Positions 1 to 64,000 of a stretch of DNA of 64,000 nucleotides are shown here, piece by piece. Each line of letters begins with the position of its first letter. Within the stretch, counting starts at the first letter, position 1. Both the position numbers and the translations under genes were made by a program. The notes below the pieces were generated by a model. That model was not told where the DNA came from and made no database searches. It saw only the letters and a list, made by a program, of their open reading frames with translations. The DNA is taken from the NCBI RefSeq assembly GCF_006345805.1, contig NC_043005.1, positions 76,570,001 to 76,634,000 of the forward strand, read 5' to 3'. The stretch comes from Octopus sinensis. Lineage: Eukaryota.

Positions 1-459
1 AAGAAAGATTACGATCTCAAAATTTCTCAATTTATGTCACTAGAAGATAGGGCAAGTTGTTATGGGTGTGAGGGAATTAATCTATGAGACAGATTATCGT
101 TTATTATCGTTTTTCTCAGTGTAATATTCGCACCTCATTATTTCATTACTATAGGGAATAAAAGTTAATAAGCTGCCACAAGTGTGTTAACATCGATATG
201 GATTGGAAATGGGATTCTGACCAGCAAAATAGAGTGGGATGCTACTCAAGGGAAGTCAAATACTCATTATTTTATATTATAATTTGTAGAATCATAAATG
301 CAGAAGTAATTCGATATCGGAATCCCTGGGAAATTTTACTGAATAAGAGAGTTTGTCGTCGGCAATCTGAGGAAATCTGGATTGTGCCTAGAGAAGAAAT
401 GAAGAATGATTACGAATGATACTTGGAAGTGTTAGGAGAAAAACATGGAACCGAAGGAG

Positions 460-775
460 GAGGAGGAAGAAGAAGAAGGGTGAGGATGGAGAGAAGGAGA
501 AGGAGGAGGAAGAAGAAGAAGGGTGAGAATGGAGAGAAGGAGAAGGAGGAGGAGAAAGAGAAAGGGAAGGACAAAAGGTGAAGAAAAAGCGGACGAAGAA
601 AAAAGAAAACAGTGATGACGAAGAAGAGGAAAAAGAAAATACGAGGAAAAAAGTAGGCGGAGAAAGAGAAAGGGAGGGAGAGGAGGAGAAAGAGAAGAAG
701 AAGAAGAAAAAGAAGACGAAGAAGAAGAAGAAGAAGTAGAAGAAGAAGAAGAAGAAGAAGAAGAAGAAGAAGAAT
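460..775. repeat. Purine-rich (GAA/GGA)n low-complexity microsatellite
   Basis: Seen directly: long GAA/GGA runs; the poly-F/poly-L ORFs here are artefacts of the repeat. Confidence 0.95.
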
Positions 776-1529
776 GTATGCAATTGTTAAATTTATTTTC
801 GTAAAATGTTGCTGTAATGCTTCCAGCAGATGAAAAGTTAAATAAAAATAGCTTAATTTCAATTTCAAATTTTCCGTTTCATTTAGATTTGTTTCAAAGT
901 TGGATAGAGATTAAAACAAGTAAAAAAAAAAATAACAGAGAGAAAGAGTAAGCCAAAAAAAAAAAAAAAAAAGAAATTATCATAAATCTCGGGTCCAAAG
1001 AAATACAAACAAATGTAGCGTTAACAAAAGGAATCACAAAATCGATAACAATAAAAATAGTGACATGAATTACAACCGAGAAAACAACAACATTTTTAGG
1101 AATTATAGTAACTTAACAAGAAAGCCAATAAGATTATGAAGAATAACAATAAATAATGCGGGAGAAAATAAATGAGAATGTCTTGATCGTTTTTAAGAAA
1201 TCAGTTTATAACAAAAGCAATAAGTAGTTGGTGAGCCATTGAAAGCGAATTTGAAGAACAATAAGGGATTGTTGGTGTTGCATTCTAAACATGTAAAAAT
1301 TAACGACTTAAAGTGAGAATCGATGTTCTGCCGGAACAGAAATTAAGAAAATAATTAAAGACTATTTTCACAGAATAAAGACAAGTGGTATGGAAAAACT
1401 ATCTAATAATGTTAGCTCTTTGTGGATGTCCGTCTAAGAAGGACGAAAATATTATAGCAGCAAGGAATAACAGGCGCCAAAGGAATAAAAGGAACAACAT
1501 TCATGCACACACACATACACACATGTTTT

Positions 1530-1852
1530 AGGGTTTAAGGCTACCAGGAGTTTCACCTAGACAGAAATCTCTCAACATCTGACAAATAAAGAATATTTAT
1601 CCCCCAGTACGGTAGCATATTTTGTTAAAACCGTAACAGGTATTTTTGACGTTGGGACATGAACCAAAAAGTTCAGTTCTTGAATTCAAACATGTAGCGG
1701 GTTCTAAGGAACTTTCCAGACGAGTCATCTTTCCATATTACAAAGACCGCACTTTCCTCTACCGTTCGTAAAAGGTTTGTACTTGGCTAAGATCTTCCAG
1801 TAAATCCTGTAGCTGATACCTTGTTCTTTAAGAAACAATATATAAATGGATA
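1530..1852 (-). mobile_element. Penelope-like element 3' fragment (C-terminal part of GIY-YIG endonuclease region, degraded)
   Basis: Manual minus-strand translation gives LKEQGISYRIYWKILAKYKPFTNGRGKCGLCNME* ... CLNSRTELFGSCP-RQKYLL, matching the W-x-IL...C-x-LC-x-x-EK...LN-x-R-x-EL...C-x-H...K-x-LL pattern typical of the PLE ORF end; contains a stop and a frameshift. Confidence 0.6.
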
Positions 1853-1887
1853 ATTTGGTAGTTTTTCATATACATATATGTATAAAA

Positions 1888-1961
<74 letters not shown>

Positions 1962-2230
1962 GTGTGTGTGTGTGTGTACGTATGTATGTGTGTTCTAGTG
2001 TATATTCAAATTTACAGAAAACAAAAGACGAAGACTGGTGTAGGAACAAGAAGCAGGTGTATTCGTTTAACGCTCGGGAAAAAAAGGAAAACTCTTATTA
2101 CGTTTCGAGCCTACGCTCTTCGACAGATAGGATTAAGAGGAAAAAGATGGGGAGAGAATAAAAAATAATGACAGAGAAAAATGTGCAACATGGCGTGATG
2201 ACTTGAAAAAAGAGGCTGAATGAAAGGGAG

Positions 2231-2276
<46 letters not shown>
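2231..2276. repeat. (AAT)n microsatellite
   Basis: Seen directly. Confidence 0.95.
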
Positions 2277-2277
<1 letters not shown>

Positions 2278-2304
2278 GGTAACAGTAACTCCAACGAAGT
2301 AAGA

Positions 2305-2915
2305 TGCGCAAGCGTGTGTGTGTATGTGAAAATGGTTTGTGTGAGTGTGTATATGTGAATAGGGGTGAGTGGGTACGTATGTGCGGGCGAGTTTGCGTGT
2401 GTATGCGTATGGGCGGTTGTATATGTGTGAGTATGCGTATGGACGTGTGTATATGTGTGGGGCTAACGTTCGTTAGCCCCCCACACGTGTGTGTCTGTCT
2501 AATGTGTGTGCTTTTAACGTGCGTATGTGTGTTTTATGTAGCATTTGATGTGTGCTTTTGCAGGTTGTGTGAGCACAAGTGTATGTTTGAGTGTCTGTGT
2601 GTCTGACCAAATAGTGTTCAGTTATTATGTGCTTGTGTGGGTATGGTGTGTATACTGACTTAAACAGAATGTGTGGAAGCTCGTATTTGTGGTGACGCTG
2701 TTGTGGATTGTGTGCGGGCGTGTGGATAATGGTGTGTAGTCTGGGTACTGAGAAGTGTTCGGTACTCGTGTGTGTGGAGTGGGAAGGTATTTGTAGGTGT
2801 GTGGTTGCAATGGCGTGTGAAGTGAGTAATGAGTTGAACAGTGTGTATGGGTGTTTGTATAGTGGTGTGTGTGGTAAGCCTAACTCGAATGTGTAATTTT
2901 CAATGGAGAATTGTT
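2305..2915. repeat. Degenerate TG-rich low-complexity tract containing a 10-bp perfect hairpin (2459-2480)
   Basis: Seen directly; GGGGCTAACG-TT-CGTTAGCCCC. Confidence 0.8.
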
Positions 2916-4017
2916 TCATGTAAACCACAAAGTTAAAATCTTCGGCTTGTTAGCTGTTTCTCAATGAAGTATCTAGAATGAATCAGAGTAATTTGCTATC
3001 ATTCAACTAATCTCTTTCCCGGTTTTCGGAATTCAATATTTAAAACTCTAATTAGAAATTAAATTAATGTTGCTAAATTTAGTCCTAGAATATTGCAATT
3101 TTGAGGAATGTATTAAGAACTTGTTATCACGAACTGTTATCTGTATAATTAAAGGTGAAGAAGTTTTGGCATTTAACAAAAAATAAGGTAGTGTAGGTCA
3201 GACGAAAGAAACGTTCCGTAAATATAAATTTTCTCATTTAAGTATTTTCAATTTATACCAGCCTACTTAATATAATTTTTAATAAAATACGAAACCACGG
3301 GTTTTTGAAGATGCATGAAGTCAATAATAGGAAGGAAGCCTAGCACTTTATCGATATCCAAAAATTGATGAGCAACGTTGACCTCAGCTGGATTTGAACT
3401 TAGAAGGTTATAGAAATTCATGAACTCGGTAAGTTATTAAATATAACAAATCTACTTCTTCCAACGCTTTTTTCCTCCTACGACCCTAATCTAGTTAAGA
3501 GTAAAGCTCTCATATAATGGTAAATGCCCTCATTTAGTAGTAATCCTATATAAGAAAGTTGGTAATCATTCGTAAAAGCTACAAATCTGCGTTCTTTTTC
3601 GAACGGCGTGTAATAGGCGCCATACAAAAGCCTAAAAATCATTATATAATTAGTATTGTGCATTTATTTGTTGCTATACAAAGTAGTGTGGGGCTCTGAG
3701 TCTGCGCTTGAGCAAGTCGTGAGTGAGGGAGTAGCAGTACTAACAGTAAAATGAAATTGAGCGAAAGGATAAGGTGTTTATCACGCTGTTCAGAATAGGA
3801 AACAAAAGAAAGAATGGAAATGAAATATTTGAAGTGAGAAGCGACTGGAATAAGATGTTAGTTTTATATTGATTTGAAGCCAAACGGAAAAATATAAACA
3901 ATAGGTGCAGATATGGAAGGCTGGTGACAAAGCTCACTTTGCAACATCGTGATTCCGGGTTCAGTTTCACTGCACAACCAATGGACGAGGCAAAGCCGCC
4001 GTATGTATGTATGTATG

Positions 4018-4073
<56 letters not shown>

Positions 4074-4639
4074 TGTGTTTCAGCTTCGATCATGTCAATC
4101 GGTAGTTTTCAGCATATAACTGGTTAGCGGTCTACAGTTTAAGTACACTAATAAATAAATTAATCATTTTAGAATGTGTCCTTATTATCATTCTGTCTTC
4201 AGATTAAGAACGATTATTTAATGATATCGGATGCATCACAACTCCAATCTCAGTAGTAGCAACAGTTACGTATGAAATGCAGTAAATGAATATACCAAAA
4301 GGTGATGAATGAAAAAGCATGGTTCAATCTGTGCTACAAATGTTTCAATAGCATGTTATTTTATTTATAATTCATATGTTACGTCATAAAAAACACCCGC
4401 TATTTCATCAGGCATCCGACTACAGTTAGAATAAAAATCGACTGCACATACATTCGAACCATAGAACCGTGGGAGAAATACATTTAGCATTAAAGAGATT
4501 AGGAGGGACTGAAAAGGGGAGTTAACCAATCAAACGTCTTTGATACAGAATTATGGACCAGTTCCAGGGAAATAATAGCGATCAGCTCTTATCTACATTA
4601 CTGTAAGCATATGTGTGTGTATATGTGTGTGTATGTATG

Positions 4640-4875
4640 CATGGTTTTGTCTGTTTGTTCCATCCCCAACACCCGCTTTACAACAGGTGTTGTTTTGTTT
4701 ATGTTTCCGTAACTAAGAGGTCCGATAAAAGAGATGCATAGAATACATAACAGACTTTTAAAAAATGCATAAATACTGGGGTTGATATTTTCGACTAAAA
4801 CCCTTCAAGATGGTGCCTTAGCATGGTCGCAGTCCAATGAGTGAAACAAGTCAAAGATCAAAGATAAAAGATAAC
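4640..4875 (+). mobile_element. SINE 3' portion (family ending GCATGGCCGCAGTCAAATGACTGAAACAAG)
   Basis: Similar to copies at 9320-9515 (+) and 24960-25150 (-) in this window. Confidence 0.6.
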
Positions 4876-5499
4876 ATTAATACTGATTAATAACGATGCA
4901 AAACAACATTAGCGTTTTTCCACATTATGTTATGGATATTATGATCAAAGAAATTCGGATTTGTGATAATTACACTTAAATGTTTCAATGTCCCGTGAAA
5001 AATATAATTCATCTGTAAATAATGCATCGATATTTTTAATTAATTCTTTTCAGCTTTCATTAAACCGTTCATTGAACCATTGAAGATGTTGTAAATAAAA
5101 TAATTTTAATTTCTAATCGAACAGGTGTTTATGTGCTAATACAGTGTTGCGACCCATCAATTTTGGCGGGTGACATGCACTATTAGACTAAATAATAGTT
5201 GTTGATATTTTACTGTGGAATACAAGGTGTTGACTCATCGTTTTCGCAGGGGTGCATTCTTCATAATTAGTAAAACTGTCGACATACCTGATGACACGGT
5301 GTGCATCAAGAGAGTGTGAGAATTTCTTGGCACAACCGTTTTGACGCCGTTTATTTAGCAGTCTTAATGCTTATTTTTTTACCCCGTCTCTCTCTCCATC
5401 TCTCTCTCTTTAGCTGTCTGCCTGTCTGCTCTGTCTCTGTCTGTCTGTCTCTCTCTCTCTGGTTATGTCTGTATGAATTTATTTGTCTTCATGTAATTG

Positions 5500-5825
5500 C
5501 GGACAGGAGGCCCAGTGGTTAGGGTTGCGAACTCGCGGTTTCGATTCCCAGACCGGGTGTTGTGTGTGTTTATTGAGCGAAAGCACCTAAAAGCTCCACG
5601 AGTCTCCGGCAGGGAGTGGTGGCGACTCCTGTTGTACTCTTTTGCCCCAACTTTCTCTCACTCTTTCTTCCTGTTTCTTGAGTAACGCTGCGACGGACTG
5701 TCGTCCATACGCCAATGAAACACATTCGCCACAGGGGGCGGGAAACACATACGCCACAGAAACCGGGAAACCGGGCCCATGAGCCTGGCTAGGCTTGAAA
5801 AGGGCGCATAAATAAAAATAAAATT
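5500..5825 (+). mobile_element. tRNA-derived SINE
   Basis: A-box-like GGCCCAGTGGTTAG, B-box-like GGTTTCGATTCCC; body shared with 25301 and 27373 copies; tail GCCTGGCTAGGCT..AAAAGGGCGCAT shared with 26066 copy; A-rich end. Confidence 0.8.
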
Positions 5826-6482
5826 GAGGAGAAAGAAATTGTTTGTCAAACGCGTTCAATTTATATATTGAAATGTTTAGCACTGTTTGCATCTGTATGC
5901 CTATATTTCAGTGCGAACGTAGATGTGTGTGTGTGTGAGAGAGAGTGAGAGTTTGTTTGTTTGTCTCTAGCTCCAAAAATTACTGCCGTAACAAAAGGCT
6001 GAATGTCCAGTCAGCCGTGCCAATTCAGCGTCCAAATAGCCGCGTCACATCGACTCATTTCAACATTAATATAATCTTTTCTACTCTAAGCACAAGGTCC
6101 GAAATTTTTGAGGATGGGGGCCAGTCTATTAAATCGATCCAGTACGCAGCTAGTAATTAATTTATCGACCCCGAAAGGATGAAAGTCAAAGTCGATCTCG
6201 GCGGAATTTGAACTCAGAACGGAAAGACAGACAAATTAATATTAATATAATGATATATCAATAAAAATAATGCTAAAATATAGGATGTATGAGTATGAAT
6301 AATAGATAAAATATTTGCTGCTCAATTCGCAGATATTCATAGAGTGTTTGAAACTTTTAACACTGTTTCTTCTCAATAAATTCCTGGATAACTATGAAAT
6401 ATAGCATAAAATATAGTATAGATTTTGACCATTGAATAGAAGAATCTCGAAGGACATGAAGGAAAGAATAAAATGATCAAAC

Positions 6483-6584
6483 AAAAATAGACGTCAAAAG
6501 ACACTATTGCCACCATAAATTCTTCGAGAGAAAACACACTCGGAGAATTTATAGTGGCAATAGTGTCTTTTGACGTCTATTTTT
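6483..6584. repeat. 102-nt near-perfect inverted repeat (about 45-bp arms, 10-nt loop)
   Basis: AAAAATAGACGTCAAAAGACACTATTGCCACCATAAATTCTTCGAG versus its reverse complement; two non-Watson-Crick positions. Confidence 0.9.
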
Positions 6585-6638
6585 CAGTGCGTGGTGAGGC
6601 GCAAGCCAAGCCCTTGTATGATTATGTATATAATTATA

Positions 6639-6690
<52 letters not shown>

Positions 6691-6693
<3 letters not shown>

Positions 6694-8140
6694 TTTATAA
6701 AAGGCAGATTTTATCTGCCTCCCTTTGTATCTTATAGAAATCTACAATATAGGATTTCTTCAATTACAATTTACCTAGCATTTTTAAGAGTAGAATGCAT
6801 CGGGTCGTGCCAGGTCCAGTTTTTAAAATTTCAACCCCAATTAAGCAAAATTTAGAGAAAACTCACATTGTGGTGTATAAGTCAAATGCTTTTCTTAGTG
6901 TGGCCTACACCACACGCACACGCACACACGCAGTGTGCAACCAATGAAGTGAAAGTAATTCACTTTTTGTAGTGAGTGACTCTTTCACTCTGCCACTTCC
7001 TCTTTACACACATAGACACGCAAATATATAAATAAAATTGTAAGCTAACGTGTGTGTGTGCGTGTGTGTGAGTGTGTGTGTATTTCCATAGAGGTAACCA
7101 TTCACTCCATACAAAGTTTTTTAGGACGAAAATAAGTTCTAAAGTTATCTCTAAGAAACAGAAAGATCGCCCAAAAGTGTATATAGATAATTAAATGTAT
7201 TTATATATTCATCTATACACACATGTATGTATAATGTGCGTGTATATATTTCCATAGAGGTAACCATTCAATCCATACAAAGTTTTTTAGGACGAAAAAT
7301 ATTTATATATAAAGAAAGGTGTGTGTCTGTCTACTCCGATTTAGATTCCTAACTACTCCCACATTTTGCGATGCAGTTTAACCAAAACCGGGTATCTTAT
7401 AGACGTGATTCATATCGAGCCCTTCTGGGTATTAGCGCGCGTCTACGATGAGTCTATGATTTTACAAATAATTTACCATCATTTTTTTCCATTTTAATGC
7501 ATATTTTTTTAATAAAGGGAAGTAACTCTCAACTTCACACCAATATGTGTGCTCATATGCGACGTAATATCACATCAGCAGCATTTCCTCACACCCTCCT
7601 TGCACTTGGCGAAGGCAAAATACCAGGGATGAAAATGGTAATATTGCCATCGATTCCATTTGTACCATTGTTAAGACGCCTTCTGATCTCAGAGATGCAG
7701 TGTTCCCAGATCTACAAGCTAATTATCAGAATATGGATTGGTTGGCAAAAAGGTTATACTGGCCCCGAGGAATAAAACTGTTCACAATATTAATGATGAA
7801 ATGCTAAAACTCATTCCTGGGGAAGTCTATGTATATCAGTCTATCGATACAACTCCTGACCCAAAGGACGTCATCAACTATCCAATAGAGGTACTCAATT
7901 CCTTTGAACACTCCGGACTACCACCACACTTTCTCAAACTTAAAGTTGGTGCCCCTATAATGCTCATCAGAAATTTGGTTCCCCCAAAACAATGCAATGG
8001 CACACGTTTGATCGTTAAGTCCTTATCTCCCAGCGTAAACTTATATCAATATTTGCCTGAATAATCATCATAATTCAGTGCAATCATTAACAGTACTTTC
8101 AAGCAATTCAGCCCCGAGCAACGCCGGGCAATTCTGCTAG
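6691..8140 (+). mobile_element. Non-autonomous Helitron inserted in a (TA)n tract
   Basis: 5' TC start, subterminal hairpin GGCAGAT-TTT-ATCTGCC, 3' GC-rich hairpin CCCGAGCAACGCCGGG followed by CTGCTAG, inserted between A and T, no TSD; internal helicase fragment. Confidence 0.88.
7590..8040 (+). pseudogene. PIF1-family helicase fragment of Helitron Rep/Hel
   Basis: ORF 7738-8064 contains ILAPRN...YPIEVLNS...SGLPPH.LKLKVGAPIMLIRNL.PP..CNGTRL, diagnostic of Helitron helicases; upstream LLALGEGK and AVFPDL lie in shifted frames. Confidence 0.9.
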
Positions 8141-9169
8141 TATATATATATGCGTGCGCGAGTGTGTATGCTTGTGTTTGTTTTCCACAATGGCTTTACA
8201 CAGGTGTTGATTAGTTTGCGTCCTTAGCGGTGGTAGTGGTTCGAAGAAGGAAGCGATAGATGTAACAAAAGATACGTCTTTAAAAATAATCTAACACAGT
8301 ATATACCAAAGAATTAGAAATTAGGATAGCAACGAGTGGAAAGCCTCTGATCTGAAGTCTGACAAACTAGTTATAACCGGGGGTAAATATCAACAAACTG
8401 AAATGCTTAATGTATGAAATAGAAAAGATAGAACAACAGAGTTCTCTTATTACACAATTTCGCTTATTGATGTTAGCAATGTTTTAGAATAACTTACAGA
8501 TATTTTACTGAAGTGTTAGTTTCTTCATCTAAGAAAGCGTTATGTTTGTTTTGAAATCCCAGGATTAATAGATGAAAGGAATCTGAAAACTGTGGAGAAT
8601 TAACGTAGGATCATCATGATATGTTTTAAGGTGGAAGCATTTTTGTAGGAAACGTTGTGGCTTCGAACAATATTCATAAAATCAAGACAAATATTTGCTT
8701 AAAGATTACACGTTTTAGAAATATTTTCGTTCTCGACTAGTTTAATCTTCTGCTGCATCGAACTAGCTAAATAAACAAAAAGTCCCAAGGAAGGGAATGA
8801 ATGATAAAATATGAAGAAGTTTTACATGAATCATTTGCATTAGAGAAAAATTACACAATAGAAAATGACGTCATAAGCCATAAGATATTATTACGCTTGC
8901 ATACGATTATATTTCTTACTCCAAAATATGTTCGGTGTTACTAACTCTAGAGAGAAAGTTGTCTAAACTGTAAAGGTTGTCATTTTGATCTAGTTGGGTG
9001 TTATCATCTTCGGATACGTCGCGAAAAGACATGTCTTGTTCCTCTGTGTGTGTGTGTGTGTGTGTGTGTAAATAAGCATGATCTAGGAGGTATAATTCTC
9101 ATTGACTGTTAACTTCAAAATTACTGTAATGCAAGGCTAGGTGTTTATCTGCAAAGTTATAAAATAAAT

Positions 9170-9515
9170 ATACACATTGGGCAAGTGTCTTCTACTATAA
9201 CCTCGGTCCGACCAAAGCCTTGTGAGTGGATTTGGTAGACGGAAACTGAAAGAAGCACTTCGTATATATGAATATATGTGTGCGTGCATATGTGTGTGTG
9301 TGTGTATGTGTGTGTGCGTGTGTGTATGTGTGTTTGTCCCCCCAGCATCGCTTGACAACAGATGCTGGTGTGTTTATGTCCTCACAACTTAGCGGTTCGG
9401 CGAAAGAGACCAATAGAATAAGTACTAGGCGTACAAAGAACAAGTCGATTTGCTCGACTACAGGCGGTGCTCCAGCATGGCCGCAGTCAAATGATTGAAA
9501 CAAGTAAAAGAGTAA
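9170..9515 (+). mobile_element. SINE with internal microsatellite
   Basis: GGGCAAGTGTCTTCTACTATA..GACCAAAGCCTTGTGAGTGGATTTGGTAGACGGAAACTG core also at 32521-32668 (-) and 25620-25760 (-); shared 3' tail with 4640 copy. Confidence 0.7.
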
Positions 9516-11369
9516 AAGAGTATACGTGTCTCAATGTAGGTTCTAACATTTAATTCTATACATCTATCCTGCGAAGATATATAGCTTCTTACACCGGATG
9601 TTAAACTAACAATTCCATTTTTTACCATTTTTTTTGTTTTTGCAGATTCGTTTTGTTTCTTTTTTTCCTTTTTTCTCATGTTTACTTTATCATTGTACAA
9701 ACCACTTTGACTTCTTTTGCCATTTCCCACATTTTCTAAATTTTGCAATTTTCTAAAATCATATATACATAACTATACATTCATACATTTGTACGCACGT
9801 ACGTATATATTTATGTATGTACGTATGTATGTAAGTATGTATACGTGTATGTGTGTGTATTTGTATGTGTATGTATGTATGTTTGTGCGTGTGAGTGCAT
9901 GTGCGCGCGCCAAAATTATGCCAAAATTTGAAACCAATATTTCGGAAGTGTTTCCTACCAAATTTGACTCCCAAAGCCTTGGTTAATCTGGGACCATTAC
10001 ATACACTTTCTGGTGATACCACACAGGCCTAAGGAACAAACGTCAAGGAACCACACTGCCATGCACCATCATGAATTAACTAACATCATAATCACATAGA
10101 TGTAATTAGCGTTAACTTTCTTTGACAGGGTACAAAATAGTTTTAGGATTACTACACGATTTCAGCTACTTGATAGGTATATTAGCGGGCTTTGTTCGCA
10201 AAATTTGCATAGATTTTTTTGTTTGTTTGTTGTTGTTGATGATGACATCAAGCTCCAAGACAGCTTCGGCCACTCAGAGCAAAAATCGAAAGCATAGTGG
10301 TCGAGAACGTACCGTTTGTATGTAGAGTGCTTTTCTGAATACATTATCCATTTTCTATAAATGGAAGGATGTGAGTTGAGAGAGATTTAACTACGATTTC
10401 TAACATGTCGGGTGCCGCATAAAAATTCTTTTCTTCGTAACTGTTGTTACTACAGTCACGTCATAGATTATTGGCTTCTACGAATCTTTTAGTATTGGCT
10501 GAGAATGTAACATAAAGATTACCACTTGAAGTTGTAAATCCGCTCCTATTTAGCCAAATAAAATTTGATCCACACTTCGACGTTTGAGATTGGAAGAGAA
10601 ATTGATATACTACCCAGCCTGAGTTTTGCTCGTGTTTCCAAATGATAAAATATAACGCTTATTGCAGGTGTTACATTTGAATTATAGGAAGAATATATCA
10701 TTCTAAACTAGACATATTATCAGTTTGTCAGTTACTAGATGTTGTGATATTTATGAAAGCTAGCTGCAATAGATAAGCACCTTCAGCAGGAAAAATTGTC
10801 TTTAGCTTAAGATTATACTAATCGGAATAAAGAAATGGCCAAATTAAAAATCTGAGCTTGATGTAACTTAACAGAATCATTTCTTAATCCTGATATCAGT
10901 AATATCTACGTTAATCATTAAATCTTCGAGCTGATAAGAAACCTTCTAAATGATCTCTCAATCTTGTAGAATTTCAGTTCAGTATTCTTTACATTACACC
11001 TCAATATTTTAAAACGCAAGACACATCATATTCTGAAGTAAATTAAAAAAAAAATATGGAGTGAAAATGACGCATACATTGTCTTATTAAGAATTTCAAC
11101 CAGTAGTAAATTTGTATTTTCAGATTTCTGAAGAATCTGTATTTCATAAATATTGTATGGGAATCATCTCGGGTGATCGAAAAAAAATTCTTTATTTAAT
11201 TTAGCCGGAGCAAAACATGTCCCATAGTGAGATCAAAGGTTTTCCGAAATGAAAATAAATTTCAGCGTTTGCTTAAAAATGCAACGGTTTTCATTAAAAC
11301 CGAAGAGAATAAACTTTCGAAATATTGTTTTCAAATTTTAGCATAAACTGGTGGGGCTTGGTAAGTCAA

Positions 11370-11535
11370 TTAGATGGTCCCAGTTCTCAGATGGTACTTA
11401 TTGGTACTTATTTTATCGATCCCTGGAAGATGAAAGGCAAAGTCAACCTGGGTGGAATTTGAACTCAGAATATAAACACGGAGAAAATACCGGCAAAGCA
11501 TTTTATCCGGTGCGGTAAGGATTGTGCCTGCTTGC
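11370..11535 (-). mobile_element. SINE copy (GAGTTCAAATTCC / CCTTTCATCCTTTC family)
   Basis: Homologous to 12471, 13432, 20236 copies; other degenerate copies near 6160-6232, 26455-26560, 30830-31020, 54920-55130, 55600-55780. Confidence 0.7.
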
Positions 11536-12057
11536 AGCCTTTAACTTTCGAAATATCAACAACAATAGTCTTTTGCCGCGAAAAATACGAGATTGTCACG
11601 ATTGAGATGTCTATGGGTATAGATTACTTGATCGACGCTGATCTGTGGTTAAACAACATTATCAATAATCGGCGTATATATTTCAATTTGAGGCAAGCAG
11701 AAGGTTTAGATAGATATACGACAGCTTGACCTTTACAGAGAAGAGAAAGCTCATTGATAATTTTAGATCTATTTACGTTGTTGTTTTAGTTGTTATATTT
11801 TAGGCATTATTGATTGGTGAAAAGGCGGACATTTTCGACTAATAAATAATTAAATTGTTAATTATCTGTTTTGTATCTAGAGCAGATCAATAGTTGGCGT
11901 GAAATAAACGGTGGAATCAGTGTAGAGATGTGGAGTTGGGGGTTGCGTGATGATAAACTAAAATCGTTTGAAATGGCTAATTGCAGCTTTGAGGTTATTA
12001 ATCGGCTATAATATGTCAAGAAATAAGAATAGGTGTATTTCTACAACATGTCCCATT

Positions 12058-12380
12058 ATTAAGTGGCATTCCGTCGGTTACGAAGACAAGGGTTCCGATT
12101 GATCCAATCAACGGAACAGCCTTCTCGTGAAATAACCGTGCAAGTGGCTCAGAACTCCACAGACACGCGTGCCCATCGCCTAGTTCTCAGAGAGATTCAG
12201 CACGACACAGAATGTAACAAGGATGGTCCTTTGAGATAAATACTCATTTTTATCAGCTGAGTGAACAGAGACAACATGAAATCAAATATCTTGTTCGAGA
12301 CACAACGGGCTGCCGGGAATAGAACTCATGACCTTACGATCCTGATCTGAATACCCTAACCACTAAGCCACGCATCCGCG
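12058..12380 (-). mobile_element. Full-length tRNA-derived SINE with 11-bp TSD
   Basis: TSD CATGTCCCATT at 12047-12057 and 12381-12391; head TGGCTTAGTGGTTAGG; same family as the SINE split at 27741-29497. Confidence 0.82.
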
Positions 12381-12470
12381 CATGTCCCATTTCTGATGTG
12401 AAGAAAGCCGGAGTGTAGACTCGTTTTCCTCATATATTTCGTACATTGTTATATCTCAAATTGCAATAAT

Positions 12471-12860
12471 TGTTTCAAATTTTTGCCACATGGACAGCTT
12501 GGCTGGTGGGGATTAAGTCGATTACATCGACCCCAGTGCGTAACTGGTACTGATTTCATCGACCCCCGAAAAGATGAAAAGCAAAGTCGACCTCGACGAA
12601 ATTTGAGCTCTTAACGTAAAGACAGACAAAATACCTATTTCTATTTCTTTACTACCCACAAGGGGCTAAACACAGAGGGGACAAACAAGCACAGACAGGC
12701 GGATTAAGTCGATTATATCGACCCCAGTGCGTAAATGGTACTTAATTTATCAATCCCGAAAGGATGAAAGGCAAAGTGACCTCAGTGGAATTTGAACTCA
12801 GAACGTAACCTCAGACGAAATACAGATATGCATTTCGCCCGGCGTGCTAACATTTCTGCC
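12471..12860 (-). mobile_element. Dimeric SINE with 18-bp TSD
   Basis: TSD ATCTCAAATTGCAATAAT at 12453-12470 and 12861-12878; left monomer plus LINE-like tail, then headless right monomer starting at GTATTT. Confidence 0.85.
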
Positions 12861-13431
12861 ATCTCAAATTGCAATAATAAAACACAATAGTGGTTTATTG
12901 GGCGAATTTGAACCCATCTATGTAAATTTGTACGGAATATTTCTTGCCTAGGAAGCTAGGGCTAATGCACATTTAACTAAACGTCTTTAAAGATATGTAA
13001 AGAGATATGTTTCGCTGTGTACGGAAAATAATGGTCCCATACATGTTAAATTTGTTATTACAAAGAAAGCTACCACAGTACTTTCTGCGTGGTCGATAAA
13101 CTCTAAGCCTTTTAAAACTAACAAATCTATTCCCCTTAAGCCACACCTCACCATCCATTTTAACGGAGAAAAGAAACAGTGAATATTATAGGCCTGGATA
13201 TGAATACATTCTATGAAAATAATACAGCTGGAAAGCCTTTGACTCTAGCTTTGATTCATCATATCTAACCTGAGGCTAAACAGCAACAATCTTTGTTTAA
13301 TGGCCTCATTTGTCGTTAAGTTGACACGATTGTCATTTAATTATCGGCTTTAATTTCCTTCCATTAATAGGAGTGTTGTTTTCTGTTCGTGTCAGAAAAG
13401 GATGAGACTGACCTTGTAATATTCACCTCGT

Positions 13432-13830
13432 CTAAGGCGGCGAGTTGCCAGAAACGTTAGCACGCCGGGCGAAATTCTTAGCGGTATTTCGTCTGTCGTT
13501 ACGTTCTGAGTTCAAATTCCGCCGAGGTCGACTTCGCCTTTCATCCTTTCGGGGGCGATTAAATAAGTACCAGTTACACACTGGGATCGATATATTCGAC
13601 TTAATCCGCCTGTGTGTCCTTGTTTGTCCCCTCTGTGCTTAGCCCCTTGTAGATAGTAAAGAAATTGGTATTTCGTCAGTCTCATGTTCTGAGTTCAAAT
13701 TCCACCGATGTCTATTTTGCCTTTCATCCTTTCGTGGTCAATAAATTAAGTACCAGTTGTGCACTGGGGTCGATCTAATCGACTGGCCCCCTCCACCAAA
13801 ATTTTGGGCCTTGTGCCCAAAGTGGAAAAG
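13432..13830 (+). mobile_element. Dimeric SINE with 14-bp TSD
   Basis: TSD AATATTCACCTCGT at 13418-13431 and 13831-13844; head GGCGGCGAG..CAGAAACGTTAG, B box GAGTTCAAATTCC; same dimer architecture as 12471-12860. Confidence 0.85.
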
Positions 13831-15659
13831 AATATTCACCTCGTTTCCAAGTACGTTACAGACAAAAATGCAATTAAATAGCCCCAGCTAGGATTCAAAG
13901 TAGTTCTGTTTAAGATTGAGAACCACATATTTCGAAAGTAAATCCAATAACTAAAAATACAAGATGTCACTATCACAACCCGAAACTTCATCGTATTGGG
14001 TATTAGTAATATGATTGGAGCCAACCTGAAAATCTTTCCATATACATTGCTTGATTGATCGTAAATAGATGTATCTATAAATGGAGATGGGAATATCAGT
14101 TAACTTCAAAGAGGAAAGGAGATCGTAACACTTTAGTGGGAATGGAAATCGAGATAGTCGTACCTTATCAAGCTTTAGTAAGGCAGGTGAAATGGTACGT
14201 GATACTGGTTAGTTTGGATCTCCGTGCAAAGACTTTAATGCCTAAATCTTATCGTTCTGGAAATCATCCTCTAGAGATTTTATACTTTCTATCCTGACAC
14301 TGTAAATTGAATATCGTAGATGTCTCGATCAACGACATTGAATAAAAGTAGAAATGATCCGTTTGACAAATAGAGTGAACGATGAAAGCTTTGTTATAAA
14401 CAGTATCGATAATATGAAATATGAAATCAAAGAACTTGCAAGTTCAGAAACATAAAGGTGTCGAATACAGAACATAAAACATTAATTTCTGTGCTATTTT
14501 TTTTTCTTTTGACCTAATTTTGATCAATTCATTCGGATATGCCTTGTGTCTGAACAGAATTGCTTCTGCACCTCTAATGGAATTGTGATGTCTCAAATGA
14601 ATTGAATGATTTTGACAAACCGCAACACATGTTTACTGGAAACTGATTGCTGAGTTCAGGTTTGATAACTTCAGTCTCATGCATGTTTATGTTTACTTTC
14701 GCCCAGAACAGAACATCGAGCAAATTCTCTTTAACTGACAACTAATTTCTGTAATTTCATTGTCTGAGTTTATTTTTGGTTTTGTTTTTCTTTTCTTTTT
14801 GCTCTTCGTTTTGTCGTTGTAGTTTCCATTAATTTAAGTGTGAACTCATTTGTTTTTGTGAGGCAACAAATAACAAACAAGACATTATAAAATTATATCG
14901 TTTCACAGCATTTAACGAGAAAAACTAAAAATAAAATGTTATTGTAGTTGTAAATATTTACTCGATCTCCTTTGTGCTTACTAGTATATTTATCAAAAAT
15001 TACAGTAAATCAATTCAGAACTGAAGGTTAATCTATCATAGGCAACATGCTTTAGAGACTCAAGTACTGAATCAGCAAAGGCGTTTGCTTCTTCGACACA
15101 CTACTAAGACGATAGTATTGTTTTATTCCAAACCTCCCGTTACTCACTGCAGGCTGGATATGTACATCGGCCAACATGCTGTGATGATTACTGTGCCATG
15201 CAAAAATATAGAAATCTAAAAAAAAAAAAGAATAAAGAAATCTACTGTGCCAAGCACATCCTACAAGATTAGGACCTTAATTAATGTTGATAGAAAAATG
15301 AACTGAGAAATTAAGAGCTCAAACAAATGGACTACAGTAGAAAAAAATAACGAAACAAATACGAAGAAAACAATATAAAACAGAAATAGAAAGCAATTTT
15401 TTATAGGGTTCCTAAATGTTATTCTGCAGAACTAACTCTAAACCATGTATATTAAATTGCTTTCGGTAGATAAATTATAATGTGAAAGCGGGTTAATTTC
15501 GAAAAGAAAGAATTGCTTTAGGACAGTATGGAGGAACACAATGATAGGGTGCAGGAGAATTAATAAAGAAATCAGTGGTCTAAATATTGTCACTACATTT
15601 TTGTGCCATCTCTAGCACAGACACTAAATTTCTGAACAACCAGTCCGAATAGAAAATTA

Positions 15660-16575
15660 TCAGCTTTGATTTAGTAAACAGAGTGGAAAGCAAATGGGCT
15701 GATGTGGAGTTCTTAGGCCCATAAGCTTGCTTCATAATATGGTAAAGCTTCCTGCTGTCATTTGCATAGCAACAGCCTAAACTTCACGAGCAAGATCCTC
15801 CCACCAAGTGTTCTGCATTTTCCTGAGAGATCGCTGCAGTAGTGATTTTACACTGCTATAGTGGGCGAGTGCTAGATTTTGCTGCACAGCAGACAGTCCT
15901 CTGTCTAGCAATACATTGTGGGCATGGCGCTTTACCACCATTAATCGCTGAACTTCAGTATCATTTTCATCTAACCTGTCTCTGTGTCTGGCAGTAACAT
16001 ATCCTAGTGTTTCAGCAGCACATTGAAGAACTTGGTCTCGAAAATCTTCTCATGCAGCAGTATTTTCAATGCTGTGCAGAGTTTTAGATTCAATAAGGCT
16101 TGCACAATACCTTATTGACATTATCCAGAGACAAGCCAGAGCAAGATGTCTGGTGCCAATATGAGTTGCAGGCGCATGTATGTGGGAGCACAGTGATCTC
16201 TAGCACAAACCAAAGATCCCCAAAATGACCAATGCCATTCCCTGCATATCTGGTTTTATATCAGAGTGAACTCCTAGAGACATGCTTCAACAGAAACTGA
16301 GGGGTGCCTCACTCCCAATGGTCTTTTAGCACACCGGACACCGTACCGGAATTTCTACGTACCCGTGCTATTGCTAGATAGCCGTTGAGCCTGCACTAGG
16401 TTCATTCGACCTCTAGCAGGTCTTGTTTTTAATCCTGCTGGGTTTCTAGCAACCCTCCTCACCAGGATAGCCTGGTGGGGGCGCCAGTTCAGTCGCCGGC
16501 AACCTGACCCTGCAAACAGGTTGTACTGGATTCCATGTTACCAGTAGCACTTATGAGAGCCTCATAAGTGACCTG
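15660..16575 (-). mobile_element. RTE-clade LINE relic (5' region and ORF linker, internally deleted)
   Basis: Minus-strand translation FRDQVLQCAAETLGYVTARHRDRLDENDTEVQRL...LQRSLRKMQNTWWEDLAREV*...RKLYHIMKQAYGPK matches the RTE/BovB EN-RT linker signature; the GC-richer 16300-16575 part looks like a 5' UTR. Confidence 0.72.
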
Positions 16576-16577
16576 TC

Positions 16578-16624
<47 letters not shown>

Positions 16625-16656
16625 GACACACACAGATACATAAATACATATATAAA

Positions 16657-17362
16657 ATGCTAAGAGAAGATATGTAAAATTAACGAGTACTTGGTTTCAT
16701 TGAAGCAACAGAGTTCTATTCTCACCCGGAAATGGTAGGACCTTCCTTGGTGACTTCTCTGAAATAGAAAAATTCATAAACTGTAACGTATCTGTTTATT
16801 CTTAACATGTTTTGGAAGATTCGAACAAGAATATCTGACCACCGTTGTTTTTCATCATTGAAGAACATCATCTTACTTTAGCCGATGTGTATTTATATGG
16901 CCGAATCGATGAATCTTTCCAGAGCACGAGCAGAAATGAGAAAATGAAATAAGTACTGATGCGCGCAGCTATTTTTCAAAGGGGAAAATTATAAGTCGTC
17001 GGGTGCACATAGAAAGGCAAGGATTCAAGCAATAGCATACTTATCCACATTCGAATCTGACAGACTGAATAAATAGGTTATTGTCTTGTGAATTTTGATT
17101 TCCGACGATCAACGTTCGTCTAAAGAAAAATTCAAAAGTATTTTGTCATACAAATCGGAAAAATGTCCTCAGACAAATTTATCATAATTCAGTCTTTGCA
17201 TAAAGCTAAAAAGAAAAAGAGCTATCGGCGAATAATTTCCATTTGACTTACCCCAACAAGCATAATATAAAAATGGAGTCAAGAATATATTTATGGCGGC
17301 CATGTTTTCCCATGACATTAGTGACGTAATTGGTTTACGATAATTATGACTAGAATCAAAAC

Positions 17363-17407
<45 letters not shown>

Positions 17408-17486
17408 TGTGTGTATGAATATGTACACACATATACACACACCCTCACGCACATATGCATAAATATATACATTTATATATAATGCT

Positions 17487-17576
<90 letters not shown>

Positions 17577-17592
17577 TATGTATATATATATT

Positions 17593-17653
<61 letters not shown>

Positions 17654-17717
17654 TAAGAGAAGATATGTAAAATTAAGGAGTACTTGGTTTCATTGAAGCA
17701 ACAGAGTTCTATTCTCA
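16657..17717 (+). repeat. 68-bp direct repeat (16657-16724 and 17650-17717), 1 mismatch
   Basis: ATGCTAAGAGAAGATATGTAAAATTAA(C/G)GAGTACTTGGTTTCATTGAAGCAACAGAGTTCTATTCTCA seen twice, each after a microsatellite. Confidence 0.9.
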
Positions 17718-18227
17718 ACTTTCTCACCTATGTATATATATATATACATATATATTTGTACATATATATAGATATCCACATTCACACACATATATATATA
17801 TGTGTGTGTGTAAGTTTGTGTGTATATGTGGGTGTGTGGATGTGTGTGTGTATTTATATAAGTATATCCCTTATTATTCAATGTCTTCACCGGTCGTTAC
17901 CAACCTGTCAATCCTTTTCTCAGTATTCACTCCCACAATTATTAACAAGTCATTACTTTTTGCTTTTCAACATTGAATATTATGAAGCGAAATTTTCACA
18001 CTTTAAGTCTACTAAACGACACCACATGAAATATTTCTTCTATCTCATACCATCTGTATGATAATACAAGCAATAGCGTAACCAACAACCCGTGAATATA
18101 ATAGACTGTTTTCTCATCGTAGAGAACAACCGAAACCTGCTCAGCGCCATTGGTACACGCTTAAAACCTGTTTGGCAATTGTGTAAGTAAAGGACATTTA
18201 AGTGACGTGGACACAAAACACCAATGA

Positions 18228-18281
<54 letters not shown>

Positions 18282-18486
18282 ATACACTCACACACATATG
18301 TATATATATATGTATCTATTCTTCTATTGTTTTAATTTTTTACTTGTTTCAGTCATTTGGTTGAGGCCATGCTAGAGCACTGCTTTGAGGGGTTATTTTG
18401 TCGAATAAATTGACAGCAGAACTTAATTTTTAAGCCTAGTAATTACACACGTTGTCAGACGGTGATATATACATATACATGCATAC

Positions 18487-18568
<82 letters not shown>

Positions 18569-19134
18569 TGTATGTATGTATGTATGTATGTATGTATGTA
18601 TGTATATAGAAATCCAGAGGAGAAGCACACGCTAAGATGTGGAGCAGTTCATATTATAGTGGGGTAGGACGGTCTATGGGATTTCTCTGAGTTTTCGCTC
18701 GTAAGGGGTTTAGCCTTACGGCTTTATACTCGAAACACTGCTGGCCTGAGACCTCTTTAAAATATGGAAGGGGAAAAGTCTCGTTTTTAAGGGTAAAACC
18801 CTAGGCAATTATCTCCATTTTCTGTTGTCCATCGATCTTCGGCCGCGCTACCATCTTGCGGTCACCAAAGTACCACGAAGGTAAACGATTGACACCCTTC
18901 GGCCTTGGCTATTGGTATGCTGCTATGGTGCTGCTATGGTGCCGCTATATGGATTCCAAAATGTCTGCAGAATTTTCTAAAATGCAGGCATTGTCTGAAA
19001 AATTTTCGTCCTAGATTTCAGGATGCCCCCTTGGACGAGCGAGTCGTTAAGGATCTTCGTGCGTTCAGCAATGTATAACTTGCACCCTTTCGACCCGTTT
19101 ATGTATATCTATCTATTTGTCAATCTTCCTTTCC

Positions 19135-19265
19135 ATCCATCCATCCATCCATCCATCCATCCCGTCCGTCCGTCCGTCCGTCCGTCCGTCCATCCATCCA
19201 TCCATCCATCCATCCATCCATCCATCCATCCGTCCGTCCGTCCGTCCGTCCGTCCGTCCATCCGT
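19135..19265. repeat. Compound (ATCC)n/(GTCC)n microsatellite
   Basis: Seen directly. Confidence 0.95.
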
Positions 19266-19778
19266 CCTTCTGTCTGTCTCTGGCGTAGAGAGAGCGTTAC
19301 AGAGAGAGAAAGACAGAGTAAGAAGGAGAAAGATAATGAGAGATAGAGAGAGAGAAAGAATGTATGACATTGCCTATGTTACGTATAGCCGTACGTTTAC
19401 GATATGAAGCATGTTGATATGATACATGTTGCATTTATTTTATATCGACATGGTTTGATTTGAGGTAATCGTGGTTTTTATTTCTAGAATAAAGAGTGAC
19501 CACTTTCCATGCAGCTGCTCGTATTTCCATTCTGTGTCGTAGTAAGCTGCAAACGCTACAGCATAATCCATACATTCTGCAAAACTTCATCACCGCATTG
19601 TGTCTTGGTATCGCTTAATGTTATTTTAAGACTAAATAGGTTGATGGAAGAGATCATTTCTAGAGGTTATGTTTGTTAAATATTGATTGCCAATTCACTT
19701 CAGATGGCGTTGATGCTCGGTATACACTTCCTAATAAACGTTGTTATTATTGGTGCTTTTATTGATGTTGTTGTTGAT

Positions 19779-20209
19779 GATGATGTAGCTATTTGTTTAA
19801 ACCAGGTCAGTTCTATTTAATCAGAACTTTAATCGAAGCCATTCCATCCGTGACCAATCAGTCTTATTCATGTATCGTGTATAAGGGTCACGTCGTTGAA
19901 TGTACATCTTTCGTTTAAATACATTAAAATATGAGTAGAAACAGATTTGGATACTAAATTTAGCAAGTCAAGTCGAGCGACCTCGTAGAGGCTGTCGTGA
20001 TGATGTAGCTATTGCTTAAATCAGGTCCGTTCTAATTTAAGCAGAACTTTAATCGAAGCCATTCCATCCGTGACCAGTCAGTCTGTTATTTATATATCGT
20101 GTATAAGGGTCACGTCGTTGAATATACATCTTTTGTTTAAATACATTAAAATACGAGTAGATTCAGATTTGAATTTAGCAGGTCGAGCGACCTCGTAGAG
20201 GCTGTCGTG
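19779..20209 (+). repeat. Tandem duplication, period about 220 bp, diverged
   Basis: Units start GATGATGTAGCTATT at 19779 and 19999 and end CGAGCGACCTCGTAGAGGCTGTCGT. Confidence 0.85.
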
Positions 20210-20235
20210 TTGCGGTGCACCGGTAATTATATTTC

Positions 20236-20762
20236 TTTTAATTTTGACCTCAATGCGTAATTGGTACTTATTTAATCGACCCCGAAAGGATGAAAGGCAA
20301 AGTAGACCTCGGCGGAATTTGAATTCAGAACGTAAAGACAAAGGAAATACCTATTTATTTATTACCCACAAGGGGCTAAACACAGAGAGGACAAACAAGG
20401 ACATACACACGGATTAAGTCGATTATATCGACCTCAGTGCGTAATTGGTACGTATTTCATCGACCCCGAAAGGATGAAAGGCAAAGTCGACTTCAGCGGA
20501 ATTTGAATTCAGAACATAAAGACAAAGGAAATACCTATTTATTTATTACCCACAAGGGGCTAAACACAGAGAGGACAAACAAGGACAGACACACGGATTA
20601 AGTCGATTATATCGACCTCAGTGCGTAATTGGTACTTATTTAATCGACCCCGAAAGGATGAAAGGCAAAGTCGACCTCGGCGGAATTTGAACTCAGAACG
20701 TAGCGGCAGACGAAATACGGCTACGCATTTCGCCCGGTTGCTAACGTTTTTGCTCGCCGCCT
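20236..20762 (-). mobile_element. Trimeric SINE array (period 184 bp) with two LINE-like tails
   Basis: Head at about 20760, then body-tail-body-tail-body; junctions read AAATAG|GTATTTC on the minus strand. Confidence 0.85.
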
Positions 20763-21324
20763 TCCTTTTGTTGCAATATTACTATTGAATTGCATTATCT
20801 TTCTTTTTCAATTAACTTTGCAAATAATGATGAATTAAATAAAATAACTGGCGTTTGCAACTTAAGTCGAGCACAAGTACTGCTGTTCTTATATATATTT
20901 CTACATATACTCTACATGGATGACTTTGATACTATTAATGTCTGGCTCAAATATTTATCGACTATGGAAGTCTTGTTTCGTTCAGCAGCTTCAATTCTTT
21001 ATTTTTTTTTTCTTTGAGATTCTACATGATTTTCATCAGAACTGAAGCCAGAACATTGAAATGAAACTCATGCTTCAATCGACTCTGACATCATACACAG
21101 TCCACTTTGATGTAAACAAGGATCCTTCACCTATTTGCCTGATAAAAAAAAGCGCGTTTTCTCTGAACATATTGTCATAGGAATAAGAGACTTTAAATAA
21201 CATAGTTCTACATAGAATGCCTGAAATCGTTTCATCATTAGTCCCTTCAGTTAGCTCTCTATCCATGTCTGTGTTTGCCTGTCAGTATGTCTGCCTGTCT
21301 GTATAACTCTCCCTAACACACACA

Positions 21325-21418
21325 CACACTATCTCTCTCTCTTTCTCTCTCTCTCTTTCTCTCTCTCTCTTTCTCTCTCTCTCTTTCTCTCTCTTTCTCT
21401 TCTCTCTCTTTCTCTCTT

Positions 21419-21497
<79 letters not shown>
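21325..21497. repeat. (CT)n microsatellite
   Basis: Seen directly; other (TA)n, (TG)n, (TATG)n and (TATC)n tracts occur throughout 1-33000 and 56800-61400. Confidence 0.95.
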
Positions 21498-21501
<4 letters not shown>

Positions 21502-22204
21502 AGGGAACGAACGGGAGAACAGCTTGAATAGATTCACACGGTTATTGCCAGTATATTAAAAGTGTCTGCTTCGTTCGTTCGCTCGTCTGTTTCTTCGTCC
21601 GTCCGTTCGATTATTTCTTTCCTTCGCTCATCTTTTCATATGTGTGTTTGTGTGTGTGTGTGTGCGTATGAGCGAGAGAAATAAAGAGAAAAAAAAAGAG
21701 AGGTAGAAAGAGAAGGAAAGAAGAGAGCGAGAGCATAAGAGGGCATGTACCTTACAAATACTTCGGAAAATTGTTATGAGTAACAAGCAGCAATTTTACT
21801 TAACTGAATATCTGTGCATTCGTTAGCTGCGCGTGCTAATTAACAAAAGTATCAATGCAGCCCGCCGATGTTTGCAATGGCTGGGTTGAAAGCTTCTTTG
21901 TATTCATCTACTTGTATTATTATACTCGTTTCAGTCATGTGACTGTGGTCATGCTGGAGCATCACCTGCCTGCGTTTAGCAAATATCCATTTGCCATTGT
22001 GAAAATAGACTGTGTTTAAATCACATCGGTGTCTGATTTACATAAACATTTTCATAAGTAGCGTTAAGCTACTTTCTCTTTCTCTCTCTCTCTCCCTCTT
22101 TCTCTCTCTCTCCCTCCCTCTTTCTCTCTCTCCCTCCCTCTTTCTCTTCCCCTTCTTTCCTGCCTTTGTCTCTGTCTGTCTGTCTGTATGTCTCTCTCCG
22201 TCTC

Positions 22205-22245
<41 letters not shown>

Positions 22246-22535
22246 AACGAATGGATTTTCGACCCCTGATGAACTAGCAACAAACAGGCGAAACTATTCG
22301 AGCGTTTATGTAGTTTGCTCTGGAGACAACACTATGGAGTAACTACAGAACTTTCTCTGCAAGGTTAAATGTTTGTCTCTCAAACGTAGTCGCACAAGCT
22401 CATCTGGAGCAGTTGATTTGTGGATGGCACATCTAATAAATCTAACATCTACGTGTCTTCCTGAAATGTGTCTTAGCTTGATCAGAGATGAAAAAAGGGC
22501 TCAGCAGTTGCAATAACGCTAGCAACATCAGCATA

Positions 22536-23091
22536 TTGGGTTGTCCGAAAAGTTTGTGCCGATTTATAGTAGCTTACCTTTCGACATGGTTGAGGCCATA
22601 AAATAGGATTTGTCTACACCTCCATTTAGAGTACAGTTTAAACTATATTTTCGTGGAAGAAGATTTATGTTCCTATAACCTGTGTTAATTCTGAAACACT
22701 TTGAAATGGAAGATAAGAATGTTCATTTTCGGCACTTGATGACTTTGGGAACCAGACAAAAATTGCTGCAGCTCAGCTGGGATGTGTTACCTCACCCTCC
22801 ATATTCATCAGATATTGCTCCTTCGGATTTCCACTTATTCAGGTCTCTGCAGAATAGTCTTAATGGTAAAAATTTAAATTCCTTGGATGACGTAAAAAGA
22901 TACCTTGGTGAATTCTTTGCCATGAAACCACCTCAATTCTGGGAAAGGGGGTATTTTCAAGTTAAAGGAAAGATGGAGACGCATTGTGCAACAAAATGGT
23001 TAATATTTGGTTGATTGAAAATGTAATGGCAAGTATTTATTGACCTTTTTCTTTCATTTAAAAATAGGCACGAACTTTCCGGACAACCCAA
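22536..23091 (+). mobile_element. Internally deleted mariner (Tc1/mariner) element
   Basis: TA TSDs; TIRs TTGGGTTGTCCG(A/G)AAAGTT(T/C)GTGCC; ORF 22682-23014 fuses N-terminal MEDKNVHFRHLM to C-terminal HPPYSSDIAPSDFHLFRSL (YSPDLAP motif). Confidence 0.92.
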
Positions 23092-23650
23092 TACATTCAT
23101 ACATACCTACATACATACACACAAACACACACACACACATACATACATACATACATACATACATACATACATACATACATACATACATACACACACACAT
23201 ACATACATACATACATACATACATACATACATACATACATAGAGCATTTTCATCAAAACTTCTAGCAAGTAGAAACATAAACCCGGTACAGCTGCCCTGC
23301 TGGTGTGAATAACTCTTCGAAATCAAAGAGTACAAGAAATAACAGTTATTTCGAAACCTCCAGGACCTATAACCTATTACATTGAAACTCCAGGTCCTAT
23401 ACTAAATTCTCATTTATACCAATAATAATTCGTACACTTGGTTTTGCTAATAAAGTACTAAGTGGAAATCCGATTGAACTAAATTTTTCAGAAAAAAAAA
23501 ATCAACTCTGCGAACAAGCACATTAGAAATACTATCTATAAGTAGAAGAATGAAAACATCACAGTCTTTTTTCAAATTTAGAATATAATATTATGTTTGT
23601 TATCAACATTCCAATGGTAGAGCTTTGTATCATTGTTAGACACCAACCTC

Positions 23651-24070
23651 GGATCTTTTCGGTTTGAACGGCAGTTTTTAACATAATTTCTAGATAACTA
23701 AAAAATTATAAACTTCGTATACTGGTAGAATGTGTTTATAAAACATCTTTTCTCTTGCCTTTATTGAGAAAATTCTATAGTTTGTAAAATATTTGTTGTT
23801 TTTTTCTTCAATTTCTGCAATTTCAACCAATCACTGATATCCATTGAGGTAAACAACATTCTGTGCCGTATGAATATGTCCCTCGTTTAAGAAACAGATT
23901 GGGTTTATCTACATTTGTGAAGAAAAAAAATACCCTTCACCCCACCCCTAACCCTAACCCTAACCCTAAAATAGATTGAAATGCAATAGATCGATACTAG
24001 GGTCATAACTATGGGTGACAATTTCATATGACACCGCTAGAAAAAACTGCCGTTCAAACCGGAAAGATCC
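23651..24070. mobile_element. MITE with GGATCTTT TIRs, 8-bp TSD and internal (CCCTAA)4
   Basis: TIR GGATCTTT(T/C)CGGTTTGAACGGCAGTTTTT; flanks CCAACCTC / CCAACCCC (7 of 8); CCCTAA tract at about 23946-23969. Superfamily (Merlin-like by GG ends and 8-bp TSD) is inference. Confidence 0.8.
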
Positions 24071-24665
24071 CCAACCCCTTCCATACAGAAAAAAACTTCA
24101 AATATCTTTAAAAAATAGAAGGGAAAACATATACTGTTAGTATATCAACCGAGCTATAGTTAAGTTCATTTGACAAAGCTATATAGCCTCCTCTAAATAC
24201 GGGAGAGAACGGAGAGGAAGTTGAAACATGTCATTCATGGCCAATCCAAGGTTACACGTCTTGTTATTTTGTTTAACACACTCTACGCTGACTTATTTAA
24301 TTTTTAAATAATATAGATTAGGTGAGTTGGTATTAGTTAATGTGATACATACCATAGAGCAACATAAACCTCGTTGAACTTTGTGACACTTTATTAACAC
24401 AAAGCTAAGTCAATAATATACACAATGCTGTGCATACACGCACACCCGCCCACAATAATACATACCATTCCACAAACAAAGGCACACTATGGAAAAACCA
24501 TTTACAGATACATGCGACGCATACATGCTTACGCTCAGACACACCTCTGAGCACTAATTGGTGACTAGCTATACCACGCTTACTTAAATATTTCATAACC
24601 CATTCTTCATATACGTGTTTGTGTGTTTCTGTGTGTGCAGATACATGTATAAATATGTATGTGTG

Positions 24666-24716
<51 letters not shown>

Positions 24717-24837
24717 ATATCTATCTATATATCTATATATCTCTCTCTATATATATACATACATCAACATACACACTGATATCAATACTGTATATATATA
24801 TACATACACATAGTATAGATATCAGTGTGTATGTAGA

Positions 24838-24913
<76 letters not shown>

Positions 24914-25229
24914 AGGAGAGAGAGAGATGAGTGTGTGTGTGTATGTGTGTGTGCGTACGTGTTTCTTTTTTTGTTTCAGTCGTTAGACTGCGGACATGCT
25001 GGGGCACCGCCTTGAAGCGTTTTAGTCGAACAAATCGACTCCAAGACTTAGTTTCAATGACTCCAAAACCTAGTACTTATTCTATCGTCCTCTAGTCTCA
25101 AACCCGCTTAGTTACGGGGATGTAAAAACACCAGCACCGGTTGTGAAACGGTGGCATAGTACAAACACAAACACACAGATATCTATCTATGTATTTATCT
25201 ATGTATCTATCCATATATATGTATATATA

Positions 25230-25300
<71 letters not shown>

Positions 25301-25302
<2 letters not shown>

Positions 25303-25586
25303 AGGCGCAATGGCCTAGTGGTTAGGGCAGCGGACTCGCGGTCGCAGGATTGCGGTTTCGATTCCCAGACCGGGCGTTGTGTGTGTTTATTGAGCGAAAA
25401 CACCTAAAAGCTCCACGAGGCTCCGGCAGGGGGTGGTGATCCCTGCTGTACTCTTTCTCCCACTCTTTCTTCTGTTGGCCTGCTCGCTTAGCCAGCGTGG
25501 TGGCGTCATTCGAAGGCTAAAACAATGCGAACGCATTGTGACCAGCGATGTGTAACAACATCTGATGGTCTGGCCGGTCATGTGAT

Positions 25587-25590
<4 letters not shown>
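25301..25590 (+). mobile_element. tRNA-derived SINE
   Basis: GGAGGCGCAATGGCCTAGTGGTTAGG..GGTTTCGATTCCCAGACCGGG head; body shared with 5500 and 27373 copies but different tail. Confidence 0.8.
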
Positions 25591-25622
<32 letters not shown>

Positions 25623-26065
25623 CGACGGGCTTCTTTCGGTTTCTCTCAACTTAATCGACTCTCAAGGCATTGGTCGATACTACTCCGTGCAAGGGGTCAC
25701 GGAGTGAGACTAAACCCGGAACTGCGTGGTTGGAAAGTAAGCTGCTTACTACACAACCTGCGCCTACAACCATAAACAGCGTGAAACTGACAGAGAGATT
25801 TTAAGGAAGTAATTAAAAATATTTTCAATAACTCGGGGAATGCTCTTCAAGTTCAAAACATTTAAATCTTTATCAGATCGTATCCACTAGCTAAAAGTAC
25901 CCAGTGTAGGAGTCGTTACCACAGCAGCAATGCAAAATAATTGGGGACAGATCAAATCCCCGTCTTAATCTTCACATTAATGTAATTTCGTTTCACTTAT
26001 GCTGTTACTTTTCCTTAATACGAACGCTAAAATGTCGTAATTGATCGACCTTCCATAGTGTAATA

Positions 26066-26308
26066 GTGGAGTTGCGTGGCTTAGTGGTTAGGGTGTTAGC
26101 ACCATGAGCGTAAGATTGTGGTTTCGATTCCTGGACCGGGTGACGCGTTGTGTTCCTGAGCAAAACATTTCATTTCACGTTGCTCCAGTCCACTCCGCTG
26201 GCAAAAATGAGTAACGCTGCGATGGACTGGAGTCCTATCCAGCTGGGGAACACATACGCCATGAAAACCAGGCCCATGAGCCTGGCTAGGCTTTAAAAGG
26301 GCGCATAT
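26066..26308 (+). mobile_element. tRNA-derived SINE
   Basis: TGGCTTAGTGGTTAGG..GGTTTCGATTCC head; tail shared with 5500 copy. Confidence 0.75.
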
Positions 26309-26620
26309 ATTTATTTATTATATTGTAATAGGCCGTTATATACGGTAAAAAGTAACTAATCATGAATGCTTTTAAATCTTAGTAGAATTTTAGCAATTTT
26401 GAGGGTAGAGTGAAGTTGGTAACATCGACTCCACTGCTAGCTTTTTTTTTTTTTTAATCGAACCTGAATGGATGAAGAACAAAGTCGGCCTCGGCAATAT
26501 TTGAACCCAGAACGTAAAGAGTCGTAAGAAATGCCAGTGCGATAACGTCTCAGCCAACGTGCAGCCTTCAGAAACTGAGAAAAAAACTGATAAATAATTA
26601 TAAAAAAAGATAAAAATTCG

Positions 26621-26981
26621 GGATCTTTTCACTTTGACCGGCAGATTTTTAAAATAATTTCTTTGTAGCTGAACACTTTTAAACTTCGTGTACTGGTAGT
26701 GTGTTACGTAAAACATCTTTTTCTCTTGGCTTTCTTGAGAAAATTCTGTAGTTTGTAAGCTATTTGTTACGGCAGAAATTGTATTCACTTCAATAGACGT
26801 CGTTGATTTGTTGAAATTGTCGAAATGCAAGAAATTAAACAACAAATAGCTTACAAACTACAGAATTTTCTCGAGAAAGCCAAGAGAAAAAGATGTTTTA
26901 TGTAACACACTACCAGTATACGAAGAAATTATTTTACAGAGAAATTATTTTAAAAATCTGCCGGTCCAAGCGAAAAGATCC
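26621..26981. mobile_element. Palindromic MITE, GGATCTTT TIR family
   Basis: Long inverted arms (about 140 bp) starting GGATCTTTTC and ending GAAAAGATCC; flanks AAAATTCG / AATTTTCG (6 of 8); internal sequence related to 23651 and 28003 elements. Confidence 0.8.
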
Positions 26982-27372
26982 AATTTTCGAGGTGAAGTTC
27001 AATCCACCACCTGGCTATCAGTAGTCTTCATTGAAGCCATTTCTTTTGTTGACACTATCAACAGTTTCCAGCCTAAGCACAATACAATACTTTGGTGCAC
27101 TGCTTCTTATTCTAATGCACATGCGTAATGCCATTGATTTTCAGAAGTTGCATGCGACAGTCAATCTCTAGTAGAGAACTATAGCCATGCATAACAGCGA
27201 CCCGGCTTCAAAATGTAAGTAACACTTAGAAGACCGCTCTATTTGCTACCGGGTCATTCTGTTGCCACTGCCTGTCAGATGCCGAGTTTAAGTGGAATAG
27301 TAATAGAATCAATTTGACTGACAATTTTATGTTCTATGTCAGAAATTTTTATTTATAGAATACCTTATATAT

Positions 27373-27680
27373 GTGGAGGCACATGGCCTAGTGGTTAAAG
27401 CAGCGAACTCACGGTCGAGGAAACGAGGGTTTGAATCTCAGACCGGGCGATGTGTGTGTTTATGAGCGAAACACCTAAGCTCCACGCGGCTCCGGCAGAG
27501 GGTAATGGTGAACTTCTGCTGACTCTTTCGCCACAACTTTCTCTCTCTCTTTCCTCCTGCCTCTTGCAGCTCACCTGCGACGGACCGGCGTTCCATCCAG
27601 GTGGGGAATCTATACGCCAAGGAAACCGGGAATCCGGACCTATGAGCCAGGCGTGGCTCGAGAAGGAACAAAAAAAAAAA
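27373..27680 (+). mobile_element. tRNA-derived SINE
   Basis: GGAGGCACATGGCCTAGTGGTTA head, family body, A-rich end. Confidence 0.78.
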
Positions 27681-28002
27681 ACAAACACCTTATATATAAA
27701 CACGAATACATTCACACATATCCTGTGTAGATTAAGTGAAGGCGAGTGGCTTAGCGGTCACGATCGTAAGGTGGTGAGTTCAAGCCCTGGCGATGCGTTG
27801 TACTTGAACAAGACACTTTATTTCACGTTACTCCAGTTCGCGTAGGAGTTCTATCTGTAATTCAAAGGGCCAGATTTGTTACATTCTGTGTCACGCTGAA
27901 TCTTCCTGAGAACTGCGTTAAGGGTACGCGTGTCTGTGGAGTGCTCAGCCACTTATACATTAAATTCCCAAGTAGGCTGTTTCATTGATTGGATCAACTG
28001 GG

Positions 28003-29460
28003 GGATCTTTTCCTTTTGATAGCCAGATTTCAACACAATTTCTAGTTAACTAAACACTTTAAAACTTCGTATACTGGTAGAATGTGTCAAAAGAAAACAT
28101 TATTTTCACTTGGCTTTTTTGATAAATTTGTAATTCGTTTGTTTAACGTAGTTTAATTTTTCGAATTTTAACCAATCCTATGCTCTCTTTTGAGCTGAAA
28201 TCATTTGCTGCGTTATCTATATTGATAAACAAACGAGGAGGGTTGTGTTGGCATGTGCTAGAAACAACAGCCATATCTCTTAAATCGATGAATTTCGTCG
28301 CCCAATAAAAATATTAACGATATTTTTTGAATATTTTCTTTATTTATTTTTGTACCAAAAAGGCTTCTCCCATGGTTTTGAAGGGCCAAAAACAACAAAA
28401 ACAAAACAATAATATGCCTAAATCGGTCTACAGTAGGATATGAGGGTGCGTGGAGTGTGGGTCGTATTGTAAAAATTTGCGAAATATTTTTTCATAAAAG
28501 GATGCCCCAGCTTGTCGGAGGCTGTGATATAAATTGGGAAAAAAATCCTCGACACCAGTGCGTAATTGGTACTTAATTTATCGACCCTGAAACGATGAAA
28601 CATTGATCCCCCATTTCTGGTTTATTTACCTTTTGTGTAAATTTGTTCCGGCAAGGGGCAAAACACAGAGGGGACAAAGCATGAGAGACAAAAGTATTAA
28701 GTCGATTCTATCGACACCAGTGCGTGTGTGCGTAACTGGTACTTAATTTATCCCTAACCCTAACCCTAACCCTAAACCTAACCCTAAGCCTAACACCTAA
28801 CCCTAAACCTAACCCCTAACCCTAACCCTATCTCGTGACAGCCTTCCGGCATCGGTCGCTAGCTTTGGTTAGGTTTAGGGTTAGGGGTTAGGTTCAGGGT
28901 TAGGGGTTAGGTTTAGGGTTAGGGTTAGGGTTAGGAGTTAGGGTTAGGGTTAGGGTTAGGGGTTAGGTTTAGGGTTAGGGTTAGGGTTAGAGGTTAGGTT
29001 TAGGGTTAGGGTTAAGGTTAGAGTTAGGGATAAATTAAGTACCAGTTACGTACTGGGGTCGGTCTAAACAACGGCAGTAATTCGTTATCGATATTGATAA
29101 ATAAACGTGAATTTACTAATAATCGTAAAGAAAAAATTTACTAATAATCGTAAAGAAAAAAAATCCCACCGTGGGGCCGGTAGGTTAGCCTGATATCGGA
29201 CTCACGAACGCTACATTACGAACAAAACGGATGTTGTCTCAGTTTTTAGTCGCAGCAAATGATTTCAGCTCAAAAGAGAGCATAGGATTGGTTAAAATTC
29301 GAAAAATTAAACTACGTTAAACAAACGAATTACAAATTTGTCAAAAAAGCCAAGTGAAAATAATGTTTTCTTTTGACACATTCTACCAGTATACGAAGTT
29401 TTAAAGTGTTTAGTTAACTAGAAATTGTGTTGAAATCTGGTTATCAAAAGGAAAAGATCC
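28003..29460. mobile_element. 1.46-kb DNA element with about 209-bp TIRs (GGATCTTT family) carrying captured SINE fragments and telomeric repeats
   Basis: 28003-28212 is the reverse complement of 29251-29460 with about 2 mismatches; TCAACTGG duplicated at 27994-28001 and 29461-29468. Confidence 0.88.
28752..29029. repeat. Interstitial telomeric cassette (CCCTAA)n - 36-bp spacer - (TTAGGG)n
   Basis: C-rich array 28752-28830, spacer 28831-28866, G-rich array 28867-29029; degenerate units. Confidence 0.92.
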
Positions 29461-30233
29461 TCAACTGGAAAACTCGTCGTAATCGACGAAGTGCCAGTAT
29501 AGAATAAACAAGTTCCAATTCTGGACGACCGAGAGGAATATATACACATTTAGGCGTGCACTTTTAAATTGATATCTTAACGTATATATGCAAGAACATA
29601 GATATAAAATACACACAGATCTATAAACACGTAAATGCATGTACATGGACGTTGACGAGTGGTCGCTTACAAATGCATAAATCAACGTTTTCTAGGACGA
29701 TGCAGTAGGTGAACAGTGTTGCATGTACTTTAATGAGTCATGGACGTCTAAGAATGAATGAAAAGCCCTATTCAACATGTGTGAGTCATCAGTAAATCTT
29801 CAGAACATTTCACTTAGTTGCTATGATTCGTCGTCTCTTTTGATTGATAAGCCAAAGCTAATTTGAAGTGTGTGCATGAGTGTGTATACGTGCGTATGTA
29901 AGCGCGTGTCTACCTCTGTGTTGATTGTCGTAACTTCTGTTCTAAGTTGTGTTAGTAAATGCTGATTAATATTTTCTAGCAAAAGGGAACCAGAAATGTA
30001 TGAAAGAAATAAAAACATTAAGAACGAAAATAAACCGAAAGAAAAAATCAATAGTTCTACAAGTTGCTATGGAAATGGCAACTTGGGAATGGTTTTGTCC
30101 CGTTTCGAAGCTGGACACTCGGCTTGATTGTTAACATCAACTAGAATAATATTCATCTATATATATATATATAGTGGTTTCGCTCCAACACCGCTCATGT
30201 CTCTTTGAGACATTTAGAAATTTAATATTTCTA

Positions 30234-30265
<32 letters not shown>

Positions 30266-30269
30266 ATAG

Positions 30270-30338
<69 letters not shown>

Positions 30339-30412
30339 TATATTCTAGCTTTCACTTGACATAAGAAATACTGAATACAATTGTACACGTTTGTTTTGGT
30401 AACATTTCAACG

Positions 30413-30790
30413 TTTATTACCAACGCCTTGGCGAAGGCGGAAGTATTGTTTCAGTCGCGTTTGTTTGTTTCTTTATTTATTGTGAACAAGTTATCTCAAG
30501 AACTGCTGGATGGTTTCGGATGAAACTTTCAGGGATGTTTGGCCTTATGACTAGCTCGAACTGATTAGAGTTTGGGATAGATCTGTTACCGGATAAGGAT
30601 TCTGGATAATTTTTCCAGATTTTTTACTTAATTTTTGAGAGCGGTCGGGTTCATTTGTAGTATTCTCGTTTGTGAGAGCAGTCGAGTATATTTCAGATAT
30701 TCTCATTTTAAAAATCATCTCCAGCTACTCGTTGAGAAGACGTTAGTGTTGCTTTGGCAGAGGTTTGCGCTCGTTGAGTGCTCTTGTTTT
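30413..30790 (+). mobile_element. Helentron-associated (HINE/DINE-1-like) non-autonomous element
   Basis: 5' TTATTACC..CGCCTTGGCGAAGGCG, (GTTT)n, core ...GGATGAAACTTTCAGGG, 3' GGCAGAGGT followed by hairpin GCGCTC-GTT-GAGTGC and T-run; architecture typical of HINEs. Confidence 0.62.
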
Positions 30791-31143
30791 TGATTTTACT
30801 ACTATAAATGAATATTAGTTTCAAATTTTGGCACAAGGTCAGCAAATCCAGGAGAATGCATAAATTGATCATACGGATGCTTAGTACTCAACTATTACTT
30901 ATTTTATCGACTCCGGAAGGATGAAAGGGAAAGTAGATCCAAAGTGGTATTTGAACTCAGAAGGTAAAAGTTAGAAGAAATGCTGCTAAGCAATACATCC
31001 AGCTCGAAGCCTTACAATTATATGATATTAAAGTTTCTTTATTTCTAAGTATATCAATTTGAATTATTTGCTCTGAAAAACGCATACTGCACTTACAAAA
31101 GATTCTCCGTCTCTCTCTCACACAAACACACATTCTCTCTCTC

Positions 31144-31229
<86 letters not shown>

Positions 31230-32059
31230 CTGTGTTAAGAAACTAATGATATCCGTGATGTGTGTCTCCAAAATACCAGCTATGTATTCTATGTTCTTTG
31301 CATAAAAATAAATATGGAAAAATATATTGATTATTATCATTTTTTTTTTTGTTACCAGCCTTAACAACAAAATATAGATATTTAAAAGTTGCGCAGGCTG
31401 TATTTAATAGATATTGTATTTATTTCTTTTCAAAACAACAATATATTTCTTTGCATACGTCGTGCAATAAATTATAAAAGTGTAAGAAACATTTCCAGCC
31501 AGTGAAGCGTCTGATTTTAATATGAAAATCTTATAAAAGTATTGCTTCTCCTGCTTGTGCTGGTCGTGTTGTTTGGAAGAACAAAACATCATTATATGTA
31601 CATCACTATAAAAAAAGGCAGACCAAACGAATATATCGCAATATGCGCAACAAATTGGATGCTTGAACGAGTTCAAAGTTCAGTTTGTCAAACATTTCAA
31701 AAATTAATGTTTCTCAACACGTCCCAAAGTGACTTTTTTAAATATTAAGATGGAAACATTTAATATAAAAGAAATTTATGAATTCACTAAATTGCATTCG
31801 ACAATACAATGTTACATATTTTTTTATAAAGAAATATCTTGGATCTTGTAGAATTTATAAAATCGTTTGAGATTTTGTAAATTTGTATTGTAGTTAAGAG
31901 TTTTTAGAGAATTGTATATAAACTTAATTACAGAAGCCAAGGATTTACATATTTTTAATATTATATTCGAACTGCGACATCGATTACAGATTACCACAGC
32001 TCACTTACTAGATCACAACAGTGGCACATAGGCACGCACGCATACATAATACATTATTA

Positions 32060-32099
<40 letters not shown>

Positions 32100-32431
32100 C
32101 ATACATACTAGTGAGTGGACAAACGAAAGAAAGACAAACACAGACACACAAACATATACATGAATATATATATATATATATGTAATTAATAATAATAATA
32201 TTAGGGAATAAATCCAAACTTACAGGGAAAAATTACATTTAGGATTAAATCCAATTTTATAGTATAAATATATTATATTATATTATATTAAATTAGAGAT
32301 AAAACCACTATTAGGCAAATCAAACAGTGAAAAACATAAGCCAATACATAAAATTAATTTAAAAGTATAAAAGTTAAAAATTAAAAAATTATTAAAATAA
32401 TTTAAACTTATAAATTTTAAATATATATATA

Positions 32432-32471
<40 letters not shown>

Positions 32472-32520
32472 TTTTATATTTATATATTATTTTGTTTATT
32501 AATTAATTAATTTATTTTTT

Positions 32521-32668
32521 AACGACGAGCTTCTTTCAGTTTCCGTCTACCAAATCCACTCACAAGGCTTTGGTCGGCCCGAGGCTATAGTAGAAGACAC
32601 TTGCCCAAGTTGCCACGCAGTGGGAATGAACCCGGAACCATGTGGTTGGTAAGCAAGCTACTTACCAA
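32521..32668 (-). mobile_element. SINE 5' half
   Basis: tRNA-like head and core shared with 9170 copy. Confidence 0.72.
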
Positions 32669-33325
32669 GCTTTCTATCAAGTTTACTGAAAAGTATCAAT
32701 ATTTGCAATCTTCCCATTTACATACTTAGTGGACGCCTTCATTATGGAAAGTACTATTTTGAGGCTTAACTATAATACATACAAAGCAATTTCTTCGACA
32801 AATTCCACTCTTCTATCTGCTTAAATATTCTTATTAAACTAGTAGATCACTAACACTGGTGACATTTCTAGCGTATTTCTATATAACGCAAAAAGAAAAA
32901 ATTACAGGTTATCATATAATTTCTTGCTGTTATAGACTTTAGCATATAACCATCGAATATTTGAATAATAAAGGATGCAAAATTTAGTACCAAAATCTAC
33001 ATAAAAACAGAAACCAATTTATTGGAATATTTCCTGTCTGGAATATTTATACACAATACTTCTGCTTTGTGTTTCAAATGTACGATTATTTGATGAAGAT
33101 ATTGTTGTTGAATTTAAAAGTTAGTAGATTACTGTTGCTGTGTTAATTTAAATCACTGTTATTTTGGTGTCTTTTCAATAAGACGGTTAGTGACCTTCGT
33201 GCGAAGGTTGTGTACGTAGTTTCCCCCCCCCCGCGGGGGAATTATTGTGTGTCTTCGTGTATGAAACACATCCAAAAACAAAAAAAAAAAAAAAATATTT
33301 TTCTACAAACGGCTGCAAAGCCAGA

Positions 33326-34677
33326 ATGTCTTTGGAAGGCAGTGAATGCAAACTGGAAGAAAAACTCGAAATGGAATTCCCCATTTCCTATTCACCTATC
33401 TCAGGTGATGAAGACTCTCAAGCCTCGGGTGAGGGAAGCTCGCCGGCGGTGACACCGGAAAAAGAATCGGCGGTAACGCCAGGAAAAAAGGCCCCAGCAA
33501 AAAAGTTTGCGGAAGTTGTAGGGCGCAAACAGAAAAACATAAATATAGAAAACCTGGATAAATATGAAGACCTTCTAAAAAAGAAGGAAATGAAATTGCA
33601 GTTAAAAAAGATGTGGAAAAAAAGGAAGAGATTGAAAAGAAAAGAATTATTTACAAGACATACAGCATGACTACAAAAAGTATACAAAAAGTGGAAGAGT
33701 GTAAAATAGAGGAGTGCCTGAAGGCAATCAGAAAAGATATCACATATATAAACAGAGGAAGACGGTTCGGAACGGTAGAAGTGAGGTTCAGGACCGAAGA
33801 AATAGCTAAGAGGCTATCTACAGAACCTCAGAAAGCAGGAAACCTAGTCCTTCTACCCTTGTACAAAGGAAGAAGGACTTCAAAGATAGTGATGAGGAAT
33901 ATTCCCCCAGAGGCGGACGCCTCATGCCTGGTGGCGGCAGTGATGCTGGGCCTGAAGGAAAAAATCAATATCCTCCAAGCTACAGTGGAGGAGGAGGGAT
34001 TTTGGCAGGGCCAGATTATCACAATGGCAATACAAGCGGAGGCCCAGACACTGGAAGAAATACCAGAGGTGCTGAGGCTCGATGAGGAGGAGAGAGTACT
34101 AGTATTTGTAGAAGGAAGAAAACCGAGGTGCTTCGGCTGCGGAAAAAAGGGACACGTAAGAGCGGAGTGTCAACCTAAACCGCAGGTAGAAGCACCGTCG
34201 GAAAAAGAAGAAGCGGAGAAGAAAAAGAAAACAGAGGAAACCAAAGAGGTGGAAAAAGCTGCAAGTGGTGCAGAAAAGGAAAAAGAAAACGAAAAAGAGG
34301 AGGGGTGGTCTAAAGTTACCAAAAAAAAACGGAAAACTGAAACCACCCCTCAAGAAGAAGAAAACCTGAAGAAAAGAAAAGAGGTTACTTCTTCATTTAT
34401 GGCCATTAAGGCTACCAACAACAGACTTGTCAATGTGTTGGCAGCCATGGCCAAGGTGGAACGAATAAGAAAAATGAAAGACTTTATCATATACAAAATA
34501 GGCCGGAAGGACTACAGGAGGATAAAATCCGAATTCTTCCATGACGTGGGCCCTCTGAGACTGGACATGTCTCCATATCTATACGAGGGCCTACGTCGGA
34601 CTCCCCCACGAGCCAAGGAAAAAAATAAAAGTGAAGAAGAAGGCGAAACTGTCGAACAAGCCAAACTACTGATATAA
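33326..34677 (+). CDS. ORF1p (about 450 aa; RRM-like region, single CCHC knuckle CFGCGKKGHVRAEC, K/E-rich); one 1-nt frameshift in an A-run near 33576
   Basis: Joins track ORFs 33245-33670 and 33613-34677; intact homologue in unit 2. Start at MSLEGSECK is inferred. Confidence 0.85.
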
Positions 34678-34685
34678 GGTAAGTG

Positions 34686-37600
34686 ATGGACTACATTTAT
34701 GTTGGTTGTTTAAATGTGCGCGGCCTGGGATCAAGCGGGAAGCAAGGTCGCTTCCTTAATGATATCAGGTCGCGCAATTTGGATGTTATTGTTGCTACAG
34801 AAACCCGGTTAAAGGGGCCAAGAGATCTACTCCCACTGTTTGACGGCTACGAGAGTTTTGTCTCTCCGGCCAGTCCTACAGGCGGGGGTGGGGTGTTGGT
34901 CCTACTAAAAAGAAACCGGGTTTTTGAGAAAAAGTTAATTTTTTCAGACCCAGAAGGTAGGCTGGTCGTCATGGATTTGACGTTCAGTAACGGTAAAGTT
35001 ATCAGACTGGTTGCAATTTACGCACCCAACAGTATAAAAGGGCAAAGTGATTATTTTCGTGATCTAGAAAACTTTCTCGGTACTTCGCATTCATTAATTG
35101 TGCTAGGAGACTTTAACACAATTTGCAAAGCGGATGTAGATTGTGTTGGCTCGAATGCAGATAGAAAAGGTAACTCATGCTTCCTGGAACTGCTAAGCCG
35201 CTTTGAGCTAGCAGATCCTTATAGGTTGGAATATCCGAACGCTCCATTGTGGACATGGTCAAACAGCGACGGATCTTCCAGGTCATACATAGATAGAATT
35301 CTAATTAGAAAGGTAGACAGTAAAATAGCTAAGTGTCCACAGTTTCACCCGATAAGCTACAGTGATCATAAAATGGTCACTTGTAAGCTTGACATAGATA
35401 AGGTTAGAAATAGAGGATCCGGTTACTGGAAACTTAATACGTCCCTTTTGGCGATTAAGGAGTACAGAGACCGGATTAGGACCATAATTCAGAGGGCGCT
35501 GTCTGGTGCCATCATTAATAACAAATGGTGGTACGCCCTCAAACGAGCCATCAAGTTTGAGTCTATTAGATATAGCATAGGAGTAGTGTCTAGAGAGGCT
35601 AGCAGGGAAACTACTCTAGTTAAGGAAGTAGAGGAAGCCATGAAAACTGGCTCTGCGGCTCAGGTGGCGTCCAAGAGACTGGTGTTAAACCAGCACCTCG
35701 AGGCCAAACACATGGGCTGCATTGTCAGGGCTAGAATCCGTCATATGGGATGTGAAGGAATCAACGCCGTGAGATGGGCCCGAGTGGTGGAAGCCCGGAA
35801 TGGCAACGACGCCACGATTCGATCTTTGAAGAACCAACAAGGTGAGTTGATAGACGAACCCGAGGAGATGTGTGAGGCCTTTCAGGAGCACTTCGCTCAG
35901 CTTTTCGGTGAGTGCGGCGGGCTGGATAGGAGGAGGGCCTTTACGGACCTACTCGACGGGCTGCCGCGCTTATCGGGGCGAGATGCGGAGGGCTGTGAAG
36001 GGCCAATCACGCCTGAGGAGGTGGTGGAGGCAATGGCGGACTGCGGCGCGGGCAAGGCGCCGGGTTTGGATGGTCTACCCTACGAGTTATATAAGAGTAT
36101 GCCAGACTTGTTCGGACTCCTACTGACGGAGGTCTATGCGAACTGGCAGCAGAACGGGCTTATACCCAGATCTGTGCGCCGGGGAGTGGTGACTCTCGTC
36201 AGAAAGGACCCGAGCAAGGGGGAGTGCATTGATAATTTCAGGCCCATCACTCTGCTAAACACAGAGTTGAAGATTTTGGCCAAAGTGTTATCGAAAAGAT
36301 TGGCGCGTGTCGCGGATGGTCTGATCGGGGAGGCACAGACATGTGCCGTTCCGGGCAGAACCATTCAGGATAATCTCCATCTAATGCGGTACACTATAGA
36401 GGGGTTTAATAGTGATTCTGGCAAGGGTGGGGCACTGGTCCATTTAGACCAATCCAAAGCTTTTGATAGGGTCGACCATCGTTACCTGGTGTCTGCCCTG
36501 GCACAGTTTGGGCTGAGCCTTGGCTTCCTCAGGTGGATTATCCAAATTTACGACAACATCGACTCGGTAGTTCGGGTGAACGGCTTCTTGTCGAAGCCGT
36601 TCAAAATCAAACGCTCGGTTCGTCAAGGGTGTCCGCTCTCCCCGCTTTTGTACGTGATGGCTCTTGAGCCATTACTGCGAAAACTGAGCGGCATCCCGAG
36701 ACAGCCAGGTAATGGAAAATCAGTGTCAGCGTACGCGGACGACATCACCATCATCGTGACCGAAATGGACCACCTATGTAAAGTAGGCAAGGCCATAGAG
36801 GATTACGAGACGGTGACAGGAGCAAAAGTTAATCGCGAAAAGTCAGTCGGCTTGCAACTCGGCACCTGGAGAGGCAAGTCGATGCCTCCTGACAGCGTCG
36901 TGGGACGTTGGACGGAGGGTCCGATTAAACTGCTAGGGGTCTGGTTCGGTCCAGACCTCCAAATAGAGAAGAATTGGGGCGAGGTAACGAGCAAGGTGGC
37001 TGCAGTAGCCAAGACCTGGTCTTGGCGGTGGCTATCCTTGAAAGGGAGGGCGGAGGTGGCCAATGTGTTTATCGCATCGGTTATCACCTACCGCCTTTCC
37101 GTCGTTCCATGCCCTGATTCGTGGTTGATCAAGTTGGAAAGACAGCTCTTCTACTTCCTGTGGAAGGGCGGGAAACCACTTGTGAAACGCTCTACTTGCT
37201 GTCAACAACCGTTAAAGGGTGGGCTAGGGATGCCTTGGCTGTTGATGCGCAAACATGCGCTGAGGTTAAGACATCTGTGGCTCTACCTGGATGGTGAACG
37301 GGTGTGGTCTTCGCTAGCAGAACGGATGTTTCCCAAGTTCACCAGTTTCGGTGGATGGGAAACCTGGTTGAATCGTAGATCGAAACTGGGCACATGGTAT
37401 ACGGAGTGTCGAAAGGCTCTCCTGCTATTCCGTCGCTCGGGCAACGCATGCGGTGGGGGTTCCACCACATTCTTCTATAGAGGGTTGGTAGAGGCGAAAT
37501 GTGAAGACACCTTGGGGGAAACCCTGGGTCTCGACGATAATCAGCTGGCCAGTCTGTTCCGACGTACGTTCGAGCCGAAGACTCTGGACAACTTCCAGAA

Positions 37601-38084
37601 GTCTCTGGCATGGCAATGCTACAGAGGAGCTCTACCTGTTCGGGATAAACTCGCAAGGCACGGTGGCCAAGACAGTCCGATGTGTCCAAGATGCGGGCGG
37701 GATAGGGAAACCGTCCCGCACGCTATTGTTCATTGTTCGGTCGTGTCTGAGGTGTGGGTTTATGCCGAACAGCTGTTGTCAAGCACACGAAGAGTACAGC
37801 TGTCGACTGAGTGTATTAAAAAAATTGACCCACCAGATTTCCTCGCGAAAGAAGGTAAGAATTGTTTTCTCGTTGTGGTAGCAATTGCGAAAGAGGTGAT
37901 ATGGAAGACGAGAATGAAAGGTATACGGTCAGGCAAGTTCATATCCGGCCCTGGGTTGATGAATTACTTCATCTACCACCTGAAAAGGAAGATAGGGCTG
38001 GAGAGAAAATGCCTGACTAAAAGAGTGTATGAAGAACGATGGAAGGATGTAGCACGGAAGTTGAGAATGGATGACACCACATAA
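34686..38084 (+). CDS. ORF2p, 1132 aa: AP endonuclease, reverse transcriptase, C-terminal CX2CX8HX4C
   Basis: EN motifs LNVRGL, ATETR, IYAPN, GDFN, SYIDRIL, SDH; RT motifs FRPITLLN, LDQSKAFDRV, QGCPLSP, YADD; CPRC...HAIVHC. Confidence 0.97.
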   Translation: MDYIYVGCLNVRGLGSSGKQGRFLNDIRSRNLDVIVATETRLKGPRDLLPLFDGYESFVSPASPTGGGGVLVLLKRNRVFEKKLIFSDPEGRLVVMDLTFSNGKVIRLVAIYAPNSIKGQSDYFRDLENFLGTSHSLIVLGDFNTICKADVDCVGSNADRKGNSCFLELLSRFELADPYRLEYPNAPLWTWSNSDGSSRSYIDRILIRKVDSKIAKCPQFHPISYSDHKMVTCKLDIDKVRNRGSGYWKLNTSLLAIKEYRDRIRTIIQRALSGAIINNKWWYALKRAIKFESIRYSIGVVSREASRETTLVKEVEEAMKTGSAAQVASKRLVLNQHLEAKHMGCIVRARIRHMGCEGINAVRWARVVEARNGNDATIRSLKNQQGELIDEPEEMCEAFQEHFAQLFGECGGLDRRRAFTDLLDGLPRLSGRDAEGCEGPITPEEVVEAMADCGAGKAPGLDGLPYELYKSMPDLFGLLLTEVYANWQQNGLIPRSVRRGVVTLVRKDPSKGECIDNFRPITLLNTELKILAKVLSKRLARVADGLIGEAQTCAVPGRTIQDNLHLMRYTIEGFNSDSGKGGALVHLDQSKAFDRVDHRYLVSALAQFGLSLGFLRWIIQIYDNIDSVVRVNGFLSKPFKIKRSVRQGCPLSPLLYVMALEPLLRKLSGIPRQPGNGKSVSAYADDITIIVTEMDHLCKVGKAIEDYETVTGAKVNREKSVGLQLGTWRGKSMPPDSVVGRWTEGPIKLLGVWFGPDLQIEKNWGEVTSKVAAVAKTWSWRWLSLKGRAEVANVFIASVITYRLSVVPCPDSWLIKLERQLFYFLWKGGKPLVKRSTCCQQPLKGGLGMPWLLMRKHALRLRHLWLYLDGERVWSSLAERMFPKFTSFGGWETWLNRRSKLGTWYTECRKALLLFRRSGNACGGGSTTFFYRGLVEAKCEDTLGETLGLDDNQLASLFRRTFEPKTLDNFQKSLAWQCYRGALPVRDKLARHGGQDSPMCPRCGRDRETVPHAIVHCSVVSEVWVYAEQLLSSTRRVQLSTECIKKIDPPDFLAKEGKNCFLVVVAIAKEVIWKTRMKGIRSGKFISGPGLMNYFIYHLKRKIGLERKCLTKRVYEERWKDVARKLRMDDTT

Positions 38085-38576
38085 ATGTAAATCAGAACGA
38101 AACCAAAAGTATCAGTGGTGAGGCGGGGCTCGTGGGGTCCGAGCTGAACCCGCCCCCACTCCACCTGTAATGTCTTCCGGTCTGTTTTTTTCATTCGATT
38201 TTTATAATTTTTGCATTTTTTGTGAATTTTTGGAATTTTTAAACTCATCCTTTTGTAACCCCATCCGTGAATCTGACCCCACATCAGGTTGTATTGTCCC
38301 CTCTTTGTTGGCCCCTTGTGGGTAATAATAAAACAGATTATTTGATGAAGATATTGTTGTTGAATTTAAAAGTTAGTAGATTACTGTTGCTGTGTTAATT
38401 TAAATCACTGTTATTTTGGTGTCTTTTCAATAAGACGGTTAGTGACCTTCGTGCGAAGGTTGTGTACGTAGTTCCCCCCCCCGCGGGGGAATTATTGTGT
38501 GTCTTCGTGTATGAAACACATCCAAAAACAAAAAAAAAAAAAAAAATATTTTTCTACAAACGGCTGCAAAGCCAGA

Positions 38577-39929
38577 ATGTCTTTGGAAGGCAGTGAATGC
38601 AAACTGGAAGAAAAACTCGAAATGGAATTCCCCATTTCCTATTCACCTATCTCAGGTGATGAAGACTCTCAAGCCTCGGGTGAGGGAAGCTCGCCGGCGG
38701 TGACACCGGAAAAAGAATCGGCGGTAACGCCAGGAAAAAAGGCCCCAGCAAAAAAGTTTGCGGAAGTTGTAGGGCGCAAACAGAAAAACATAAATATAGA
38801 AAACCTGGATAAATATGAAGACCTTCTAAAAAAAGAAGGAAATGAAATTGCAGTTAAAAAAGATGTGGAAAAAAAGGAAGAGATTGAAAAGAAAAGAATT
38901 ATTTACAAGACATACAGCATGACTACAAAAAGTATACAAAAAGTGGAAGAGTGTAAAATAGAGGAGTGCCTGAAGGCAATCAGAAAAGATATCACATATA
39001 TAAACAGAGGAAGACGGTTCGGAACGGTAGAAGTGAGGTTCAGGACCGAAGAAATAGCTAAGAGGCTATCTACAGAACCTCAGAAAGCAGGAAACCTAGT
39101 CCTTCTACCCTTGTACAAAGGAAGAAGGACTTCAAAGATAGTGATGAGGAATATTCCCCCAGAGGCGGACGCCTCATGCCTGGTGGCGGCAGTGATGCTG
39201 GGCCTGAAGGAAAAAATCAATATCCTCCAAGCTACAGTGGAGGAGGAGGGATTTTGGCAGGGCCAGATTATCACAATGGCAATACAAGCGGAGGCCCAGA
39301 CACTGGAAGAAATACCAGAGGTGCTGAGGCTCGATGAGGAGGAGAGAGTACTAGTATTTGTAGAAGGAAGAAAACCGAGGTGCTTCGGCTGCGGAAAAAA
39401 GGGACACGTAAGAGCGGAGTGTCAACCTAAACCGCAGGTAGAAGCACCGTCGGAAAAAGAAGAAGCGGAGAAGAAAAAGAAAACAGAGGAAACCAAAGAG
39501 GTGGAAAAAGCTGCAAGTGGTGCAGAAAAGGAAAAAGAAAACGAAAAAGAGGAGGGGTGGTCTAAAGTTACCAAAAAAAAACGGAAAACTGAAACCACCC
39601 CTCAAGAAGAAGAAAACCTGAAGAAAAGAAAAGAGGTTACTTCTTCATTTATGGCCATTAAGGCTACCAACAACAGACTTGTCAATGTGTTGGCAGCCAT
39701 GGCCAAGGTGGAACGAATAAGAAAAATGAAAGACTTTATCATATACAAAATAGGCCGGAAGGACTACAGGAGGATAAAATCCGAATTCTTCCATGACGTG
39801 GGCCCTCTGAGACTGGACATGTCTCCATATCTATACGAGGGCCTACGTCGGACTCCCCCACGAGCCAAGGAAAAAAATAAAAGTGAAGAAGAAGGCGAAA
39901 CTGTCGAACAAGCCAAACTACTGATATAA
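38577..39929 (+). CDS. ORF1p, intact 450 aa
   Basis: Uninterrupted frame within track ORF 38499-39929. Confidence 0.9.
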   Translation: MSLEGSECKLEEKLEMEFPISYSPISGDEDSQASGEGSSPAVTPEKESAVTPGKKAPAKKFAEVVGRKQKNINIENLDKYEDLLKKEGNEIAVKKDVEKKEEIEKKRIIYKTYSMTTKSIQKVEECKIEECLKAIRKDITYINRGRRFGTVEVRFRTEEIAKRLSTEPQKAGNLVLLPLYKGRRTSKIVMRNIPPEADASCLVAAVMLGLKEKINILQATVEEEGFWQGQIITMAIQAEAQTLEEIPEVLRLDEEERVLVFVEGRKPRCFGCGKKGHVRAECQPKPQVEAPSEKEEAEKKKKTEETKEVEKAASGAEKEKENEKEEGWSKVTKKKRKTETTPQEEENLKKRKEVTSSFMAIKATNNRLVNVLAAMAKVERIRKMKDFIIYKIGRKDYRRIKSEFFHDVGPLRLDMSPYLYEGLRRTPPRAKEKNKSEEEGETVEQAKLLI

Positions 39930-39965
39930 GGTAAGTGATGGACTACATTTATGTTGGTTGTTTAA

Positions 39966-41657
39966 ATGTGCGCGGCCTGGGATCAAGCGGGAAGCAAGGG
40001 TGGGGCACTGGTCCATTTAGACCAATCCAAAGCTTTTGATAGGGTCGACCATCGTTACCTGGTGTCTGCCCTGGCACAGTTTGGGCTGAGCCTTGGCTTC
40101 CTCAGGTGGATTATCCAAATTTACGACAACATCGACTCGGTAGTTCGGGTGAACGGCTTCTTGTCGAAGCCGTTCAAAATCAAACGCTCGGTTCGTCAAG
40201 GGTGTCCGCTCTCCCCGCTTTTGTACGTGATGGCTCTTGAGCCATTACTGCGAAAACTGAGCGGCATCCCGAGACAGCCAGGTAATGGAAAATCAGTGTC
40301 AGCGTACGCGGACGACATCACCATCATCGTGACCGAAATGGACCACCTATGTAAAGTAGGCAAAGCCATAGAGGATTACGAGACGGTGACAGGAGCAAAA
40401 GTTAATCGCGAAAAGTCAGTCGGCTTGCAACTCGGCACCTGGAGAGGCAAGTCGATGCCTCCTGACAGCGTCGTGGGACGTTGGACGGAGGGTCCGATTA
40501 AACTGCTAGGGGTCTGGTTCGGTCCAGACCTCCAAATAGAGAAGAATTGGGGCGAGGTAACGAGCAAGGTGGCTGCAGTAGCCAAGACCTGGTCTTGGCG
40601 GTGGCTATCCTTGAAAGGGAGGGCGGAGGTGGCCAATGTGTTTATCGCATCGGTTATCACCTACCGCCTTTCCGTCGTTCCATGCCCTGATTCGTGGTTG
40701 ATCAAGTTGGAAAGACAGCTCTTCTACTTCCTGTGGAAGGGCGGGAAACCACTTGTGAAACGCTCTACTTGCTGTCAACAACCGTTAAAGGGTGGGCTAG
40801 GGATGCCTTGGCTGTTGATGCGCAAACATGCGCTGAGGTTAAGACATCTGTGGCTCTACCTGGATGGTGAACGGGTGTGGTCTTCGCTAGCAGAACGGAT
40901 GTTTCCCAAGTTCACTAGTTTCGGTGGATGGGAAACCTGGTTGAATCGTAGATCGAAACTGGGCACATGGTACACGGAGTGTCGAAAGGCTCTCCTGCTA
41001 TTCCGTCGCTCGGGCAACGCCTGCGGTGGGGGTTCCACCACATTCTTCTATAGAGGGTTGGTAGAGGCGAAATGTGAAGACACCTTGGGGGAAACCCTGG
41101 GTCTCGACGATAATCAGCTGGCCAGTCTGTTCCGACGTACGTTCGAGCCGAAGACTCTGGACAACTTCCAGAAGTCTCTGGCATGGCAATGCTACAGAGG
41201 AGCTCTACCTGTTCGGGATAAACTCGCAAGGCACGGTGGCCAAGACAGTCCGATGTGTCCAAGATGCGGGCGGGATAGGGAAACCGTCCCGCACGCTATT
41301 GTTCATTGTTCGGTCGTGTCTGAGGTGTGGGTTTATGCCGAACAGCTGTTGTCAAGCACACGAAGAGTACAGCTGTCGACTGAGTGTATTAAAAAAATTG
41401 ACCCACCAGATTTCCTCGCGAAAGAAGGTAAGAATTGTTTTCTCGTTGTGGTAGCAATTGCGAAAGAGGTGATATGGAAGACGAGAATGAAAGGTATACG
41501 GTCAGGCAAGTTCATATCCGGCCCTGGGTTGATGAATTACTTCATCTACCACCTGAAAAGGAAGATAGGGCTGGAGAGAAAATGCCTGACTAAAAGAGTG
41601 TATGAAGAACGATGGAAGGATGTAGCACGGAAGTTGAGAATGGATGACACCACATAA
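39966..41657 (+). CDS. Deletion-created 563-aa ORF: 10 new residues plus RT core from motif A onward and C-terminal domain
   Basis: MCAAWDQAGS fused to KGGALVHLDQSKAFD; translation is unproven. Confidence 0.6.
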   Translation: MCAAWDQAGSKGGALVHLDQSKAFDRVDHRYLVSALAQFGLSLGFLRWIIQIYDNIDSVVRVNGFLSKPFKIKRSVRQGCPLSPLLYVMALEPLLRKLSGIPRQPGNGKSVSAYADDITIIVTEMDHLCKVGKAIEDYETVTGAKVNREKSVGLQLGTWRGKSMPPDSVVGRWTEGPIKLLGVWFGPDLQIEKNWGEVTSKVAAVAKTWSWRWLSLKGRAEVANVFIASVITYRLSVVPCPDSWLIKLERQLFYFLWKGGKPLVKRSTCCQQPLKGGLGMPWLLMRKHALRLRHLWLYLDGERVWSSLAERMFPKFTSFGGWETWLNRRSKLGTWYTECRKALLLFRRSGNACGGGSTTFFYRGLVEAKCEDTLGETLGLDDNQLASLFRRTFEPKTLDNFQKSLAWQCYRGALPVRDKLARHGGQDSPMCPRCGRDRETVPHAIVHCSVVSEVWVYAEQLLSSTRRVQLSTECIKKIDPPDFLAKEGKNCFLVVVAIAKEVIWKTRMKGIRSGKFISGPGLMNYFIYHLKRKIGLERKCLTKRVYEERWKDVARKLRMDDTT

Positions 41658-41925
41658 ATGTAAATCAGAACGAAACCAAAAGTATCAGTGGTGAGGCGGG
41701 GCTCGTGGGGTCCGAGCTGAACCCGCCCCCACTCCACCTGTAATGTCTTCCGGTCTGTTTTTTTTCATCCGATTTTTATAATTTTTGCATTTTTGTAAAT
41801 TTTTGGAATTTTTAAACTCATCCTTTTGTAAACCCCATCCGAAAATCTGACCCCACATCAGGTTGTATTGTCCCCTCTTTGTTGGCCCCTTGTGGGTAAT
41901 AATAAAACAGATTATTTGATGAAGA

Positions 41926-44900
41926 TATTGTTGTTGAATTTAAAAGTTAGTAGATTACTGTTGCTGTGTTAATTTAAATCACTGTTATTTTGGTGTCTTT
42001 TCAATAAGACGGTTAGTGACCTTCGTGCGAAGGTTGTGTACGTAGTTCCCCCCCCCCCCCGCGGGGGAATTATTGTGTGTCTTCGTGTATGAAACACATC
42101 CAAAAACAAAAAAAAAAAAATATTTTTCTACAAACGGCTGCAAAGCCAGAATGTCTTTGGAAGGCAGTGAATGCAAACTGGAAGAAAAACTCGAAATGGA
42201 TTTCCCCATTACCTATTCACCTATCTCAGGTGATGAAGACTCTCAAACCTCGGGTGAGAGAAGCACGCCGGCGGTGACACCGGAAAAAGAATCGGCGGTA
42301 ACGCCAGGACAAAAGGCCCCAGCAAAGAAGTTTGCGGAAGTTGTTGGACGCAAACAGAAAAACATAAATATAGAAAACCTGGATAAATATGAAGACCTTC
42401 TAAAGAAAGAAGGAAATGAAATTGCAGTTAAAAAAGATATGGAAAAAAAGGAAGAGATTGAAAAGAAAAGAATTATCTACAAGACATACAGCATGACTAC
42501 AAAAAGCATACAAAAAGTGGAAGAGTGTAAAATAGAGGAGTGCCTGAAGGCAATCAGAAAAGATATCACTTATATAAACAGAGGAAGACGGTTCGGAACA
42601 GTAGAAGTAAGGTTCAGGACCGAAGAAATAGCTAAGAGGCTATCTACAGAACCTCAGAAAGCAGGAAACCTAGTCCTTCTACCCTTGTATAAAGGAAGAA
42701 GGACTTCAAAGATAGTGATGAGGAATATTCCCCCAGAGGCGGACGCCTCATGCCTGGTGGCGGCAGTGATGCTGGGCCTGAAGGAAAAAATCAATATCCT
42801 CCAAGCTACAGTGGAGGAGGAGGGATTTTGGCAGGGCCAGATTATCACAATGGCAATACAAGCGGAGGCCCAGACACTGGAAGAAATACCAGAGGTGCTG
42901 AGGCTCGATGAGGAGGAGAGAGTACTAGTATTTGTAGAAGGAAGAAAACCGAGGTGCTTCGGCTGCGGAAAAAAGGGACACGTAAGAGCGGAGTGTCAAC
43001 CTAAACCGCAGGTAGAAGCACCGTCGGAAAAAGAAGAAGCGGAGAAGAAAAAGAAAACAGAGGAAACCAAAGAGGTGGAAAAAGCTGCAAGTGGTGCAGA
43101 AAAGGAAAAAGAAAACGAAAAAGAGGAGGGGTGGTCTAAAGTTACCAAAAAAAACGGAAAACTGAAACCACCCCTCAAGAAGAAGAAAACCTGAAGAAAA
43201 GAAAAGAGGTTACTTCTTCATTTATGGCCATTAAGGCTACCAACAACAGACTTGTCAATGTGTTGGCAGCCATGGCCAAGGTGGAACGAATAAGAAAAAT
43301 GAAAGACTTTATCATATACAAAATAGGCCGGAAGGACTACAGGAGGATAAAATCCGAATTCTTCCATGACGTGGGCCCTCTGAGACTGGACATGTCTCCA
43401 TATCTATACGAGGGCCTACGTCGGACTCCCCCACGAGCCAAGGAAAAAAATAAAAGTGAAGAAGAAGGCGAAACTGTCGAACAAGCCAAACTACTGATAT
43501 AAGGTAAGTGATGGACTACATTTATGTTGGTTGTTTAAATGTGCGCGGCCTGGGATCAAGCGGGAAGCAAGGGTGGGGCACTGGTCCATTTAGACCAATC
43601 CAAAGCTTTTGATAGGGTCGACCATCGTTACCTGGTGTCTGCCCTGGCACAGTTTGGGCTGAGCCTTGGCTTCCTCAGGTGGATTATCCAAATTTACGAC
43701 AACATCGACTCGGTAGTTCGGGTGAACGGCTTCTTGTCGAAGCCGTTCAAAATCAAACGCTCGGTTCGTCAAGGGTGTCCGCTCTCCCCGCTTTTGTACG
43801 TGATGGCTCTTGAGCCATTACTGCGAAAACTGAGCGGCATCCCGAGACAGCCAGGTAATGGAAAATCAGTGTCAGCGTACGCGGACGACATCACCATCAT
43901 CGTGACCGAAATGGACCACCTATGTAAAGTAGGCAAAGCCATAGAGGATTACGAGACGGTGACAGGAGCAAAAGTTAATCGCGAAAAGTCAGTCGGCTTG
44001 CAACTCGGCACCTGGAGAGGCAAGTCGATGCCTCCTGACAGCGTCGTGGGACGTTGGACGGAGGGTCCGATTAAACTGCTAGGGGTCTGGTTCGGTCCAG
44101 ACCTCCAAATAGAGAAGAATTGGGGCGAGGTAACGAGCAAGGTGGCTGCAGTAGCCAAGACCTGGTCTTGGCGGTGGCTATCCTTGAAAGGGAGGGCGGA
44201 GGTGGCCAATGTGTTTATCGCATCGGTTATCACCTACCGCCTTTCCGTCGTTCCATGCCCTGATTCGTGGTTGATCAAGTTGGAAAGACAGCTCTTCTAC
44301 TTCCTGTGGAAGGGCGGGAAACCACTTGTGAAACGCTCTACTTGCTGTCAACAACCGTTAAAGGGTGGGCTAGGGATGCCTTGGCTGTTGATGCGCAAAC
44401 ATGCGCTGAGGTTAAGACATCTGTGGCTCTACCTGGATGGTGAACGGGTGTGGTCTTCGCTAGCAGAACGGATGTTTCCCAAGTTCACTAGTTTCGGTGG
44501 ATGGGAAACCTGGTTGAATCGTAGATCGAAACTGGGCACATGGTACACGGAGTGTCGAAAGGCTCTCCTGCTATTCCGTCGCTCGGGCAACGCCTGCGGT
44601 GGGGGTTCCACCACATTCTTCTATAGAGGGTTGGTAGAGGCGAAATGTGAAGACACCTTGGGGGAAACCCTGGGTCTCGACGATAATCAGCTGGCCAGTC
44701 TGTTCCGACGTACGTTCGAGCCGAAGACTCTGGACAACTTCCAGAAGTCTCTGGCATGGCAATGCTACAGAGGAGCTCTACCTGTTCGGGATAAACTCGC
44801 AAGGCACGGTGGCCAAGACAGTCCGATGTGTCCAAGATGCGGGCGGGATAGGGAAACCGTCCCGCACGCTATTGTTCATTGTTCGGTCGTGTCTGAGGTG

Positions 44901-45482
44901 TGGGTTTATGCCGAACAGCTGTTGTCAAGCACACGAAGAGTACAGCTGTCGACTGAGTGTATTAAAAAAATTGACCCACCAGATTTCCTCGCGAAAGAAG
45001 GTAAGAATTGTTTTCTCGTTGTGGTAGCAATTGCGAAAGAGGTGATATGGAAGACGAGAATGAAAGGTATACGGTCAGGCAAGTTCATATCCGGCCCTGG
45101 GTTGATGAATTACTTCATCTACCACCTGAAAAGGAAGATAGGGCTGGAGAGAAAATGCCTGACTAAAAGAGTGTATGAAGAACGATGGAAGGATGTAGCA
45201 CGGAAGTTGAGAATGGATGACACCACATAAATGTAAATCAGAACGAAACCAAAAGTATCAGTGGTGAGGCGGGGCTCGTGGGGTCCGAGCTGAACCCGCC
45301 CCCACTCCACCTGTAATGTCTTCCGGTCTGTTTTTTTTCATCCGATTTTTATAATTTTTGCATTTTTGTAAATTTTTGGAATTTTTAAACTCATCCTTTT
45401 GTAAACCCCATCCGAAAATCTGACCCCACATCAGGTTGTATTGTCCCCTCTTTGTTGGCCCCTTGTGGGTAATAATAAAACA
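41926..45482 (+). mobile_element. Unit 3: internally deleted LINE with divergent ORF1 5' half
   Basis: Junction GCAAGG at 43567-43572; ORF1 42151-43502 with a 1-nt shift in an A-run near 43150. Confidence 0.93.
43539..45230 (+). CDS. Deletion-created 563-aa RT-core ORF
   Basis: Identical protein to 39966-41657 in the ORF track. Confidence 0.6.
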   Translation: MCAAWDQAGSKGGALVHLDQSKAFDRVDHRYLVSALAQFGLSLGFLRWIIQIYDNIDSVVRVNGFLSKPFKIKRSVRQGCPLSPLLYVMALEPLLRKLSGIPRQPGNGKSVSAYADDITIIVTEMDHLCKVGKAIEDYETVTGAKVNREKSVGLQLGTWRGKSMPPDSVVGRWTEGPIKLLGVWFGPDLQIEKNWGEVTSKVAAVAKTWSWRWLSLKGRAEVANVFIASVITYRLSVVPCPDSWLIKLERQLFYFLWKGGKPLVKRSTCCQQPLKGGLGMPWLLMRKHALRLRHLWLYLDGERVWSSLAERMFPKFTSFGGWETWLNRRSKLGTWYTECRKALLLFRRSGNACGGGSTTFFYRGLVEAKCEDTLGETLGLDDNQLASLFRRTFEPKTLDNFQKSLAWQCYRGALPVRDKLARHGGQDSPMCPRCGRDRETVPHAIVHCSVVSEVWVYAEQLLSSTRRVQLSTECIKKIDPPDFLAKEGKNCFLVVVAIAKEVIWKTRMKGIRSGKFISGPGLMNYFIYHLKRKIGLERKCLTKRVYEERWKDVARKLRMDDTT

Positions 45483-45498
45483 GATTATTTGATGAAGA

Positions 45499-48400
45499 TA
45501 TTGTTGTTGAATTTAAAAGTTAGTAGATTACTGTTGCTGTGTTAATTTAAATCACTGTTATTTTGGTGTCTTTTCAATAAGACGGTTAGTGACCTTCGTG
45601 CGAAGGTTGTGTACGTAGTTCCCCCCCCCCCCCCCCCCGCGGGGGAATTATTGTGTGTCTTCGTGTATGAAACACATCCAAAAACAAAAAAAAAAAAAAT
45701 ATTTTTCTACAAACGGCTGCAAAGCCAGAATGTCTTTGGAAGGCAGTGAATGCAAACTGGAAGAAAAACTCGAAATGGAATTCCCCATTTCCTATTCACC
45801 TATCTCAGGTGATGAAGACTCTCAAGCCTCGGGTGAGGGAAGCTCGCCGGCGGTGACACCGGAAAAAGAATCGGCGGTAACGCCAGGAAAAAAGGCCCCA
45901 GCAAAAAAGTTTGCGGAAGTTGTAGGGCGCAAACAGAAAAACATAAATATAGAAAACCTGGATAAATATGAAGACCTTCTAAAAAAAGAAGGAAATGAAA
46001 TTGCAGTTAAAAAAGATGTGGAAAAAAAGGAAGAGATTGAAAAGAAAAGAATTATTTACAAGACATACAGCATGACTACAAAAAGTATACAAAAAGTGGA
46101 AGAGTGTAAAATAGAGGAGTGCCTGAAGGCAATCAGAAAAGATATCACATATATAAACAGAGGAAGACGGTTCGGAACGGTAGAAGTGAGGTTCAGGACC
46201 GAAGAAATAGCTAAGAGGCTATCTACAGAACCTCAGAAAGCAGGAAACCTAGTCCTTCTACCCTTGTACAAAGGAAGAAGGACTTCAAAGATAGTGATGA
46301 GGAATATTCCCCCAGAGGCGGACGCCTCATGCCTGGTGGCGGCAGTGATGCTGGGCCTGAAGGAAAAAATCAATATCCTCCAAGCTACAGTGGAGGAGGA
46401 GGGATTTTGGCAGGGCCAGATTATCACAATGGCAATACAAGCGGAGGCCCAGACACTGGAAGAAATACCAGAGGTGCTGAGGCTCGATGAGGAGGAGAGA
46501 GTACTAGTATTTGTAGAAGGAAGAAAACCGAGGTGCTTCGGCTGCGGAAAAAAGGGACACGTAAGAGCGGAGTGTCAACCTAAACCGCAGGTAGAAGCAC
46601 CGTCGGAAAAAGAAGAAGCGGAGAAGAAAAAGAAAACAGAGGAAACCAAAGAGGTGGAAAAAGCTGCAAGTGGTGCAGAAAAGGAAAAGAAAACGAAAAA
46701 GAGGAGGGGTGGTCTAAAGTTACCAAAAAAAACGGAAAACTGAAACCACCCCTCAAGAAGAAGAAAACCTGAAGAAAAGAAAAGAGGTTACTTCTTCATT
46801 TATGGCCATTAAGGCTACCAACAACAGACTTGTCAATGTGTTGGCAGCCATGGCCAAGGTGGAACGAATAAGAAAAATGAAAGACTTTATCATATACAAA
46901 ATAGGCCGGAAGGACTACAGGAGGATAAAATCCGAATTCTTCCATGACGTGGGCCCTCTGAGACTGGACATGTCTCCATATCTATACGAGGGCCTACGTC
47001 GGACTCCCCCACGAGCCAAGGAAAAAAATAAAAGTGAAGAAGAAGGCGAAACTGTCGAACAAGCCAAACTACTGATATAAGGTAAGTGATGGACTACATT
47101 TATGTTGGTTGTTTAAATGTGCGCGGCCTGGGATCAAGCGGGAAGCAAGGGTGGGGCACTGGTCCATTTAGACCAATCCAAAGCTTTTGATAGGGTCGAC
47201 CATCGTTACCTGGTGTCTGCCCTGGCACAGTTTGGGCTGAGCCTTGGCTTCCTCAGGTGGATTATCCAAATTTACGACAACATCGACTCGGTAGTTCGGG
47301 TGAACGGCTTCTTGTCGAAGCCGTTCAAAATCAAACGCTCGGTTCGTCAAGGGTGTCCGCTCTCCCCGCTGTTGTACGTGATGGCTCTTGAGCCATTACT
47401 GCGAAAACTGAGCGGCATCCCGAGACAGCCAGGTAATGGAAAATCAGTGTCAGCGTACGCGGACGACATCACCATCATCGTGACCGAAATGGACCACCTA
47501 TGTAAAGTAGGCAAGGCCATAGAGGATTACGAGACGGTGACAGGAGCAAAAGTTAATCGCGAAAAGTCAGTCGGCTTGCAACTCGGCACCTGGAGAGGCA
47601 AGTCGATGCCTCCTGACAGCGTCGTGGGACGTTGGACGGAGGGTCCGATTAAACTGCTAGGGGTCTGGTTCGGTCCAGACCTCCAAATAGAGAAGAATTG
47701 GGGCGAGGTAACGAGCAAGGTGGCTGCAGTAGCCAAGACCTGGTCTTGGCGGTGGCTATCCTTGAAAGGGAGGGCGGAGGTGGCCAATGTGTTTATCGCA
47801 TCGGTTATCACCTACCGCCTTTCCGTCGTTCCATGCCCTGATTCGTGGTTGATCAAGTTGGAAAGACAGCTCTTCTACTTCCTGTGGAAGGGCGGGAAAC
47901 CACTTGTGAAACGCTCTACTTGCTGTCAACAACCGTTAAAGGGTGGGCTAGGGATGCCTTGGCTGTTGATGCGCAAACATGCGCTGAGGTTAAGACATCT
48001 GTGGCTCTACCTGGATGGTGAACGGGTGTGGTCTTCGCTAGCAGAACGGATGTTTCCCAAGTTCACTAGTTTCGGTGGATGGGAAACCTGGTTGAATCGT
48101 AGATCGAAACTGGGCACATGGTATACGGAGTGTCGAAAGGCTCTCCTGCTATTCCGTCGCTCGGGCAACGCCTGCGGTGGGGGTTCCACCACATTCTTCT
48201 ATAGAGGGTTGGTAGAGGCGAAATGTGAAGACACCTTGGGGGAAACCCTGGGTCTCGACGATAATCAGCTGGCCAGTCTGTTCCGACGTACGTTCGAGCC
48301 GAAGACTCTGGACAACTTCCAGAAGTCTCTGGCATGGCAATGCTACAGAGGAGCTCTACCTGTTCGGGATAAACTCGCAAGGCACGGTGGCCAAGACAGT

Positions 48401-49060
48401 CCGATGTGTCCAAGATGCGGGCGGGATAGGGAAACCGTCCCGCACGCTATTGTTCATTGTTCGGTCGTGTCTGAGGTGTGGGTTTATGCCGAACAGCTGT
48501 TGTCAAGCACACGAAGAGTACAGCTGTCGACTGAGTGTATTAAAAAAATTGACCCACCAGATTTCCTCGCGAAAGAAGGTAAGAATTGTTTTCTCGTTGT
48601 GGTAGCAATTGCGAAAGAGGTGATATGGAAGACGAGAATGAAAGGTATACGGTCAGGCAAGTTCATATCCGGCCCTGGGTTGATGAATTACTTCATCTAC
48701 CACCTGAAAAGGAAGATAGGGCTGGAGAGAAAATGCCTGACTAAAAGAGTGTATGAAGAACGATGGAAGGATGTAGCACGGAAGTTGAGAATGGATGACA
48801 CCACATAAATGTAAATCAGAACGAAACCAAAAGTATCAGTGGTGAGGCGGGGCTCGTGGGGTCCGAGCTGAACCCGCCCCCACTCCACCTGTAATGTCTT
48901 CCGGTCTGTTTTTTTTCATCCGATTTTTATAATTTTTGCATTTTTGTAAATTTTTGGAATTTTTAAACTCATCCTTTTGTAAACCCCATCCGAAAATCTG
49001 ACCCCACATCAGGTTGTATTGTCCCCTCTTTGTTGGCCCCTTGTGGGTAATAATAAAACA
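45499..49060 (+). mobile_element. Unit 4: internally deleted LINE
   Basis: Junction GCAAGG at 47145-47150; ORF1 45730-47080 with A-run indels near 46690 and 46730. Confidence 0.93.
47117..48808 (+). CDS. Deletion-created 563-aa RT-core ORF
   Basis: Identical protein to 39966-41657 in the ORF track. Confidence 0.6.
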   Translation: MCAAWDQAGSKGGALVHLDQSKAFDRVDHRYLVSALAQFGLSLGFLRWIIQIYDNIDSVVRVNGFLSKPFKIKRSVRQGCPLSPLLYVMALEPLLRKLSGIPRQPGNGKSVSAYADDITIIVTEMDHLCKVGKAIEDYETVTGAKVNREKSVGLQLGTWRGKSMPPDSVVGRWTEGPIKLLGVWFGPDLQIEKNWGEVTSKVAAVAKTWSWRWLSLKGRAEVANVFIASVITYRLSVVPCPDSWLIKLERQLFYFLWKGGKPLVKRSTCCQQPLKGGLGMPWLLMRKHALRLRHLWLYLDGERVWSSLAERMFPKFTSFGGWETWLNRRSKLGTWYTECRKALLLFRRSGNACGGGSTTFFYRGLVEAKCEDTLGETLGLDDNQLASLFRRTFEPKTLDNFQKSLAWQCYRGALPVRDKLARHGGQDSPMCPRCGRDRETVPHAIVHCSVVSEVWVYAEQLLSSTRRVQLSTECIKKIDPPDFLAKEGKNCFLVVVAIAKEVIWKTRMKGIRSGKFISGPGLMNYFIYHLKRKIGLERKCLTKRVYEERWKDVARKLRMDDTT

Positions 49061-49076
49061 GATTATTTGATGAAGA

Positions 49077-52000
49077 TATTGTTGTTGAATTTAAAAGTTA
49101 GTAGATTACTGTTGCTGTGTTAATTTAAATCACTGTTATTTTGGTGTCTTTTCAATAAGACGGTTAGTGACCTTCGTGCGAAGGTTGTGTACGTAGTTCC
49201 CCCCCCCCCCGCGGGGGAATTATTGTGTGTCTTCGTGTATGAAACACATCCAAAAACAAAAAAAAAAAAATATTTTTCTACAAACGGCTGCAAAGCCAGA
49301 ATGTCTTTGGAAGGCAGTGAATGCAAACTGGAAGAAAAACTCGAAATGGAATTCCCCATTTCCTATTCACCTATCTCAGGTGATGAAGACTCTCAAGCCT
49401 CGGGTGAGGGAAGCTCGCCGGCGGTGACACCGGAAAAAGAATCGGCGGTAACGCCAGGAAAAAAGGCCCCAGCAAAAAAGTTTGCGGAAGTTGTAGGGCG
49501 CAAACAGAAAAACATAAATATAGAAAACCTGGATAAATATGAAGACCTTCTAAAAAAAGAAGGAAATGAAATTGCAGTTAAAAAAGATGTGGAAAAAAAG
49601 GAAGAGATTGAAAAGAAAAGAATTATTTACAAGACATACAGCATGACTACAAAAGTATACAAAAAGTGGAAGAGTGTAAAATAGAGGAGTGCCTGAAGGC
49701 AATCAGAAAAGATATCACTTATATAAACAGAGGAAGACGGTTCGGAACAGTAGAAGTAAGGTTCAGGACCGAAGAAATAGCTAAGAGGCTATCTACAGAA
49801 CCTCAGAAAGCAGGAAACCTAGTTCTTCTACCCTTGTATAAAGGAAGAAGGACTTCAAAGATAGTGATGAGGAATATTCCCCCAGAGGCGGACGCCTCAT
49901 GCCTGGTGGCGGCAGTGATGCTGGGCCTGAAAGAAAAAATCAACATCCTCCAAGCTACAGTGGAGGAGGAGGGATTTTGGCAGGGCCAGATTATCACAAT
50001 GGCAATACAAGCGGAGGCCCAGACTCTGGAAGAAATACCAGAGGTGCTGAGGCTAGATGAGGAGGAGCGAGTACTAGTATTTGTAGAAGGAAGAAAACCG
50101 AGGTGCTTCGGCTGCGGAAAGAAGGGGCACGTGAGAGCGGAGTGTCAACCGAAACCGCAGGCAGAAGCACCGTCGGAAAAAGAAGAAACGGAGAAGAAAA
50201 AGGAAACCAAAGAGGTGGAAAAAGCTGCAAGTGGTGCAGAAAAGGAAAAAGAAAACGAAAAAGAGGAGGGGTGGTCTAAAGTTACCAAAAAAAAAACGGA
50301 AAACTGAAACCACCCCTCAAGAAGAAGAAAACCTGAAGAAAAGAAAAGAGGTTACTTCTTCATTTATGGCCATTAAGGCTACCAACAACAGACTTGTCAA
50401 TGTGTTGGCAGCCATGGCCAAGGTGGAACGAATAAGAAAAATGAAAGACTTTATCATATACAAAATAGGCCGGAAGGACTACAGGAGGATAAAATCCGAA
50501 TTCTTCCATGACGTGGGCCCTCTGGGACTGGACATGTCTCCATATCTATACGAGGGCCTACGTCGGACTCCCCCACGAGCCAAGGAAAAAAATAAAAGTG
50601 AAGAAGAAGGCGAAACTGTCGAACAAGCCAAACTACTGATATAAGGTAAGTGATGGACTACATTTATGTTGGTTGTTTAAATGTGCGCGGCCTGGGATCA
50701 AGCGGGAAGCAAGGTCGCTTCCTTAATGATATCAGGTCGCGCAATTTGGATGTTATTGTTGCTACAGAAACCCGGTTAAAGGGGCCAAGAGATCTACTCC
50801 CACTGTTTGACGGCTACGAGAGTTTTGTCTCTCCGGCCAGTCCTACAGGCGGGGGTGGGGTGTTGGTCCTACTAAAAAGAAACCGGGTTTTTGAGAAAAA
50901 GTTAATTTTTTCAGACCCAGAAGGTAGGCTGGTCGTCATGGATTTGACGTTCAGTAACGGTAAAGTTATCAGACTGGTTGCAATTTACGCACCCAACAGT
51001 ATAAAAGGGCAAAGTGATTATTTTCGTGATCTAGAAAACTTTCTCGGTACTTCGCATTCATTAATTGTGCTAGGAGACTTTAACACAATTTGCAAAGCGG
51101 ATGTAGATTGTGTTGGCTCGAATGCAGATAGAAAAGGTAACTCATGCTTCCTGGAACTGCTAAGCCGCTTTGAGCTAGCAGATCCTTATAGGTTGGAATT
51201 TCCGAACGCTCCATTGTGGACATGGTCAAACAGCGACGGATCTTCCAGGTCATACATAGATAGAATTCTAATTAGAAAGGTAGACAGTAAAATAGCTAAG
51301 TGTCCACAGTTTTACCCGATCAGCTACAGTGATCATAAAATGGTCACTTGTAAGCTTGACATAGATAAGGTTAGAAATAGAGGATCCGGTTACTGGAAAC
51401 TAAATACGTCCCTTTTGGCGATTAAGGAATACAGAGACCGGATTAGGACCATAATTCAGAGGGCGCTGTCTGGTGCCATCATTAATAACAAATGGTGGTA
51501 CGCCCTCAAACGAGCCATCAAGTTTGAGTCTATTAGATATAGCATAGGAGTAGTGGCTAGAGAGGCTAGAAGGGAAACTACTCTAGTTAAGGAATTAGAG
51601 GAAGCCATGAAAACTGGCTCTGCGGCTCAGGTGGCGTCCAAGAGACTGGTGTTAAACCAGCACCTCGAGGCCAAACACATGGGCTGCATTGTCAGGGCTA
51701 GAATCCGTCATATGGGATGTGAAGGAATCAACGCCGTGAGATGGGCCCGAGTGGTGGAAGCCCGGAATGGCAACGATGCCACGATTCGATCTTTGAAGAA
51801 CCAACAAGGTGAGTTGATAGACGAACCCGAGGAGATGTGTGAGGCCTTTCAGGAGCACTTCGCTCAGCTTTTCGGTGAGTGCGGCGGGCTGGATAGGAGG
51901 AGGGCCTTTACGGACCTACTCGACGGGCTGCCGCGCTTATCGGGGCGAGATGCGGAGGGCTGTGAAGGGCCAATCACGCCTGAGGAGGTGGTGGAGGCAA

Positions 52001-54302
52001 TGGCGGACTGCGGCGCGGGCAAGGCGCCGGGTTTGGATGGTCTACCCTACGAGTTATATAAGAGTATGCCAGACTTGTTCGGGCACCTACTGGCGGAGGT
52101 CTATGCGAACTGGCAGCAGAACGGGTTTATACCCAGATCTGTGCGCCGGGGAGTGGTGACTCTCGTCAGAAAGGACCCGAGCAAGGGGGAGTGCATTGAT
52201 AATTTCAGGCCCATCACTCTGCTAAACACAGAGTTGAAGATTTTGGCCAAAGTGTTATCGAAAAGATTGGCGCGTGTCGCGGATGGTCTGATCGGGGAGG
52301 CACAGACATGTGCCGTTCCGGGCAGAACCATTCAGGATAATCTCCATCTAATGCGGTACACTATAGAGGGGTTTAATAGTGATTCTGGCAAGGGTGGGGC
52401 ACTGGTCCATTTAGACCAATCCAAAGCTTTTGATAGGGTCGACCATCGTTACCTGGTGTCTGCCCTGGCACAGTTTGGGCTGAGCCTTGGCTTCCTCAGG
52501 TGGATTATCCAAATTTACGACAACATCGACTCGGTAGTTCGGGTGAACGGCTTCTTGTCGAAGCCGTTCAAAATCAAACGCTCGGTTCGTCAAGGGTGTC
52601 CGCTCTCCCCGCTTTTGTACGTGATGGCTCTTGAGCCATTACTGCGAAAACTGAGCGGCATCCCGAGACAGCCAGGTAATGGAAAATCAGTGTCAGCGTA
52701 CGCGGACGACATCACCATCATCGTGACCGAAATGGACCACCTATGTAAAGTAGGCAAGGCCATAGAGGATTACGAGACGGTGACAGGAGCAAAAGTTAAT
52801 CGCGAAAAGTCAGTCGGCTTGCAACTCGGCACCTGGAGAGGCAAGTCGATGCCTCCTGACAGCGTCGTGGGACGTTGGACGGAGGGTCCGATTAAACTGC
52901 TAGGGGTCTGGTTCGGTCCAGACCTCCAAATAGAGAAGAATTGGGGCGAGGTAACGAGCAAGGTGGCTGCAGTAGCCAAGACCTGGTCTTGGCGGTGGCT
53001 ATCCTTGAAAGGGAGGGCGGAGGTGGCCAATGTGTTTATCGCATCGGTTATCACCTACCGCCTTTCCGTCGTTCCATGCCCTGATTCGTGGTTGATCAAG
53101 TTGGAAAGACAGCTCTTCTACTTCCTGTGGAAGGGCGGGAAACCACTTGTGAAACGCTCTACTTGCTGTCAACAACCGTTAAAGGGTGGGCTAGGGATGC
53201 CTTGGCTGTTGATGCGCAAACATGCGCTGAGGTTAAGACATCTGTGGCTCTACCTGGATGGTGAACGGGTGTGGTCTTCGCTAGCAGAACGGATGTTTCC
53301 CAAGTTCACTAGTTTCGGTGGATGGGAAACCTGGTTGAATCGTAGATCGAAACTGGGCACATGGTATACGGAGTGTCGAAAGGCTCTCCTGCTATTCCGT
53401 CGCTCGGGCAACGCCTGCGGTGGGGGTTCCACCACATTCTTCTATAGAGGGTTGGTAGAGGCGAAATGTGAAGACACCTTGGGGGAAACCCTGGGTCTCG
53501 ACGATAATCAGCTGGCCAGTCTGTTCCGACGTACGTTCGAGCCGAAGACTCTGGACAACTTCCAGAAGTCTCTGGCATGGCAATGCTACAGAGGAGCTCT
53601 ACCTGTTCGGGATAAACTCGCAAGGCACGGTGGCCAAGACAGTCCGATGTGTCCAAGATGCGGGCGGGATAGGGAAACCGTCCCGCACGCTATTGTTCAT
53701 TGTTCGGTCGTGTCTGAGGTGTGGGTTTATGCCGAACAGCTGTTGTCAAGCACACGAAGAGTACAGCTGTCGACTGAGTGTATTAAAAAAATTGACCCAC
53801 CAGATTTCCTCGCGAAAGAAGGTAAGAATTGTTTTCTCGTTGTGGTAGCAATTGCGAAAGAGGTGATATGGAAGACGAGAATGAAAGGTATACGGTCAGG
53901 CAAGTTCATATCCGGCCCTGGGTTGATGAATTACTTCATCTACCACCTGAAAAGGAAGATAGGGCTGGAGAGAAAATGCCTGACTAAAAGAGTGTATGAA
54001 GAACGATGGAAGGATGTAGCACGGAAGTTGAGAATGGATGACACCACATAAATGTAAATCAGAACGAAACCAAAAGTATCAGTGGTGAGGCGGGGCTCGT
54101 GGGGTCCGAGCTGAACCCGCCCCCACTCCACCTGTAATGTCTTCCGGTCTGTTTTTTTCATTCGATTTTTATAATTTTTGCATTTTTTGTGAATTTTTGG
54201 AATTTTTAAACTCATCCTTTTGTAACCCCATCCGAAAATCTGACCCCACATCAGGTTGTATTGTCCCCTCTTTGTTGGCCCCTTGTGGGTAATAATAAAA
54301 CA
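49077..54302 (+). mobile_element. Unit 5: full-length LINE, partly divergent from unit 1
   Basis: ORF1 49301-50644 with A-run indels near 49652 and 50290; intact ORF2. Confidence 0.93.
50653..54051 (+). CDS. ORF2p, 1132 aa (EN-RT-Cys/His)
   Basis: Intact; differs from unit 1 at a few residues (EFPN/EYPN, FYP/FHP, VAREARR/VSREASR, KEL/KEV, GHLLAE/GLLLTE, GFI/GLI). Confidence 0.97.
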   Translation: MDYIYVGCLNVRGLGSSGKQGRFLNDIRSRNLDVIVATETRLKGPRDLLPLFDGYESFVSPASPTGGGGVLVLLKRNRVFEKKLIFSDPEGRLVVMDLTFSNGKVIRLVAIYAPNSIKGQSDYFRDLENFLGTSHSLIVLGDFNTICKADVDCVGSNADRKGNSCFLELLSRFELADPYRLEFPNAPLWTWSNSDGSSRSYIDRILIRKVDSKIAKCPQFYPISYSDHKMVTCKLDIDKVRNRGSGYWKLNTSLLAIKEYRDRIRTIIQRALSGAIINNKWWYALKRAIKFESIRYSIGVVAREARRETTLVKELEEAMKTGSAAQVASKRLVLNQHLEAKHMGCIVRARIRHMGCEGINAVRWARVVEARNGNDATIRSLKNQQGELIDEPEEMCEAFQEHFAQLFGECGGLDRRRAFTDLLDGLPRLSGRDAEGCEGPITPEEVVEAMADCGAGKAPGLDGLPYELYKSMPDLFGHLLAEVYANWQQNGFIPRSVRRGVVTLVRKDPSKGECIDNFRPITLLNTELKILAKVLSKRLARVADGLIGEAQTCAVPGRTIQDNLHLMRYTIEGFNSDSGKGGALVHLDQSKAFDRVDHRYLVSALAQFGLSLGFLRWIIQIYDNIDSVVRVNGFLSKPFKIKRSVRQGCPLSPLLYVMALEPLLRKLSGIPRQPGNGKSVSAYADDITIIVTEMDHLCKVGKAIEDYETVTGAKVNREKSVGLQLGTWRGKSMPPDSVVGRWTEGPIKLLGVWFGPDLQIEKNWGEVTSKVAAVAKTWSWRWLSLKGRAEVANVFIASVITYRLSVVPCPDSWLIKLERQLFYFLWKGGKPLVKRSTCCQQPLKGGLGMPWLLMRKHALRLRHLWLYLDGERVWSSLAERMFPKFTSFGGWETWLNRRSKLGTWYTECRKALLLFRRSGNACGGGSTTFFYRGLVEAKCEDTLGETLGLDDNQLASLFRRTFEPKTLDNFQKSLAWQCYRGALPVRDKLARHGGQDSPMCPRCGRDRETVPHAIVHCSVVSEVWVYAEQLLSSTRRVQLSTECIKKIDPPDFLAKEGKNCFLVVVAIAKEVIWKTRMKGIRSGKFISGPGLMNYFIYHLKRKIGLERKCLTKRVYEERWKDVARKLRMDDTT

Positions 54303-55134
54303 GATTATTTGATGAAGACTTCATAAATTTTTCAGCGCATTGTAGAGTAGAATGTGATTCCAGTAATTGTCAATAAAGGGCGAATACAATTGTTATTCAA
54401 CTTTTGTTTTGTCTTTATATTTTGACAGAAATGATTATTCTTTAAGCATTGATCTGTCTATCCCCACGCTCTCCCTTCTGATTACCTGTCTTGTCTTGTT
54501 GGATTATTGGCCTGATATGAGTTAGTTTAAACAACTTATGAAAGTTCATACATAATAGTTAGGTAAATAATCAGCTCTTAATTTGTCTCTTAAGTAGGTA
54601 TTGTTCTAATTTTATAATGTACAAGATGGTAAATAAAACAAGGTAATCAAATGTTTTCCATATTTTGTTCTATATTTTCATCTTTGAAACATGTGAAATG
54701 CACCAATAAATTCTTTGATAAATCTCCACTGCAGCCAAAAATGGAAAAAAAATAGAAACATTGCTATAGGGGCTCCGACTTTGGCTTCTTTATATCCATA
54801 ATCGTTGTGCAAAAATAACGAGAGATCTAAAAGAAAAATTAAATACATTTATCCATGGGTGTATCCAGCTGTATCAGGGATTTCAGGTAACCGCTTTCAG
54901 CTGTAATATAATTCTTCCTAATTTTGGCACAAGGCCAGCAATTTTAGGTGTGTGGGTAAGTCAATTACATCAATTCTAGTATTGAAATAGTACTTATTTT
55001 ATCAACTCCAAAGAATAGAATAAAAGTCGACCTCGGTGGAATGTGAATTCAGAACGTAAATACTAATGAAATGTCCCTAAGCATTTTGCTCGGTGTGCTA
55101 GACATTTCTGCCAGATCGCTGGCTCGATTAAGAC

Positions 55135-55545
55135 ACTTTGTTGCTGTTGGCATCCTTTTGTCTCGGGAGACAATGGAGTTGCGCATAAACTAATCCAGTC
55201 TGGTTTTTACATTTCATTGTCCTCTCTAGGTTCCTCTCCGCTTTTTCGCAGGCCAGGGCTACATGTAAGAAAATCCTGGGTAGCCCAATTGTCAGGATTC
55301 CTCTCTTGACTTTGCTGACGTAGTCCAAAAGAATGCAAAGCATTACGTTTGGTACCAGCTTGGTTGCAGGAGCTGCCGGAAGAGTGTCGTGTCGAACACT
55401 AAACCGCCAACGGGGCTCCACTTCAGATTTCTTTGAAGGTTGTCTCCTTTCCGTAACCCTGGAGAGGGGCCCATACCGGGTACTGTCAACCGGAGCCAGC
55501 TGAGACCGGAACTCGTATCAGGCAGGGTAGTCACTCCCTGAAGCA
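55135..55545 (-). mobile_element. Probable LINE 5'-region fragment (RTE-like, uncertain)
   Basis: GC-richer island with sharp edges between two SINE relics; no convincing protein motif. Confidence 0.3.
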
Positions 55546-57399
55546 GTGAAGAAAATCACTACTCATTACTAACAATTAAGACACTAATAATTCTAATTCT
55601 GGCGGAGGGGGCGAATTACATCGACCTTAGTATTTAGCTGGTACATTATTTTATCAACTTCGAATGAATGAAAAGCAAAGGCAGCCTCAGCAGATTTTGA
55701 AAACAGAAAGTAATGGTTAGGAAGAAACACCGCAAAGCATTTTATGCAACTATGTAACGATTCTTCCAGCTCACCGCATTATTCTGCTATATTATAATAA
55801 TCAATCACAATGCATAGACATTTTCACTAATTATGAAAGAAATGTGTAAATGATGCTCTTGAAATTTATAAAGTGTACTTATAATTATCGCATAAATTGC
55901 GAATTGTCCCTCTGGAATGAACTTGTATGTATTCTAAAGTTGAAACATTTTCATGCAATGTTAAATTTCCTACATTTTGTAAGCAAAGGGAGCACTCTAT
56001 GGAATCGACTTGCTGAAAGGATTTTAGTCTCACACCTTACTGGTTTTAGTTAATTGCTGCTTTCTAAAGTTAAATAGCGATTTGCATTAGCGAAAAGTCA
56101 CCAAGTATGCAAGAGAAAGGTATAATAGATTTAATCAGACTAATACATAACCAGTAATTATGAAATGTAAAGTTGACGAAACAATCGGAAGTCTGAGAAT
56201 TGAAGCTCTATATCTCTTTAAGGCTTTTCTGAAAGTTCGTCACTTGTTTTCGCCTATTGGTACAAAACCAGATATTTGGAGAAGATGAAAAGAAAAAAAA
56301 AAGCAATCCATTAAAGTTTATGTTTGGCGCTTGCACAAAAACGGAGACTTTACGTGATCACTCAACTACTAGAATTAATAGTTGCATCTCTCTCAAATCG
56401 CACAAAGAAGGTAATGACACAAATTGGGAAATGTAGTGTGAGATACTGATCCCAAAAACAAGGGACTGTCGTAGCTAGAATTTTTTTCATGACAGATCTT
56501 TTTTGTTTCGGCTTACCTTGAGAATAAACACAACATTGGAGAGAAAAAAGGCAAAAGCAACTCAAGTGATATTAGGATGAAATCAAATTTGCTAAAGTTT
56601 CTACCAGATTAATAATAAATAGCAAATGGCGTACTGTTAATGAATCTTTTTTACGTTTAGAGATGTGGCGATAAGAGTGAACAATAAGAGTTGAATGGAA
56701 CGGGTACAAGATTATGGCATCGCGGAGAATTTAATATTTAATTATGAGCAGAAAAAATATTCCAGTTGCAGAAATGTTGTTCTGAGACATAAATGATATA
56801 TTGACGCTAATTGGGGTAGGGTAAAGTGTCAGGTCAAACACACATATACATACATAAACGCGCACATATATATGTATAAATAGATATCTATATGTATGTA
56901 TATCTATCTATCTATCTATCTATCCACATACGCACATACAAATACACACATGCACATACACACATGCACATACACACACATACACACATGAACATACATA
57001 TATGTAGACACAAACATCTTCAGTGGCACACACATGTATTCTTCGGTTTGGTCGAGGGAATTGGAGTTAACCTTTAACTGATCCAAGCTAAGAGTTATTG
57101 GAGGCGTAAAATAAAGACAATATTGCTCACAAGAGGAGCGATATAAAATAAATAAAAGATATCAAGTGGAATATCAGGGCTCTGGAATGTAGTTGAAAGA
57201 TATTTTGTGAAGAATCTAAAAAGTTGTATTGTAAAACGCATTTAATTAGCCAAACATATCATATAGATTCGAGTTTGTCCTTGGGCTAAATATCCATAAC
57301 TAACAGTTATATCAAAATGGCACAATCACTCTTTTTATGAGTGTAAATCAAAAAATTACATGCAATCTTGTTTCTGTAATTTACTAAAGCAAAAGCGGA

Positions 57400-58613
57400 G
57401 TTTGAAAAATTACGTCATTTTTCGACATACTCTGCTTGCTTTTCGATGCACTTCTTTCAGCTTTTCTCAAGTCTACTTATTCCATAGGAGAATAAGGTTT
57501 TCAGCTGGTCGCATAGCAATTTATTTCTACCGCTTCATGTGTTTCTCCATCCGTAGCAAACCGACGACCTCATAAAGGTTGAGCAGCCCAAAGAGGTGAT
57601 AGTCGGAAGGGGCGAGTCCGAGTTTCTATGCACAGCGTTCCAGCAACTAAAAAAACAGTTTTCACTGGTTCAACAGTTTCGGCAGCCGTTTGTAGGTGTG
57701 CATCGTTGTATAGCAATAACATTTGATTTGGCAATAGACCTCCGCGTTTAGTGCGAATTGCTGATTTCATTTTGTTGGTTAGTATTTCACTGCAGCCGAC
57801 ACTGGTGACTTTAGACCTATTTTCCAGGCAAAGTTCCAGTATAGACTCTTTTGTGTCCCAAAAATTACTTAGCATCAGTTTTTCTGCAGAAGATTTAAAC
57901 TTGAATTTTTGTTATCACTGGCGATTCCGAGTGTTTCCACTCCATACTCTGCCATTTGGACTCTGGCTCAAAGTTATTAACCCATTCCTTCTGTAATAAT
58001 TTCACTTTCATCGTTGTAGCAGTCGAGTAAACGTTGACAAATCTCAACAAGATTGTGCTAATGCGCTTCGACAAGCTCGCTTGGCACTCATCTCGCACGG
58101 ACTTCACGGAAAAAAAACTGGTTGTGTTTGATTTCGTATGCAGAACCATGACTAATTTTCAGAAAACATGACACCTTGTCGATGTTCACGCGTCAGTTCA
58201 CTAGAACCATCGCTCGAGTTTGTTGAACGGTGGAGTATGATTGGCGCCCTGCTTCCTCTTTGTGCTTCATGCATTTTCGGTCAGTTTCAAACTTCTTGAT
58301 CAACTCGTTTGCATGACTACGCGGTTAACAAAATCGCCGAATGGTATCGGAAGCCTCCGATGAATTTCAATCCCTGACACACCTTCAGATCAGAGAAATC
58401 GGACCACGGATCTTTGCTGTTCCTTAGTGCACACTGCCAATAGATTTGCCATCTTTACTCTGTAACACAAGAAATAAAAGTGGTTCGATCAAGGGCAACC
58501 ATTGGTTACGTAACTACAAAAGTAATACCAGTCAAAACACGAGTGTTGAAGACAGCGCAGCCAACCGAAAGAAATTTTTGGTGAAGGTGCGGATAACTTT
58601 CGGGTTCCCCTAA
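57400..58613 (-). mobile_element. Degraded mariner transposon
   Basis: Minus-strand peptides WVNNFEPESKWQSMEWKHSESP, AIRTKRGGLL..MLLLYNDA, GLAPSDYHLFG; terminus TA|TTAGGGGAACCCGAAAGTTATCCG at 58613; other end not recognised. Confidence 0.85.
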
Positions 58614-59379
58614 TACTATGAAATGGCACTACACACGGCTCCCTATGACCACAGGATTTATGAGAGCAGGAAACAAAAGCTTTTTAAATATGTGTATTCG
58701 ATATTAATTTGTTACTGTTCGATCTAAAATTCAAACTTCTAACCTGCCATGATTAATCTGGAAGTGGTTATACCCTTATAATTACTGCCGCCAGGGTATA
58801 CCACGTGATCAGATTACTTCATATAATTTCCTGTTGAATCATTAACTGAATATTTTTCATCAAATACCAAATCAGTTGAGTCATTTCCAACTAATTATCG
58901 AATGAAACTTAAAATGGCAGCATGTTTCTTAGTAATCTAGTGTTTTCTATAATATTCTTTCTATAAATAAAAATGTAAAAGCTTACTTTTTTAATTCTCT
59001 GTCCATATATTATATTTATATTCTATTAAACATTGAAAGATACCGCAGTTGTTCTAAATGAAAATAAAATGTTACCACACCAAAATAAAGATTTGTATTT
59101 CCTGTCTAGACGCTATTTCATTTCACACAATCGAAATAATGTTGAGTTTGTGATATTATAAATTTTGTATATGTCTCTACGTTTTATGTTTCACACAGGA
59201 AATAAATGTGTATCTAACAGGTAAAACAATCGCGACTAAAATTTCATTACAATGTATAATTTCTTTGTGTTTCTCAAATGCCATTTTTACGATAAATGAT
59301 TATAACAGACGACAATCAAAACAAATGGTATTTAAGTGAAATGTTGGACACGCTATATATACATACATTCATACATACA

Positions 59380-59412
<33 letters not shown>

Positions 59413-59479
59413 CCATAATCTTGGGATGAGCCGAGCAATTGTTAATAAACCAAACTTCATGTAGGAGGGTGGGAGCATA

Positions 59480-60655
59480 GAAGGAACCTAATTTCAATGT
59501 GGTTAGACTACAAAAATACCCTTGTTTCTGTTCCCCACTCATGGATGCTAGAAATCCTTCGACATACTAAAGTTCCAGTGAGTATAGTCAAAGCCATTGC
59601 TGACCTCACTTCGTCGTGGGCCACTATCGTGAAGTTAAATGCAAGAAGTGAATGTATTATCACCGATAGAATATAGTATCGCAGAGGTATATTCCGAGGG
59701 GACAGCCTGTTTGTGATGTTGTTTATACTTTCTGTAAACCCATTGTCATTCATGTCAAAGAAGTCTGAAGGATATCTCATAGGTTCACAAAAAGAATAAA
59801 AAAAAACGAAAGACAGAAATACCGAAATTACACACTGTTTCTTTGTGAATGACTTGAAACTATATGCCAAGATTATGTATAAGTTGAAAAATAGCCTTGA
59901 ACTGGTTACAATATTCTCAAAGGATATAGGGTTGGCGTTTGATCAAGATAAATGTTGCTATATGGTTGTGAAAAGAGGGAACGTTGTAAGCAGACTAGCA
60001 ACAACTCCATTGATAGCTTAACTGTTTCCCCTATATCTGAAGAGGAATTTTACATGTGTCTAGGGGTGGATGAAAACATATCTTTCGATGAAACTTGTAC
60101 TCGTGCCAACATTTGGCAGCTTGATAAGACGCTTGATAAAAACCGAGCCACTGGTGTGAAAACCCAGAAGATACTAGCCAACACCTATAATTTCCACATC
60201 AACAGTAACGTAGACCGCTTCTACCTAAAACAAAAACAAAGGAGTAGAGGCTTAACATCGATCCAGACTGCCGTATCATATCCCTATCAAGTCGTATCAC
60301 ATCCCTTCGACAACATCTTTCAACTACCAAGTATCGAAGTGCATCCCTTGACCAACTTTGCATACATGAGGTTGATAACATTATGAGACTCTGAAAGCAG
60401 CTCCGTGAGCAGCATTCTTTGATAACCTCAAATTGATAACCTCAAATACATGCCCAAAGAAATCGTACGACTCTACTGCAACATATCATCGAATGAAAGA
60501 GTGAGCGCATATTAGCAGAAGACAATGCATTGATATGTTAGTAGAAAGGTCCGGGTTGATAGTAACATTAATTATTAAAGCAGTCTCTATCATGGATCAA
60601 TAACCAGATTACTATCTCTCACTTTGAAGGTTATCCATTTTCAATCCAGGAACAT
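59480..60655 (+). mobile_element. R4/Dong-like (RLE-type) non-LTR retrotransposon RT relic
   Basis: Manual translation: WLDYKN..SVPHSW, RRGIFRGDSL, NPLSF, ITHCFFVNDLKLYAK, FSKDIGLAFDQDKC, NSNVDRFYL..SRGL, HFEGY..SIQE; multiple stops and frameshifts. Confidence 0.75.
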
Positions 60656-60815
60656 GGAATATCAACGAATAGCTGATGCGCAACAAAGGGCAGAAACGCT
60701 AAGCATTTCTCCCGGCGTGCTAACGTTTCTGCCAGCTCGCCGCCTTCCTGTTCCCCTATGTCAACGTTCGAATCTACGGCATCGTATTAAGAATAAATAT
60801 GCAATTCATCGTAAA

Positions 60816-60854
<39 letters not shown>

Positions 60855-61071
60855 GCATGGGTTGGACGGTTTGACCAGGGCTGGTAAGCAGGAAGACTGC
60901 ACCAGACCCCAGTATGATCTGGTATTGTTTTCTACGGCTGGATGCCCTTCCTAACACCAACCGCTCCGAGAGTGCCACCGACATGGGTATCATTTGCGTG
61001 ACACCGGTATCTGCCACGATTGCGATTTTGTTTGACATAATGACAAAGGTCTCGGTGATTGCCGCTATCTG

Positions 61072-61103
<32 letters not shown>

Positions 61104-61144
61104 TCAGAATGAGATTGAAACAGTAATCGCTCGATGGCTTCTAT

Positions 61145-61189
<45 letters not shown>

Positions 61190-61251
61190 GTGTATGTGTG
61201 TGTGTATCTCTGTGAGTGTTGTGCGTTCATTGATAGAGTAACAGACATACA

Positions 61252-61305
<54 letters not shown>

Positions 61306-63199
61306 TATATATATATATGTATGTATATTTTATGCTTATGTATACATAAATACAGATACACACCCATATAGATATGCTCATATTCAGATATATATATTTG
61401 TATGTCCATAGACAACCTAAAAATAAATTAGGCACGAAAAAGTGATATCTTAATTGAATCAGAATCTCGGCTAGGAGTGAAATTTTACTGGGACAAAAAT
61501 CTTTATGTTGATATTCGATATGAAGTTATTAAAACATGATGTTCAATTTCACGATGATATTGATTTTTTTTTGTATAAAGATAATTAACATATCTATGCA
61601 ATGTTAAATTAGATAGTATTTCCAATGGAGTGTGCTGTTGAATAAGAATTCTTGCCCGTTATTGTAACTTATCGATCGAGTTTCGATTCCTACTTGAATG
61701 TGTTTCCAGTGGCTGTATTTGCTAAAGTTCTTTTAAAAGCCATGGAAATCCCAAACTGCATTTTACCATTTCTTTCAATGTTCAAGCTTCTTGTTTCCAT
61801 AGGAAAAATAATATAATGTCACAATCTCTCGTGGCAAGGTATAAGCTGAACATACTCTCAAATCTTGAACTCCTTAATTATGTATTATCGTAACAATACG
61901 ATTACCAATGAAGACAATCATATAATATCAATATATGTAATAATACAAATGATAAAAGCACAATAAACATGAACCCTTCAACTAGTTTAACGTTACGAGA
62001 ATGAAGAACAATTCAAATTAACGTGACACCAAAATTTTAAACAATTACTGATAGCAAACATGTCAAACATATATTCCCATCATCAGCTGCCGAACAAATA
62101 TGACAATGATTTCGACATCTGGGCAGTATCTTCAATTCGGTGGTGTTAACAGCGTTATAATTATAAACGTCACCTTTGAATCAGTAAACAAGTAGCAATA
62201 GCGAAACAATAGCATAATATATCCATTACGTCTACATCTACTTAATATAAATAACGACATCGAATATAAACAAAATCATATTGAAGTTATAGCTAAAAAG
62301 CATGGAAATATTTTTAAAAGGTATCTATGAAACAAAGAAATATCTCTCAAAAACGGATAGTGCTACCATAAAAACTATATCCAAAAGTGTATATGTTTTT
62401 AGTTGTTTCCCTGCTTTGTTTTTCTTTTAATGGTAATGAGTACTGCCCGTAACCCTTTCCAAAATTTCCGCGATAGCTGAGATTAAAGAAAAAGTTATTC
62501 TTAGATCAGAGATAATGTCCGATTGTTTAGAACAGAGAGGAATACGTTAAAAATACCGAATAACTAACTGATAGCATTAAACCTGGTTTCGAATTAAATC
62601 TGCTAACAAATAAATTACAGTTACCATTAGTTTGTGTTTGAAATATTACTCCATATTTCAATATGATGTTTGTACTCAAATATATTTTCAACAACACGTT
62701 AAAAATTCTAATGTAATTACATTTAAAATCAACTTTTATTGATTGACTTTATGTTGTATGTAATGTAAGTAATCATTTAGAGGAAAGAATCTTGAGATTG
62801 AAATATCTTGTCTGACATAGTTGAAGTAATTTTTTAACAATATAAACAGGTACATATTTTAGTGTCTGTAAATCGATCGAATGTTGAACATATGTATTCT
62901 CACACAGGCTCTATATTGTACCCATTGTCATGAATAGTATAACACGCTGTTCGAGTATACCATCTCATAAAAGATATAAGATACTGGAAGTGCAGTTTAT
63001 TGTTCTATACAGTGGCAACAGAATTTATTTAATGGTTTTAGGTAAGTCTGTAATGAAGAATTTTTTTTTTTCATATATGTCTGAGAAAGTTTTTAAAAGG
63101 TCACTCTCGTCTATATCATGTATTTATGATAACGAAGAGACGGAATAAGCTGGAACAATGACGAGCTGGGTTAAATAACTTGTATTATTTGAACAGTTC

Positions 63200-63640
63200 A
63201 AGGCAGCGAGCAGACAGAGCCGTTAGCAGGCCGAGCAACATATTAGCTGCATTTCGTCCATCTTTACGTTCTGAGTTCAAATTTCGACGAGGTCGATTTC
63301 ACCTTTCGTCCTTTCAGGGTCGATAAATAAGTACCAGTAAAGTACTAGGCTCCATACAATCGATTAGCCTCCCCCATCCCATTTTAGAATTTCAGGTATT
63401 GCACGTATAAAAGAAATGATAATTTGTATAGTTCAAGGCAGTGAGCTCGCAGAGCCGGACAAAATGCCAAGTGGCATTTCATCCGCTTTTACGTTCTGAG
63501 TTCAAATTCTATCGGGCTCAATTTTATCTTTCATTTTTTCGAGGTCGATAAAATGAATTCCAGCGAAGTACTGGGATCGATGTAATCGACCTACCCCTGC
63601 CCTCAAAACTGCAGCCCCTGTACTGAAATTTGAAACCACT
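63200..63640 (+). mobile_element. Two adjacent diverged SINE copies
   Basis: Both start AGTTCAAGGCAG.GAGC and contain TACGTTCTGAGTTCAAATT. Confidence 0.7.
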
Positions 63641-64000
63641 ATATTTGTACGGTTCGTCATCAAATGCTACTGGAATGAACTTCGTCTTTGATCACTCTTG
63701 GAGTTAATAAAATGGGTACCGGTGATACAACGGCGTTTATTAAATCTATCAAAGATCCTTTCTGCAAAAGTAATCGATATTTATGTTAGCATATTTGAAT
63801 GACATCACAGAATATAATGAAGCGATTAATAATTTTAAAACTGTTATTAATTTTACAGATATTAAATAAAACACCTTGAGATTTCCTTAATCATAATATT
63901 GTGTACTGAGAGTTTGTGACATTTTGGAAAACTATTCTTAACATATTTAACAACGTATCTTATTATCAACAAAAGAATATTGATATTGCATATCAAATTA

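What the first reader, a model, noticed from the sequence alone, without database searches (positions are those of the whole stretch)
20351..38336. The LINE 3' end is the source of the SINE tail: a Tx1/L1-clade LINE-SINE partnership
Seen: LINE terminus (38263-38336) ATCCGTGAATCTGACCCCACATCAGGTTGTATTGTCCCCTCTTTGTT-GGCCCCTTGTGGGTAATAATAAAACAG aligns with the SINE tail (reverse complement of 20535-20598 and 20351-20414) ATCCGTGTGTCTGTCC----------TTGT-TTGTCCTCTCTGTGTTTAGCCCCTTGTGGGTAATAAATAAATAG. The match includes an exact 18-mer, GCCCCTTGTGGGTAATAA. Further copies are at 12641-12704 (-), 13604-13667 (+) and, diverged, about 28652-28680 (-). Homology is co-terminal with both the LINE and the SINE monomer. 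Established: shared 3' ends mark stringent LINE-SINE pairs and are common for L2/CR1/RTE; mammalian L1 instead recognises poly(A). The LINE here has no poly(A) tail. Inference: this Tx1-like ORF2p recognises a specific 3' RNA element and mobilises this abundant SINE subfamily. I do not know whether this pair has been described.
Basis: partly seen in the sequence, partly recalled or inferred. Interest (0 to 1): 0.8.

Follow-up and report, generated by a model that had tools for sequence, protein, structure and literature searches.

The report
LINE 3' end reused inside SINE
A short mobile element (SINE) in this animal genome carries a roughly 50-64 base copy of the end of a neighbouring L1/Tx1-type LINE, a known kind of parasitic partnership, but in every copy here that piece lies inside a two-unit SINE that ends in a different, related LINE-type tail.

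Summary
The sequence match is real. The last ~48 nt of the LINE (38289-38336) align with the SINE segment at 40/46 to 41/49 identity (z = 10-17), and the 18-mer is exact seven times.

The direction is LINE to SINE. Relatives of this LINE at about 40% ORF2 identity, from other organisms, end the same way: a C-rich box, a 4-bp hairpin with a C(U/A)UGU loop, AAUAAA, then ...CAG with no poly(A). The hairpin stem shows compensatory changes.

Two points change the reading.
- The LINE-like "tail A" is internal in all four SINE loci that carry it. Those are dimers or a trimer, and in the two dimers with intact ends the target-site duplications enclose the whole element, which ends in a different "tail B".
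- Tail B, which most SINE copies carry, does not match the window LINE. It matches the 3' ends of related LINEs found elsewhere.

The SINE family has therefore borrowed tails from this LINE lineage at least twice. This window shows no SINE that ends in this LINE's tail. The SINE duplications and the repeat flanking the LINE share a start motif (ATTAT/ATATT) and a similar length (11-18 bp against 15-16 bp).

The "LINE" is a five-unit head-to-tail array (33084-54318), and relatives also form arrays. Membership of the L1 superfamily is supported. Tx1 specifically could not be tested. This is a new member of a known kind.

The parts
33084..54318 (+). Head-to-tail array of five LINE units, including the 16-bp flanking direct repeats
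   Evidence: Self-BLAST and junction read-out. Units are 98.4-100% identical with mosaic 100% blocks.
33085..38336 (+). LINE unit U1, full length. ORF2 runs 34686-38084 (1132 aa from the ATG; APE, RT, zf-RVT). ORF1 is split at an A6/A7 homopolymer run (33326-33670 and 33667-34677) and carries a CCHC knuckle.
38337..49061 (+). Units U2 (38337-41910), U3 (41911-45483) and U4 (45484-49061). All share one 1.67-kb internal deletion that removes ORF2 residues 23-573. U2 has an intact ORF1.
49062..54303 (+). LINE unit U5, full length. ORF2 is intact (50653-54051). ORF1 is frameshifted.
38263..38336 (+). LINE 3' terminal element of U1, repeated at the end of every unit: C-rich box, hairpin GCCC-CUUGU-GGGU at 38311-38323, AAUAAA, terminal CAG, no poly(A). 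The core homologous to SINE tail A is 38289-38336.
33084..33099 (+). GATTATTTGATGAAGA, the left copy of the 16-bp direct repeat flanking the array. The right copy is at 54303-54318, and one copy lies at each internal junction. Probably the TSD (15 bp plus 1 nt of microhomology).
   Evidence: The start motif is shared with the SINE TSDs.
20241..20761 (-). SINE trimer c20k: head, body and tail A (tail at 20535-20598); then unit 2 from position 73 with a second tail A (20351-20414); then unit 3 truncated at about position 182. A 3' TSD was not found.
12471..12860 (-). SINE dimer c12k, 5'-truncated at about position 38. Tail A is internal at 12641-12704. The right unit ends in tail B. An 18-bp TSD, ATTATTGCAATTTGAGAT, lies at 12861-12878 and 12453-12470.
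13434..13830 (+). SINE dimer c13k, full length. Tail A is internal at 13604-13667. The right unit ends in tail B, with hairpin GGGC-CUUGU-GCCC. A 16-bp TSD, AATATTCACCTCGT(C/T)T, lies at 13418-13433 and 13831-13846.
28549..28752 (-). Diverged SINE copy with a tail-A-like segment (about 28641-28700), again followed by a second SINE body (28549-28600). It abuts telomere-like repeats.
6076..6237 (-). SINE copy c6k, consisting of a right-unit-type body plus tail B. It starts within 1-2 nt of position 73. A 14-bp TSD, ATTATATTAAT(A/G)TT, flanks it.
11326..11542 (-). SINE copy c11k with a degraded tail B. A 14-bp TSD, ATATTTCGAAAGTT, flanks it.
54911..55111 (-). SINE copy c55.1k with the best-preserved tail B (...GCTGGCCTTGTGCCAAAATTAGGAAGA). 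Other tail-B or degraded copies are at 26413-26516, 30817-30992, 55615-55794, 63186-63418 and 63455-63637.

Best explanation
The window holds an L1-superfamily (Tx1-like) LINE. Its RNA ends without poly(A) in a specific element: a C-rich box, a short hairpin with a CUUGU loop, AAUAAA, then CAG. A SINE family in the same genome has taken its 3' modules from LINEs of this lineage at least twice.

Tail A (about 50-64 nt) comes from the family of the window LINE. Tail B comes from a related LINE family that is not in the window. Both tails join the SINE body at the same place (...CGACTTA|), as expected for tail exchange by template switching of the reverse transcriptase.

A monomer ending in tail A most likely existed and was copied by this LINE's ORF2p through recognition of the hairpin element. 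This step is inferred. It was later fused head-to-tail to a 5'-shortened tail-B unit. The resulting dimer has the promoter-bearing head of the left unit and tail B of the right unit. It then spread as one element, so tail A is now an internal relic.

The LINE inserted once at an ATTAT-type site, giving a 15-16-bp TSD. It was then amplified into five units by unequal exchange. This route to the array is favoured but not proven.
For: Shown:
- Tail A matches the window LINE and no other (z = 16-17). Tail B matches L007 at 27/32 (z = 11) and L004, L009, L002 and L006 (z about 7), but not the window LINE (z = 0.6).
- The 3' architecture is conserved in six LINE relatives.
- The hairpin stem is 100% paired over 4 bp, and 3 of 4 pairs change on both sides. 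The covariation score is 0.678 against 0.177 in shuffles (0/500 reach it). Slid controls score 0.28 or less.
- Whole-dimer TSDs of 18 and 16 bp flank c12k and c13k. Their 5' flanks are unrelated, so the insertions are independent.
- Both tails begin at the same body-tail boundary.
- Five SINE TSDs and the LINE's flanking repeat all begin ATTAT, ATATT, AATATT or ATAAT. The background frequency of such a start is 1.05% per position.
- L004 shows that this kind of LINE ends at CAG with a TSD and no poly(A).
- ORF2 has APE, RT and zf-RVT domains, and its best PDB match is L1 ORF2p.
- The mosaic identity among units points to unequal exchange.

Inferred: recognition of the hairpin by ORF2p, the former existence of a tail-A monomer, and template switching as the route of tail capture and of dimer formation.
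Against: - No SINE ending in tail A is seen in the 64 kb.
- The LINE units are young (0-1.6% divergence), while the tail-A SINEs differ from each other by 11-14%. Concurrent activity is therefore not shown.
- Folding energies of the 3' ends are not better than shuffles (z between +0.5 and -2.5). Support for the structure rests on 9 related sequences.
- The TSD start motif was defined after looking at the data.
- No array unit has all reading frames intact as assembled.
- The tail-B partner LINE was not found in this genome. It is inferred only from relatives in other samples.
Confidence: 0.65

Rival explanations
1. Tail A was never a SINE tail. A severely 5'-truncated (about 64-bp) dead-on-arrival copy of the LINE landed once inside a tandem SINE master copy, and it has only been carried along since then.
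For: Tail A is internal in 4 of 4 loci. The right-hand units share derived bases, so the dimer probably arose once. Heavy 5' truncation is usual for LINEs (established knowledge).
Against: Tail A starts at the same body-tail boundary where tail B starts in other copies. It ends exactly at the LINE terminus, followed by a unit start rather than by a duplicated target. A nested insertion into a monomer would be followed by the rest of that monomer, not by position 73.
Confidence: 0.15
2. Concatemers are made by the retrotransposition machinery itself. After reaching the 5' end of one RNA, the reverse transcriptase jumps to the 3' end of another RNA carrying the 3' element. This would produce LINE head-to-tail arrays and SINE dimers directly. 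The 16-mer would be a terminal redundancy of array-derived transcripts, cleaved about 21 nt after AAUAAA, and not a TSD.
For: Arrays recur in relatives from other samples: L002 (period about 6.5 kb), L009/L091 (at least 5 units, over 22 kb), and scaffold L006, which closes on itself. Single-copy L004 begins with GCAG, the last 4 nt of the unit as seen at array junctions. The SINE junction is exactly 3' terminus | unit start, and c6k starts within 1-2 nt of that same unit start. The array ends 21 nt after AATAAA. End-to-end template jumping is established for the R2 reverse transcriptase (established knowledge).
Against: On this reading the window array has no TSD, although L004 and the SINEs do. 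The 16-mer begins with the same ATTAT motif as the SINE TSDs and has their length. Three units share one internal deletion, and units show mosaic identity, both of which fit recombination. The L006 closure may be an assembly effect.
Confidence: 0.2
3. The direction is reversed: the LINE acquired its 3' end from the SINE.
For: None beyond the shared sequence.
Against: The same 3' architecture and hairpin are present in LINE relatives at 37-41% ORF2 identity from other organisms (TARA and other ENA assemblies), and no SINE body was detected in those fetched loci.
Confidence: 0.03

Closest known systems
Stringent-type LINE/SINE pairs with a common 3' tail (Okada/Ohshima model; for example eel UnaL2/UnaSINE1; 58 pairs listed in PMC3747384)
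   Same: The SINE carries about 50-64 nt homologous to, and co-terminal with, the LINE 3' end. The LINE has no poly(A). A conserved 3' hairpin has a fixed loop and variable, compensating stems.
   Different: In this window the LINE-matching segment is internal. The transposed units end in a second tail from a related LINE. Most listed pairs involve the CR1, L2 or RTE clades, not the L1/Tx1 group.
Stringent L1-clade pairs in plants and green algae (maize LINE1-1_ZM with ZmSINE2/3; Chlamydomonas L1-1_CR with SINEX-3_CR; Ohshima 2012, PMC3472496)
   Same: An L1-group LINE shares with a SINE a 3' end of about 50-80 nt. The hairpin shows compensatory mutations and conserved loop nucleotides.
   Different: Those elements end in poly(A) and are from plants or algae. 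This one is from an animal-type genome (TTAGGG-like repeats; relatives in marine samples), ends in ...AAUAAA-N-CAG, and has a different loop (CUUGU).
Tx1-Mar LINEs and SINEU in crocodilians (Kojima 2015, PMC4494074)
   Same: A SINE is linked to a Tx1-group LINE, and a shared insertion-site signature serves as evidence of trans-mobilisation.
   Different: That partnership was argued from a shared specific target (a Mariner transposon) and shared 5' heads, not from the shared 3' hairpin tail seen here. The target here is only a short AT-rich motif.
Composite or dimeric SINEs and tail exchange ('mosaic' SINE evolution; PMC4758252, PMC5786205, PMC11481361)
   Same: The SINE is modular, with one body carrying alternative LINE-derived tails. 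A former module is retained inside a longer element.
   Different: Here the internal module is a complete former 3' tail lying between two copies of the same body.
Head-to-tail LINE arrays (Drosophila HeT-A/TART, Giardia GilM/GilT; recalled from memory, not tested here)
   Same: Same-strand, directly abutting LINE units occur, and they recur across related species.
   Different: No chromosome end is evident at the array. A 15-16-bp repeat lies at each junction. There is no evidence of a telomeric role.

Membership tests
Stringent LINE-SINE pair (shared 3' tail) | SINE sequence is homologous to the 3' end of a LINE in the same genome, beyond chance | tested here: met
   40/46 to 41/49 identity, z = 10-17. 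The 18-mer is exact 7 times against 0.02 expected.
Stringent LINE-SINE pair (shared 3' tail) | The homology reaches the 3' terminus of the LINE | tested here: met
   It ends at ...AAAACAG (38336), directly before the flanking/junction 15-mer. Single-copy relative L004 ends at ...GCAG followed by a TSD.
Stringent LINE-SINE pair (shared 3' tail) | The homologous segment forms the 3' terminus of the transposed SINE | tested here: not met
   Tail A is followed by a second SINE unit in 4 of 4 loci. The TSDs of c12k and c13k enclose the whole dimer, which ends in tail B. Only 64 kb were sampled.
Stringent LINE-SINE pair (shared 3' tail) | A conserved 3' RNA structure is supported by compensatory changes | tested here: met
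   The 4-bp stem is 100% paired and 3 of 4 pairs change on both sides. The C(U/A)UGU loop varies only at its second base. No shuffle (0/500) reaches the observed score. Folding energy alone is not significant.
Stringent LINE-SINE pair (shared 3' tail) | LINE and SINE share the same insertion signature (TSD length and target motif) | tested here: met
   The LINE repeat is 15-16 bp, (G)ATTATTTG.... Five SINE TSDs of 11-18 bp start ATTAT, ATATT, AATATT or ATAAT. The background frequency is 1.05%. The motif was defined post hoc.
Stringent LINE-SINE pair (shared 3' tail) | LINE and SINE were active at overlapping times | tested here: inconclusive
   LINE units are 98.4-100% identical but have been homogenised within one array. 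Tail-A SINEs are 86-89% alike. One locus cannot give age distributions.
Stringent LINE-SINE pair (shared 3' tail) | Trans-mobilisation depends on the tail | not testable with these tools
   This needs a retrotransposition assay.
L1 superfamily (L1/Tx1 group) LINE | ORF2 has an N-terminal APE endonuclease, an RT domain and a C-terminal Cys-rich domain | tested here: met
   Pfam: Exo_endo_phos at residues 10-229, RVT_1 at 513-754, zf-RVT at 973-1025. A CPRC...H...C motif lies at residue 1001.
L1 superfamily (L1/Tx1 group) LINE | It is closer to L1 ORF2p than to other LINE groups | tested here: met
   Human L1 ORF2p scores E = 3e-68 over residues 4-869. R2 proteins match the RT domain only, at E = 1e-25.
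Tx1 clade specifically | The RT phylogeny groups it with Tx1 reference elements (for example by RTclass1) | not testable with these tools
   No Tx1 reference sequences were available. The supplement with the Tx1 alignment is not held, and relatives in the databases are unnamed.
Tx1 clade specifically | ORF1 is Type I-like (CCHC knuckle, no Transposase_22) | tested here: met
   CFGCGKKGHVRAEC in the window's ORF1. zf-CCHC in the relatives' ORF1 proteins and no Transposase_22 hit. This type is described as consistent with Tx1 in PMC5203782. It is suggestive, not diagnostic.
Tx1 clade specifically | Insertion is specific to a particular target sequence (true of many, not all, members) | tested here: inconclusive
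   Only a short AT-rich start motif is shared by the insertion sites. No common repeat or gene serves as target.
SINE (tRNA-derived) | Short, non-coding, multi-copy, flanked by TSDs, with 5'-truncated copies | tested here: met
   About 17 fragments lie in 43 kb of non-LINE sequence. Five have TSDs of 11-18 bp, and copies begin at various points.
SINE (tRNA-derived) | The head derives from a tRNA, with A and B boxes | tested here: inconclusive
   A B-box-like GAGTTCAAATTCC is present. ARAGORN and Rfam find no tRNA, even at E up to 1.

The most novel reading that the evidence does not exclude
In this lineage of marine-animal L1/Tx1-like LINEs the 3' hairpin element may serve two roles. It would be the entry site for reverse transcription, and also the landing site for end-to-end template jumps. 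Concatemers (LINE arrays in at least three organisms, SINE dimers and trimers) would then be direct products of retrotransposition. Array-derived transcripts could also start in the 3' end of the upstream unit, as in Drosophila HeT-A.
Probability: 0.2. Interest if true: 0.6.

Novelty: new member of a known kind. Interest (0 to 1): 0.4.

Why it matters
Shared 3' tails are the standard evidence that a SINE parasitises a particular LINE, and dozens of such pairs are known. Examples from the L1/Tx1 group are rare, and I found them documented only for plants and green algae. An animal lineage with a covarying 3' hairpin and no poly(A) would therefore bear on whether stringent template recognition is ancestral for the L1 group (Ohshima 2012).

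The locus also shows one SINE body carrying two successive tails from related LINEs, with the older or alternative tail fossilised inside a dimer. That is a clear example of tail exchange. The recurrent head-to-tail arrays in relatives suggest a property of the mechanism worth testing. None of this overturns current understanding.

Tried and rejected
- Rfam (gathering thresholds on the whole window; E up to 1 on one SINE dimer) and ARAGORN gave no hits. The tRNA origin of the SINE head is therefore unverified.
- Full-text searches for SINE and tail sequence strings, and for the assembly accession of the closest relative, found nothing. A search for 'L1-Tx1' with SINE, partner and tail found nothing relevant.
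- The organism could not be identified. The closest ORF2 is 57% identical on an unnamed 3-kb NCBI contig, and the cluster look-up gave no names.
- The Tx1 reference alignment of Kojima 2015 is not held as a supplement, so I made no clade phylogeny.
- Eighty more distant ORF2 relatives (27-37% identity, JGI metagenomes) lack the C-box/CTTGT-hairpin/AATAAA element. It is specific to the closer sublineage.
- Exact-match scans of viral contigs found nothing for the 18-mer and one chance hit for a SINE body motif.
- Folding energies of the 3' ends do not differ from shuffles, so I based the structure claim on covariation only.
- The edges of the relative's array could not be reached within 22 kb.
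- The 3' TSD of the c20k trimer was not found.
- Chance similarity and SINE-to-LINE transfer were considered and rejected.
Full report
**What was claimed.**

**Check of the observation.** The 18-mer GCCCCTTGTGGGTAATAA is exact at 20359 and 20543 (-) and at 38311 (+). It has 1 mismatch at 12649 (-) and 3 at 13642 (+). Shuffles give 0.02 matches. Local alignment of each SINE segment against the last 200 nt of the LINE gives 40/46 to 41/49 identities. The z-scores are 10-17 (8 for the diverged 28.6-kb copy), and no dinucleotide shuffle reaches the observed score. The strong core is 38289-38336. The extension to 38263, across a 10-nt gap, is weaker. So the homology is real.

The exact 18-mer also occurs at 41885, 45458, 49036 and 54278, which led to the first correction.

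**The LINE is an array.**
- Self-comparison shows five directly abutting units on the + strand between 33084 and 54318. U1 (33085-38336) and U5 (49062-54303) are full length.
- U2-U4 share one 1.67-kb internal deletion that removes ORF2 residues 23-573.
- Units are 98.4-100% identical, with mosaic blocks of 100% identity. U1 equals U2 in the 5' part, and U2 equals U3 in the 3' part. This points to unequal exchange or conversion.
- The 16-mer GATTATTTGATGAAGA flanks the whole array, and one copy lies at every junction.
- ORF2 (1132 aa from its ATG) has APE, RT and zf-RVT domains. Its best solved relative is human L1 ORF2p, E = 3e-68 over residues 4-869. R2 proteins match only the RT domain.
- ORF1 carries a CCHC knuckle and has no Transposase_22 domain. 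One survey describes this type as consistent with the Tx1 clade (PMC5203782).
- I could not place the RT in a phylogeny because no Tx1 reference sequences were available.
- As assembled, no unit has every frame intact. U1 and U5 have an intact ORF2 but a split ORF1 (in U1 at an A6/A7 run). U2 has an intact ORF1 but the deleted ORF2.

**Where the LINE ends, and direction of transfer.** The closest ORF2 in the protein collection is 57% identical. A group of relatives lies at 37-42% identity, from ENA assemblies and TARA Oceans metagenomes. Six of their loci end in the same architecture as the window LINE: a C-rich box (CCCCTCCCC), a short hairpin with a C(T/A)TGT loop, AATAAA, a few bases, then CAG, with no poly(A).

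L004 is a single copy in a 1.1-Mb contig. It ends ...AATAAAAGCAG and has a clean 10-bp TSD. This supports 38336 as the true terminus.

The stems differ between relatives:

| LINE | Stem-loop-stem |
|---|---|
| Window LINE | GCCC-CUUGU-GGGU |
| L002 | UGGC-CAUGU-GCCA |
| L006 | UGAC-CUUGU-GUCA |
| L004, L009 | AAGGC-CUUGU-GCCUU |
| L007 | AGGC-CUUGU-GCCU |

On a loop-anchored alignment of nine sequences, the four inner pairs are 100% paired and three of them change on both sides. The covariation score is 0.678 against 0.177 in shuffles (0/500 reach it), and slid controls score 0.28 or less.

Folding energies alone are unremarkable. Eighty more distant relatives (27-37% identity) lack the element. 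No SINE body was found in the relatives' loci fetched up to that point (L001-L009). The element therefore belongs to the LINE lineage, and the SINE segment is derived from it.

**The SINE.** BLAST with one full copy finds about 17 SINE fragments in the window. Two facts change the picture.

First, the LINE-like segment (tail A) is never terminal.
- At 12.5, 13.4 and 20.2 kb the order is head, body, tail A, then at once a second unit starting at SINE position 73.
- The diverged 28.6-kb copy also continues into a second body, starting further in.
- The 5' flanks of c12k and c13k are unrelated. Each has a TSD enclosing the whole dimer: 18 bp (ATTATTGCAATTTGAGAT) and 16 bp (AATATTCACCTCGT(C/T)T).
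- The dimer therefore transposed as one element. Its real 3' end is a different sequence, tail B.

Second, tail B is the tail of most copies. Its consensus is CCCCTCCCCCAAAATTGCTGACCTTGTGCCAAAATTTGAAAAC.
- It has the same architecture as the LINE ends: a C-box, a GGC-CUUGU-GCC hairpin, and an A-rich end.
- It does not match the window LINE beyond the loop (z = 0.6).
- It matches the relatives' 3' ends: L007 at 27/32 (z = 11), and L004, L009, L002 and L006 at z about 7.
- Tail A matches only the window LINE (z = 16-17).
- Both tails join the body at the same boundary (...CGACTTA|).

**An independent link between LINE and SINE.** Five SINE insertions have verifiable TSDs of 11-18 bp. They begin ATTATATT, ATATTTCG, ATTATTGC, AATATTCA and ATAA(C/T)TTG. 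The array's flanking repeat is 15-16 bp and begins (G)ATTATTTG. Such a start has a background frequency of 1.05% per position in the non-LINE part of the window. I defined the motif after seeing the data, so the tiny p-value is inflated. Even so, the shared start and similar length argue that endonucleases of one specificity made both kinds of insertion. They also favour reading the 16-mer as the LINE's TSD.

**Best explanation.** The SINE family takes its 3' modules from LINEs of this L1/Tx1-like lineage, and it has done so at least twice. Tail A came from the family of the window LINE, most simply as the functional tail of a monomer that this LINE's ORF2p copied by recognising the hairpin element. 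This step is inferred. That monomer became fused to a 5'-shortened tail-B unit, and the dimer has since spread through tail B. Tail B's partner is a related LINE that is not in the window.

The LINE itself probably inserted once at an ATTAT-type site and was amplified to five units by unequal exchange, starting between the TSD copies.

**Alternatives.**
- Tail A could be a single nested 64-bp LINE fragment in a dimer master. This is disfavoured by its exact boundaries.
- Concatemers could be made by end-to-end template jumping of the reverse transcriptase.
  - For: arrays recur in relatives from other samples, namely L002, L009/L091 (at least 5 units, over 22 kb) and scaffold L006, which closes on itself.
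  - For: L004 begins with the last four bases of the unit.
  - For: c6k starts within 1-2 nt of the right-unit start.
  - For: the array ends 21 nt after AATAAA.
  - Against: on that reading the window array would lack a TSD.
- Transfer from SINE to LINE is excluded by the relatives.

**Comparison with the literature.** Shared 3' tails define the stringent LINE/SINE pairs. Fifty-eight pairs are listed in PMC3747384, mostly involving CR1, L2 and RTE. L1-clade examples with a hairpin and compensatory changes are described for maize, sorghum and Chlamydomonas (PMC3472496). A Tx1-SINE link was argued from shared target preference in crocodilians (PMC4494074). Bivalve SINE partners reported so far are CR1-Zenon, Nimb, L2 and CR1 (PMC11481361). 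I found no description of this particular pair, but the organism is unidentified and Repbase could not be searched.

**Verdict.** The functional claim is only partly supported. In this window the LINE's tail is an internal relic, and the SINEs ended, and presumably moved, with another related tail. This is a new member of a known kind. It has a modestly interesting twist: an animal L1/Tx1-group LINE with a stringent-type 3' hairpin, a tail exchange frozen in a dimer, and recurrent LINE arrays.

Noticed in passing
window 28752-29029 (with 28549-28752 and 29029-29072): Telomere-like repeats lie in inverted order: CCCTAA-type at 28752-28830, then TTAGGG-type with TTAGG/TTTAGG variants at 28867-29029. 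Each arm abuts a 5'-truncated SINE body starting near SINE position 146. This is a palindromic duplication of a [telomere-like repeat + truncated SINE] junction. Its origin is unexplained.
   Followed up: partly
window 38337-49061: Three consecutive LINE units share the same 1.67-kb deletion of the APE domain and the N-terminal part of RT. It leaves an ATG-started 563-aa reading frame (for example 39966-41657) and, in U2, an intact ORF1. A non-autonomous deletion derivative has been amplified inside the array.
   Followed up: partly
L002/L003, L006, L009/L091 (relatives from other samples): LINE relatives at about 40% ORF2 identity also occur as head-to-tail arrays. L002 has a period of about 6.5 kb in a 15.9-kb contig whose name ends in 'c' (my reading, from hifiasm naming conventions and not tested, is 'circular'). 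L091 has at least 5 units over 22 kb, with the identical junction GCAG|ACTAGAAGG. TARA scaffold L006 has a 55-nt overlap between its two ends.
   Followed up: partly
L004 3687-10166: This single-copy relative has a 10-bp TSD, CTGTAGTAAG. Its 5' end begins GCAG+ACTAATAG, that is with the last 4 nt of the unit as seen at array junctions. The target's upstream flank also ends ...AGCAG, like the LINE terminus.
   Followed up: partly
window 6076-6251: SINE copy c6k, flanked by a 14-bp TSD, starts within 1-2 nt of SINE position 73, where the right-hand unit of the dimers begins. This suggests either a discrete short RNA species or a truncation hot spot.
   Followed up: no
L004, L007, L009, L002 3' ends: These relatives have a second, downstream hairpin between the CUUGU hairpin and AAUAAA (for example CUGUGUA...UACACAG, or UUUUUGUAUAUAUACAAGAA). 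It also varies in a compensatory way. It is absent from the window LINE and from both SINE tails.
   Followed up: no
window about 33220-33250 and 33576 (and the equivalent positions in other units): The LINE 5' UTR contains a C-run/GCG/G-run palindrome whose C-run length differs between units. The ORF1 frame of U1 differs from that of U2 by one A in an A6/A7 run. These homopolymer differences may be assembly errors.
   Followed up: no
whole window outside 33-54 kb: Microsatellites are very dense (AT, TC, CA, ATAC, TATC, TCCA and others), GC is about 35%, and there are about 17 SINE fragments in 43 kb. No tRNA or Rfam family was detected. The organism was not identified. A mollusc or other marine invertebrate is my guess only.
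   Followed up: no

What the first reader, a model, noticed from the sequence alone, without database searches (positions are those of the whole stretch)
33084..54318. 21-kb head-to-tail LINE array in which every junction carries the same 16-bp target duplication
Seen: TSD-full-TSD-delta-TSD-delta-TSD-delta-TSD-full-TSD. All five units have the same complete 5' end and the same 3' end with no poly(A). The empty site reconstructs as ...CAAATGTAC GATTATTTGATGAAGA CTTCATAAA..., which looks like unique DNA, not an rRNA, snRNA or tRNA gene or a microsatellite. Established: independent TPRT copies are usually scattered and 5'-truncated; many Tx1-clade families are sequence-specific; tandem insertions can seed satellites. 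Inference: repeated integration at one regenerated site followed by unequal exchange. This makes it a retrotransposon turning into a coding macrosatellite, with two autonomous copies bracketing three endonuclease-less copies. Read-through from one unit into the next could supply full-length transcripts.
Basis: partly seen in the sequence, partly recalled or inferred. Interest (0 to 1): 0.88.

Follow-up and report, generated by a model that had tools for sequence, protein, structure and literature searches.

The report
Head-to-tail LINE array at one site
Five copies of an L1-type retrotransposon sit head-to-tail at one non-genic spot, with the same 16-bp copy of the insertion site at every junction; this fits a known route from transposon to tandem repeat (repeated insertion into one site, then unequal exchange), and a related LINE family in another genome forms the same kind of array.

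Summary
GATTATTTGATGAAGA occurs exactly six times and bounds five units: 5236, 3558, 3557, 3562 and 5226 bp.

The element is an L1-superfamily LINE. ORF1 has a CCHC knuckle. ORF2 has an APE endonuclease, a reverse transcriptase and zf-RVT. There is no poly(A); the element ends in AATAAAACA.

Two details of the finding need correcting:
- The three short units share one 1679-bp deletion (microhomology GCAAGG). It removes the endonuclease and also the N-terminal RT motifs.
- As assembled, neither long unit has an intact ORF1. Only unit 2 does.

Differences between units are clustered and mostly synonymous (30 S : 18 N, p≈2e-9; ORF1 dN/dS 0.06–0.19). The units therefore derive from several actively replicating lineages, not from one copy decaying in place. 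The variant pattern is a recombinant mosaic.

A related family (about 40% ORF2 identity) in another assembly has the same architecture: flank-X-unit-X-unit, with X a 17-mer. That array mixes 5'-truncated and full-length units, and a second subfamily occupies the same position.

Best reading: repeated TPRT into a preferred, regenerated site, followed by unequal exchange or gene conversion. This is the model known from the Drosophila R1 and hobo arrays. I rate it a new member of a known kind, of moderate interest. Tx1-clade membership and copy number were not tested.

The parts
33084..33099 (+). Copy 1 of the 16-bp target-site duplication (X), at the left edge of the array. Preceded by unique flank ...CAAATGTAC.
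33100..38335 (+). Unit 1, full length (5236 bp). ORF1 is split by a -1 change in an A-run near 33579. ORF2 is intact.
34686..38084 (+). ORF2 of unit 1 (1132 aa from the ATG): APE endonuclease, RT (YADD present) and a C-terminal zf-RVT zinc motif.
34742..36420 (+). The 1679-bp segment missing from units 2-4. GCAAGG is present at both breakpoints.
38336..38351 (+). X copy 2 (junction of units 1 and 2).
38352..41909 (+). Unit 2, deleted form (3558 bp).
38499..39929 (+). The only uninterrupted ORF1 (476 codons; likely ATG at 38511 or 38577). Has an RRM-like region and one CCHC knuckle (CFGCGKKGHVRAEC). Homologous to ORF1 of the related 6.4-kb family (E = 2e-16).
39966..41657 (+). Remnant ORF2 of unit 2 (563 aa). 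It starts out of frame and enters the RT frame at the deletion joint 39993/39994. It lacks the endonuclease and the N-terminal RT motifs. The same remnant lies at 43539-45230 and 47117-48808.
41910..41925 (+). X copy 3.
41926..45482 (+). Unit 3, deleted form. The 5' part of its ORF1 (alignment columns 284-773) carries all 17 substitutions relative to unit 2. The remaining ~2.8 kb is identical to unit 2.
45483..45498 (+). X copy 4.
45499..49060 (+). Unit 4, deleted form, 99.92% identical to unit 2.
49061..49076 (+). X copy 5.
49077..54302 (+). Unit 5, full length (5226 bp). ORF2 is intact (50653-54051). ORF1 has homopolymer indels and an in-frame 9-bp deletion. It differs from unit 1 at 35 positions, in blocks.
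54303..54318 (+). X copy 6, at the right edge of the array. Followed by unique flank CTTCATAAA...
38289..38332 (+). 3' tail of the LINE (the same in every unit). It is 87% identical over 46 bp to an internal tail of tRNA-derived SINEs elsewhere in the window.
54294..54299 (+). AATAAA hexamer 3 nt before the end of the element, present in every unit. Any 3' processing it directs would fall in X or beyond (inference).
   Evidence: sequence read directly
54312..54324 (.). Palindrome ATGAAG-A-CTTCAT spanning the right edge of the target duplication in the empty site.

Best explanation
This is an L1-superfamily LINE with stringent-type features: no poly(A), and a 3' tail shared with SINEs.

Proposed history (inferred): the element integrated by target-primed reverse transcription (TPRT) at ...GTAC|GATTATTTGATGAAGA|CTTC..., producing a 16-bp target duplication. 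Each insertion regenerates the target, so the site stayed available. At least two or three further TPRT events, from related but distinct active lineages, landed in it and gave flank-X-unit-X-unit-X-flank. Unequal exchange and gene conversion between the units then multiplied one internally deleted unit (deletion at a GCAAGG microhomology), homogenised most of ORF2 and the ends, and left a mosaic of lineage-specific blocks.

Shown:
- the architecture;
- the protein domains;
- the shared deletion;
- the clustered, mostly synonymous differences between units;
- the recombinant variant pattern;
- the same architecture in a related family.

Inferred:
- that the blocks entered by separate insertions rather than by ectopic gene conversion;
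- that the endonuclease or priming step prefers this site.
For: Architecture: six exact 16-mers, five units and exact duplication limits.

Domains: PF03372, PF00078 and PF13966 match ORF2. Human L1 ORF2p is the best solved-structure match (E = 3e-68 over residues 4-869).

Several active source lineages:
- ORF1, unit 2 vs unit 5: 14 synonymous, 3 non-synonymous; dN/dS 0.058, p = 1.5e-7.
- ORF1, unit 2 vs unit 3: 10 S, 7 N; dN/dS 0.19, p = 8e-4.
- All 5 differences in the shared part of ORF2 are synonymous.
- Overall 30 S: 18 N against ~22% expected synonymous, p = 1.9e-9.
- All 17 differences between units 2 and 3 lie in 490 of 3553 columns.

Exchange between units: one identical 1679-bp deletion in three units, and variant groupings {3,5}, {2,3} and {1,5} that violate the four-gamete rule.

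Related family (ORF2 ~40% identical, ORF1 homologous):
- It forms 6.4-kb head-to-tail arrays.
- Its junctions all carry GCAGACYAGAAGGTAAA. The same 17-mer lies at the left boundary next to unique flank (L007) and at the right boundary (L003, L009).
- Two units 5'-truncated at position 1477 and a full-length unit are all bounded by this intact 17-mer.
- At L011, a different ORF1 subfamily occupies the same position in a 91%-identical flank, with that locus's own 17-mer variant.
- L005 holds an older array with a different 16-mer junction sequence, 84 bp away in a paralogous flank.

Precedent: the double-insertion model, the R1 array with a 33-nt rDNA spacer and the hobo array with one 8-nt motif at every junction (PMC5932611).
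Against: - Only one locus of this family could be examined. Its genome is not in the searchable collections, so site preference is untested for this family.
- No unit in the window is 5'-truncated. Nothing in the window on its own proves a second TPRT event.
- The three deleted units share one deletion, so at least some units are duplicates and not insertions.
- Lineage-specific blocks could have entered by ectopic gene conversion from dispersed active copies.
- The support from the related family is by analogy, at ~40% protein identity.
- Several of the related loci share homologous flanks, so their independence is uncertain. Solitary relatives at other targets (L002/L010, L006, L008, L012) show that specificity there is relaxed.
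- Copy number rests on one assembly.
Confidence: 0.6

Rival explanations
1. There was a single insertion. The first dimer arose by slippage or unequal exchange between the two 16-bp target duplications, and the array then grew by unequal exchange. The lineage-specific blocks were imported later by ectopic gene conversion from dispersed active copies.
For: - The architecture is identical under this model.
- All heads, tails and 16-mers are identical.
- The three deleted units must be duplicates of each other.
- The mosaic pattern shows that exchange is frequent.
Against: - Exchange between 16-bp repeats is a poor way to start an array.
- The model needs repeated conversion from at least two other active lineages.
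- The related family shows truncated and full-length units bounded by the same junction sequence, and a second subfamily at the same position. Duplication alone does not produce this.
Confidence: 0.22
2. The 16-mer belongs to the element, as a terminal sequence or as a 5'/3' transduced tag. The array is then a concatemer made in one event by end-to-end template jumping of the reverse transcriptase, or by insertion of a multimeric transcript.
For: In the related family, the one independent full-length solitary copy (L002/L010) carries GCAGACTAAWAGTTTTG in front of its head, inside its own target duplication. The first 8 nt of this match the array's junction 17-mer.
Against: - In the window, no other direct repeat flanks the array. 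The 16-mer itself is the only duplication and sits at both outer edges.
- A template-jump concatemer should end tail-to-flank on the right.
- The junction sequence differs between arrays of the related family (L005, L011 and L007) and tracks the local flank.
- The units come from different lineages.
Confidence: 0.06
3. This is an assembly artefact: one or two real units were expanded or mis-ordered by the assembler.
For: - The units are 99.2-99.9% identical.
- Every 1-bp indel lies in a homopolymer run, which is typical of noisy long-read consensus.
Against: - The units carry unit-specific, codon-position-biased substitution blocks and two structural forms in a fixed order.
- The related family shows arrays on several long contigs of an independent assembly.
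Confidence: 0.07

Closest known systems
Tandem array of the R1 non-LTR retrotransposon on the D. melanogaster X chromosome (Kidd & Glover 1980; Roiha et al. 1981; as summarised in PMC5932611)
   Same: LINE units lie head-to-tail, separated by an identical short duplication of the target (33 nt of rDNA). The array is explained by two insertions at one site followed by unequal exchange.
   Different: R1 belongs to the R1 clade and is strictly specific for one site in the multicopy 28S gene. Here the element is of the L1 superfamily and the target is non-genic DNA with no RNA-gene signature. The units also still carry long ORFs that show purifying selection between units.
Double-insertion tandems of P-element and hobo, and the hobo array with one 8-nt motif at every junction (McGurk & Barbash 2018, PMC5932611)
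   Same: A copy of the target duplication sits at each junction and one locus expands into an array. This is the general route from transposon to satellite.
   Different: Those are DNA transposons with 8-bp duplications. In that study most non-LTR tandems are tail-to-internal (5'-truncated), whereas all five units here share the same head.
Tx group of L1-clade LINEs with target-specific insertion (frog Tx1; PMC3747384). From my own knowledge: Keno, Kibi, Koshi, Mutsu and Dewa of Kojima & Fujiwara 2004.
   Same: The coding layout is L1-like (ORF1 with a CCHC knuckle; ORF2 with APE, RT and a C-terminal zinc motif). The same site is apparently used repeatedly.
   Different: - Placement in the Tx group was not tested.
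- Known Tx-group targets are repeats (another transposon, snRNA or rRNA genes, microsatellites). The target here looks single-copy within the window.
- The related family here also inserts at other sequences.
HeT-A/TART/TAHRE telomeric arrays of Drosophila, including 'promoting in tandem' (Danilevskaya et al. 1997; from my own knowledge)
   Same: LINEs lie head-to-tail, so an upstream neighbour could drive or extend transcripts of the next unit. One solitary relative carries junction sequence at its 5' end.
   Different: Telomeric arrays sit at chromosome ends, have no target duplications, and have oligo(A) and variable 5' truncations at their junctions. Here the array is internal and has an exact target duplication at every junction.
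Stringent-type LINE/SINE pairs that share a 3' tail (PMC3747384)
   Same: There is no poly(A). The last ~46 bp of the LINE recur as a SINE tail in the same window. In the related family, a terminal hairpin shows compensatory changes.
   Different: In the SINE copies seen here, the shared tail is internal to dimeric SINEs, so current mobilisation by this LINE is not shown.

Membership tests
L1-superfamily non-LTR retrotransposon | ORF2 has an N-terminal APE-type endonuclease followed by a reverse transcriptase | tested here: met
   PF03372 E = 1.6e-16 (residues 10-229) and PF00078 E = 5e-31 (residues 513-754). Human L1 ORF2p is the best solved-structure match, E = 3e-68 over residues 4-869.
L1-superfamily non-LTR retrotransposon | C-terminal cysteine-rich zinc motif in ORF2 | tested here: met
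   PF13966 zf-RVT, E = 2.3e-9, residues 973-1025.
L1-superfamily non-LTR retrotransposon | A separate upstream ORF1 encoding a nucleic-acid-binding protein | tested here: inconclusive
   A 476-codon ORF1 with one CCHC knuckle is visible. Pfam zf-CCHC reaches only E = 0.068, below its cut-off. ORF1 is homologous to that of the related family, E = 2e-16.
L1-superfamily non-LTR retrotransposon | Variable-length target duplications from TPRT, and a 3' poly(A) | tested here: not met
   A 16-bp duplication is present, but there is no poly(A). The element ends ...AATAATAAAACA. This departs from mammalian-type L1. Its 3' end looks like the stringent type instead.
Tx group (target-specific L1-clade LINEs) | Phylogenetic placement of the RT or endonuclease with Tx1 and its relatives | not tested
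Named database hits were only generic 'LINE-1 reverse transcriptase-like'.
Tx group (target-specific L1-clade LINEs) | All or most copies inserted at one defined target sequence | not testable with these tools
   No other copy of this family lies in the window or in the collections. The related family gives a mixed result:
- Repeated use of one position.
- Solitary copies at other sequences.
- Three independent target duplications that begin with GCAG.
Transposon tandem array formed by double insertion and unequal exchange | A copy of the target duplication at every internal junction and at both outer edges | tested here: met
   Six identical 16-mers with exact limits.
Transposon tandem array formed by double insertion and unequal exchange | Evidence that at least two units entered by separate insertion events | tested here: inconclusive
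   The window has no differing 5' truncations. The differences between units are clustered and under purifying selection, which indicates several active source lineages, but ectopic gene conversion is not excluded. The related family has truncated and full-length units bounded by one junction sequence.
Transposon tandem array formed by double insertion and unequal exchange | Evidence of expansion or exchange between units | tested here: met
   The same 1679-bp deletion occurs in three units, and the variant groupings violate the four-gamete rule.
Telomeric LINE arrays (HeT-A/TART type) | Located at a chromosome end, with no target duplication and with oligo(A) or truncated junctions | tested here: not met
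   The array is internal, with unique flanks on both sides and an exact target duplication at each junction. The telomere-like repeats 4 kb away are interstitial.

The most novel reading that the evidence does not exclude
This LINE lineage may habitually live as self-renewing head-to-tail arrays at private, non-genic sites.

The AATAAA signal sits at the very end of the element. Transcripts would therefore end in, or just past, the neighbouring target duplication and carry it as a 3' tag. That tag could base-pair with the nicked donor site and guide new cDNA back into the same junction. This would work like R1/R2-style target annealing, except that each locus has its own address. Upstream units could supply promoter activity or read-through for the next unit, as in HeT-A.

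This would explain three things:
- Arrays recur in two families and two genomes with different junction sequences.
- The units stay under purifying selection.
- One solitary relative carries junction sequence at its 5' end.
Probability: 0.15. Interest if true: 0.75.

Novelty: new member of a known kind. Interest (0 to 1): 0.48.

Why it matters
Tandem LINE arrays with the target duplication preserved at every junction are the intermediate predicted between a dispersed transposon and a satellite. Clean examples in which the units are still coding are few.

Selection is visible between the units here, so the array was assembled from active lineages and is not a decaying duplicate. A related family in another genome builds the same structure. 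Array formation may therefore be a property of this LINE lineage: site preference, or possibly homing to occupied sites.

That gives a concrete system for three questions:
- How does an L1-type endonuclease or priming step acquire site preference?
- How do internally deleted units that retain ORF1 spread inside arrays?
- Are such arrays source loci for dispersed copies?

Tried and rejected
- **RNA-gene target.** I looked for an RNA gene, tRNA or microsatellite at the target. Rfam at gathering threshold on the whole window, Rfam at E ≤ 1 on both flanks, ARAGORN and TRF found nothing.
- **Other copies in the window.** blastn and tblastn found only the 46-bp tail match to SINEs.
- **Other copies in public collections.** An exact 26-mer of the tail gave no match in JGI metagenome contigs or IMG/VR. 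The protein search gave no relative above 57% identity, so this genome is not in the collection.
- **Organism.** Paper searches on the assembly accession and its contig prefix found nothing useful. The organism remains unknown. The tRNA-SINE reminded me of cephalopod repeats, but that is memory only and was not tested. The assembly holding the related family lacks this SINE.
- **3' hairpin in the window's element.** The fold energy is no better than shuffled sequence (z = -0.11), so I make no structure claim for this family.
- **Target guided by junction sequence.** I tested whether the solitary relative's target resembles the array's junction 17-mer, as RNA-guided target choice would predict. 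It is not significant (p = 0.11).
- **In-place neutral decay of one duplicated copy.** Rejected by the synonymous excess.
- **Telomeric-array model.** Rejected: the array is internal and has target duplications.
- **ORF1 domains.** Pfam gave no family above its cut-off.
Full report
**1. The observation**

GATTATTTGATGAAGA occurs six times, all exact and all on the + strand, at 33084, 38336, 41910, 45483, 49061 and 54303. Shuffled sequence gives 0.17 matches even with two mismatches allowed. Reading the junctions shows one tail (...GGCCCCTTGTGGGTAATAATAAAACA) before the 16-mer and one head (TATTGTTGTTGAATTTAAAAG...) after it at all four internal junctions.

The first 16-mer follows unrelated flank (...TTTCAAATGTAC). 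The last is followed by unrelated flank (CTTCATAAATTTTTC...). The bases next to the repeat differ on both sides, so the duplication is exactly 16 bp.

The five units are 5236, 3558, 3557, 3562 and 5226 bp. The region has 45-52% G+C against 30-38% in the flanks. The described layout is correct.

**2. What the unit is**

The long units carry two ORFs.
- ORF2 (34686-38084 in unit 1; 50653-54051 in unit 5) matches Exo_endo_phos (E = 1.6e-16), RVT_1 (E = 5e-31) and zf-RVT (E = 2e-9).
- Its best match among solved structures is human LINE-1 ORF2p (E = 3e-68 over residues 4-869). R2 proteins follow far behind.
- ORF1 is uninterrupted only in unit 2 (38499-39929) and contains one CCHC knuckle. Pfam does not reach its cut-off on it.

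This is an L1-superfamily LINE. I could not test whether it belongs to the Tx group. There is no poly(A), and the element ends in AATAAAACA.

**3. The short units**

Units 2-4 share one identical 1679-bp deletion (34742-36420 of unit 1), with GCAAGG at both breakpoints. It removes ORF2 residues ~20-579: the endonuclease, the linker and the N-terminal RT motifs.
- The remnant ORF matches RVT_1 only from profile position 69 of 205.
- It keeps the LDQSKAFD and YADD motifs but lacks the upstream finger motifs.

These units are therefore RT-defective as well as endonuclease-less.

**4. Coding state of the units**

As assembled, ORF1 is frameshifted in units 1, 3, 4 and 5. Every 1-bp indel between units lies in an A, C or T run of five or more bases. 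They may be real slippage or consensus error. Either way, 'two autonomous copies' is not established. On paper the array encodes a full protein set only collectively: ORF1 from unit 2, ORF2 from units 1 and 5.

**5. How the units differ**

The units are 99.15-99.92% identical, but the differences are neither random in place nor in kind.
- All 17 substitutions between units 2 and 3 lie in alignment columns 284-773. None lies in the other ~2.8 kb.
- Unit 5 differs from the rest in a block at columns 653-1143. Units 1 and 5 differ at 13 further sites in the segment the short units lack.
- In ORF1, unit 2 vs unit 5 gives 14 synonymous and 3 non-synonymous changes (dN/dS 0.058, p = 1.5e-7). Unit 2 vs unit 3 gives 10 and 7 (dN/dS 0.19, p = 8e-4).
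- The five differences in the shared part of ORF2 are all synonymous.
- Overall 30 of 48 coding differences are synonymous where ~22% is expected (p = 1.9e-9).

A copy duplicated in place decays neutrally. These blocks instead diverged in lineages that had to stay functional to replicate. Variants group units {3,5}, {2,3} and {1,5} at different sites, which violates the four-gamete rule. The array is therefore also a recombinant mosaic.

**6. Surroundings**

No Rfam family, tRNA or microsatellite lies at or near the target. The flanks are not repeated in the window and hold no convincing ORF.

The right edge of the duplication and the flank together form the palindrome ATGAAG-A-CTTCAT.

The last 46 bp of the LINE are 87% identical to a tail found inside tRNA-derived SINEs elsewhere in the window. 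This is the classic sign of a stringent-type LINE/SINE relationship (PMC3747384). In the copies seen here, however, that tail is internal to dimeric SINEs.

**7. Relatives**

The genome of the window is not in the protein collection. The best hit is 57% identical, on a 3-kb contig.

The next relatives (~40% ORF2 identity; ORF1 homologous, E = 2e-16) come from long contigs of one ENA assembly. They form head-to-tail arrays with a 6.43-kb period.
- *Junctions.* Seven junctions in L003 and L004 read ...GAAATAAA-GCAGACTAGAAGGTAAA-ATTTTTTGTCTGAG....
- *Left boundary.* L007 reads unique flank, then GCAGACCAGAAGGTAAA, then a unit 5'-truncated at position 1477. The same 17-mer then precedes a second unit with the same truncation, and again a full-length unit.
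- *Right boundary.* L003 and L009 read tail, then GCAGACTAGAAGGTGAA, then flank.

This is the architecture of the window, flank-X-unit-X-unit-X-flank. A truncated and a full-length unit are both bounded by an intact X, which is the signature of separate TPRT events. Two units share one truncation, which is the signature of duplication.

Further loci in the same assembly:
- *L011.* About 88 bp of 91%-identical left flank is followed by a local variant of X (GCAGACTAGAAGTCGAA), which is repeated at the junction. Its units are 95% identical to the others over most of their length but only 68% in the part of ORF1 that still aligns. A different subfamily has therefore used the same position.
- *L005.* An older two-unit array of internally deleted copies that retain ORF1. 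Its junction sequence is a different 16-mer (AGAAGAAGCCTCCTCG / AGAATAAGCCGACGAG). It lies 84 bp away in a 76%-identical paralogue of the flank.
- *Solitary copies* exist at other sequences: L002/L010, L006, L008 and L012.
- *GCAG start.* Three independent target duplications begin with GCAG: the array 17-mer, GCAGCYGTAGTAAG and GCAGAGTWGTCTTCTT.

The related family therefore has a preference, not an absolute specificity.

The one independent full-length solitary copy carries GCAGACTAAWAGTTTTG in front of its head, inside its own duplication. This is best read as junction sequence transcribed from an array.

In the related family, a 6-7-bp hairpin just before (G)AAATAAA shows compensatory changes, for example CTGTGTA/TACACAG, CTATGTA/TACATAG, CTGTATA/TATACAG, CTTGTA/TACAAG and CGTTGTA/TACAACG.

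**8. Mechanism**

An insertion regenerates its target. Further insertions land in it. Unequal exchange and gene conversion then expand and homogenise the array. This is the double-insertion model, with the R1 array (33-nt rDNA spacer) and a hobo array (one 8-nt motif at every junction) as precedents (PMC5932611).

- Shown here: the architecture, the coding content, the shared deletion, the selection signal and the mosaic.
- Inferred: that the lineage blocks entered by insertion rather than ectopic gene conversion, and that the enzyme or the priming step prefers this site.

I put this at about 0.6. Single insertion plus duplication plus ectopic conversion gets about 0.2. 'The 16-mer is part of the element' and 'assembly artefact' each get well under 0.1.

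**9. A more novel reading that is not excluded**

In both families AATAAA sits at the very end of the element. Any 3' processing it directs would fall in the target duplication or in the next unit. Transcripts would then carry the local duplication as a 3' tag. That tag could anneal to the nicked donor site and bring new copies home. This would explain arrays at different junction sequences.

I have no direct evidence for it. The one test I could make, similarity of a solitary target to the junction 17-mer, was not significant (p = 0.11).

**10. Verdict**

The feature is real and correctly described, apart from the autonomy and 'endonuclease-less' details. It is best filed as a new member of a known kind: a transposon tandem array with the target duplication at every junction.

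Two points add interest. Purifying selection is visible between units, and the same architecture recurs in a related LINE family in another genome.

Still open: copy number, site specificity for this family, Tx-group membership and the organism.

Noticed in passing
window 28752-28830 and 28867-29029: Interstitial telomere-type repeats lie head-to-head, (CCCTAA)n then (TTAGGG)n, about 4 kb left of the array. This could be a relic of a fusion or an inverted duplication.
   Followed up: no
window 6164, 12450-12900, 13410-13900, 20246-20702, 28580, 30906, 63200-63700 (minus or plus strand): A family of tRNA-derived SINEs has at least 8 loci in 64 kb. Several are dimers inserted as one piece, with their own target duplications (ATATTCACCTCGT; ATTATTGCAATTTGAGAT). 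At 20246-20702 the SINE forms 2.5 head-to-tail units of 184 bp.
   Followed up: partly
window 12649-12688, 20354-20398, 20538-20582 vs 38289-38332: The first monomer of the dimeric SINEs ends in a tail 87% identical to the last 46 bp of the LINE. The SINEs' terminal tail (..ccaaaattttgggccttgtgcc..) instead resembles the tail of the related 6.4-kb LINE family found in another assembly. A LINE of that second kind probably also exists in this genome.
   Followed up: partly
window 54312-54324 (empty site): The right edge of the target duplication and the flank form a perfect palindrome, ATGAAG-A-CTTCAT. It is centred on the position where the second-strand cut must have fallen.
   Followed up: no
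window 54294-54299 (and the same place in each unit); L003 7728-7733: In both LINE families a canonical AATAAA lies at the very 3' end of the element. Polyadenylation directed by it would fall in the target duplication or in the next unit.
   Followed up: no
window 33222-33232 and 33266-33282 (and equivalents in each unit): The 5' UTR holds a C-run (9-18 C) and an A-run (13-17 A) whose lengths differ in every unit. This is either hypervariable slippage or consensus error.
   Followed up: partly
L005 4255-4613: In the related genome a different tRNA-like SINE has inserted into the head of the second unit of the old array. Both units there are internally deleted copies that retain ORF1, which parallels the deleted units of the window.
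   Followed up: partly
L009 3574-4303; L003 14560-15023: Short satellites (about 120-bp and about 90-bp units) lie directly next to the related array. The right flanks of L003 and L009 agree for only 247 bp, so that region is structurally polymorphic or duplicated.
   Followed up: no
L002 14125-14166, L003, L005, L006, L007, L008 tails: The terminal hairpin of the related LINE, just before (G)AAATAAA, keeps its pairing through compensatory changes between copies. This is consistent with stringent 3'-end recognition.
   Followed up: partly
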